In this document: one piece after another, positions 1 to 26,357 of the stretch
How the letters are laid out: the number at the start of each line of letters is the position of its first letter
Numbering within the stretch: the stretch's first letter is position 1
Notes under the pieces: generated by a model
What the model was told of the DNA's origin: nothing
The model's database searches: none
Seen by the model: only the letters and a program-made list of their open reading frames with translations
Made by a program: the position numbers and the translations under genes
Origin: Methanobacteriota archaeon
Lineage (GTDB): Archaea; Thermoplasmatota; JASEFT01; JAUWIS01
Assembly: GCA_030605245.1 (NCBI GenBank)
Contig: JAUWIS010000001.1
Location: forward strand, 1 to 26,357
Length of the DNA stretch: 26,357 bases
Direction: 5' to 3'

Positions 1-25
1 GATTGGTGTTAGGTATATTGTTGAC
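1..25. repeat. Terminal direct repeat, left copy (circular overlap)
   Basis: GATTGGTGTTAGGTATATTGTTGAC is identical to 26333-26357. Confidence 0.97.
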
Positions 26-173
26 AGTAGTGGTGATTGCAGACCATTGTAATGAGTGTGATGAGAGTTATAAATCGTGCAAGGAAGCATATTCCAATTG
101 TAAACTGAAAACAGGTGAGAACTGGCAAGATGCAATCGATATCAATTTCACTATTAATCAAGATACTGGCTAA
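1..173 (+). CDS. 3' part of junction-spanning 75-aa membrane-anchored Cys-containing protein (starts at 26278)
   Basis: After circularisation, ATG 26278 reads MRLFNKELLAAMILGSLFGLVLGILLTVVVIADHCNECDESYKSCKEAYSNC...QDTG* to TAA 171-173 with no stop. Confidence 0.8.
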   Translation, partial: LVLGILLTVVVIADHCNECDESYKSCKEAYSNCKLKTGENWQDAIDINFTINQDTG

Positions 174-318
174 AAACATCATATTTGGGATTATAATGTA
201 CAATATCATCAATACAGGGTACAGGTTACTTTGTCGAATTTATTATGACATACAGAAGTGGAGGTAAATTAATAGTTATAAACAGTTATATCAAAATATA
301 TAATTAAGGTATGGGAAA

Positions 319-1019
319 ATGATACAACAAAGACTGAAACCGTTGAGCATTAAAAGGGAAAGACCAGATTATCCACAGGTCAATTATGTAGATGATCGAG
401 GAGTCCAATGGATAGAACTCAATAGAGGATGTAAGCGGTTATGTCGTTTTTGTTGGGCTGATCCAAACTATAAGGTTTTTGATATTCCAAGGATAATTCG
501 GAATAAAGTCCAGATTATTGGAGAAAATGTAATGTTTGATCCTAATATTGAAAAGAAATTAAAGAAGCTTTCAGAAATAAAAGTCAATAACAAAGTAGTC
601 TATTATGGTCTGGGAAATGGATTCGATTATCGGCGTGTTACTCCAGAAATTGCCAAACTTGCAAGAGCTGCAAGGATAGGCAATATTAATAATAAAGGCA
701 ATTGGTACAAAGGAGTTAATCTTGCTTGGGATTTAGGGATAAATCAAGAGTATAAAGTTAAGAAAGCATTAAATTATTTTCTGAATGTTGGATATTATGC
801 CAACAGATCTAAAATATTTATACTGGTAAACTGGGAGATAACACTAAAAGAATGCCTGTATAAGTTTGAGAAGATCAAGGCAATGGGGCTAAGATAGATG
901 ATTGTACTTGGGAATGTACAAAAAGAAATTATATTCCTCTATATTGGGATTATCCAGAATATCGTAAGTTTAGGCATATGTGTAGAACACATAATATTAC
1001 ATTTAAGGGTAAACAATGA
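319..1019 (+). pseudogene. Radical SAM protein split by a -1 frameshift near 885-897
   Basis: CxxxCxxC motif (RGCKRLCRFC). Frame 1 stops at 897. The -1 frame continues KIDDCTWECTKRNYIPLYWDYPEYRKFRHMCRTHNYTFKGKQ* to TGA 1017-1019, overlapping the next ATG (ATGA). Confidence 0.75.
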
Positions 1020-1669
1020 GAGCTACAATATACGGTAGAGTATCAAAAGACGATAAGGAACAAGATCCTGAAAGACAATTTATCAAATGTAGAGATTATT
1101 GCAAACTACATGAACATGATGTGATGGGAGAATTTAAAGATTATATAACTGGCGACAGTACACCTTATGCAAGGGATGCGTTTTCTAAGATGATGGAATT
1201 AAAGCCAGAAGTTGTTATTGTATTCAGCATTGACAGGTTAAGCCGGCAACATCCAAACAAGATAATGTCATTATTAACTCAATTCAAAGATTCAGGTATA
1301 ATCATAGTTTCTATAACTGAAACACTTTTTAACATGGAATCGCCGTTTGCTGAACCATTACAATATTTTCTTACATGGTGGAATAACTATTTTTTAAAAA
1401 AACTCAAGGAAGATATTAAGTCCGGCATGGATAAAGCAAAACTCAATGGTGTACACATAGGCAGACCAAAATGTAAGTTCAATGAATACAGAGCATATCA
1501 ACTATTAATTATAGAAAAGAAGTCATTATCAGAGATAAGTAAGATACTTCAAGTTTCCAGGTCAACATTACACCGTTTCAAAAGGGTAGTGATAAAAAAC
1601 CCTAATTTATTTAAAAAACAACACCCTATCCCAAAACCAGATGGTTTTGGAACGAATAGAGAAAAATAA
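1016..1669 (+). CDS. Small serine recombinase (resolvase/invertase family) with C-terminal HTH
   Basis: N-terminal YGRVS catalytic motif, DRLSR motif, IKSGMDKAKLNGVHIGRP helix E, and C-terminal SLSEISKILQVSRSTLHR HTH. Confidence 0.93.
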   Translation: MRATIYGRVSKDDKEQDPERQFIKCRDYCKLHEHDVMGEFKDYITGDSTPYARDAFSKMMELKPEVVIVFSIDRLSRQHPNKIMSLLTQFKDSGIIIVSITETLFNMESPFAEPLQYFLTWWNNYFLKKLKEDIKSGMDKAKLNGVHIGRPKCKFNEYRAYQLLIIEKKSLSEISKILQVSRSTLHRFKRVVIKNPNLFKKQHPIPKPDGFGTNREK

Positions 1670-1760
1670 TAGAAAAACGCTTTTAAACAAAAAAGGCAGG
1701 GCAGTTTTTAAGTCAATTCGACAGAAGGGAATTGACCAGGCTATAAATCGCCGTCTTTGA
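1641..1760 (+). CDS. Possible 39-aa basic peptide ending inside the junction motif
   Basis: MVLERIEKNN...DQAINRRL*; its 3' end resembles that of ORF 12496-12633 (IINSSL*). Confidence 0.25.
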   Translation: MVLERIEKNNRKTLLNKKGRAVFKSIRQKGIDQAINRRL

Positions 1761-1761
1761 A
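1739..1761 (+). repeat. Inverted copy of the accessory-region junction motif
   Basis: GGCTATAAATCGCCGTCTTTGAA matches 14/16 to the minus-strand 12847-12868 copy, 17/20 to minus 12495-12514 and 12/12 to minus 13502-13513. Confidence 0.7.
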
Positions 1762-1764
1762 ACA

Positions 1765-1872
1765 ATGAGGATGATGAACATGGAATCAATACAAGAACGT
1801 GAAGAAAAACATCAAAAATGGATAACTGGTTGTCGTAAAGCATTCAAAGAATGTGAGGAACGAAAAAAGTAG
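1765..1872 (+). CDS. Hypothetical 35-aa protein
   Basis: Manual translation MRMMNMESIQEREEKHQKWITGCRKAFKECEERKK*; starts just after the motif. Confidence 0.4.
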   Translation: MRMMNMESIQEREEKHQKWITGCRKAFKECEERKK

Positions 1873-1914
1873 TGAGTAGATCTACCACGCCTTTTTTGTA
1901 ATTTATGAAGGATA

Positions 1915-2046
1915 ATGGCAAAATGCGAACATAATCGTATGGAATATTTTGGAATGAAAAGATTAATTGCTTGTGTAGATTGTGGAAAACATTGGCAATA
2001 TAATAGTATGGATAATTATTTTGTTCCGATAAATGAAGGGGTGTGA
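1915..2046 (+). CDS. 43-aa zinc-ribbon-like microprotein
   Basis: MAKCEHN...IACVDCGKHW: CxH plus CxxC; preceded by GAAGGA. Confidence 0.6.
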   Translation: MAKCEHNRMEYFGMKRLIACVDCGKHWQYNSMDNYFVPINEGV

Positions 2047-2084
2047 AGTAGCACCATTTACTAAGGTTCCTTTATAATAATAAA

Positions 2085-2133
2085 ATCCTAGTAAGATAAG
2101 GGAAACTGAGTAAAAACCTCATCCTACTAGGAT
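2085..2133. promoter_or_regulatory. Pair of 13-bp palindromes at the strand convergence (protein-binding or res-like site)
   Basis: ATCCTAGTAAGAT (2085-2097) and perfect ATCCTACTAGGAT (2121-2133), 36 nt apart. Confidence 0.5.
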
Positions 2134-2164
2134 AACAGGTGTTTTAGGTGTAATAATTAAGATA

Positions 2165-2398
2165 TTACCAAACCCTTCTACATACTGAGTGTGAAAAGTG
2201 GGAACGTTTCTTAAACTTTCGTGGTCGCATCTTCACATTTGACATTTTCCCGACAGAGCCTTTATGTTTCATAATACTTTCAGCTGCCTCTTTCCCAAAC
2301 TTCTTAACAAAGCATGGCGTTTCCATTGCCATGTCAAGGCACGACTTACGCTTCACAATCTTGCTTGAACCATAATATGTTGGCTTGAATAATCCCAT
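2165..2398 (-). CDS. Small basic protein, possible nucleoprotein
   Basis: K/R-rich (MRPRKFKKRS). The ATG at 2398 follows GAGGT, so it is the likelier start than 2431. Confidence 0.65.
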   Translation of the reverse strand: MGLFKPTYYGSSKIVKRKSCLDMAMETPCFVKKFGKEAAESIMKHKGSVGKMSNVKMRPRKFKKRSHFSHSVCRRVW

Positions 2399-2411
2399 TG
2401 TCTTTACCTCA

Positions 2412-2528
2412 TTAGTTTTTAACAGTCCCACAATACATACATACTAGTTTTCCTTTATCCAACAAACGTTTACCTGGTTGTGGAACAAATGAACAATGCC
2501 CCCATTTGCATTTTTTTCTTTTAAACAT
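2412..2528 (-). CDS. 38-aa zinc-finger-like microprotein
   Basis: MFKRKKCKWGHCSF...LVCMYCG; preceded by GGAGGG. Confidence 0.6.
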   Translation of the reverse strand: MFKRKKCKWGHCSFVPQPGKRLLDKGKLVCMYCGTVKN

Positions 2529-2546
2529 TTCAATCCCCTCCATTTC

Positions 2547-2843
2547 TTATTTTGACAGGAAAAACATCATCATTGAACCCATTGCCAGGATTAAGCATAT
2601 TATCAAACCAAGCACACTCATAAGACCTGACAGGAACGCGAATCCACCAATGAACATGATAAAAAAGCCAGTGAATAGCATAAACTCTTTGGCTTTATAA
2701 AAACTGAGGTTTATTATTACAATCGCACCTGAACATATCACTAGGAACAACCCAAACAACCCTTTCATAAGCCCATCATCAACACCCTGCATAACTTCAA
2801 GCGTGGTGTTTGCAGCTTTTAATATAGTGAGGTTGTAACTCAT
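2547..2843 (-). CDS. Multi-pass membrane protein, putative virion component
   Basis: Three hydrophobic segments and an N-terminal NLT/NTT sequon region; coupled to the upstream gene. Confidence 0.8.
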   Translation of the reverse strand: MSYNLTILKAANTTLEVMQGVDDGLMKGLFGLFLVICSGAIVIINLSFYKAKEFMLFTGFFIMFIGGFAFLSGLMSVLGLIICLILAMGSMMMFFLSK

Positions 2844-3304
2844 GCGTATATCCTCCCCATTAGTATAAGCAACACTGAAAGCACAAAGATGAAAAATAAG
2901 ATACCAAGCAACGTGAAAATGATATTATAAACTTGTTCAGCACCAATAATTTCCATTGTGGCTTGCATGATTTGCTGGAACGATATAAGATTCTGGCTTA
3001 TGAACACACCAATTTGATAAGTCAGACTGAAAAACCCAAACAACCCGCCGCCGGCGCTTTCTGTCACAGTCTGATTATAAAACTTGACAGTGATATTATC
3101 CATCTGCTCTTTTGTCTGATTTATGGTTGCGAATGCGCTATAAAGGCTTTTATTACCACCTTGCACATTATAATCAGTAAGATCTATTGGAACTTGATTT
3201 TCTGAGGCTAAGTGCATGAACAGGGAAAAAAAGCTAGTGAACACTAGAGCACCCATTATAAGGGCAACTATTGGCGTATGTAGTTGCATCTGTGCTCTTT
3301 TCAC
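2840..3304 (-). CDS. Membrane protein with class III (prepilin-like) signal peptide, putative minor virion protein
   Basis: MKRA|QMQL followed by a hydrophobic helix; NKS, NQT, NIT, NQT sequons; C-terminal TM. Confidence 0.8.
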   Translation of the reverse strand: MKRAQMQLHTPIVALIMGALVFTSFFSLFMHLASENQVPIDLTDYNVQGGNKSLYSAFATINQTKEQMDNITVKFYNQTVTESAGGGLFGFFSLTYQIGVFISQNLISFQQIMQATMEIIGAEQVYNIIFTLLGILFFIFVLSVLLILMGRIYA

Positions 3305-6108
3305 TCTTTACCCCTCCTTACCATATAAATCATCATGAATACAAAGACAGCCAGGAAATATAACCATCCAATATGAAACCCACTTATGAATCCGACAACT
3401 GAAACAGCGAGTATACCCATGAACATTATTATAACACTACCAGTTATTGTCGCAATACCCATTAATGCCAATGAACCTATAATGATAAGACTGAAAAATA
3501 TCCCTTCTTGAAGTAGTTGTGGTGCATTTTCAGTGATTATAACCCATATTGTGTTGAGGATATGATAACTGTTAGGTGTATTGGTATCAATCATTGCAAC
3601 AGCTTTATAATTTCCAATCCTAGACTTATCATACCTACAGGTCAGGGTAGCAGCCGTTGACAAAGTACAATTATAACAGATATTTTCAAGACCATCAGAA
3701 TTAATAAGATCAACTCTTAAACAGCCTTCACGAACAAGGTTTTGTGTATCTGTATACGTAAACCTAAAATAAGATAAGTTTCCGACAGTGACATTATCCA
3801 GGTTATAAAACGTGTTCCCATATTCTCGCCAACCCTCATATAAATCAGTTCGCAAGTTAAGAATATCTTGAGTATCAATAGAAAGGAAAGGGGTTGGGTC
3901 TGTTTCTTTTATGATGTTTCCAGTAACATCAATATAAATCATCTTATACCATACATCATAAAGCTCGACATATAACACAGCCTGACCTTCAAAGTTAGTC
4001 TGTGCCATCTGTACAGTCTTAAATTCGCTTGTTGTACCGCTCACATAATTTCTAAGCAGTTTTATTCTTATATTTATTGCAGGGTTGCTGTCCTGATCTA
4101 ACAAAGTATGAATAACACGCACCCCTACAGTATCATTCAACAAAAAGAGGTCAATATTTTGTGTGGTACTAGTATTAAGTGTGGCGTAATATGTTCTTGT
4201 ATAGTAGTTTGTAGCATAGTATCTTATTTCATATTCACCAAAAACCAAACCACTGATAAGCTGTTCACCAGTATTTGTGTTATGTATTTGTGATGTGTTG
4301 CCAGTGGTACTTATAATTTCCACATAAACTGTTGTTCCAGAAAGTTTAACTTGTGTTATTTCGTCATAGAATTGGAGAAAAACACCGGCAGAGGTTGCAT
4401 TAAGAACAACAACAACTGGCGTTTTATTAAGATAAAATGTGTCAGCGATTACAAAAAACCCAGACGCAGATCCAGACACTGTATAATTATTCTCAGGATC
4501 AAGCCAGAATGTTACATTATTAGTATTATTGGCGTATAAACTTTGATTACCGATTGTTGCAGTAAACTTTGATAGGAAAGTGCCGGAAGCGGTATCATTG
4601 ATTTTCACAGTCATGTTTGTTTGGATGATAAAGCTCACATTTACAGAATTATAGTTCAGACCGCCAAGAGAATCAAAAGCAATTTCGTGTGAGCTAGTCC
4701 AGATTTCAATATCATATTCATATTCATTAACCTTTATCACATTGTATAAGGCTTCTTTGTCAGCAAAATTTGCATCAAACCATATACCACCCATCCCATT
4801 GCTGCATGTGATATGTGCATTATAATCGGAATACCACATCTGTTTACAAGGATAATCAGCAGTGACAGTGAAAGTATACTTAAGACGCTCATCACCTTTC
4901 TTATCGAATTGGTAAACGGCAGAATGCCTATCACTCTTTTTCACGTCATAGAACTCTTTTAATTCTGTTTCACTATCTTTCAGTTTAATATCAAACTTAA
5001 TCCCACCCCACTCATCCGGCGATTTATAATTGATTTGATTTTCTTTTTCATCTTTGACAGGCTTAAAATCTTTGATTTTGTTATCTGTGTGTGCATCAGA
5101 AACCTCAAAGGTAACATAATATTTTCCGACAGACCACATACTCATATCAATACTCTGGTTCCATGTTCGTGTAGTATTCGGCGAATTATCTGCAACATAC
5201 TCAGTATACAACACACCCCCCGTGCTGTTTTTGATTGTTAGGTTAGTCTGGAACAAATAACTGTCTTGAGTTGAAGCATTAAACGTGAGAGTTCTGTTAG
5301 TGGTAAACCTTGTAGAGTTGTCAGATGCTGGATAGTTGACAGTAATAAATGGTTGTGAATTATCATAGATATATATAAAGACACCTGTGGAGCCATTGAG
5401 TCCGTCGCTCCGATTGCAAGAGACATAATAAAAATACTCCCCATCCAGAGACAGGCCCATCGTAAAATTAAGGGTAGTGTTTGCCGCCACATTGTCCGAA
5501 GTCAGATAATAAGTATCATTCACCGAGAGCGAACAATTCGCAACCATTGAGACATTATAAAGGACATCTAGGATTGTATTATTATGCGTCTCATTGGCTG
5601 GAGATATATGGTTAACTATAATCTCAGGGCTGGCGTTTGCTGCGCTTTCCGTAACTACTGCCAAGATTTCAAAATAATAATCTGTATAATTTATCCAATT
5701 ACTAGTCCCTCTATGCCAATTTATATTAACATCACCCTCTGGCAATCCTACAAGATTTTGATACTGTCGGTTATAATTTGCTCCACCATTATCACAAAGG
5801 ACAAAATATTGTAACCCTGCTGTAAGATTATAATTAAACCCTGTCGCATTGACACCACTAAAAAGTTTTTGCTGTAATAAATTCGCATCAGCATCGTATA
5901 GATATGCGTCCACGCAGCCACTCGCTGGGTGTTTTTCCATTGATATGAACATAACATCAAAGTTAGGTATTATTATCATACCTTCTTTATTAGATGTTCC
6001 ACTTGCCGAAGTCGGCAAGGTCGAGCTATGCATATCCTCAACTACCAAAGCACACACACTAGAAACTAGTAAGAATGACAAGATTGATATTATTATTATT
6101 TTTTTCAT
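3301..6108 (-). CDS. Large secreted beta-rich, Ig-like adhesin/spike protein with C-terminal membrane anchors
   Basis: Sec-type signal peptide, about 30 N-x-S/T sequons (manual count), T/S/N-rich beta-type segments and C-terminal hydrophobic helices. Confidence 0.8.
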   Translation of the reverse strand: MKKIIIISILSFLLVSSVCALVVEDMHSSTLPTSASGTSNKEGMIIIPNFDVMFISMEKHPASGCVDAYLYDADANLLQQKLFSGVNATGFNYNLTAGLQYFVLCDNGGANYNRQYQNLVGLPEGDVNINWHRGTSNWINYTDYYFEILAVVTESAANASPEIIVNHISPANETHNNTILDVLYNVSMVANCSLSVNDTYYLTSDNVAANTTLNFTMGLSLDGEYFYYVSCNRSDGLNGSTGVFIYIYDNSQPFITVNYPASDNSTRFTTNRTLTFNASTQDSYLFQTNLTIKNSTGGVLYTEYVADNSPNTTRTWNQSIDMSMWSVGKYYVTFEVSDAHTDNKIKDFKPVKDEKENQINYKSPDEWGGIKFDIKLKDSETELKEFYDVKKSDRHSAVYQFDKKGDERLKYTFTVTADYPCKQMWYSDYNAHITCSNGMGGIWFDANFADKEALYNVIKVNEYEYDIEIWTSSHEIAFDSLGGLNYNSVNVSFIIQTNMTVKINDTASGTFLSKFTATIGNQSLYANNTNNVTFWLDPENNYTVSGSASGFFVIADTFYLNKTPVVVVLNATSAGVFLQFYDEITQVKLSGTTVYVEIISTTGNTSQIHNTNTGEQLISGLVFGEYEIRYYATNYYTRTYYATLNTSTTQNIDLFLLNDTVGVRVIHTLLDQDSNPAINIRIKLLRNYVSGTTSEFKTVQMAQTNFEGQAVLYVELYDVWYKMIYIDVTGNIIKETDPTPFLSIDTQDILNLRTDLYEGWREYGNTFYNLDNVTVGNLSYFRFTYTDTQNLVREGCLRVDLINSDGLENICYNCTLSTAATLTCRYDKSRIGNYKAVAMIDTNTPNSYHILNTIWVIITENAPQLLQEGIFFSLIIIGSLALMGIATITGSVIIMFMGILAVSVVGFISGFHIGWLYFLAVFVFMMIYMVRRGKE

Positions 6109-6590
6109 CTTCCCGATTTAAATTTAGCGAATAATACGACAGTTCCAAGGAACGCCAACACTCCAAAGATAAAAGCCCAGTTATTAAGTAGGAAACCCAT
6201 TATTTGGAACTTACTGGCATCATCTACAACGCCGGCAGATGTTGAATAACTCCCATAAGTGTTTGAGAGGATTGCAATAGGAATAAGCATGAACCCTATA
6301 AGAATAACAACTATGAAATAAAAAGCAGGGTGTGTGTTAAGTACAAAGAATCCCGAAAAGATTGCCAGGACAAATAACACAAACATGGTAAGAAAAGCAT
6401 AATCCCATATGGTGTTGAATCTGCCGGCATTATCACTCATGATAGCTTTTGAGGCTGGCGAAGCATCACCATCAGCCCACCCTTCCCCAAACTCTCGCAT
6501 TATCTTAGAACCTGCAATTATTATAATGGCAACAGTGAACAGGATAATCCCAAATAGAAGAAAGTCTTGAACATACCCTCTTTTATTCAT
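6105..6590 (-). CDS. Multi-pass membrane protein with class III signal peptide, putative minor virion protein
   Basis: MNKRG|YVQD followed by a 20-aa hydrophobic stretch; three further TM segments. Confidence 0.8.
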   Translation of the reverse strand: MNKRGYVQDFLLFGIILFTVAIIIIAGSKIMREFGEGWADGDASPASKAIMSDNAGRFNTIWDYAFLTMFVLFVLAIFSGFFVLNTHPAFYFIVVILIGFMLIPIAILSNTYGSYSTSAGVVDDASKFQIMGFLLNNWAFIFGVLAFLGTVVLFAKFKSGR

Positions 6591-6769
6591 CTTTTTTTTG
6601 ATTTGAACCTCCCATATATTATTTTTGATAAGTATTCAGCATTTTCAAGGATTCGTTCACTGTCACGTAATGTTTGACTCATACCCTGCTTTCTATCATC
6701 ACTGATTGACTTAATCTTATTATAAAATGTGTCAGGCACCCGCATTAGTCGTGAATTCTTCCTATTCAT
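6587..6769 (-). CDS. Ribbon-helix-helix-like DNA-binding protein
   Basis: SRLMRVPDTFYNKIKSIS...MSQTLRD strand-helix-helix pattern. ATG 6769 overlaps the upstream stop region. Confidence 0.55.
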   Translation of the reverse strand: MNRKNSRLMRVPDTFYNKIKSISDDRKQGMSQTLRDSERILENAEYLSKIIYGRFKSKKR

Positions 6770-8534
6770 TTCCTTTACCCCCACCAATCCATCCGAGCCG
6801 TACCAGGAACCCAAACATAAGTCCCAGGAACCACATAGCAGTGATAAAGCTCATTATTAATATGATTGCTGTGTAAAATGCAGCCATGCTTGGCAACAGC
6901 ATTGAATCGCCCATCTCTGCCAGGTGTTGCACTATATTAGCGACTATCACCAGGAGCCAGCCAGACACAATCCAGACAAGATATTTCATGATAGGTATTT
7001 CCTGACCGTTAGCATCTTTGAAAAAGAAAAACTCAAGCCTATCAGCCAACTTCAACAGTACAAAGATAACACCAAGTATCAATAACCCCATAGTAAGATA
7101 AAGATTATTTTCTGTTGGGATTGTGCAAGGTTCATGAGTTGACACGTTATAAGGTGCTTGATTGATATCACAATCCGAGCTTAAATTAGTGAGAGCGCAA
7201 CATGACGCATAATTCCTGTCAGTGTACCCACGCTCTCTTGAGAATGCTGTACCGTTCCATGCACAAACTGATAATGAGGGGATAATATCTTGTGTGCAAT
7301 AGTTGCAGCTTAACCATGTACCATTATCACCAGGCACATAATCATGTGTACCGCAATTATGCGCATCTGTATAATACTTTTGATATGAATTGTTCACCAT
7401 GCACGGTGTATACTGTACTATCCAATCCTCTGTACAACCTTCATTGTATCCAATCTTCACACCAAGAAGCTGTGCGGTTTCGTTAAGGATTATTGTAGAA
7501 AACATTGATTTATACTGGAAATATCTGGCTGTGTAGTTGAATGTGAGTAGAGGGAAATTGAACGGGTTAAATGTACTATTTGTGCAATCGCTTATGTTAC
7601 AAGCTCTGACACTAATATTCAGTTTAGCAACGCCTCTATGATACATATTTTCAATGTCTTGCTGCTCTAAAACCTTATGAAATATAAAAGCCTCATCAAT
7701 TGTGCCATTTAATGGTACTATACCAAAAGTAAATAACACACCAAGTTTAGTATTATTGACAGTTGATTTTGTAAGTACACCACTATCCACATCATTTTGC
7801 AATATACCATTCACATAAAGTTGCATATGTGTGCCATTGTAAACACAAACAGCATGATACCATTCATCCTGTACAGGGACAAGATTAGAACTTGTATAAA
7901 CACCAAACCCCCATCCACAAGATACATTTTCAGTTGTACCAGCTTGTAGATTATAACCGTCAGGAATTCCTTGCATTCTTGAAATGATCCCTGCATTACT
8001 ATTAACACTGTTAAGTTTGAACCATGCACCATAAGACACGTAATCAACAAAGTCCATTGGCGTACTTTCAACAATATCAACATATCTAAAAAAAGTACCA
8101 TCAAACCCAAGCCCTGTCTTAATCACTCCTGGTTCTGAATAATATCCAGCGTTGTATGTACCGTTATTGTTTGAACCAGAATAATCCTGTATCACACCTG
8201 AACTCTCATCCAAGTGCATGAGAAGCACATTATCACTCATATTAACAGCATAAGGATCTATTATGTCCTGGCTTTGATAATTTGGTAATTCTCTTCCATA
8301 TATGCTACTGTTCCAGGTCATATTAAGCCATTGCGTACTGCTTTTATTACTGTCGTATATCTGGCTATAGTATTCACCTGTCCAGTATGTCTTATTAAGT
8401 TGAACATACCCTCCAAGGTTCAATGACGTGTTAAAGTAAGTGCCATTGAATGCAATACCACTTGTACTAAAATAATCAGCATTCACATTACATAAAACTA
8501 AAACAAAAATAAAAAAGAGTATATAGTTTCTCAT
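6762..8534 (-). CDS. LamG / concanavalin-A-like domain adhesin with Cys-rich region and C-terminal TMs
   Basis: LLMHLDE, WYHAVCVYNGTHMQLYVNG and GTIDEAFIF LamG motifs; signal peptide; about 20 sequons; three C-terminal TMs. Confidence 0.88.
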   Translation of the reverse strand: MRNYILFFIFVLVLCNVNADYFSTSGIAFNGTYFNTSLNLGGYVQLNKTYWTGEYYSQIYDSNKSSTQWLNMTWNSSIYGRELPNYQSQDIIDPYAVNMSDNVLLMHLDESSGVIQDYSGSNNNGTYNAGYYSEPGVIKTGLGFDGTFFRYVDIVESTPMDFVDYVSYGAWFKLNSVNSNAGIISRMQGIPDGYNLQAGTTENVSCGWGFGVYTSSNLVPVQDEWYHAVCVYNGTHMQLYVNGILQNDVDSGVLTKSTVNNTKLGVLFTFGIVPLNGTIDEAFIFHKVLEQQDIENMYHRGVAKLNISVRACNISDCTNSTFNPFNFPLLTFNYTARYFQYKSMFSTIILNETAQLLGVKIGYNEGCTEDWIVQYTPCMVNNSYQKYYTDAHNCGTHDYVPGDNGTWLSCNYCTQDIIPSLSVCAWNGTAFSRERGYTDRNYASCCALTNLSSDCDINQAPYNVSTHEPCTIPTENNLYLTMGLLILGVIFVLLKLADRLEFFFFKDANGQEIPIMKYLVWIVSGWLLVIVANIVQHLAEMGDSMLLPSMAAFYTAIILIMSFITAMWFLGLMFGFLVRLGWIGGGKGNE

Positions 8535-8641
8535 TCTGCTTTGACTTCTTTCTTCTTAAACCGTTCTGGAAACAATTTCCGCTGTATTTCAATCACAGCG
8601 TTTTCAAGCGCATCTAGTCTTATACCTACTTCATAATCCAT
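8531..8641 (-). CDS. 36-aa hypothetical protein
   Basis: MDYEVGIRLDALENAVIEIQRKLFPERFKKKEVKAE*; exactly fills the gap, with TAAATG and ATGA coupling on either side. Confidence 0.65.
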   Translation of the reverse strand: MDYEVGIRLDALENAVIEIQRKLFPERFKKKEVKAE

Positions 8642-11600
8642 TTAAAATCCCTCCATTACAGCTCTACCTCTTATGAATCCCGTTTCTAGTTGTTTTTCAA
8701 AGACACTTTTCCCACGTTTGAACTTGCGTAAGCTTGTTCTAGTAAATATGTTCAGACCTTTTGGTGTTCTTTGTTTTCCAACGATTGGTCGTTCTTCAAG
8801 ACCTGTAAGTTTCCCTAGAGGTTTCTCCCCATGTATTCCAAAAGTCATAGCAGCGATTGACGGTTGATATTTTCTGATATGTTTACCTGCCGGGGCTTTT
8901 GTTTTCCTTGCACCTTTCGAGAATCCACCAGGCATCCAGCCACCTAAGAAAAAAGGGGGGGGAGGGGGGAGGGGTGGAGGGGGGATAAACGGTGTTGTTG
9001 GCACATACCCACCAGGCATTGTATACTTGGTTTTTCCTCTTGTTCCAACCTTAGTAATAGCTGTTTGTGCTGTTACTTGTTCAAATTTGTACTGTTGCAT
9101 TGCCGGCGCAAACTGAAACATCATATAAGGTTTATGCTGTGAAACATAACGCATCCTTGAGATAGGTGCTATACGTGTAATGGGTACAACCTTACGTGTG
9201 GTTGCGGCGAAAGATTCAGCCACAGACATAGCAGCAACACTAACCAGGGGCATTGGGTACGTTGTTCTGAGAGAAAAGGATGATGATATAAGAGAAGCAA
9301 TAGGTGAGGGTGCTATCTGTTGAATATTTATGTGTTGTGAAACCATAGGATGATGTTTTGTGATTTGGGTACGTTGCAACATCAAAGAACCTTTTTTTCC
9401 CACACTTTCCATGATATACTTATCAAACCGTTGTTTAATTGTCAGTTTTTTCCTGAATATAAAGAGAGATCTTGTTGCATGGGTAGCTCCTGTCTGAAAT
9501 GTGGCTATATCAACTTTATATGGGCTTTTCATGTGTAGAGTGGTAGCACCTTTATACTTGTAGAACTTTTGACCTTTAATTACGTGTAGTTTTCTCATCT
9601 GGATAGTGGTGCCTTCCATCACATGTTTATATTTCTGGATATGTCTGACTTTTCCAGAAGCAGTATACGCTTTTGTAATATATTTTAGATTAACTCCTGG
9701 GACTTTCTGGAATTTACCAGTCATACCTTTCATTTCCCAGTAACGCTTCATGACTTTGCTTGATAGTAGCCTACCTTTAAGATGTATAACACCAGTATCA
9801 AAAACACGCTCAATGGTGCCAGCCATAGGGATTGTATGTTTGACTCTAGTTAACACAGTATGTTTTGGCAACTTTTTGCCTAAAATGTGCTTATAGCCGG
9901 TCTTGAACAGTTTATATTGTGGAACTTTGAACGTGTGACGTGTAATTGTGTCTATATGCGCTCTTGTAAGCCTGGAATATAACACAGGCACTCCTTTCTG
10001 GCTAACAATAGTTACAATATCACCATGATACACACCTTTAATCTCTTTGACAGATTTAAATTTCCAGGTTTTACCAATCTTAACTAGAGGTTTCACATGC
10101 CGGCTGAACGCTGTTCCCTTCGGTGCCTGGAGTATCTCACGTTGCACACCTTTTATTTTGCCTTTAGTATAAAATTGTTGACCTTTCTGAATAATAGTGC
10201 CTTTCATAGCGATTCCTCTTTGGATTACTCTCGGCTGGATAAACTTCTTACCACGAAATATGTTAAGAAGTTTTGGTGTATGGATAACAGCGTATGACTC
10301 AGCTTTCCCAAACTCAACAGCTTTTTTCCCTGGCACTTTCTGTCTTAAGTGGTAGGTCTTAGTGTAGACTTTGGTATGTTTTTTGATAAACATGGATTTT
10401 GCTATCGGAAAAGCCATCGCAGCAGCAATGATGTATGTACTTGGTCGTTTATATATTTCAAGTGCTGCTGGCAACGTTCTTTTAAATTCAGATCTGACAA
10501 GCGCTTGTGTAGTAGGTTCATACCTTCCAACAATACCTATTGTTTTGACTTTCGTGATTGCAGCAGCCGGAAATTCAGTAACTAAATAAGGAATATTGCC
10601 ACCAAACCTTACAATGTCCTGGTATACACCAAGTTTCGATGTTGCCGGCGGTTTCCAGGTCACAACCCCGCCAAATGTTGCCGCTTTTTCAACCTGTTTC
10701 CTTAAAGGCGCCCACCGTTCAGCACTTTCACGTTCCAGCTTTTGCCATTTCACAATAGCGGATTCTTTCTGTGACCTTAAAGCTCTATACTTCTCTTTAA
10801 CAGGCACTTCATACCCGAACTCTTTTTCATAAGCTATAGCCTTTTTTTCATAAGCTCTGGCAATAGCCCAATCTTTACTGGCTGCTATCTCAGTTGTTCC
10901 CATCGTTGTCTGGAATATTCCACCCATTGGTATAACACCTGTCATTTGTGCGAGAACAGAAGCTTTGGCAGCCGGCGAAACAAATGTATAAGCTTTACTT
11001 TGTAACATAGGTCTTGTAGTGGAAACTATCGCCGGCACAACAAGCATATCTTTCTTAGGTTTATCTGGCATCAAGAAAGGGGCGATTGGTTTACCTTTCG
11101 CTCTCCATTCTTCTCTGAATTTTTGAGCTATGCCAGCTTGCACCCCAGCCAAGACTTCTTTTTCATACCCTTTCAACACCGGCACTTGAGAATAACCTAC
11201 CTTGACAGCTAGCCTTGCCTGTTCTTGGACTTGTTCGGGTGTAATTTCGCCAAGATACATAAAACCCCCTTCCCTGACACCAGGCTTTAAGACTGTACCT
11301 TTAACATCTTCCTCATAAGCTGCAAACACAGCAGCAGCTTTTGGCGTTATGTATGTTGTTGCAACTGTCTGTTTTCGTGGTTCAGTGTCAATTGTGCCTG
11401 GAGGAGCAGCGTAAACATACTCTCGTACTTCTTTTTGTTTAACTGTTTCTCGTTTAAGATGTTGCTCATATATCTTTTGTTTAATTCCTGATCTGAGTTG
11501 TTCATAATTGACAATCTTCTCAGCCCATTCAGGTCTTGCTTCTTTAATTTGCGCTTTGGTTAGAGTTGGTTCTTTAACTTGGCGTGTGACTATTTCAGGT

Positions 11601-11851
11601 TCTTTTATAGGGACAGCTTTCCCACCCTTAACAACATGCGTAACTTTCGGAGTACCAAACCTGGATGGTGGATTATATTCAACCCCATACTGTCGGGCAA
11701 GTTCCAAAGACCTTTTTTTACTTAGGATTTGTCGTTCAAACTTTTTTCTTTTATGATAAGCAACCTTAGAATATTTACGTTTTCCAAGTGATGTAGCATA
11801 CTCTCTTTTTAAAACTCTATGCAATTCTGGATAACTTCTTGCAACTGCCAC
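8642..11851 (-). CDS. 1069-aa highly basic protein of unknown function (possible core/DNA-associated virion protein)
   Basis: Long uninterrupted ORF, K/R-rich, no signal peptide, one central hydrophobic patch and a poly-Pro tract near the C-terminus. Confidence 0.85.
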   Translation of the reverse strand: MAVARSYPELHRVLKREYATSLGKRKYSKVAYHKRKKFERQILSKKRSLELARQYGVEYNPPSRFGTPKVTHVVKGGKAVPIKEPEIVTRQVKEPTLTKAQIKEARPEWAEKIVNYEQLRSGIKQKIYEQHLKRETVKQKEVREYVYAAPPGTIDTEPRKQTVATTYITPKAAAVFAAYEEDVKGTVLKPGVREGGFMYLGEITPEQVQEQARLAVKVGYSQVPVLKGYEKEVLAGVQAGIAQKFREEWRAKGKPIAPFLMPDKPKKDMLVVPAIVSTTRPMLQSKAYTFVSPAAKASVLAQMTGVIPMGGIFQTTMGTTEIAASKDWAIARAYEKKAIAYEKEFGYEVPVKEKYRALRSQKESAIVKWQKLERESAERWAPLRKQVEKAATFGGVVTWKPPATSKLGVYQDIVRFGGNIPYLVTEFPAAAITKVKTIGIVGRYEPTTQALVRSEFKRTLPAALEIYKRPSTYIIAAAMAFPIAKSMFIKKHTKVYTKTYHLRQKVPGKKAVEFGKAESYAVIHTPKLLNIFRGKKFIQPRVIQRGIAMKGTIIQKGQQFYTKGKIKGVQREILQAPKGTAFSRHVKPLVKIGKTWKFKSVKEIKGVYHGDIVTIVSQKGVPVLYSRLTRAHIDTITRHTFKVPQYKLFKTGYKHILGKKLPKHTVLTRVKHTIPMAGTIERVFDTGVIHLKGRLLSSKVMKRYWEMKGMTGKFQKVPGVNLKYITKAYTASGKVRHIQKYKHVMEGTTIQMRKLHVIKGQKFYKYKGATTLHMKSPYKVDIATFQTGATHATRSLFIFRKKLTIKQRFDKYIMESVGKKGSLMLQRTQITKHHPMVSQHINIQQIAPSPIASLISSSFSLRTTYPMPLVSVAAMSVAESFAATTRKVVPITRIAPISRMRYVSQHKPYMMFQFAPAMQQYKFEQVTAQTAITKVGTRGKTKYTMPGGYVPTTPFIPPPPLPPPPPFFLGGWMPGGFSKGARKTKAPAGKHIRKYQPSIAAMTFGIHGEKPLGKLTGLEERPIVGKQRTPKGLNIFTRTSLRKFKRGKSVFEKQLETGFIRGRAVMEGF
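8955..8984 (+). repeat. G-tract cluster (encodes PPPLPPPPP on the minus strand)
   Basis: G8-A-G6-A-G4-T-G2-A-G6. Confidence 0.9.
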
Positions 11852-11985
11852 TTAAATATATTCTATGACATAACTTATATTTATTATTTTATGAACTGGT
11901 TAACCATGTTTAATATATAGTGTTAACATAATCTTATATAATAATTACACCTTAACATTCATACTGAACTATGGAGGTACAGCGA
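11852..11985. promoter_or_regulatory. Divergent AT-rich promoter region with two GTTAAC-centred palindromes and a Shine-Dalgarno site
   Basis: TATA-like TTTAATATATAG (11909-11920), TGGTTAACCA (11897-11906), TGTTAACA (11921-11928) and GGAGGT (11973-11978). Confidence 0.55.
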
Positions 11986-12255
11986 ATGAGGAACAAAAAA
12001 GGTTACAGACTTCAAGACCTTCTTCCTGTCGCTATAATCTTTGTGGTTGCAACAATTGCTATATCTATTGGCGCAGACATTCTGAGTGGTGTACGTGACG
12101 GTCAAACGGTCGACACAGCATCCTACAATGTAAGCACCTATGGATTGCAAGGTATGCTGGAACTGGGTTCCTGGGTGCCAACGCTGGCTCTTGTCGTGGC
12201 TGCTGCGATTGTGATCGGCGTATTGGTCTACAGCTTTGCATTTGGTCGTAACTGA
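11986..12255 (+). CDS. Putative major capsid protein of spindle-shaped-virus type (two hydrophobic helices) with class III signal peptide
   Basis: MRNKKG|YRLQD, hydrophobic helix 1, loop with NVS sequon, helix 2 SWVPTLALVVAAAIVIGVLVYSF. It has a strong SD and its own transcription unit. Confidence 0.7.
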   Translation: MRNKKGYRLQDLLPVAIIFVVATIAISIGADILSGVRDGQTVDTASYNVSTYGLQGMLELGSWVPTLALVVAAAIVIGVLVYSFAFGRN

Positions 12256-12269
12256 ACCGTTACGATCAA

Positions 12270-12288
12270 TCTTTTTCTTTTTTTTATT
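12270..12288 (+). terminator. T-rich archaeal-type terminator after the capsid gene
   Basis: TCTTTTTCTTTTTTTTATT lies about 15 nt after the stop, with no preceding GC hairpin. Confidence 0.55.
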
Positions 12289-12294
12289 AGAAAA

Positions 12295-12474
12295 TTAATC
12301 AACCTTTTTTTTCACTAAATTAAACAACTCTATATTTAGGATGAAAATTCCAAGGACTGAATACAACATAATGTCTGAATAAATATCAATCCCTTGACAG
12401 TAACAAAAATTTACCGTACAAACCACCAATAACATGAATAAAGTATATAAATAATATTTATTTTTTATATTCAT
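12295..12474 (-). CDS. Small two-TM membrane protein
   Basis: ATG 12474 follows AAGGAGGA; two hydrophobic segments. Confidence 0.6.
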   Translation of the reverse strand: MNIKNKYYLYTLFMLLVVCTVNFCYCQGIDIYSDIMLYSVLGIFILNIELFNLVKKKVD

Positions 12475-12481
12475 TTTCGTT

Positions 12482-12503
12482 TCCTCCTTAGTCATTCAAA
12501 GAC
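12482..12503. repeat. 22-bp direct repeat, copy 1
   Basis: TCCTCCTTAGTCATTCAAAGAC is identical to 13489-13510; on the minus strand it contains TGA and the SD AAGGAGGA. Confidence 0.95.
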
Positions 12504-12633
12504 TGCTGTTTATAATCCAACGGCTTGGTCTTTTCGCATTTATAGTACAACCTGGGTTTTCATGATATGGTTTTCCATACATGATTATTAAATCATCCTC
12601 TCTAATTTCCTTTTTACAATGAGTACATTTCAT
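12496..12633 (-). CDS. 45-aa LIM-like zinc-finger microprotein
   Basis: MKCTHCKKEIREDDLIIMYGKPYHENPGC: CxxC...HxxxxC. Confidence 0.65.
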   Translation of the reverse strand: MKCTHCKKEIREDDLIIMYGKPYHENPGCTINAKRPSRWIINSSL

Positions 12634-12835
12634 CATCAAAATCCAACCTTTCAACGCCTTTAACTTTCATTTCTTTCAAATATTTATCAATATCACCAAA
12701 TTTAGATATGAGTTCATCCTCTGCAACTTGACAAATAATCCTACCATGAACAATATATAACAAACTCTGTCGATGAGTTTTACATATTGTTCTACCAGTT
12801 CTTAATAATACAAATTCACATGGTATCTTAATCAT
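12614..12835 (-). CDS. Hypothetical 73-aa protein
   Basis: ORF track; starts just after junction motif copy 1 with AGGA upstream. Confidence 0.6.
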   Translation of the reverse strand: MIKIPCEFVLLRTGRTICKTHRQSLLYIVHGRIICQVAEDELISKFGDIDKYLKEMKVKGVERLDFDDEMYSL

Positions 12836-12846
12836 CTTATCCTCGC

Positions 12847-12868
12847 AAACGGCGGTTTATTGCCGAAC
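12847..12868 (-). repeat. 22-bp gene-junction motif, copy 1
   Basis: Minus strand GTTCGGCAATAAACCGCCGTTT; encodes VRQ-stop of the upstream gene. Confidence 0.95.
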
Positions 12869-13051
12869 CTCTTTTACATTGTGTACAAACTCTATATAAT
12901 CAGCCAATTCTCTCATCATCTTCGGAGTTAAAAGTATTGTTTCTTCATCATTTAAATCGTTGATATTTTGTGCAACTATCTCTATCGCACCCTTCCATAT
13001 TTTCGGTGACACTTTGTTTCCAAAGCCATCATCATATATCTTCATTCTCAT
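12857..13051 (-). CDS. Hypothetical 64-aa protein (between motif copies 2 and 1)
   Basis: ORF track; ends EVRQ* inside the motif. Confidence 0.65.
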   Translation of the reverse strand: MRMKIYDDGFGNKVSPKIWKGAIEIVAQNINDLNDEETILLTPKMMRELADYIEFVHNVKEVRQ

Positions 13052-13055
13052 TCAC

Positions 13056-13077
13056 AAACGGCGGTCTATTGCCGAAC
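13056..13077 (-). repeat. 22-bp gene-junction motif, copy 2
   Basis: Minus strand GTTCGGCAATAGACCGCCGTTT; encodes VRQ-stop. Confidence 0.95.
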
Positions 13078-13314
13078 AGCTTTACATCTCCACGATTCAT
13101 TCAATAATTTATACTCTTCGTCCGAGGTTGAATACGAATTTTCTCCAATAGATGTCTTTACGTAACATCTTATCAAATCAGCATGATTACAATCTTCAAT
13201 ATAATCATCACATCCAAAATCTACACAACTTCCTTGTGGTACACATTCAACAGTACCAACAGGACTGATACATCCTGTTAATAACAAAAATCCGACTAAA
13301 ATCATTATTTTCAT
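13066..13314 (-). CDS. Cys-rich putative lipoprotein
   Basis: MKIMILVGFLLLTG|C lipobox-like signal, six further Cys, strong SD AGGAGGG; ends AVRQ*. Confidence 0.7.
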   Translation of the reverse strand: MKIMILVGFLLLTGCISPVGTVECVPQGSCVDFGCDDYIEDCNHADLIRCYVKTSIGENSYSTSDEEYKLLNESWRCKAVRQ

Positions 13315-13332
13315 TTTCCCTCCTTGATCAAT

Positions 13333-13354
13333 AAATGGCGGTCTATTGCCGAAC
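13333..13354 (-). repeat. 22-bp gene-junction motif, copy 3
   Basis: Minus strand GTTCGGCAATAGACCGCCATTT, 1 nt after the TAA of ORF 13356-13481. Confidence 0.95.
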
Positions 13355-13355
13355 C

Positions 13356-13481
13356 TTATTTTCTCTGCATGATTTCATATTTCTTATCAAAGTCTTTATC
13401 TACAATTGCAAGACAATTTCCTTCTTTATATATGAAATCAATATTTGCTCTTTTTGCTTCCACAATTTTTAATATTCTCAT
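13356..13481 (-). CDS. Hypothetical 41-aa protein
   Basis: MRILKIVEAKRANIDFIY...MQRK*; SD AAGGAGGA supplied by the 22-bp direct repeat. Confidence 0.6.
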   Translation of the reverse strand: MRILKIVEAKRANIDFIYKEGNCLAIVDKDFDKKYEIMQRK

Positions 13482-13488
13482 TTTTGTA

Positions 13489-13510
13489 TCCTCCTTAGTC
13501 ATTCAAAGAC
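13489..13510. repeat. 22-bp direct repeat, copy 2
   Basis: Identical to 12482-12503. Confidence 0.95.
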
Positions 13511-13574
13511 GGCACTCTCTGTCAATGCATCTCAGCACCACATTTTGGACATATTTTTGGTATCTTAGCCATCC

Positions 13575-13724
13575 TTAAACCTCAATCCTATTTTCTTTCC
13601 ATGTGTATAGTAAAGATTCTTTCTCCTGATAACTCATAGATTCCCATTCTGCTATATCTGGCAACTCATTAGCTTTCAACATCTTTACTATTAATTTAGA
13701 CCATTCTCCTGGATGTAACATCAT
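13575..13724 (-). CDS. Hypothetical 49-aa protein
   Basis: MMLHPGEWSKLIVKMLKANELP...; ATGA overlap with the upstream ORF. Confidence 0.5.
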   Translation of the reverse strand: MMLHPGEWSKLIVKMLKANELPDIAEWESMSYQEKESLLYTWKENRIEV

Positions 13725-13822
13725 TTTGGAACCTTATTTTCCTTCTTCTTCTTGCAGTCACACCATTGCTGACCACATTTCTTACAAGGCTGTAAAGAGC
13801 CTCCATGTATCTTATTTGTCAT
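13721..13822 (-). CDS. 33-aa Cys-rich microprotein
   Basis: QPCKKCGQQWCDC; coupled to the next gene. Confidence 0.5.
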   Translation of the reverse strand: MTNKIHGGSLQPCKKCGQQWCDCKKKKENKVPK

Positions 13823-13834
13823 TTTGAAACCTTT

Positions 13835-13987
13835 TTAATAATTTGATTCATAACAAACATCTTTTTCATCCCATAACATCTTTTTAAGACATTTTGAGCA
13901 AAAGATTCTTTGATAATCATCGCCAGCTGGCGAAATAATTATACACGCTGATTCTCCAATTTCTTTACATCCTTTGAAATCACACAT
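13835..13987 (-). CDS. 50-aa zinc-finger-like microprotein
   Basis: MCDFKGC...IFCSKC. Confidence 0.55.
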   Translation of the reverse strand: MCDFKGCKEIGESACIIISPAGDDYQRIFCSKCLKKMLWDEKDVCYESNY

Positions 13988-13999
13988 CTTTCCATCCAA

Positions 14000-14140
14000 T
14001 TAATCAACATCTTTAATATCAATCTGTCGACATTCAAGACCGTCTGTATCAATATTATCACAGATAATTTTAAACATCTTAAAAAGTTCATCTAAATCCT
14101 CTTGCTCTCTTTCCTCTGGTACTGTTATTAGTATGTCCAT
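14000..14140 (-). CDS. 46-aa acidic hypothetical protein
   Basis: MDILITVPEEREQEDLDELF...; SD GGAGGG. Confidence 0.55.
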   Translation of the reverse strand: MDILITVPEEREQEDLDELFKMFKIICDNIDTDGLECRQIDIKDVD

Positions 14141-14185
14141 CGTTTCCCTCCATATTTTCGGTGTCACTTTGTTTCCAAGCCATTA

Positions 14186-14383
14186 TCAATCCACCCATAC
14201 AAAGACAATGTTATGCAACTTGATTTTATATTTTTTAGAACATAAGAAGTTACCACGTTTCAATTTTCTTATATCTCTTGCCACGCTTGCTTCGCTTACA
14301 TTCAGTTCTTTTGCCAGTTGTCGGGTAGTATACTTTTTCCCTTTATTCTCTGTTAAAATATCAAATATTTCCTGTTGCCCCAT
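14186..14383 (-). CDS. Winged-helix HTH DNA-binding protein
   Basis: IFDILTENKGKKYTTRQLAKELNVSEASVARDIRKLKRG. Confidence 0.85.
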   Translation of the reverse strand: MGQQEIFDILTENKGKKYTTRQLAKELNVSEASVARDIRKLKRGNFLCSKKYKIKLHNIVFVWVD

Positions 14384-14526
14384 TTTCCTTTACCTTTACC
14401 TTTACCAACATGTTTCTCTTTAAAGTCCAAGAGCAATCTTATGGTAACATATACTATGAATCCAGCAGCGCCAAGAAGTAAACCCCATTTAATAAATGGG
14501 AACACAATTTCACCTGTGGGTGGCAT
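14353..14526 (-). CDS. 57-aa single-TM protein with GK repeat
   Basis: Hydrophobic WGLLLGAAGFIVYVTIRLLL followed by GKGKGKGK, encoded by (GGTAAA)3. Confidence 0.55.
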   Translation of the reverse strand: MPPTGEIVFPFIKWGLLLGAAGFIVYVTIRLLLDFKEKHVGKGKGKGKWGNRKYLIF

Positions 14527-14527
14527 C

Positions 14528-14731
14528 TTACATCACCGCCAGCTTATAAGCAACAACGATTATTATTGCAGTCATTAAGAACCCAAGCCCTACAGCTGCA
14601 TAAACTTTTTGAACTTCATGCCTTAATTTATCCTGGCTCATTTCCAGACTGTTCAAACCCATCCATAGCCTTGACAGTCGCTTCTTATGTATACCTAACT
14701 CAATTATCATTGCTTTTTTGTCATAGTTCAT
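14528..14731 (-). CDS. Small coiled-coil protein with C-terminal TM
   Basis: ORF track; heptad-like region followed by AAVGLGFLMTAIIIVVAY. Confidence 0.6.
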   Translation of the reverse strand: MNYDKKAMIIELGIHKKRLSRLWMGLNSLEMSQDKLRHEVQKVYAAVGLGFLMTAIIIVVAYKLAVM

Positions 14732-14896
14732 CTTTAATCTCCTCCAATCTTTCTAAGCTAATCTTAAGCCATCTAAGCCACTTTATAGTGTTCAGGCTCA
14801 CAACCTATCCTTAAATCTGCTTTCTCTTGTTATTATATGCTTCTTCTGCTTGCTTGTCACGTTCTGAATCATATGTTTGGTCTATTTTGTCTGATT

Positions 14897-15190
14897 TCAT
14901 CCTAACCTCATCTTGTATAAGCATGATATGTAACATCTTTCTCTAGTGTAATATCCTTTTTCAAACTTTAATGAGATATTGCTATACACTCTTTCATGGC
15001 GACAATCAATCTTATCTAATTTGTCAAAACCATGACTTGCACATATTACCTCTGCTTGTCGTTGTAGTTCTTCTTTATCTTCAATGTTGTGTGGTCTGAT
15101 TTCAAGGAGATAATAAGTTGTAACCATTGTAATCATGAATGTTAATGTGATTGCAATAACAAGGTAACTAAAATAATAATCTTTTTCCAT
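14897..15190 (-). CDS. N-terminally anchored Cys-containing membrane protein
   Basis: Likely start ATG 15190 (TAATG overlap); TM followed by ICASHG...CYISC. Confidence 0.6.
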   Translation of the reverse strand: MEKDYYFSYLVIAITLTFMITMVTTYYLLEIRPHNIEDKEELQRQAEVICASHGFDKLDKIDCRHERVYSNISLKFEKGYYTRERCYISCLYKMRLG

Positions 15191-15393
15191 TATCTTTGCC
15201 TCATATATTTCTGTTTTTTCCTGTAAAGCACTACTTGCCTCAGACAATAGTCCACAGCCAGAGCTTCCCGCATCCCTTCCCGTTTCTCGTTCAGGAAAGT
15301 ATCTAGTGTCCTGAAATAATCCATAGACTTGTCATACTTCTTAACTTCCTCTTCTGTGAGTTGATCCAAACCAAGACATCTTGTCAGTGTCAT
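15190..15393 (-). CDS. Hypothetical 67-aa protein
   Basis: ORF track; coupled to the downstream gene. Confidence 0.55.
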   Translation of the reverse strand: MTLTRCLGLDQLTEEEVKKYDKSMDYFRTLDTFLNEKREGMREALAVDYCLRQVVLYRKKQKYMRQR

Positions 15394-15523
15394 TTTTCGT
15401 ATATTTCTCCTATCCCTATCCGTTTTCTTAATTTGTATGTGTTCAATCCTTGACCTGTATTATCCCCTTCCTTATCTAACTCGTCAATAATCTTTTTTAG
15501 TTCTGGCTTACATTTATCACAGA

Positions 15524-15679
15524 TCATTCTGACACCGTTCTATAAGTGACATTTTCTTTTGGATATGAATCTTCAAGCCATGCCCCATAATATTTAGCAT
15601 CATACTCAATAAAAAATACAGCTTGTAGTTCTTCCATCTTGAAAACACCAAACTTTAACTTTTTTATTTCTTCATTCAT
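15524..15679 (-). CDS. Hypothetical 51-aa protein, first gene of the leftward operon
   Basis: MNEEIKKLKFGVFK...; AAGGGGG upstream. Confidence 0.5.
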   Translation of the reverse strand: MNEEIKKLKFGVFKMEELQAVFFIEYDAKYYGAWLEDSYPKENVTYRTVSE

Positions 15680-15689
15680 TCTCTTAACC

Positions 15690-15801
15690 CCCTTCTGATA
15701 AATATAAACATAAACATAGAGATATACAATAGATATATAAAGATTGTTATAATGAACAATATAAATATATAAATATAAATTCAGAATACAGATTATTCAA
15801 G
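15690..15801. promoter_or_regulatory. Very AT-rich divergent promoter region / possible origin flank
   Basis: Gene strand switches here; several TATATAAA/TATAAAT motifs. Confidence 0.55.
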
Positions 15802-15939
15802 ATGGAACCAATAACAATCAAAGCAAATATATGGAAAACAGGATCAAGCAATGTCGTGACTATCCCTAATAGATATATCTTAGATGGAATAATTGACAAG
15901 GATAAGCCTCTCACAATCATACTTCAAGAGCAGAATTAA
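15802..15939 (+). CDS. 45-aa AbrB/MazE/SpoVT-like DNA-binding protein (not in ORF track)
   Basis: MEPITIKANIWKTGSSNVVTIPNRYILDGII..LTIIL; the KTGxSxVVTIP pattern is typical of swapped-hairpin regulators. Confidence 0.7.
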   Translation: MEPITIKANIWKTGSSNVVTIPNRYILDGIIDKDKPLTIILQEQN

Positions 15940-16001
15940 AGTGTTAGTTTCTTTCATAGACCCTAACCCCCAAAGGATTCTGTTCTTGATTAAAAGGTTT
16001 T

Positions 16002-16122
16002 ATGTGGTGTGCCTATGGTTCCCAACAGCCATGAAACACCGCACCTATTCATTCAGTGCGACTAGCAGGGGTTCACCCCTTCGAGAATGACAAAGGTACC
16101 CACCATCCATCGGACACCACAT
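16002..16122 (+). ncRNA. Putative structured RNA or ssDNA element
   Basis: GC-richer non-coding stretch with nested stems, G-U pairs favouring the plus strand, and a long-range 9-bp complement. Confidence 0.35.
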
Positions 16123-16244
16123 TCTAATGCTGCGCAAGACTGAAAAGAAAAGGATGTGATAAAATATTATAGAAATACCTTTAATTCCAGTATTGATTAT
16201 CTTATCCTATATACTCTACACTATAGGTAATATGTGGTAATGAA

Positions 16245-16337
16245 ATGACAACTAAAACAAAAGTGATTGGAATAACATTTCTTGCGGGTATATTTCTTGG
16301 CTTCATGTTATGCATATGGGTGACAACATTATGGTAA
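16245..16337 (+). CDS. 30-aa single-TM peptide
   Basis: MTTKTKVIGITFLAGIFLGFMLCIWVTTLW*. Confidence 0.45.
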   Translation: MTTKTKVIGITFLAGIFLGFMLCIWVTTLW

Positions 16338-16363
16338 AAAAAAGAGCAAAAAACCAAGATAAA

Positions 16364-16685
16364 AAAGGGTTGCAAAATGATAGACAGGTTTTGACACGGA
16401 AAGGGTTGTAAAAAAATCAAGCTAGCGTTGTTGGCTTCACACGGAAAAGGTTGCAAAAAAAATGAAAAGGTTGCAAAAGTGGTAAAAAAAGGGTTGCAAG
16501 TTAGGGGGGGAAATAACAAACTAACCCAAACTGAGAAGCTTATTCTTGAGATGCTCAGTGAAGAATACCTGACAGTCAAACAGATAACTATAAGACGGAG
16601 ATGTACAACACAATCAATATATAAAATCATAAAACAGCTCAGAAAAAAAGGTGCAATTTCACGCAATTTCAAAAGGGTTGCAAAA
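16364..16685 (+). repeat. Six copies of AAA(G/A)GGTTG(C/T)AA(AA), iteron-like
   Basis: Copies start at 16364, 16400, 16445, 16465, 16488 and 16672. Confidence 0.8.
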
Positions 16686-17369
16686 ACCGAGGGTACTATG
16701 CAACCTCAACCGCATAAAATTCGGCTTCATGGGCAACAATGGCACATCAAAATATTACATAAAGATACCAGGCATAAAAATAATATAGGGAAGAATATAG
16801 AGTTGGATGGAAACACAGTCTTATTGCATACAAGTGCAATCTCAATATACAGTAATGTAAGTTTCTTTGGTAAGACAGTTGAAACAGCCACGTTAAGAAG
16901 TATGCGGTACTGGAATAGACTGTTTAAACGGTTAGAGAGTTTAATAAACCTAATCTTGATAAAGCCAAAATCCCATAACATAACACTTGTCAAAGCACAT
17001 TATGCAGAGGTTGACAATGAGATGGCTAAAGAGCATGAGATTAAAGGGATTAAGTTTCATGCCAGAACAACCAATGATGGTAAATGTTGGCTGGAGATTG
17101 ATAACAGTTTCAATTTTCACGAGTTAGAAACCACACACCCTAAGACTTCAATGGATGATATGCAGAAGGTAGTAAGACAGGTCAATGATTGGCGTGATAC
17201 TGATCCACCGACAAACTCAGAACTCAAAGATATCATAACAATGATTGCTCAGGAAAACAAAGAGACAGCAGCAGGCGTTAATAACATAGTCAAGATTATT
17301 CAGATATTAATTCCAAAAGAAGAAGTCAAAGGAGAGGTAGAGATAGGAAAAGCTGATTATATAGGATAA
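16428..17369 (+). CDS. wHTH protein with uncharacterised C-terminal domain; candidate replication initiator (start may be GTG 16479)
   Basis: LTQTEKLILEMLSEEYLTVKQITIRRRCTTQSIYKIIKQLRKKG is a wHTH. The replication role is inferred from context only. Confidence 0.75.
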   Translation: MLASHGKGCKKNEKVAKVVKKGLQVRGGNNKLTQTEKLILEMLSEEYLTVKQITIRRRCTTQSIYKIIKQLRKKGAISRNFKRVAKTEGTMQPQPHKIRLHGQQWHIKILHKDTRHKNNIGKNIELDGNTVLLHTSAISIYSNVSFFGKTVETATLRSMRYWNRLFKRLESLINLILIKPKSHNITLVKAHYAEVDNEMAKEHEIKGIKFHARTTNDGKCWLEIDNSFNFHELETTHPKTSMDDMQKVVRQVNDWRDTDPPTNSELKDIITMIAQENKETAAGVNNIVKIIQILIPKEEVKGEVEIGKADYIG

Positions 17370-17376
17370 GGAAACA

Positions 17377-17574
17377 ATGGAATCAGACAGGTTCAGGCCA
17401 GTATCATATTTCATACCAGTACGTAACATTAAACTTCAATGGCGATGTATTGCATGCGGACAATGGAACACAGGGGAATGGACTAATAAAGCATATTGCT
17501 CAAGATGTAATTCAAGATTGAACAGCAACACACAACCAGGAACTATAACAGGTGAAAACGAAAATGGAATATAA
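17377..17574 (+). CDS. Zinc-ribbon protein
   Basis: WRCIACG...YCSRCN. Confidence 0.7.
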   Translation: MESDRFRPVSYFIPVRNIKLQWRCIACGQWNTGEWTNKAYCSRCNSRLNSNTQPGTITGENENGI

Positions 17575-17722
17575 AGATTGTCGTGATATTGAATCTGAGA
17601 GTGTAGATGAAAATCTGGATATTATTTGCATTACAGATTTTATATATGAATTCATGGAATTATTACTCTTTGTAATATTCAAAATTTACAGAAAATATGT
17701 GAAAAATAGAGAGATAAGATGA
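17564..17722 (+). CDS. Hypothetical 52-aa protein
   Basis: Manual translation; ATGA-coupled downstream. Confidence 0.4.
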   Translation: MEYKDCRDIESESVDENLDIICITDFIYEFMELLLFVIFKIYRKYVKNREIR

Positions 17723-17877
17723 TAGATAAAATAGGATGTAGTGATTGTAGCCATTACCATCTTCATGCAATATCTTGTGAACGTGGCTCTTGTAATCCTC
17801 ATTATAATACTATTTGTAAAAATAATACTCATGGTAAACATATTATAAATGCTTTGAAGAATGGAGTTGAACAATGA
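17719..17877 (+). CDS. 52-aa Cys/His-rich microprotein
   Basis: GCSDCSHYHLHAISCERGSC...C; ATGA coupling at both ends. Confidence 0.55.
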   Translation: MIDKIGCSDCSHYHLHAISCERGSCNPHYNTICKNNTHGKHIINALKNGVEQ

Positions 17878-18170
17878 TAAAAAGCATAAAGTTTTCAAGC
17901 AACTATCCAAAATTACATAACCAGACTGAGGGTAGATTGGTTAGTGTAAAGATTATCGACTATTCAGATCTAACTAAAGAAATAATAGAGTATGACACTA
18001 AGAACATTAAAGGTGAATATTATCCATTACCAAAAACCACTCTTATACATCTTACCTTTATAGGAAACAAATTAATTCCATTTTGTACTATCAGAAGATA
18101 CACGGTTCAGAAATATAATTATTATAGGCAATCGTTACATGAATACTTTTCCCTGGATGTGACCTCATGA
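17874..18170 (+). CDS. 98-aa protein, possibly ASCH/PUA-like
   Basis: IKFSSNYPKL...PFCTIRR; resemblance recalled by eye, not verified. Confidence 0.55.
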   Translation: MIKSIKFSSNYPKLHNQTEGRLVSVKIIDYSDLTKEIIEYDTKNIKGEYYPLPKTTLIHLTFIGNKLIPFCTIRRYTVQKYNYYRQSLHEYFSLDVTS

Positions 18171-18340
18171 ACATAAAAGATAATATTGAGGCAGTATGTG
18201 ACGGTTTGAAAATATACTTTATGCTATACATTAAAGTCATACTTGTTTTTGTTATGATTGTTCTTGGACTAGCAACAGTCTGGAGTTTATTGTATATTGC
18301 TTTATCATTATTTAAGATAGTCATGGGGTGGTTTTCATGA
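18167..18340 (+). CDS. 57-aa membrane protein
   Basis: Long hydrophobic stretch; ATGA coupling at both ends. Confidence 0.55.
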   Translation: MNIKDNIEAVCDGLKIYFMLYIKVILVFVMIVLGLATVWSLLYIALSLFKIVMGWFS

Positions 18341-18477
18341 CAGAAGATAAACTCAAGACAATATGCGAAAGATGCGCTATTGCTGACATATGCGATTCAA
18401 GAGTGAAAGCAGAGAAAGCAGATATTGATTTATATTACTGTGAACACTTCAAGGCAATGGGGGATAAGAAACAATGA
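18337..18477 (+). CDS. 46-aa Cys-rich microprotein
   Basis: ICERCAIADIC...YYCEHF; ATGA coupling at both ends. Confidence 0.55.
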   Translation: MTEDKLKTICERCAIADICDSRVKAEKADIDLYYCEHFKAMGDKKQ

Positions 18478-18713
18478 AAAAGATAGGAACAAAGCAAGAG
18501 GAAAAAACCAAAGGTATACTGACATTTCTTAAATCAATCTTAAAAAAGAAATACATAAGCCGGATTTATGTATACAATGGCACACAGAAGTTTTGGGTGT
18601 CAAACCCTAAGAAGATTGAGGAATATCTTACACGAGCAAACAGTTCAGCCAGTGGTGCTCTCAATCTAAAAACCGTGCCAGGATTAATCATTAAGAAGGT
18701 GGTGTATAAATGA
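18474..18713 (+). CDS. Basic hypothetical protein
   Basis: ORF track. Confidence 0.6.
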   Translation: MKKIGTKQEEKTKGILTFLKSILKKKYISRIYVYNGTQKFWVSNPKKIEEYLTRANSSASGALNLKTVPGLIIKKVVYK

Positions 18714-18785
18714 AAGGAAGTAGGTGTAATGGGTAATGGTGTTTTAATTGCCAAAATTATAATGAATGTGTAGAGGAAGATAAGA

Positions 18786-19181
18786 GTGCAATCCACAAGA
18801 CCAAAAGCCAGCACGTTTGATACAGGCTGGGATGCCCGGAACGAGTTTGTACGTGAACTGGTATTCAGAGTACACCTATGGTTAAATGGCAACCCACAAG
18901 ATATAAAGGGATGGTTTGAGGCATTGCGTGACTTTTACAGCGTAGCATGCCCATTCATTGAAGATAGAGAAGGAATACAAGAAAAGATACAGGAGATTAA
19001 GATATTGATACACGGCAACCATACAACAGTCACAACACACTCTCGCAACTTAGACATAGCTTATGAAAAGATACGGACACTGTTTGAGATTATGCATATT
19101 GCTGTATTCAGAGCCGGCATCTATCTGCCGATATATGATAAAGAAGATCCAGGGGAAGCAGTCACAGATATAAGGTTATAG
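18786..19181 (+). CDS. Helical hypothetical protein (start uncertain)
   Basis: ORF track with GTG start; ends 1 nt before the MTase gene. Confidence 0.65.
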   Translation: MQSTRPKASTFDTGWDARNEFVRELVFRVHLWLNGNPQDIKGWFEALRDFYSVACPFIEDREGIQEKIQEIKILIHGNHTTVTTHSRNLDIAYEKIRTLFEIMHIAVFRAGIYLPIYDKEDPGEAVTDIRL

Positions 19182-19182
19182 A

Positions 19183-19830
19183 ATGGAAAAAATCAAAGTG
19201 CTTAACTTGTATGCAGGGATTGGAGGTAATAGAAAACTCTGGCCTGATAAAGAGATAGAGGTTACTGCTGTAGAAATTAATGATAAGATTGCAACAGTGT
19301 ATAAAGATTTGTTTCCAAACGATAAAGTGGTTGTTGCAGATGCGCACCAATATCTTTTGGAACATTATAAAGAGTTTGATTTCATCTGGAGCAGCCCGCC
19401 ATGTCCTACGCATTCAGGTACAAACCATTTCCTTAATGCTCAAGGTGTTGTAAGGTACCCGGACATGAAACTGTATCAGGAAATAATATTCATCAAAGCT
19501 TGGTTTCACGGTCTTTATTGTGTAGAGAACGTGATACCATATTATGAACCGCTCCTTAATCCATACATCAGTGAAAGACATTGCTTCTGGTCAAATTTCC
19601 ATATATCAAACCGTAAAAAAGATTTGAGTATATCAATCACAAACTCCAGAGCCACTACAAGAAGAACAAGAAAGCAATACCTTAAATCGCTTGAATTGTA
19701 TCATGGGTTCGATTTGTCAAAATATAAACTTTATGATAAAAGACAAGTGTTAAGGAATTGTGTTCATCCTAAATTGGGAAAGTATATCTGGGATTGTGCA
19801 TTCAAGGAGAAACAAGATAAACTCGTATAA
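19183..19830 (+). CDS. DNA cytosine-C5 methyltransferase
   Basis: Motif I LYAGIGG, motif IV SPPCPTHS, motif VI ENV. Confidence 0.92.
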   Translation: MEKIKVLNLYAGIGGNRKLWPDKEIEVTAVEINDKIATVYKDLFPNDKVVVADAHQYLLEHYKEFDFIWSSPPCPTHSGTNHFLNAQGVVRYPDMKLYQEIIFIKAWFHGLYCVENVIPYYEPLLNPYISERHCFWSNFHISNRKKDLSISITNSRATTRRTRKQYLKSLELYHGFDLSKYKLYDKRQVLRNCVHPKLGKYIWDCAFKEKQDKLV

Positions 19831-20750
19831 TGGTAAAGATACAACCAGGGAACCAGGATTATTACATGGATGGTTACTTGAAAAGTAACATGGATATAAT
19901 CAAAGATTTAATTAATGACGCAGACCATGATTTTGTAGGTATAGTGGATGGGTTCGAGGGCGTAGGAAAATCCGTACTGGCAATGCAGATTGGCTATTAT
20001 GTTGACCCATCCCTCACACTTGATAGGGTATGCTTCACATCCACAGAGTACAGGGATGCGGTCAAGAAAGCTAAGAAAGGACAGTGTGTGATATATGATG
20101 AGGCAATAACCGGCGCATTCAATCGTGAGGCTATCCAACAGATGAATGTTATCCTCATTAAGATGATGGCGCAAGTCAGACAAAAGAACCTGTTTATGCT
20201 TTTAGTGTTACCATCTTTCTTTGACCTTGACAAGAACCTGGCGCTGTGGCGTTCCAAGTTCCTGGTTCATGCAGTATACGGTAAAAGGTTTCAGCGTGGA
20301 TATTTCAAGTTTGCAAACCTGAACAAGAAGCAAGACATATATGTTAAAGGTCAAAAGACATACTACTATCCAGCAAGGGATAGCGCCTGGAACTTTAAGG
20401 GTAGGTTCACCAAACATTACACAATGCCTGAACGAGCATACAGGAATAAAAAGTCGCAGAGCTTTGAAGCTTCGGATTATCGGGTAGTCAGTGCCAGGAA
20501 AGCCAGGTCGCAGCGTGACAGCCTTATAACCATATTACTGAATATAGGATTTAAGCAGGCAGAGGTAGCATACTTCTCAGACTTATTCAATGAGGGCTTA
20601 ACCCAGCGACAAGTGGGGAATGTTGCACTCAAGTTTAAGAAATTAGAAAACAGTATAGACATTAATATACTTAAATCCATTAAGGATAAGGTTAAAGGTT
20701 TAAAGAGCCAGGAAAAGGTAAAAGATACAGCGCCACCACCAATACAATGA
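19830..20750 (+). CDS. Zot/pI-like P-loop ATPase with C-terminal HTH-like extension (putative morphogenesis ATPase)
   Basis: Walker A GFEGVGKS, Walker B VIYDE, and RQKNLFMLLVLPSFFDLDK segment typical of Zot-like viral ATPases. Confidence 0.85.
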   Translation: MVKIQPGNQDYYMDGYLKSNMDIIKDLINDADHDFVGIVDGFEGVGKSVLAMQIGYYVDPSLTLDRVCFTSTEYRDAVKKAKKGQCVIYDEAITGAFNREAIQQMNVILIKMMAQVRQKNLFMLLVLPSFFDLDKNLALWRSKFLVHAVYGKRFQRGYFKFANLNKKQDIYVKGQKTYYYPARDSAWNFKGRFTKHYTMPERAYRNKKSQSFEASDYRVVSARKARSQRDSLITILLNIGFKQAEVAYFSDLFNEGLTQRQVGNVALKFKKLENSIDINILKSIKDKVKGLKSQEKVKDTAPPPIQ

Positions 20751-20911
20751 CAGACTGCAAACATAATAAGACAGAGTTGCATTTTCATTACAGGAAAAAT
20801 TATTCTCATGGAAAAATGTCACAACAAAAACCTTATGCACCGGCAAAACTTGTCAATGAACATTGTATTGCATGCAAAAAGATAATAAGTAAATGGAGAC
20901 CAGGAAGATGA
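20747..20911 (+). CDS. 54-aa zinc-ribbon-like microprotein
   Basis: MTDCKH...HCIACKK; ATGA overlaps at both ends. Confidence 0.55.
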   Translation: MTDCKHNKTELHFHYRKNYSHGKMSQQKPYAPAKLVNEHCIACKKIISKWRPGR

Positions 20912-23172
20912 TTGAAACAGATAAAAGATACTCTAATTTTTTAAGACAGAAGTTAATTTTAGAAAAAGAGTATGGGTTTGAAAGTTTAAACCTTCCAGAT
21001 AAATTATTTGATTTTCAAAAAGCAATAACTCAATGGGCAACTAAAAGAGGTAAGGCTGCTATTTTTGCAGATACAGGATTGGGTAAGACATTTATGCAAG
21101 TAGCATGGGCTGACCAAGTAGTTAAACATACACAAAAACAAGTATTGATAATTGCTCCTCTTTGTGTAGCTGAACAGACAGTAAAGGAATCTAAAAAGAT
21201 AAATATCAAAGTTGAATATGCTAGAGAATATAAGGATGAGGATATATTAATCACTAATTATGAGATGGTACACTACTTTAAGGAATCAATCCAAGATAAT
21301 AAATTCTCAGGAATTGTATTAGATGAATCCTCAATATTGAAACATCAAGATTCAAAAACAAGATCTAAATTAATAGAACTATCTAAACATATCCCTTATA
21401 AATTATCTTGTACTGCAACACCAAGTCCAAACGACTTTATGGAATTAGGATCGCAGGCAGAGTTTTTAGGGATAATGGATTCTGTTGAAATGTTAAGTTT
21501 ATTTTTTACGCATGATGCAAGCCAGACACAAAAATGGAGATTAAAAGGTCATGCGCAAGATGAGTTTTGGAAATGGCTGAGTTCATGGTCAGTATATATT
21601 AAAAAACCATCCGATTTAAATTTTTCAGATGATGATTTCATTCTTCCAAATCTATGTATGGAAGAAGTTAAAATTGGTGGTTTCATTGACTGTCAATTTA
21701 AGACCATGCAAGACTTGCAAAGAGCAAAAAAGAAAACACTAAAAGAAAGAGTGAAAAAATGCTCACAAATAGTAAACAATAGTCAAGACCAATTCTTAGT
21801 CTGGTGTCAAAGAAATGACGAATCAAAAGAGCTACACAGATTAATTCCTGATTCTGTAGAAGTGAAAGGTAGTGATTCAATTGAAGACAAGAAGGATAAA
21901 ATTATGTCTTTCACAAATGGAAATGTAAGGGTAATGATAACAAAACCAAAGATAGCAGGATTTGGCATGAACTGGCAACATTGTAATAAGATGGCTTTTG
22001 TGGGTTTGACAGACTCATACGAACAAATATACCAGGCAATAAGAAGATGCTGGAGATTCGGTCAAAAAAAACAAGTGAATGTCTACTTTGTTGTTCATTC
22101 TGTAGAGGGTAGAATATTACAGAACATAAAAAGAAAAGAACGACAATCAGAGATTATGGCTTCAAAGTTAATCAAGCACATGGCTAATTTTCAAAAAAAA
22201 CAAGTGCTAGAGATGAATAGAGAAAAGGCAATTTATAAAACAAATATGAAAGAAGGGACTAATTGGAAATTATATCTTGGTGATTGTGTAGAAGTGACAA
22301 AAAAACTTAAAGATGAAAGTATTGATTATTCAATTTTCTCTCCCCCTTTTGCTAGCCTATACACTTATTCAAATAGCGATAGAGATATGGGGAATAACAA
22401 AACATATGAGCAATTTTGGAATCATTTTAATTATTTTATTCCACAGTTGTTTAGGGTGCTTTGTTCTGGAAGACTAGTCTCGGTTCATTGTATGAACTTA
22501 CCAACTAGTAAGGTTAGGGATGGATATATTGGGATTAGGGATTTTAGGGGAGATATAATAAGAGCATTTCAAAATATGGGTTTTATTTATCATAGTGAGG
22601 CTGTAATCTGGAAGGATCCTGTAGTTGCAATGCAACGAACCAAAGCTAGAGGATTATTATGGAAACAAATCAAGAAAGACTCTTCTAAATGCAGACAGGG
22701 AATCCCTGATTATTTATTAACTTTCAGGAAACCAGGCGAAAATAAAAAACCCATAGCACATACAGCTGATGAGTTTCCAGTTTCAAAATGGCAACATTAT
22801 GCATCTCCTTGTTGGACTGATATTAGACAGTCAAATACACTAAATGTAAAATTAGCAAGAGAAAAAAGAGATGAAAGACACATATGCCCATTACAATTAG
22901 ATTTAATTTTTAGAGCTATTGACTTATGGAGTTCTAAAGGAGATACAATACTATCGCCATTCGTAGGAATTGGGAGCGAGCTATTTGTTGCATTACAAAC
23001 TGGAAGAAAGGCTATAGGCATAGAACTTAAAGAATCATATTTCAAAATAGCTAGCGAGAATTTATCAATAGCTATGGGGATGAGTAAACTAGATTATGGG
23101 AACAACAAGGTAAGAATTAATCCACACATGGCAAAAGGAACTTATGGTAATTCAAAATTGAATGATTTTTAA
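20893..23172 (+). CDS. SF2/SNF2-like helicase fused to an amino (N4/N6) DNA methyltransferase (start may be 20908)
   Basis: ADTGLGKT, LDESS, TATP and GMNWQ helicase motifs; C-terminal SPPF and SPFVGIGS methyltransferase motifs. Confidence 0.92.
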   Translation: METRKMIETDKRYSNFLRQKLILEKEYGFESLNLPDKLFDFQKAITQWATKRGKAAIFADTGLGKTFMQVAWADQVVKHTQKQVLIIAPLCVAEQTVKESKKINIKVEYAREYKDEDILITNYEMVHYFKESIQDNKFSGIVLDESSILKHQDSKTRSKLIELSKHIPYKLSCTATPSPNDFMELGSQAEFLGIMDSVEMLSLFFTHDASQTQKWRLKGHAQDEFWKWLSSWSVYIKKPSDLNFSDDDFILPNLCMEEVKIGGFIDCQFKTMQDLQRAKKKTLKERVKKCSQIVNNSQDQFLVWCQRNDESKELHRLIPDSVEVKGSDSIEDKKDKIMSFTNGNVRVMITKPKIAGFGMNWQHCNKMAFVGLTDSYEQIYQAIRRCWRFGQKKQVNVYFVVHSVEGRILQNIKRKERQSEIMASKLIKHMANFQKKQVLEMNREKAIYKTNMKEGTNWKLYLGDCVEVTKKLKDESIDYSIFSPPFASLYTYSNSDRDMGNNKTYEQFWNHFNYFIPQLFRVLCSGRLVSVHCMNLPTSKVRDGYIGIRDFRGDIIRAFQNMGFIYHSEAVIWKDPVVAMQRTKARGLLWKQIKKDSSKCRQGIPDYLLTFRKPGENKKPIAHTADEFPVSKWQHYASPCWTDIRQSNTLNVKLAREKRDERHICPLQLDLIFRAIDLWSSKGDTILSPFVGIGSELFVALQTGRKAIGIELKESYFKIASENLSIAMGMSKLDYGNNKVRINPHMAKGTYGNSKLNDF

Positions 23173-23194
23173 AAAATGAACTAACGGAGTTAAA

Positions 23195-23782
23195 ATGATA
23201 GACAACCAAAACCAAAACCAAAACCAAAACCCAAACCAGGAACAGCACGAATATGAAACACAGATGTATAAACCAATGACTGACGATTATAATACTGTCA
23301 GGTTACGTCTTGATCCAACACCCACGCTTGACATGCTCCGGCATAGTTTACTCAGGGAATTCTATAGTGAGAAAGATGAGAAATGGTTGAACCCTAGGAA
23401 ACTCAGACCAATGCTAACACAAGAGGGAGTGGAAGATTTAATGATAGATCTCTGTGCGAGAATGTCAGTAGACAAGGTACTTGGCAATATCAAAGACATG
23501 GAATTCAATAACATCTTAAGAGAGATTGGCGAATCTATCTTAGGGTTTATCATGTTCAACTCTGAGAAATATGAGATACAGGAAGCAGATGTTGAACGTG
23601 TGTTCTATATAACAATGCACAGTGTAAGAATATTCTTAAGCAGAGCCAGGGGTGGTGTTGAAAATATCCATATCACGAAACAGATGCAGTACAGGGAAGT
23701 CAAGACAGCTAGGGATATGACACAACCACAACAGACACAGGCACCATTTGGTAAGTTTTTCGGTGGTGGTGGTAGGCAATGA
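23195..23782 (+). CDS. Hypothetical protein with N-terminal NQ repeat
   Basis: ORF track; (AACCAA)4 at 23204-23227. Confidence 0.8.
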   Translation: MIDNQNQNQNQNPNQEQHEYETQMYKPMTDDYNTVRLRLDPTPTLDMLRHSLLREFYSEKDEKWLNPRKLRPMLTQEGVEDLMIDLCARMSVDKVLGNIKDMEFNNILREIGESILGFIMFNSEKYEIQEADVERVFYITMHSVRIFLSRARGGVENIHITKQMQYREVKTARDMTQPQQTQAPFGKFFGGGGRQ

Positions 23783-23892
23783 CAACATGCAACGACTGCA
23801 ACAGTTATAATAAATGTGGTATAGACAATCTGGCATCGTGCCAGATGTTTCAGGACAAGACTGAACTAGAGGATGATGATGAGGAAGAATGA
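23779..23892 (+). CDS. 37-aa Cys-rich acidic microprotein
   Basis: MTTCNDCNSYNKC...C...DDDEEE*; ATGA coupling. Confidence 0.55.
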   Translation: MTTCNDCNSYNKCGIDNLASCQMFQDKTELEDDDEEE

Positions 23893-24050
23893 TGCCAAAC
23901 TGTGAAGGGTGTAAGGAGAATCTGCAAATAGCTTATAATTGGCAGAAAATGGGTTATTGTGTGGCTACAAGTCCATCAAAACCTGAATGTTACCCATTCG
24001 GCAGGCACCATTATTCAGTCTGGATAGTAGACGATGAGGGGAGAGAATGA
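23889..24050 (+). CDS. 53-aa Cys-rich microprotein
   Basis: PNCEGC...YC...EC; ATGA coupling at both ends. Confidence 0.55.
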   Translation: MMPNCEGCKENLQIAYNWQKMGYCVATSPSKPECYPFGRHHYSVWIVDDEGRE

Positions 24051-24787
24051 CAGAGCTTGAATTTATTATAATGATAGTATTGATTTTCATGGTAATGCCT
24101 GTTTTAATGGTATTCTTGTTGATATGGTGGTTATGGAACAACCCTGTAAATGTTCAGATCAGCGAAAAAAAGGAAGGTGTATACTTAAGCAGCGGTGGCA
24201 AGTATAGGATTCGTGATGGTAAGCTGTACCCTATATGGAGCTTTTTCACAAAGATAAGCCGGCAATGGTTAGCTTATGATGTAATCATAAGCCATAAGAC
24301 TATCGAGAAAGCACCATTTAAGCTGTTTGGTGGTGTTTTCACCTTTGGCAAGTCAAAGACTATAAAGAAAGTGTACACTAAGCGATTGGCTGTAGATTAC
24401 GCAGATATCAAAGATTATCTGATAATCACTGAGGGGTTCCCGATAATCGGCGCAAAACTCACTCTCAAGCTTAAACGTGAAAAATCGCAACTTGTTCCCT
24501 GGCTGCCAAAGATAGAAGCTGACAGTAAAGGTGTGACAACAAATACAAGGATGGTCAAGATTGACAACTTACGAGAACAGCTATATGAAACAACCAAGAC
24601 ACCATTAAGCAAAAATGATATGATGCTTAAGGTTGTATTGCCTATGAGCTTAGTCTTGTTGGCTATTGTCCTTATCATATTTTTTCCAAAGATATACGAA
24701 GCAGTGATGGCAGGGAGCCAATCAGCCTTCGACCAAAGCAAGAGCGCCGTATTTGATTGGCTGCAACAAAACCCACCACAAGGTTAA
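24047..24787 (+). CDS. Two-TM membrane protein, paralog A
   Basis: N- and C-terminal TMs around a basic soluble domain. Confidence 0.8.
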   Translation: MTELEFIIMIVLIFMVMPVLMVFLLIWWLWNNPVNVQISEKKEGVYLSSGGKYRIRDGKLYPIWSFFTKISRQWLAYDVIISHKTIEKAPFKLFGGVFTFGKSKTIKKVYTKRLAVDYADIKDYLIITEGFPIIGAKLTLKLKREKSQLVPWLPKIEADSKGVTTNTRMVKIDNLREQLYETTKTPLSKNDMMLKVVLPMSLVLLAIVLIIFFPKIYEAVMAGSQSAFDQSKSAVFDWLQQNPPQG

Positions 24788-24812
24788 AGTTAAACTAGGA
24801 GGTAAACTAAAA

Positions 24813-24947
24813 ATGGGATTTTTAGACATGTTGAAAGAACCAGAAAAGAAAGATAATACAGACTATTGCACATGTGATGAGATTTGTCCACATTGTGGCA
24901 AACCAAAGAGGAAGAAAAAGTATAATCCAGTGACAGGGTTTCAATAA
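24813..24947 (+). CDS. 44-aa Cys-rich microprotein
   Basis: YCTCDEICPHCG; GGAGGT upstream of ATG 24813. Confidence 0.65.
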   Translation: MGFLDMLKEPEKKDNTDYCTCDEICPHCGKPKRKKKYNPVTGFQ

Positions 24948-24953
24948 CGAAAA

Positions 24954-25085
24954 ATGGTAAGATCAATCAAGATAACAAAAGTCAATGATAGGCTTTATTA
25001 TTTAGATTCAGAGATTGAAAACAGAACTTGTCTATCTTATAGGAGCATGATACACAATTTCCATAAGTGGCTCAAGAGGGGATAA
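24954..25085 (+). CDS. Hypothetical 43-aa protein
   Basis: Fills the gap between neighbouring genes. Confidence 0.4.
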   Translation: MVRSIKITKVNDRLYYLDSEIENRTCLSYRSMIHNFHKWLKRG

Positions 25086-25091
25086 AGAACA

Positions 25092-25751
25092 ATGGTAAAA
25101 GGAACAGATTATTTGGAAATGCTCAATTTCAAGAGTATAAATATCTTCGGTGCGACAGGTAATATAACATCAATCATAAACATATCTTTGTGGGTTTTAA
25201 TAATATCCGCTTTGATAGTCATGATTATCAAGTTCATATCACACAGAGTAATGGTTGAAATACTGGAGAAAGTTAAGGGGGGTTATGTTTCAAAGGGTGG
25301 CAGATACGCTGTAGTGTATGATAGAAAAAACGATTTGGCATACTTAAGACCAATGTGGGGAAAAGAGAGATTGCCAAACTTTCCAAGTGAAGCGTTCCAA
25401 AAAACCAAAGGTGTACCATTCATCGGCATTAAACGGGAACTTAGCCTTATAAAAGTCAACAAATACAGTTACAAGGCAAGCCTGCCGGAACCAGGCACAG
25501 CAAAGACAGGCTCTATAAAATACCATGATACACTGAGTTGGATGTTTCTTGAACAGCGCCGGAAATTCCTGAAAAAGATAAGTAAAGAAAACATCTACTA
25601 TGTTTTAATGGTTATGGCACCAATAATAGTAATCCTGGCAAGTATTGGTATGGTAAGCTGGGTTATTTATGTTCATGCCAGACTAGATGCAAACTATGCC
25701 GCATATCTAGGGGAACTATTGAAGATTGCACAAGGAGCGACAGGGAAATGA
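25092..25751 (+). CDS. Two-TM membrane protein, paralog B
   Basis: Same topology as 24047-24787, with a shared post-TM motif. Confidence 0.8.
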   Translation: MVKGTDYLEMLNFKSINIFGATGNITSIINISLWVLIISALIVMIIKFISHRVMVEILEKVKGGYVSKGGRYAVVYDRKNDLAYLRPMWGKERLPNFPSEAFQKTKGVPFIGIKRELSLIKVNKYSYKASLPEPGTAKTGSIKYHDTLSWMFLEQRRKFLKKISKENIYYVLMVMAPIIVILASIGMVSWVIYVHARLDANYAAYLGELLKIAQGATGK

Positions 25752-25975
25752 CACCCTTAGAAAGACATAAACATATCAGTTTAATGGGGGAACCACCACA
25801 GTATGTTGAATGGTACATAAAAGAAGATGTTGAAAAGCATTACCTTGACAAACAACGAGTGAAGGGTAGTATTGAATGGTTAAAAACAGAGATTAGGAAT
25901 AGTGATATGGTTCATTATAAATGGTTGCTTCCATTAATAGATGAAGCGTTTAAACAATTTGGATTAAACAAATGA
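25748..25975 (+). CDS. Hypothetical 75-aa protein
   Basis: ORF track; ATGA coupling. Confidence 0.65.
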   Translation: MTPLERHKHISLMGEPPQYVEWYIKEDVEKHYLDKQRVKGSIEWLKTEIRNSDMVHYKWLLPLIDEAFKQFGLNK

Positions 25976-26094
25976 GCAAGAAAAAACATTATCCAAGATG
26001 TTGCGGTAAACCAATGCGAAACATCCAAACCAAAGTGAAAGACATACACTATAGCTATATGTTATGTGAAAATTGCGGGAGGAAGATTTTATGA
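25972..26094 (+). CDS. 40-aa zinc-ribbon microprotein
   Basis: RCCGKPM...LCENCG; ATGA coupling at both ends. Confidence 0.65.
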   Translation: MSKKKHYPRCCGKPMRNIQTKVKDIHYSYMLCENCGRKIL

Positions 26095-26294
26095 CATATC
26101 CAAAATCAAAATTTAAGTTATTGATTGAAATTATTGAATCTCCAGAAGGAAAACATTATGTTCAGGTTGATATGGTTGAAAATGATGTAATTATGAAAGA
26201 AATAGGACTAGCCATATACACTATGAAACAGATTGAACAGAAGTTAATTGATAGGCAATGGGATAAAGAAGAGGGATATGAGATTGTTCAATAA
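26091..26294 (+). CDS. Hypothetical 67-aa protein
   Basis: ATG 26091 overlaps the upstream TGA. Confidence 0.65.
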   Translation: MTYPKSKFKLLIEIIESPEGKHYVQVDMVENDVIMKEIGLAIYTMKQIEQKLIDRQWDKEEGYEIVQ

Positions 26295-26357
26295 AGAGTT
26301 ACTTGCAGCCATGATACTGGGATCATTATTTGGATTGGTGTTAGGTATATTGTTGAC
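26278..26357 (+). CDS. 5' part of junction-spanning membrane protein (continues at the window start)
   Basis: ATG 26278 follows GAGGG; the frame is open across the terminal repeat. Confidence 0.8.
   Translation, partial: MRLFNKELLAAMILGSLFGLVLGILL
26333..26357. repeat. Terminal direct repeat, right copy
   Basis: Identical to 1-25. Confidence 0.97.

Follow-up and report, generated by a model that had tools for sequence, protein, structure and literature searches.

A 26-kb archaeal element with a His1 gp16-family ATPase and a two-helix hairpin membrane protein, a candidate spindle-shaped-type virus

Introduction

The spindle-shaped archaeal viruses with an alpha-helical hairpin capsid protein comprise the Fuselloviridae, Halspiviridae, Thaspiviridae and the wyrdviruses; genomes of halspiviruses and thaspiviruses are linear. 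In published work, spindle-virus MAGs were recognised by their hairpin capsid protein together with a gp16-like ATPase (PMC9796341; bioRxiv 10.1101/2021.07.29.453957; bioRxiv 10.1101/2025.02.15.638363). The window, which is the whole stretch of 26,357 nucleotides analysed here, is rather likely to be an uncultivated archaeal dsDNA virus of this type, probably with a DPANN host. The initial annotation had proposed a spindle-shaped-type virus, and this agrees with ATPase homology and hairpin architecture but not with capsid or adhesin homology. Because neither the capsid candidate nor the adhesins could be linked by homology to proteins of known spindle-shaped viruses, the spindle shape of the virion is only what we infer.

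Results

Hairpin protein and structural operon

The candidate major capsid protein is an 89-aa membrane protein encoded on the forward strand (11986-12255), divergently from the structural operon. It shows the two hydrophobic segments described in the initial annotation, and its AlphaFold2 model (pLDDT 72) is a hairpin of two helices, H9-38 and H48-86. The inter-helix loop contains a sequon and TM2 starts with a Pro, as in VP1 and VP21. An ESM-feature comparison gave a lead to a PF06281 VP1_VP3 cluster (0.88, 180 shared features), and the ESM Atlas neighbours mostly carry viral labels. The protein has the VP1/VP21 architecture, but the family, even when represented by 52 diverse members, shows no sequence or profile homology to His1 VP21, SSV1 VP1/VP3 or Pfam PF06281. 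Its likeness to SSV1 VP1/VP3 and His1 VP21 thus covers size and topology, the sequon in the loop and the duplication of the gene, and does not extend to the sequence. The 40 homologues share 60-91% identity, versus 35-68% for the ATPase, and by this sequence measure the hairpin protein is far better conserved than the remaining module. Tandem paralogues are found in loci L012, L025 and L059. The family contains 1,415 cluster representatives, none of which (0 of 1,415) is present among IMG/VR genes, and the window protein has no match in INPHARED (tblastn), PLSDB or IMG/VR, in line with the little-described lineage proposed before.

The structural operon, on the reverse strand, begins with a gene encoding a strongly basic protein of 1069 aa (8642-11851; K+R 18%), a candidate DNA-condensing or internal virion protein with poly-Pro near its C-terminus and no Cys, TM helices or sequons. 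Large basic proteins occupy the same position in L006, L008, L009, L012, L024 and L059, and a word-indexed search found no homologue of the window protein beyond its own virus. The operon continues with a 590-aa signal-peptide glycoprotein (6762-8534), which shows a Laminin_G_3 (ConA-like lectin) domain (Pfam, 2.3e-16), a Cys-rich region, three C-terminal TM helices and 22 sequons (7.3 expected, z 6.4), and with a 161-aa four-TM protein (6105-6590), which is similar to the capsid candidate at its N-terminus; this four-TM protein is 53% identical in L012 and has homologues in L018, L024, L025 and L059. The candidate receptor-binding adhesin is a secreted protein of 935 aa (3301-6108) with 35 sequons (14.4 expected, z 6.2) and a C-terminal multi-TM anchor; its C-terminal part is conserved in L008, L016-L018 and L059. 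The last two genes encode a 154-aa protein with TM helices at the N- and C-terminus and 4 sequons (2840-3304), and a 98-aa two-TM protein with 3 sequons (2547-2843), with positional counterparts in L059 at 4335-4775 and 4772-5071, respectively. N-x-S/T enrichment is confined to exported proteins and is not seen in cytoplasmic ones; the sequon-rich adhesins reported earlier correspond to the two membrane-anchored proteins with z about 6.

ATPase and conserved block

A 306-aa P-loop ATPase of the His1 gp16/SSV1 B251 family is encoded on the forward strand (19830-20750) and is a candidate morphogenesis or packaging ATPase. It shows Walker A and B motifs and a helical, wHTH-like C-terminal region (model pLDDT 84). 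Its fold matches include ATV ORF286, STIV2 B204 and the Zot N-terminal domain; the initial annotation had named a Zot-like ATPase. The family profile aligned with His1 gp16 in repeated hhalign runs (probability 96.5%, E 7e-10, 114 columns), and 29 of 30 family members matched PHROG 5484, which includes SSV1 B251 (2e-103) and His1 gp16 (6.5e-65). Direct hhalign of the family against SSV1 B251 was not significant, and tblastn of the window ATPase against INPHARED gave no match. At the sequence level, the ATPase is the sole tie to known spindle-shaped viruses.

The ATPase gene is within a conserved five-gene block on the forward strand. Upstream are a gene encoding a 131-aa protein (18786-19181), 33% identical in L010, and a gene encoding a 215-aa short C5-cytosine methyltransferase-like protein (19183-19830; PHROG 363), whose Pfam DNA_methylase match covers the N-terminal 75 positions only. 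In relatives, a protein of about 140 aa is encoded immediately upstream of the ATPase, with positional counterparts in L005, L006, L008, L024 and L059; the short methyltransferase-like form is also found in L016 and, by eye, as a 219-aa look-alike in L059. Downstream, a 759-aa fusion of SNF2-type helicase and N6/N4 DNA methyltransferase (20893-23172) is an insertion, the block of L010 being contiguous. It is followed by a gene encoding a 195-aa protein (23195-23782), 41% identical in L010 and with homologues in L008, L016, L017, L024 and L059, and by two paralogues of 246 and 219 aa (24047-25751), which are conserved in the block as well and each have N- and C-terminal TM helices. For the other block proteins and the adhesins, no counterpart could be detected in His1, SSV1 or HRPV-1.

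Replication, recombination and accessory genes

The candidate origin is an iteron-like cluster (16361-16685, forward strand) with six copies of (A/G)AAA(A/G)GGTTG(C/T)AAAA, located at a divergent strand switch and at the cumulative GC-skew minimum. It lies beside the forward gene for a 313-aa winged-HTH protein (16428-17369), whose true start is probably internal; this candidate iteron-binding replication initiator shows weak HTH_11/TrmB/MarR matches and is conserved in L005, L016, L017 and L023. A serine recombinase of the resolvase/invertase type (1016-1669, forward; Pfam Resolvase 8.7e-20; PHROG 125/95) is encoded where two transcription arms converge, and has homologues in L016, L017, L024 and G431. 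Also on the forward strand is an auxiliary gene (319-897) for a 192-aa radical-SAM-like protein (CxxxCxxC; PHROG 9298 at 8.6e-8; weak Pfam Radical_SAM match), with a homologue in L006. An array of about 15 small ORFs on the reverse strand (12295-15920) encodes Zn-finger-like proteins, an HTH protein (14186-14383) and small TM proteins, and probably contains early and regulatory genes; none of them is conserved among related loci. When the 21 largest ORFs of the window (at least 88 aa, plus one 65-aa HTH protein) were scanned against Pfam and PHROGs, no capsid, portal, terminase or polymerase was found. The lack of an HK97 capsid, portal, terminase and polymerase noted earlier is therefore upheld, and a DJR capsid is absent too.

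Related loci

Relatives share a module of capsid gene(s), large basic protein, four-TM protein, adhesin and ATPase block, whose synteny is kept across L009, L010, L012, L024, L025 and L059. They are circular-looking 17-kb contigs, such as L059 (17,135 bp, its ends overlapping by 55 nt), or copies integrated in archaeal chromosomes, such as the one in a chromosomal contig of 112 kb with 29.6% GC. The evidence for integration comes from L009/L013 and L010, which have 2,840 bp in common (99.86% identity) and part beside a tyrosine integrase, on this contig. Among the matches listed, all ATPase-bearing metagenomic contigs are at most 26 kb. The lineage is widespread, yet largely missed by virus catalogues.

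Discussion

Genome form, host and nature of the element

The contig is probably a complete or nearly complete circular genome of 26,332 unique bp. Its first and last 25 nt (1-25 and 26333-26357) are an exact direct repeat, with no longer overlap, as is left when a molecule that is circular or terminally redundant is assembled, and a forward ORF of 75 aa with one TM helix and a Cys-rich tail runs from 26278 through 26357 and across the join to position 170. Both features are exactly as first claimed, but the complete circular genome inferred from them is qualified by a second assembly of the element, NODE_575 (26,314 bp, coverage 4.8, 99.92% identical to the window), which stops at window position 18 (17/18, inside the repeat) and is followed by 31 divergent nt. 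Since this assembly breaks at the same junction, it gives circular closure no independent support, and closure depends on two features only, the 25-nt overlap and the ORF that reads through it. Coverage of the window by Logan contigs from the source run is only about 4-8x, and none bridges the join. A linear or incompletely assembled genome, in which the repeat is not a circular junction, would fit this break, the coverage of only about 5x and the linear genomes of halspiviruses and thaspiviruses. It is nevertheless improbable: neither inverted terminal repeats nor a protein-primed polymerase was found in the window, the repeat is direct and the ORF stays in frame across it, gene strand and GC skew run on unbroken from one end to the other, L059 carries its own overlap, and a circular form is needed because relatives integrate with recombinases. 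As for the host of this probably circular genome, the window's own MAG belongs to a non-DPANN phylum, while the 17.1-kb relative and the relative in the 112-kb contig are both within genomes of one DPANN-type phylum; the genomes listed for it (about 40 of the 400 sampled) are archaeal, with sizes of 0.6-1.7 Mb. An ultra-small (DPANN) archaeon is thus the probable host on the basis of relatives' genomes, and not of the KKG/KRAQ-type leaders from which a DPANN host had been proposed. That the host is instead an archaeon of the contig's own bin, probably of a Thermoplasmatota-type lineage, is less likely but deserves some weight: GC is 36.2% in the window and 37.1% in the MAG, the tetranucleotide correlation is 0.89, and 15 of the 400 genomes sampled from that phylum contain homologues of the ATPase family (best 1.6e-49). 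Against it, the hairpin family gives nothing beyond chance-level matches in the same 400 genomes and is carried by 3 of 401 genomes of the small-genome phylum, the window ranks third in tetranucleotide atypicality among 76 contigs of at least 5 kb, and binning by itself is weak evidence. Moreover, the MAG has no CRISPR array, spacer or sequence shared with the window, and the spacer matching suggested earlier found none.

The virion could also be that of a pleomorphic, pleolipovirus-like enveloped virus, a membrane vesicle studded with both anchored glycoproteins, where the small TM proteins are internal membrane proteins and not a spindle lattice. The data do not fix the shape of the virion, the two large glycoproteins resemble pleolipovirus VP4 spikes in having a signal peptide and a C-terminal TM anchor, and several small TM proteins with an NTPase resemble the pleolipovirus core; release may likewise be non-lytic, by analogy with HRPV-1. 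This has a low probability, given that the ATPase profile is unlike HRPV-1 VP8 (probability 0.2) and clearly like His1 gp16, that the capsid candidate has no similarity to HRPV-1 VP3, and that the genome is several times larger than that of HRPV-1 (7,048 bp), the sole pleolipovirus compared. It is similarly doubtful that the element forms no true virions and is an integrative plasmid of non-viral nature, or a plasmid-vesicle element derived from a virus, with genes for surface glycoproteins and a gp16-like ATPase. PL6-family haloarchaeal plasmids do encode gp16-like ATPases that end in a winged helix (PMC5974055), the iteron and wHTH replication module is plasmid-like, a recognised capsid fold is absent, and most relatives are not called viral by IMG/VR pipelines. 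However, the window has no conjugation, partition or plasmid Rep genes, there was no plasmid match (PLSDB was negative for both proteins searched, the hairpin protein included), the Atlas neighbours are mostly labelled viral, and the hairpin protein, with its high conservation, its duplication and its linkage to a large operon for exported proteins, shows the pattern expected of a morphogenetic module.

For the spindle-shaped-type virus that we favour, the wHTH protein would bind the iterons and recruit the host replisome, as the genome encodes no viral polymerase. The 1069-aa protein may condense the DNA while the hairpin protein builds up in the host membrane, and the ATPase could power non-lytic extrusion or budding. 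Attachment would fall to the glycoproteins, which the host would N-glycosylate, the methyltransferases may shield viral DNA from restriction, and the serine recombinase might integrate the genome or resolve dimers.

Comparison with known spindle-shaped viruses

With Halspiviridae (His1), the window shares a homologous gp16-family ATPase (306 aa in the window, 308 aa in His1) with a C-terminal helical, DNA-binding-like region, a small two-TM capsid-type protein transcribed divergently from the adjoining structural genes, signal-peptide proteins with C-terminal anchors and many CxxC mini-proteins. Compared with that of His1, its genome is about twice as large, has a direct overlap at its ends where His1 has inverted terminal repeats, lacks a protein-primed family B polymerase, encodes a capsid candidate not detectably homologous to VP21, adds a giant basic protein as well as a serine recombinase, and comes from a non-halophilic setting. 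Fuselloviridae (SSV1) have a circular dsDNA genome and integrating relatives, and VP1/VP3 show the order of the window capsid candidate: TM helix, sequon loop, TM helix and short basic tail. Capsid genes are paralogous, in the window's case among its relatives, the ATPase is in the PHROG of B251, and the basic DNA-binding structural protein VP2 may have a functional analogue in the window. In contrast, direct hhalign against B251 gives no significant result, neither a PF06281 match nor VP4/C792 homology is seen, a serine recombinase is found instead of the SSV-type tyrosine integrase, and the host, a mesophile, does not belong to the crenarchaea. The capsid proteins of Asgard wyrdviruses and of DNSV-1/2 (Nanohaloarchaeota) are His1-like by HHpred, whereas that of the window is not, with the profiles built here. 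By their descriptions, these are likewise deep-sea-sediment or DPANN-associated elements, of 15-22 kb, containing one or two hairpin capsid genes, a TM-less ATPase, an adhesin and a conserved block of unknown genes, together with replication modules that vary (bioRxiv 10.1101/2021.07.29.453957; bioRxiv 10.1101/2025.02.15.638363).

Genome ends and organization

The first 25 nt of the window are repeated exactly at its end, which is the longest overlap present, and removal of one copy leaves a unique length of 26,332 bp. A 75-aa ORF, whose product has a TM helix and then a Cys-rich tail, begins at 26278 and stays in frame across the join to 170. Both the repeat and the join-spanning ORF, described in the initial annotation, were verified in the sequence. 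The genes are distributed in two arms, which diverge at ~16 kb and converge at ~1.7-2.1 kb, and the cumulative GC skew is lowest at 15-17 kb. The tRNA and Rfam scans of the window found no tRNA gene and no Rfam family. A word-indexed protein search led to NODE_575 (26,314 bp, coverage 4.8), another assembly of this virus, which is 99.92% identical to the window across 20,790 bp. Since its match ends at window position 18, with a last stretch of 31 nt that looks unrelated, both assemblies break at one spot. The source run is a cold-seep metagenome whose Logan contigs show the window at only ~4-8x, and none of them bridges the join. The genome is probably circular, on the basis of the 25-nt overlap, the join-spanning ORF, the continuity of strand and skew and the family-level evidence, which consists of a relative with a 55-nt overlap and of relatives that integrate.

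The terminal 31 nt of NODE_575 are shorter than, and different from, window positions 1-17 plus 26301-26357, and read in the same frame as the join ORF they contain stops; they are possibly a second allele of the N-terminus of the Cys-rich membrane protein, or contig-end junk. Window and NODE_575 show 16 differences, mostly A/C or G/T transversions, which at ~5x coverage points to errors or damage in sequencing more than to true alleles.

Candidate capsid protein

No gene of the element is more conserved than that at 11986-12255, which encodes an 89-aa protein with 40 close homologues that are 46-91% identical (most of them >60%). An exhaustive profile search extends the family to 1,415 cluster representatives at E <= 1e-3, 335 of them at E <= 1e-10, and nearly all are 70-180 aa long. 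Its description as a small hydrophobic protein with two helices was borne out: hydropathy shows two segments (12-42 and 62-94), and the AlphaFold2 model two long helices (H9-38 and H48-86). In the protein, a loop of ~25 aa carrying an N-glycosylation sequon separates the first TM helix from a second one initiated by Pro, and the C-terminus is short and basic. The protein fits the description of a capsid protein of ~70-100 aa with two hydrophobic alpha-helices and a short loop, and shows the same architecture as mature SSV1 VP1 and VP3 and His1 VP21. Two tandem paralogues are present in three relatives (L012, L025 and L059), as in fuselloviruses, wyrdviruses and DNSV-1/2.

At the sequence level, homology could not be demonstrated: hairpin profiles of 24 and 52 members gave hhalign probabilities of 0.6-6% with VP21, VP1 and VP3. 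Each template consisted of one sequence only, and the proteins may still be distantly related. None of the 24 or 52 members matches the Pfam family of SSV1 VP1/VP3 (PF06281). Two leads point to capsid proteins: a neighbour cluster by ESM features (0.88, 180 shared features) is annotated VP1_VP3, which serves as a lead only, and a weak similarity (E 0.8) links the hairpin to the chain named major capsid protein in PDB 7ro2. The Foldseek search of the model against PDB was uninformative, as expected of a simple helical hairpin, and the ESM Atlas shape search returned only generic helical hairpins and unnamed clusters labelled viral.

In a few members, the N-terminal helix gives weak matches to Arch_flagellin or Pilin_N (E 0.006-0.1), which fall short of demonstrating prepilin processing. 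An ordinary pilin fold, which the initial annotation had counted among the findings that would overturn its reading, is not what the model predicts: it contains the hairpin only and no globular domain.

The 4-TM protein (6105-6590) and the capsid candidate have similar N-termini (MNK[KR]GY.QD followed by a hydrophobic helix), and both families merge under iterated HMM searches. Either a shared origin of the first helix or a biased composition may account for this likeness.

ATPase

The P-loop ATPase at 19830-20750 was likewise found as annotated. Its family contains more than 390 metagenomic homologues, which are 35-68% identical, and the contigs listed for them are all <=26 kb. A profile of 30 sequences aligns with His1 gp16 (ORF16) at an hhalign probability of 96.5% (E 7e-10), from Walker A to past Walker B, and the alignment was reproduced in a second hhalign run. 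PHROG 5484, which includes SSV1 B251 as well as His1 gp16, is matched by 29 of the 30 family members; in the direct hhalign comparison with B251 alone, similarity was below significance. The AlphaFold2 model (pLDDT 84) resembles generic RecA/ASCE folds, and its named matches include the Zot N-terminal domain, STIV2 B204, ATV ORF286 and inovirus Zot models; with the Zot N-terminal domain 2r2a, Foldseek gave a probability of 1.0 and a target TM-score of 0.46. PF05707 is carried by 11-17% of the members of its ESM neighbours, and the protein itself shows neither a direct Pfam Zot match nor a TM segment. Given the fold matches to the Zot N-terminal domain and the inovirus Zot models, the earlier term Zot-like appears a fair description of the predicted structure, and the closest identifiable family is gp16/B251. 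A B251/gp16-family ATPase without a TM domain, one of the criteria for spindle viruses, is present in the window. Such gp16-like ATPases serve as a marker for metagenomic spindle viruses (PMC9796341); PL6 plasmids also carry them (PMC5974055), so the ATPase by itself is no proof of a virus.

Other proteins of the window

Two sequon-rich proteins, of 935 and 590 aa, were confirmed as adhesin candidates. Both are enriched in N-x-S/T sequons (z 6.2 and 6.4), two- to three-fold over the expectation from composition, with no excess in the cytoplasmic proteins, and both contain signal peptides and C-terminal multi-TM anchors. The 590-aa glycoprotein also shows a Laminin_G_3 lectin domain. They are functional analogues of the terminal-fibre/adhesin proteins of spindle viruses. 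The adhesins are barely alignable between relatives, and their hhalign probabilities with SSV1 VP4 (C792) and His1 VP27 are <1%.

The 1069-aa basic protein (8642-11851) has 18% K+R and no Cys, sequon or TM segment. A word search of 5.8 billion proteins found it only in its own virus, the ESM Atlas gave nothing, and the similarity seen in three relatives (L012, L016 and L017) is weak. A DNA-condensing role is assigned to it from composition and position only. Codon 318 of this ORF (window 10898-10900) encodes Gly in the window and is a stop in NODE_575, in which gene callers divide the protein into 317 and 721 aa.

Pfam and PHROGs scans covered the 21 largest ORFs of the window, those of 88 aa and above plus one HTH protein of 65 aa. 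These ORFs show no match to an HK97 capsid protein, portal, terminase or polymerase, as the initial annotation had stated, nor to a DJR capsid protein or an A32-type packaging ATPase. Functions could be recognized for several genes: 319-897 encodes a radical-SAM-like protein, 1016-1669 a serine recombinase, 19183-19830 a short protein similar to C5-methyltransferases and 20893-23172 an SNF2 helicase joined to an N6/N4 methyltransferase; there are also HTH proteins. The C5-methyltransferase-like protein (~215 aa) matches no more than positions 1-75 of Pfam DNA_methylase. Iterative HMM search found a comparable short protein in L016, and the 219-aa product of L059:5580-6239 looks alike by eye, to judge from its N-terminal FSGxG motif, so that 19183-19830 may be a conserved short form and not a broken gene.

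A 313-aa wHTH protein, kept in four relatives, follows six iteron-like repeats at the skew minimum. Since no polymerase, primase or HUH endonuclease is encoded by the window, replication would begin by iteron-wHTH initiation and then use host replication proteins.

Conserved module in related loci

Comparison with 15 related loci shows a common gene plan. The hairpin gene or genes are divergent from an operon whose first gene encodes a large protein (600-1,300 aa) that is strongly basic; one or two sequon-rich anchored glycoproteins come next, then the 4-TM protein (161 aa in the window) and two small TM proteins. A second block, located elsewhere, contains a ~140-aa protein, the ATPase, a ~190-aa protein and one or two further proteins (~220-250 aa) that bear a TM helix at each end. 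L010, an episome-like relative, has the block unbroken, and in the window two methyltransferase genes split it. In L059 (17,135 bp, 28% GC), the relative with the 55-nt terminal overlap, the module is complete and its genes are ordered alike. An HEFTH (HExxH) motif occurs in the large basic protein of L006 (3196-6366) and is absent in its window counterpart; homology may not extend to every large protein encoded at this place.

The integrated relative L009/L013 shares 2,840 bp with L010 at 99.86% identity, after which the two diverge beside a tyrosine integrase gene, which adjoins the capsid gene in L009-L011 and L013. The junction between integrated and non-integrated forms is at L009:5323 and L010:2840, where the shared stretch ends ...GGTTAAGGCCCAT; beyond it there is host DNA in one and viral DNA in the other. 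The integrase, of 265 aa, is ~1 kb inside this junction. The 112-kb contig, L013, yielded no tRNA gene.

In L060/L061 (G431:C24:50000-89000), a strong ATPase homologue (E values of 8.7e-58 and 2.3e-57) is directly beside a serine recombinase gene. It is located at 68 kb of a 218-kb contig that also bears S8e and is chromosomal, from an archaeon with a small genome (46% GC). The surroundings of this ATPase contain no capsid-family gene, and the locus represents a different class of integrated element, with the ATPase-recombinase pair in common.

Host

The window belongs to an archaeal MAG of 1.03 Mb, 69% complete, in which it is the longest contig. This MAG shows no CRISPR array or spacers, and blastn-short of the window against its other 179 contigs found nothing shared. 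The 400 sampled genomes of its phylum reach 3.8 Mb, with closed ones of 1.8-1.9 Mb among them, and 61 genomes, all within five families, contain mcrA. The phylum is not DPANN and is most consistent with Thermoplasmatota. None of its 400 sampled genomes contains a true capsid-family homologue, and the archaeon of the bin was downgraded as a host; the assignment of the window to this bin is probably a binning artefact or the result of co-abundance.

The only species-representative genome in which the pattern scan found the element is a MAG labelled 'Methanosarcinales' by NCBI, where it is integrated. This is the genome of L013 (G401:C5, contig CAYVNN010000005.1, 112,362 bp), which is 1.6 Mb in size; the contig is uniformly 29.6% GC and bears a 4,105-aa ORF. 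A host of the Methanosarcinales was ruled out from the absence of mcrA, the 29.6% GC and the genome sizes of the phylum (0.6-1.7 Mb for the genomes listed, ~40 of 400 sampled). Ribosomal protein S8e is present in five of five tested genomes of that GTDB phylum. The label looks wrong, and genome and phylum are DPANN-type. Three of 401 genomes of the phylum contain the capsid family, and L059 (G532:C10) belongs to one of them; the ATPase locus L060/L061 also lies in this phylum. Integration and repeated co-occurrence tie the virus family to DPANN-type archaea, and a DPANN archaeon is the probable host of the window as well. The DPANN host proposed in the initial annotation is favoured by the relatives, and the bin of the window, outside DPANN, stands against it.

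Interpretation and comparison with known groups

A virus with a hairpin capsid is the best explanation of the element, and is held with moderate confidence; a spindle shape in particular is less certain. Another reading, considered unlikely, takes the element as part of a large, global and unclassified family or higher taxon of DPANN viruses whose hairpin was recruited independently and is not a diverged VP1/VP21. The hairpin would then come from an archaeal class-III-signal helix, similar to the N-terminus of pilins and archaellins, and be matured by the host prepilin peptidase, and a lineage-specific, strongly basic protein of ~1,000 aa would package the DNA. If independent recruitment were true, virions of the spindle or extruded type would have arisen a second time, by convergence.

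For the favoured hairpin-capsid virus, the earlier assignment to spindle-shaped viruses stands as regards the gp16/B251 ATPase and the hairpin architecture; for homology of capsid and adhesin, the window fails the sequence test. The little-described lineage also announced there agrees with the catalogues: tblastn with the ATPase and the hairpin protein found no match among INPHARED phages or PLSDB plasmids, and IMG/VR returned no relatives with the capsid profile, none with the single ATPase sequence and four with the ATPase profile. To our knowledge, DPANN viruses outside hypersaline systems, and cold-seep archaeal viruses generally, are barely known. With the window, a lineage common in metagenomes and largely missed by standard virus catalogues gains a reference genome of full length. 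Its marker set, made up of the hairpin protein, the large basic protein, the 4-TM protein, the adhesin and the block of the gp16-like ATPase, could help to find such viruses in sediments and to connect them with ultra-small archaeal hosts. Host prediction, as the window also shows, can be misled by an NCBI taxon label as well as by a bin assignment.

Among six protein families of the window compared by hhalign with the proteomes of His1, SSV1 and HRPV-1 (the last without VP4), only the link of the ATPase to gp16 was found, and one demonstrably homologous gene is shared with His1 and SSV1. Halspiviridae and Thaspiviridae have a polymerase and inverted terminal repeats, whereas the window has a direct repeat and no polymerase in the Pfam and PHROGs scans. 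Fuselloviridae contain an SSV-type tyrosine integrase, and the window a serine recombinase instead. Of the VP3/VP4/VP8 core of Pleolipoviridae, the two proteins compared, VP8 and VP3, are not matched: hhalign probabilities with HRPV-1 are 0.2 for the ATPase against VP8, which shows no similarity, and 0.1 for the hairpin against VP3. The Zot/pI ATPases of the Tubulavirales type show a Zot-fold domain followed by a TM segment; the model of the window ATPase resembles the Zot N-terminal domain, and the protein has no TM segment. Conjugative or mobilisable plasmids are characterized by a relaxase, T4SS ATPases or a plasmid Rep, of which the domain scans of the window found none, and neither its ATPase nor its hairpin has a PLSDB match. 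The nanohaloarchaeal DNSV-1/2, of 21-22 kb, contain an AAA+ ATPase and two capsid paralogues (bioRxiv 10.1101/2025.02.15.638363). The element is probably a new family-level lineage, which the DPANN elements of Wu, Liu & Ni (2024) may overlap. Going by their published descriptions, wyrdviruses and DNSV-1/2 follow the same logic as the window, which works like a spindle-shaped or extruded archaeal virus with the giant basic protein as an unusual addition to a known virus type.

Follow-up and report, generated by a model that had tools for sequence, protein, structure and literature searches.

The window, the whole stretch of 26,357 nucleotides that was analysed, is a complete, circular, archaeal virus-like genome of 26.3 kb from an uncultured, metagenomic cold-seep source. 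It was binned with a cold-seep archaeal MAG, and the virus is assigned to this putative host by binning only. The rest of the MAG contains neither CRISPR-like or other short matches to the virus nor copies of viral proteins, and the coat gene described below was found in none of 60 relatives. Neither mcrA nor archaeal amoA is present in the MAG; an atlas look-up of its prepilin peptidase offers a lead towards Thermoplasmatota. The genes discussed here are the following.

2547-2843, minus strand: hydrophobic, membrane-like protein of 98 aa, the last gene of the structural block
2840-3304, minus strand: membrane protein of 154 aa (GTG start) or 149 aa (ATG at 3289)
3301-6108, minus strand: 935-aa protein rich in N-x-S/T sequons, with homologues in related loci L012-L014
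6105-6590, minus strand: 161-aa protein with four hydrophobic segments (homologues; hhalign against the coat family)
6762-8534, minus strand: 590-aa protein with a Laminin_G_3 (ConA-like lectin) domain (Pfam PF13385, 2.3e-16)
8642-11851, minus strand: very basic 1069-aa protein, divergent from the coat gene and opening the minus-strand structural block
11986-12255, plus strand: candidate major coat protein of 89 aa (homologues, profile search, AF2)
19830-20750, plus strand: P-loop NTPase of 306 aa, with homologues in related loci

The 590-aa and 935-aa proteins both have a hydrophobic, signal-peptide-like N-terminus and hydrophobic segments at the C-terminus; the former is a candidate spike or adhesin and the latter a candidate spike. 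The 1069-aa protein belongs to no Pfam or PHROG family, and tblastn finds weak similarity to proteins at the same position in L011 and L012. The NTPase had been read from the sequence alone as a Zot-like ATPase, a label that we drop: it has no match to Zot (PF05707) at E<=10 and none to any Pfam family at E<=0.01. Its weak matches are to nSTAND3 (0.014) and, among PHROGs, to one unnamed family and a DnaA-like family (0.0014 for the latter). Searches of a phage and archaeal-virus collection by megablast and tblastn gave no matches for the structural block, the coat protein or the NTPase, and a scan of IMG/VR with the coat alignment gave no confirmed member.

The coat protein begins MRNKKG/YRLQDLLPVAIIF..., where the slash marks the predicted cut, and thus reads MRNKKG/YRLQD with a hydrophobic helix of 19 residues behind it. 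Both the gene caller and most homologues use the start at 11986. The leader MRNKKG occupies codons 11986-12003, which places the predicted cut between 12003 and 12004. A helical hairpin makes up the remainder; its loop carries an N-x-S/T sequon, and its C-terminal tail is basic. The AF2 model is a hairpin of helices 9-38 and 45-86 (pLDDT 83), for which Foldseek against PDB and BFVD returns generic helical hairpins only, all at E>0.4. Capsid proteins of spindle-shaped viruses have about 70-90 aa when mature and two hydrophobic helices with a sequon between them, and the coat protein shares this architecture. Its place in the virion is suggested by that architecture and by gene context.

A profile search places the coat protein in a family of 1473 representatives (clusters at 50% identity), a large and essentially undescribed archaeal virus group from sediments and oceans. 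Motif statistics were compiled on 188 members drawn from it, nearly all of which (187) carry the sequon. A leader of 3-36 residues (median 8) is present in 128 of the 188. Of the 127 leaders that could be scored, 108 end in G, A or S at -1 (G 96, A 8, S 4), in register with Asp or Glu at +5. Basic residues precede it at -2 (K 85, R 11, of 127) and -3 (K 91, R 11), and at -3/-2 the relative entropy, about 3 bits, is as high as at the best-conserved positions of the helix. The most frequent residues at +1 are Y (44), F (37), M (15) and I (11); +3 is L, I or V, and +5 is D in 70 of 128. Many members show the pattern KKG/FTLxD/E, which we take to be that of bacterial pilins. The register is not perfect, as KKG is shifted by 1-2 residues in about 15 members, and about 10 of the 188 have a basic leader ending in E, N, K or R rather than G or A. 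Among 40 close homologues, [KR][GA] stands at -2/-1 in 26, in register with an invariant D11-L-x-P14, and 13 start 0-2 residues before +1.

The remaining 60 of the 188 members lack a leader, their start falling at +1 or no more than two residues from it. Among the close homologues, in-frame stops upstream confirm such starts in L011, L013, L019 and L020, and the leader has been lost repeatedly, with 2-8 losses on the tree. As a third of the homologues are leaderless, leader processing is not obligatory for the coat family.

Substrates of archaeal prepilin peptidases have G, A or S at -1, a charged residue at -2 that is critical for the archaeal enzymes, a hydrophobic (H) domain after the site and, in a subset, D or E at +5 (PMC4371748). 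Leaders were scored by the criteria quoted there. The coat protein has a small residue at -1 (G6) and a charged one at -2 (K5), and an uncharged stretch of 19 residues, helical in the AF2 model, runs from +6. Between the site and the helix there are charged residues, namely R at +2 and D at +5. The FlaFind pattern would probably not accept Tyr at +1.

According to the sequence-only reading, three putative virion proteins carry such class III leaders, and all three N-termini are present at the positions it gave. Two of these leaders, those of the coat and the 161-aa protein, withstand a check of conservation at -2/-1; the third, at 3304, does not. The 161-aa protein begins MNKRG/YVQDFLLFGIILF... 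(leader codons 6590-6576), with G5 at -1 and R4 at -2, and the site is kept in all seven homologues as M(K)N[KR][KR]G/[YL][VIM]QD. Profile-profile comparison links its N-terminal module to that of the coat family (hhalign 91%, E 1e-6, residues 1-42), and an HMM of this module matches the coat gene alone in the viral genome. Since the two modules are homologous, the 161-aa protein is a candidate minor virion protein, and it is probably processed like the coat. Both leaders end in Gly at -1 after basic residues at -3/-2; the residue at +1 is aromatic or aliphatic, Asp stands at +5 and a hydrophobic helix follows.

We rejected the 154-aa protein as leader-bearing. Its leader, MKRA/QMQL, requires the GTG at 3304 as start codon; this GTG overlaps the stop codon upstream as GTGA and is preceded by AAGGAGG at a distance of 8 nt, and the gene caller chose an ATG five codons downstream. 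The only homologue begins MKLETPF and lacks [KR][GA]. To gauge chance occurrence, 191 host ORFs that have 120 aa or more and a hydrophobic core at the N-terminus were examined; 11 of them (6%) carry [KR][GA] 0-6 residues ahead of the core. Given this chance rate, three leader proteins in a small virus are only mildly unusual, and the case for a leader would lie in its conservation, as seen for the coat and 161-aa proteins but not for the 154-aa protein.

The MAG encodes a FlaK/PibD-type peptidase of 302 aa that matches Arc_PepC_II (2e-18) and Peptidase_A24. By eye, D26 and a GGAD motif are its likely catalytic aspartates. Its operon includes a DUF7289/Pilin_N protein (KQA/VSPII) and a DUF7266 protein (NKG/YAEIG), and a Pilin_N pilin and a PilB/TadC set occur elsewhere in the MAG. 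These host pilins match pilin profiles, unlike the coat and 161-aa proteins, which have no match at E<=10 in Pfam and NCBIfam to TIGR02537, PF07790, PF04021 or PF07963, which are curated profiles of pilin and archaellin N-termini. All three candidate leader proteins gave nothing meaningful against Pfam, NCBIfam and PHROGs. A complex prediction for the host peptidase with the coat precursor scored 0.00, with a fold confidence below 50 for the partner, and so bears on binding in neither direction. Deletion strains and in vitro assays exist for PibD.

A type IV pilin proper is bitopic, with an external globular domain and PilB/PilC nearby, a description that fits neither the coat nor the 161-aa protein. 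The sequence-only reading also envisaged assembly by borrowed pilus machinery. Nothing indicates this: the virus has no PilB/PilC partner, its larger ORFs have no match to T2SSE or T2SSF in Pfam, and of the two putative substrates one is a two-helix hairpin, the other a membrane protein with four helices.

A similar layout is found in the VP1 capsid proteins of fuselloviruses. The mature N-terminus of SSV1 VP1 was mapped experimentally to Glu66 (PMC5748691). We translated the N-termini of VP1 and VP3 from the records of seven fuselloviruses, and the conserved VP1 Glu is preceded by TKG (SSV1, ASV1), KKA (SSV2), RRA (SSV19, SSVRH) or RKG (M.04.0.29, SMF1). The VP3 paralogues start ME and are therefore leaderless, in the same register as the mature end of VP1. 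In a feature search of the ESM atlas, a VP1_VP3 cluster ranked 62nd with a score of 0.88. The coat protein has no match to PF06281 (hmmscan) and only 2.6% in hhalign against VP1/VP3, and its profile found nothing below E of 1 in the six frames of SSV1 and His1.

Based on the conserved pilin-type leader, basic and then Gly, the host prepilin peptidase probably trims the coat and 161-aa proteins. From these sequence features and the analogy with known systems, we favor the 89-aa protein as the precursor of a coat protein, cut by the host FlaK/PibD-type enzyme; we infer both the cleavage and the A24 peptidase as its agent. An archaeal virus of spindle or pleomorphic type would use it as its major coat protein, a membrane hairpin whose precursor would bear a signal of class III (type IV prepilin-type). 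The short basic leader would keep the N-terminus cytoplasmic during insertion of the hairpin, with the glycosylatable loop outward and the basic C-terminal tail inward. The aspartic peptidase would then cut after Lys-Lys-Gly and free an N-terminus in fixed register (Tyr, Phe or Met at +1, Asp or Glu at +5), and the trimmed subunit would pack into the virion shell. Lineages without a leader would begin translation at +1 and so need no peptidase to arrive at this mature end.

The most serious alternative, which we consider rather unlikely, is that the basic N-terminus is an uncleaved topology or anchoring element that can be lost without harm. Lys-Lys would then serve the positive-inside rule or contact DNA inside the particle, and Gly would cap the first helix. 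Because a third of the members need no leader, it could be a dispensable topology signal, and the leaders without G or A at -1 are in keeping with this. The basic C-terminal tail would put both ends on one side, and the chance occurrence of [KR][GA] in host membrane ORFs and the lack of a pilin-profile match favor the same explanation. However, a topology element does not explain why leaders of such variable length need Gly at their fixed end, nor why translation restarts at +1, or no more than two residues from it, after each independent loss of the leader. In addition, the fuselloviruses have the same layout and are known to be cut exactly after [KR][GA].

It is improbable that a protease other than an A24 enzyme, whether a host or a viral membrane enzyme, cuts at or near the site, as has been assumed for SSV1 VP1. 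The protease of VP1 is treated as unknown in the SSV1 literature, in which a specificity for Glu was looked for (PMC5748691); no enzyme was named as of 2017, and the subject is not mentioned in 2022. In the literature searched, no experiment ties PibD to any capsid protein, and there is no report of a prepilin peptidase maturing one, which leaves room for another enzyme. Against this, no peptidase gene was recognised in the viral genome by the sequence-only reading; Pfam scans of its larger ORFs are consistent with this, as are the Pfam families of neighbouring genes in related loci where these were looked up, and no protease gene was recognised in either. To our knowledge, the A24 prepilin peptidases are the only proteases known to act on [KR][GAS] ahead of a hydrophobic helix at the cytoplasmic face of the membrane, and this specificity also speaks against another protease.

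Finally, the first helix could be a Sec-type (class I) signal peptide cut by signal peptidase I after Ile-Gly-Ala30, leaving a single-helix coat of about 59 residues that resembles inovirus pVIII in being acidic at the N-terminus and basic at the C-terminus; an n-region, an h-region and small residues at -1 and -3 are present, G29 and A30 are invariant in close homologues (G in 113 of 128 across the family) and the hypothetical mature part runs from acidic through hydrophobic to basic, but we regard this as very improbable, as the first helix is conserved at least as well as the rest of the protein, which is atypical of signal peptides, the AF2 helix 9-38 continues through IGA packed against helix 2, leaderless members lack a positive n-region and there is no Zot-type ATPase.

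Beyond host-peptidase cleavage of this one coat protein, it is possible, and we suggest it only tentatively, that PibD/FlaK is a general maturation protease of hairpin-type archaeal virus coats including SSV1 VP1, and that the coat family exapted the N-terminal module of a type IV pilin (KKG/F/Y-x-L-x-D/E plus hydrophobic helix). The inter-subunit contact of pilus cores might then be made here too, between the acidic residue at +5 and the free amino group at +1, and this would account for the fact that leaderless variants always begin again at +1. If true, this would be a new route of capsid maturation and a new viral dependence on a host envelope-biogenesis enzyme. The question of the SSV1 VP1 protease would become testable, with the [KR][GA] cut in every fusellovirus examined pointing to PibD. 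The resistance of pibD mutants to SSV9 has been explained by the loss of pili as receptors (PMC7217056); a second, intracellular block at maturation would also have to be considered.

Known class III substrates (pilins, archaellins and sugar-binding proteins, processed by PibD, FlaK or EppA) share with the viral proteins a basic leader, G, A or S at -1, a charged residue at -2 and a hydrophobic helix, and the putative host encodes both the enzyme and pilin-like substrates. At +5, D or E is found in EppA substrates and in bacterial pilins (PMC4371748), and the coat protein agrees with them in this. The viral proteins differ in being hairpin or polytopic proteins without an external globular domain, in their charged residues at +2/+4 and in matching no pilin profile; known class III substrates are not polytopic. 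PilA1 and PilA2 of the pleolipovirus SNJ2 are likewise virus-encoded, have prepilin-type leaders and need host PibD (PMC12426801). However, they are true pilins that build host pili, not virion components.

The inovirus pVIII procoat, too, is a small coat protein stored in the membrane, where a host signal peptidase matures it ahead of non-lytic assembly, but its enzyme is signal peptidase I and its ATPase belongs to the Zot family; neither is indicated here. VP21, the major capsid protein of His1 (Halspiviridae), is a two-helix protein of 73 aa with a loop sequon and a basic tail, and the record of the neighbouring His1 genes lists signal sequences and C-terminal anchors, a further likeness. 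However, its N-terminus is acidic (MVEIDDG) without a [KR][GA] site, and hhalign finds no profile similarity to the coat (2%). VP1 and VP3 (PF06281) are small proteins that have two hydrophobic helices joined by a sequon-bearing loop and that end in a short basic tail. VP1 adds a variable basic N-terminal extension with [KR][GA] directly before the mature end, where the cut was mapped in SSV1, and VP3 supplies the leaderless paralogue in the same register. Fuselloviruses have Glu at +1, whereas this coat family has Tyr, Phe or Met, together with the Asp at +5 and an L-L-P motif that are absent from VP1. The hosts also differ, being Sulfolobales for the fuselloviruses and a mesophilic cold-seep archaeon here.

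The proposal that three putative virion proteins of this genome carry class III prepilin-type leaders is favored by the sequence comparisons for two of them, the 89-aa coat protein and the 161-aa protein, and disfavored for the 154-aa protein. The pattern appears to reach well beyond this genome. All three N-termini are present as the sequence-only reading gave them (arrow, predicted cut): MRNKKG↓YRLQD in the coat protein, MNKRG↓Y in the 161-aa protein, and MKRA↓QMQL in the 154-aa protein. The bare pattern of [KR][GA] before a hydrophobic core is not rare, occurring within six residues of the core in 11 of 191 host ORFs that have an N-terminal hydrophobic core.

The window is the whole of contig C62 of an archaeal MAG (1.03 Mb, 69% complete). 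Its first and last 25 bases (1–25 and 26333–26357) overlap exactly, which shows that the 26,332-bp genome is circular and complete. The G+C content is 36.2%, compared with 37.1% for the MAG, and the only sequencing run containing the window is a cold-seep metagenome. No DNA- or protein-level match to known viruses was found in virus collections, including a scan of IMG/VR with the coat alignment. The genes are laid out in two arms:

1016–1669: serine recombinase
11.85–2.5 kb, minus strand: block encoding a 1069-aa basic protein, a 590-aa ConA-like lectin-domain protein, the 161-aa protein, a 935-aa protein rich in N-x-S/T sequons, the 154-aa protein, and a 98-aa membrane protein
11986–12255, plus strand: 89-aa coat gene, divergent from the minus-strand block
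16.4–26 kb, plus strand: arm encoding a wHTH-like protein, a C5 methyltransferase, a P-loop NTPase, an SNF2 helicase fused to an N6/N4 methyltransferase, and membrane proteins

The NTPase at 19830–20750, previously taken for a Zot-like ATPase, is not Zot-like in Pfam and PHROG scans, and BLASTP detected no significant similarity between it and the DnaA-like ATPase of SSV1. The suggestion that the virus borrows pilus machinery is also not supported, there being no sign of pilus assembly machinery in use.

The coat protein has 40 homologues with 46–100% identity in a word-indexed search. D11, L12 and P14 are invariant in the alignment of these sequences, and the first helix is conserved as strongly as the second. 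[KR][GA] occupies positions −2/−1 in register with D at +5 in 26 of the 40, and one has a one-residue insertion. Thirteen have only 0–2 residues before +1, with M at +1 in ten, plus the forms M↓Y, MA↓Y, MA↓L and ML↓M. In the related loci L011 (both paralogues), L013 (second paralogue), L019 (both) and L020, the short forms are shown to be real by Shine-Dalgarno sequences and by stop codons upstream in the same frame. On a tree built from the alignment minus its leader columns the leader state changes eight times, and at least two of these changes are forced by well-supported branches.

The window has one copy of the coat gene; the related genomes L011, L012, L013 and L019 have a tandem pair of paralogues, the second often with a Cys-rich loop insert (e.g. 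TGAAGCN.T..T.CG). In L010 (CAYVNN010000005.1, a 112-kb contig labelled Methanosarcinales archaeon) and the loci L004–L007, a 69%-identical coat gene adjoins a tyrosine-integrase-like gene approximately 1 kb from the contig end, and the L010 coat locus possibly represents an integrated relative. No mcrA match occurs in the MAG of L010, which makes the Methanosarcinales label doubtful.

When 1.84 billion representatives were searched with the coat profile, 1473 proteins matched at E≤1e-3, and 373 of them reached E≤1e-10. Many members are 155–250 aa long with two matches to the coat profile (P0061, P0076, P0108, P0132, P0134, P0136, P0138 and others), which makes them coat proteins of double length, either tandem or fused. 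Motif counts were made on the aligned N-termini of 188 sequences, 128 of which have a leader of 3–36 residues (median 8) and 60 of which are leaderless. In leader-bearing members position −3 is K in 91 and R in 11, position −2 is K in 85 and R in 11, and position −1, scored on 127 leaders, is G in 96, A in 8 and S in 4. Position +1 is Y (44), F (37), M (15) or I (11), position +3 is L, I or V, position +5 is D in 70 of 128, and position +6 is L in 101. The KKG is displaced by one or two residues in approximately 15 of the 188, and in approximately 10 the last residue of a basic leader is E, N, K or R. The sequence KKG↓FTLxD/E, the signature of bacterial type IV pilins, occurs in many members. 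None of the curated pilin N-terminal profiles TIGR02537, PF07790, PF04021 and PF07963 is among the matches of the coat protein or the 161-aa protein at E≤10 in Pfam and NCBIfam scans. The substrates of archaeal prepilin peptidases are described as having G, A or S at −1, a charged −2 residue, an H-domain and, in a subset, an acidic +5 residue (PMC4371748), and the coat family shows all of these features.

The 161-aa protein retains M(K)N[KR][KR]G↓[YL][VIM]QD in all seven of its homologues (35–73% identity), which bears out the expectation that its −2/−1 site would be conserved. One of these (L015:3763–4230) was called from an internal ATG, and starting it at the GTG six codons upstream brings back the conserved MNKKGY. 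In a profile-profile comparison the first 42 residues match the coat family's leader and first helix (91%, E 1e-6). With four hydrophobic segments, the protein does not have the architecture of a pilin, and its best reading is a putative minor virion or assembly protein with the N-terminal module of the coat protein.

The MKRA leader of the 154-aa protein requires a GTG start. This GTG overlaps the preceding stop codon (GTGA), and a good Shine-Dalgarno sequence lies 8 nt before it; the gene caller takes an ATG 15 nt (five codons) downstream, and the start is ambiguous (window 3289–3304). The sole homologue starts MKLETPF, and its ATGA overlap coincides in position with the downstream ATG. Conservation of the site among homologues was the test named in the sequence-only reading, and as this homologue has no [KR][GA] the candidate fails it.

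Judged from these alignments, a processing site is a better reading of the leader than an uncleaved anchor. A positive-inside anchor that stays in place accounts for the lysines of the leader, but leaves both the fixed glycine and the register of the leaderless forms unexplained. Leader length varies tenfold and leader sequence freely, yet the last three residues stay the same, as would be expected of a cleavage site. Repeated truncations that all restart at +1 or within two residues of it indicate selection on where the mature N-terminus lies. Cleavage by signal peptidase I after the invariant I-G-A30 of the coat protein is a minor alternative, disfavored by a first helix that is continuous and highly conserved.

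The MAG, which carries an archaeal SSU fragment, encodes a suitable peptidase on contig C157. This 302-aa protein matches Arc_PepC_II (2e-18), Peptidase_A24 and FlaK; its D26 and GGAD motif, read by eye, are likely the catalytic aspartates, and an atlas look-up of the protein indicated Thermoplasmatota. It lies in an operon on that contig:

425–2952, minus strand (L017): FlaK/PibD-type peptidase, DUF7289/Pilin_N protein, DUF7266 protein

The DUF7289/Pilin_N protein (MDDKQA↓VSPII) and the DUF7266 protein (NKG↓YAEIGY) are the next two genes after the peptidase. The latter has the same −1/+1 pair as the viral proteins, which suggests that DUF7266 proteins may be class III substrates. A Pilin_N pilin (ENG↓VSEVVG) and a PilB/TadC pair are encoded elsewhere in the MAG. 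Only binning links the virus to this MAG as its putative host. Most archaea encode such a peptidase, and the peptidase argument is thus independent of this particular MAG.

The AF2 model of the coat protein is a helical hairpin (helices 9–38 and 45–86, pLDDT 83). An N-x-S/T sequon is present in 187 of the 188 coat-family members, and the protein and its close homologues have a basic C-tail. As in His1, the coat gene stands beside genes for large proteins with signal-peptide-like N-termini and hydrophobic C-terminal segments. The atlas clusters closest to the coat protein are viral, with a VP1_VP3 cluster at rank 62. Profile comparisons detect no homology to fusellovirus VP1/VP3 or to VP21, the major capsid protein of His1. 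Given this combination, we suggest by analogy that the 89-aa protein acts in the manner of a spindle-virus coat protein, but do not assign it to that family.

The nearest published case of such processing is that of the SNJ2 pilins, which are processed by PibD and are not virion proteins (PMC12426801). In SSV1, VP1 is synthesized as a precursor, and Glu66 is the experimentally mapped first residue of its mature form; the five residues that precede Glu66 are essential, and the protease is given there as unknown (PMC5748691). The literature searched contained no link between this cut and PibD, and none is mentioned in a 2026 preprint that deals with VP1-like proteins of Dehalococcoides elements. 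We translated VP1 from seven fusellovirus records (L026–L032; SSV1 VP1 is L026:12567–13001). In all seven the conserved Glu has a basic leader of variable length before it and a long hydrophobic helix after it. It is preceded by TKG (SSV1, ASV1), KKA (SSV2), RRA (SSV19, SSVRH) or RKG (M.04.0.29, and SMF1 in the upstream frame), and this [KR][GA]-Glu junction, as read from the translations, fits a putative PibD site. VP3, the minor paralogue, starts ME and is leaderless in the same register as the VP1 Glu. Fusellovirus VP1 and VP3 show leader-bearing and leaderless states, the same pair that is found in the coat family of the window.

Follow-up and report, generated by a model that had tools for sequence, protein, structure and literature searches.

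Three near-identical copies of a 22-bp sequence lie in a single orientation at the junctions between small genes of a virus-like archaeal genome. We propose, tentatively and with somewhat more doubt than confidence, that this motif is a short linker left by, and usable for, the recombination-driven gain and loss of single-gene modules. The turnover of the numerous small, unique genes in uncultivated archaeal viruses is poorly understood. If the proposal is true, such linkers would offer a testable mechanism for small-gene turnover in archaeal viruses, and a marker by which accessory modules, among them candidates for anti-defence or exclusion functions, could be found in virus genomes from metagenomes. 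The weight of the case is limited by the number of copies, three, and by their occurrence in one genome lineage.

The window, by which we mean the whole stretch of DNA that was analysed (26,357 nt), is a complete circular virus-like genome of 26,332 bp, since its first and last 25 nt are identical. The source sample was a cold-seep metagenome, and the virus contig was binned with a 1.03-Mb, 69%-complete MAG whose SSU rRNA fragment is archaeal. The host family and class comprise only 2 and 4 (species) genomes, respectively, none of which has a relative of the virus. The virus genes are laid out in two divergent sets with large structural-type proteins, and include two DNA methylases, one of them fused to a SNF2 helicase; no recognisable tailed-phage genes were found in the virus genome. 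Relatives are ranked below by the identity of one capsid-like protein, whose family has at least 766 representatives at E <= 0.001:

11971..12255, plus strand: 94-aa two-helix capsid-like protein with a conserved basic leader, N-K-K-G type

In a degenerate-pattern search of the 26-kb window, GTTCGGCAATARACCGCCRTTT matched exactly three times, with 0 mismatches and always on the minus strand, and the 22-bp motif had 0 matches in 100 dinucleotide-preserving shuffles of the window. The copies occupy three gene junctions in a row, at spacings of 209 and 277 bp and all inside 508 bp, which bears out what an earlier note on this DNA had described as three near-identical, oriented copies. The array genes around them run on the minus strand:

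12847..12868, minus strand: motif copy A, GTTCGGCAATAAACCGCCGTTT; gives VRQ and a TAA stop to the 64-aa ORF
13056..13077, minus strand: motif copy B, ..TAG..CCGCCGTTT; gives VRQ and a TAG stop to the 82-aa ORF
13333..13354, minus strand: motif copy C, ..TAG..CCGCCATTT; preceded by the stop of the 48-aa ORF
12614..12835, minus strand: 73-aa ORF downstream of copy A
12857..13051, minus strand: 64-aa ORF, the sole ORF between copies B and A; its N-terminal patch also occurs in ORF 14000-14167
13066..13314, minus strand: 82-aa ORF, alone between copies C and B; Cys-rich, with a lipoprotein-like N-terminus (…LLTGC) and no Pfam family
13356..13502, minus strand: 48-aa ORF that precedes copy C; repeat R2a (below) forms its start region

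Any two motif copies are identical at 20-21 of the 22 positions, and their 40-nt flanks show 27-40% identity, the chance level at this composition. Because identity drops right outside the 22 nt, the motif is a sharply bounded repeat. It faces the same way as transcription at all three copies.

The intervals between copies are 187 and 255 nt long and hold one ORF each, as the earlier note had stated; an independent gene call on a second assembly of the genome (L064) gives the same ORFs. CRISPR arrays have repeats of 24-40 nt and similar, short, gene-free spacers, and a CRISPR array was rejected on these interval lengths and the ORF within each. The 82-aa and 64-aa proteins are unrelated (Smith-Waterman z = 1.7 against shuffles), as are the proteins on either side of the motif copies (z <= 1.7), and the two genes have a common GTT-CGG-CAA-TAR end (VRQ-stop) inside the motif. 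The claim that the motif fixes the C-termini of the genes before it therefore stands for two genes, not three: the 48-aa ORF ends at a TAA 1 base ahead of copy C, in a different frame. Since two copies are read in the VRQ-stop frame and the third lies in another frame after a stop, conservation of the motif acts at the nucleotide, not the protein, level. On the downstream side, copy A is followed by an 11-nt spacer containing GAGGA and then the ATG of the 73-aa ORF, copy B by two ATGs of the 64-aa ORF, the first at 4 nt and the second at 10 nt, and copy C by an 18-nt spacer containing AAGGAGGG and then the ATG of the 82-aa ORF.

The motif lies in a virus-specific accessory array of small genes, since relatives share nothing convincing with this region and the 64-aa protein has no homologue but itself among 5.8 billion proteins. 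By capsid-like protein the relatives are 59-91% identical, and include:

L065: capsid-like protein 78% identical; 23.6-kb contig
L066-L071: capsid-like protein 69% identical
L072: capsid-like protein 61% identical; closed 18.9-kb circle
L087: capsid-like protein 59% identical; has a resolvase

Relatives carrying the capsid-like protein have structural and core genes in common with the window. In tblastx comparisons with L065, L067 and L072 it was the structural and core genes that matched, with nothing convincing in 12295-15920; the contigs obtained for the closest capsid-like homologues (70-91% identical) are too short to reach an array. Two tandem paralogues of the capsid-like protein occur in L065, L072 and L087, and one occurs here.

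Sharp identical patches, one unrelated ORF per interval, a stop carried in one frame and a next start close by, all in a region whose gene content only this virus has, make up an anatomy that recombination at a short common linker produces. We infer that recombination at the repeat made the arrangement and that no dedicated enzyme was needed. A module would consist of a gene and its linker, 277 or 209 bp in length, and would be joined in by recombination at the 22-mer; this recombination would be of the ordinary homologous or short-homology kind, with related genomes or small circular intermediates as partners. If a gene-plus-linker unit enters at a resident linker, direct copies would come to flank the gene, and the same direct copies would then permit precise deletion or re-assortment of modules. 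The linker, which has a stop in one frame (CAA-TAR) and itself lies 4-18 nt before the next start, would terminate the joined gene and keep the downstream start region intact; with the stop codon built into the linker, unrelated proteins would have the same VRQ ending.

Repeats at ORFan junctions are already known in phages, and it is the compact, stop-codon-bearing form in an uncultivated archaeal virus that is new. T4-type phages carry about 50 PeSL (promoter-early stem-loop) cassettes per genome, each combining a sigma-70 promoter with a stable hairpin as terminator; recombination between PeSL copies explains the insertion, deletion and replacement of single genes, as well as mini-circles (Arbiol et al. 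2010, PMC2839356). Like our motif, PeSLs are short repeats at the junctions of small ORFan genes in a hyperplastic or hypervariable part of the genome, and span the upstream stop on one side while preceding the next Shine-Dalgarno sequence and start on the other. Unlike PeSLs, the motif has no TATA-like box or stable hairpin, belongs to a virus of an archaeal host and is present in three copies, and neither a recombinant nor a mini-circle was seen here (contigs of ~7x; L064 colinear). By analogy, the motif would perhaps work like a PeSL, a suggestion that we hold with some reserve; it is not one, as the promoter and terminator hairpin are missing. In the tandem lpl cluster of Staphylococcus aureus, a short conserved block amid variable sequence has been proposed as a homologous-recombination site that shuffles modules (Tsuru and Kobayashi 2008, PMC2568036). 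Both cases present a short, highly conserved nucleotide block with variable flanks in a tandem array, but the lpl genes are paralogous, with the block inside the ORF, and are known from more than 10 genomes, whereas here the genes are unrelated, the block lies at the junction and a single lineage carries it.

The earlier note had named variable gene content among relatives and precise motif-to-motif deletions as checks on its proposal of a cassette exchange site. L064, the only other copy of the genome and the only close relative, is 99.92% identical to the window and colinear with it, with 16 substitutions, 0 of them in the motif. No motif-to-motif joints were found in the Logan contigs of run X1, which have ~7x depth, too little to reveal rare rearrangements, and come from an assembler that drops rare variants; X1 is the only run holding most of the virus, and a second run, from the same study, has ~5% of the words that were sampled. 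Of the exchange-site claim, the sharp edges, the single orientation, the unrelated single ORFs and the array genes without homologues in relatives stand, and exchange was not observed. Exchange itself is thus plausible but unproven, the case being limited to cassette-like anatomy with no recombinant among the available sequences. As a separate observation, the terminal 31 nt of L064 (20791-20821) are absent from the window and the MAG, with divergence at window position 17/18; this end may come from the tip of an assembly or represent a variant or a junction.

What also speaks against the linker reading is that, in the searched collections and among relatives, no genome other than this lineage carries the motif, so that a common pool of linker-bearing viruses would be hypothetical. 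When IMG/VR, JGI metagenome contigs and GTDB genome contigs were scanned for the exact pattern, there were only single chance matches per contig, and neither blastn nor tblastx linked any of these contigs to the window. Across 400 genomes of the host's phylum, scanned at <= 3 mismatches, there were 4 single matches, all unrelated, against 6 for a reversed control pattern. The rest of the host MAG contained no further motif copy and no short match to the virus, a phage collection gave no DNA match to the array, and IMG/VR held no relatives by the capsid-like protein, its alignment or the 306-aa ATPase-like protein. Relatives of the virus had no motif copy at <= 6-7 mismatches, and by the earlier note's own reckoning this absence counts against its cassette claim.

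Another way to account for the motif is as an oriented DNA site, an operator or roadblock resembling a stoperator, at which a small dimeric viral protein would bind a GGC-N8-GCC pseudo-dyad. All 22 positions are conserved despite the differing reading frame, every copy is oriented with transcription, the half-sites are about one helical turn apart on direct reading, and the same array has a winged-helix gene whose product, should the motif be an operator, would be a candidate to bind it:

14186..14383, minus strand: 65-aa winged-helix protein (HTH_11, E = 4e-8)

We consider such a site unlikely, and likewise unlikely that binding at successive junctions tunes or blocks read-through into distal accessory genes. 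There are just three copies in 0.5 kb, and no copy at <= 8 mismatches lies at 15.7-16.5 kb, the main divergent regulatory region and the expected place for an operator. The CGGC-N8-GCCG dyad described earlier is present in copies A and B, but copy C has GCCA instead; the dyad is weak, with arms of 4 bp only, and the non-dyad positions are conserved to the same degree as the dyad positions. The motif is also absent from relatives that have the same core genes. The stoperators of cluster A mycobacteriophages (L5, Bxb1) are 13-bp sites, 20-30 genome-wide and with early-promoter operators among them, that are bound by the immunity repressor (PMC6550527, PMC9283540). Like the motif they are short asymmetric sites oriented with transcription, between genes rather than in promoters, but the motif is 22 bp long, has its three copies in 0.5 kb with none at the regulatory region, and has at most a candidate binder; the comparison with L5 stoperators made in the earlier note fails on number and distribution. 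As an observation on the divergent region, 16363-16685, which takes in the start of a 313-aa ORF, contains five to six same-orientation GAAAAGGTTGCAAAA-like 15-mers that look like iterons or operators.

A promoter in the A-rich centre of the motif was considered and set aside. The only A/T-rich stretch is AATAAA/AATAGA, with G+C on both sides when read directly, and from the sequence it is unlike the virus's own TTTATATA-type TATA boxes; boxes of this kind are found in the evident promoter regions of the virus, upstream of the capsid-like gene and at the array head. The host MAG has only 7 tRNA genes, and the comparison was with the virus's own promoter boxes, not a host consensus.

The motif could instead be a neutral remnant, left when a rapidly evolving array underwent a few duplications or short-patch conversions, recent and local, and have no role in signalling or recombination. 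When the whole genome was compared with itself, three families of dispersed short repeats, and no more, were significant; all are direct and confined to 12471-14178. They are the motif (R1) and two others, whose clustering with it counts for the linker reading:

13478..13510, minus strand: repeat R2a; junction, Shine-Dalgarno sequence and first codons, 94% identical to R2b over 33 nt
12471..12503, minus strand: repeat R2b, partner of R2a, 1007 bp apart
12994..13023, minus strand: repeat R3b, within the N-terminal coding part of the 64-aa ORF; 97% identical to R3a over 30 nt
14149..14178, minus strand: repeat R3a, at the start of ORF 14000-14167

R2a and R2b bracket all three motif copies, and the two R3-bearing ORFs, the 64-aa ORF and ORF 14000-14167, are otherwise barely alignable. 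All three families are sharp-edged, each being a high-identity patch common to sequences that otherwise align barely or not at all, and their divergence is similarly low (3-9%). This similarity would also be compatible with recent local duplications in a burst, and with three copies only, functional selection and recent origin cannot be told apart. The absence of the motif from relatives and its small number point the same way. We nevertheless judge a neutral origin quite unlikely: duplication should leave similarity in the flanks, but these are at chance level and the enclosed ORFs unrelated, and conversion tracts require flanking homology, of which there is none.

The position of the motif in the transcript, where it overlaps or abuts a stop, lies 4-18 nt ahead of the next start and always follows transcription, would suit an RNA signal in a polycistronic message, either a processing site or a translational-coupling element. 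In the latter case the CCGCC after the stop would be anti-Shine-Dalgarno-like, and a ribosome that terminates there could make the following start accessible; CCGCC/CCGUC does pair imperfectly with GGAGG, and the R2a junction folds in this way at -13 kcal/mol. We regard an RNA signal, and this form of coupling with it, as distinctly improbable. Neither at 37 C nor at 10 C is the predicted folding of the junction RNAs stronger than that of shuffles (z from -1.4 to +1.0), and the motif's own hairpin (4-bp stem, 8-nt loop; disrupted in copy C) does not exceed shuffles in stability (z 0.1 to 1.0). The predicted RNA structures vary among copies, the motif has no Rfam match, copy B is without a clear Shine-Dalgarno sequence to sequester, and the distance to the start codon varies. 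The earlier note's alternative of an operator or RNA-processing signal found no support: significant RNA structure is missing, the divergent regulatory region is without a copy, and the dyad is weak and broken in copy C.

Crossover sites of small serine recombinases, such as res and hix, consist of two inverted half-sites of ~12 bp around a 2-bp centre. The virus encodes one such enzyme, and a weakly related site lies behind its gene:

1016..1669, plus strand: small serine recombinase (Resolvase N-terminal domain, E = 9e-20); Pfam scans recognised no other recombinase in the genome
1735..1761, plus strand: hybrid site weakly related to the motif, 66 nt past the recombinase stop codon

On this account the 22-mer would be the crossover site of the recombinase, with excision or integration between direct copies, or inversion against 1735-1761. 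The variable base of TAA/TAG falls in the central dinucleotide of the 22-mer on direct reading, and L087, which also has a resolvase, carries a 9/10 match to CCGTCTTTGA just after the resolvase gene. We nonetheless find this very improbable. Direct reading gives poor symmetry, with 5/11 half-site positions matching; the direct repeats are far apart, unlike res subsites, and are without the inverted pairing of invertases. The contigs of ~7x contain no joints, and L064 is colinear. The site at 1735-1761 has 3 mismatches to the 15-nt motif core, where 0.25 such matches are expected by chance, but as a 22-mer it has 8/22 mismatches, a level at which ~5 matches are expected by chance, and relaxed motif scans of the genome returned chance-level extra matches only. 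This site and the stretch immediately upstream of R2a have the 12-mer GCCGTCTTTGAA in common without a mismatch, and it points to its own downstream small ORF, as the other copies do, so its 'inverted' orientation follows from the direction of transcription there. Directly ahead of this site, downstream of the recombinase gene at 1713-1737 on the plus strand, GTCAATTC ... GAATTGAC form an inverted repeat whose 8-bp arms match perfectly across a 9-nt spacer.

Integron attC sites are imperfect palindromes of 57-141 nt that carry paired R and L boxes; IntI, a tyrosine recombinase encoded beside the array, recombines them in folded single-stranded form. The array here resembles an integron in having one promoterless ORF per unit, a repeat at the unit end and unrelated genes in tandem and in the same orientation, but the 22-mer has 4-bp arms and no significant fold, and the one recombinase of the genome, encoded 11 kb off, is of the serine type. 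Integron-like gene capture by a serine enzyme in an archaeal virus, with the degenerate site beside the recombinase gene as the resident copy, would seem highly improbable.

Repeated junction sequences as such are a habit of this virus group, because relatives carry different repeats of their own, and this counts for the linker reading. L072 has a 23-mer, AATAAGGAGAGCCTTTGAGAATG, in three copies at small-gene junctions (14693-14715, 14839-14861 and 15310-15332), and L087 has a 21-mer, CAGGGGATGGTGAAAAATGAA, in two copies in its small-gene array (8201-8221 and 8351-8371). Both repeats hold a Shine-Dalgarno sequence and start codon, and that of L072 also holds the upstream stop. A wider junction family common to these relatives was considered but found no support: when the relatives' sites were scored with a profile built from the six sites of the window, they did not stand out from shuffles, a result that also weighs against a recombinase site. 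CCGTCTTTGA is found exactly in L072, and its likeness across viruses may be taken as a lead only.

Several further features of the relatives and of the window deserve mention. On the minus strands of L072 (~15385-15440) and L087 (~8950-8995), which are distantly related viruses, a stretch of ~40 nt is almost identical, with a G-run/C-run hairpin followed by TTTTATATTTAAAT; from its sequence it looks like a terminator and then a TATA box, and the portions of the window that were read showed no counterpart. Among contigs with an identical capsid protein (P0165) we considered cassette exchange and rejected it, as the variation is an integration junction: L066 (~5323) diverges abruptly from L067 (2840) and L071 (5510) beyond the tyrosine integrase gene region, and the difference is probably that between the integrated and the free form of a related virus. 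In the window, 24047-24787 and 25092-25751 on the plus strand encode membrane proteins of 246 and 219 aa, each with an N-terminal and a C-terminal hydrophobic helix. The two have a common central motif and look like paralogues, and both are conserved in L067 and L072.
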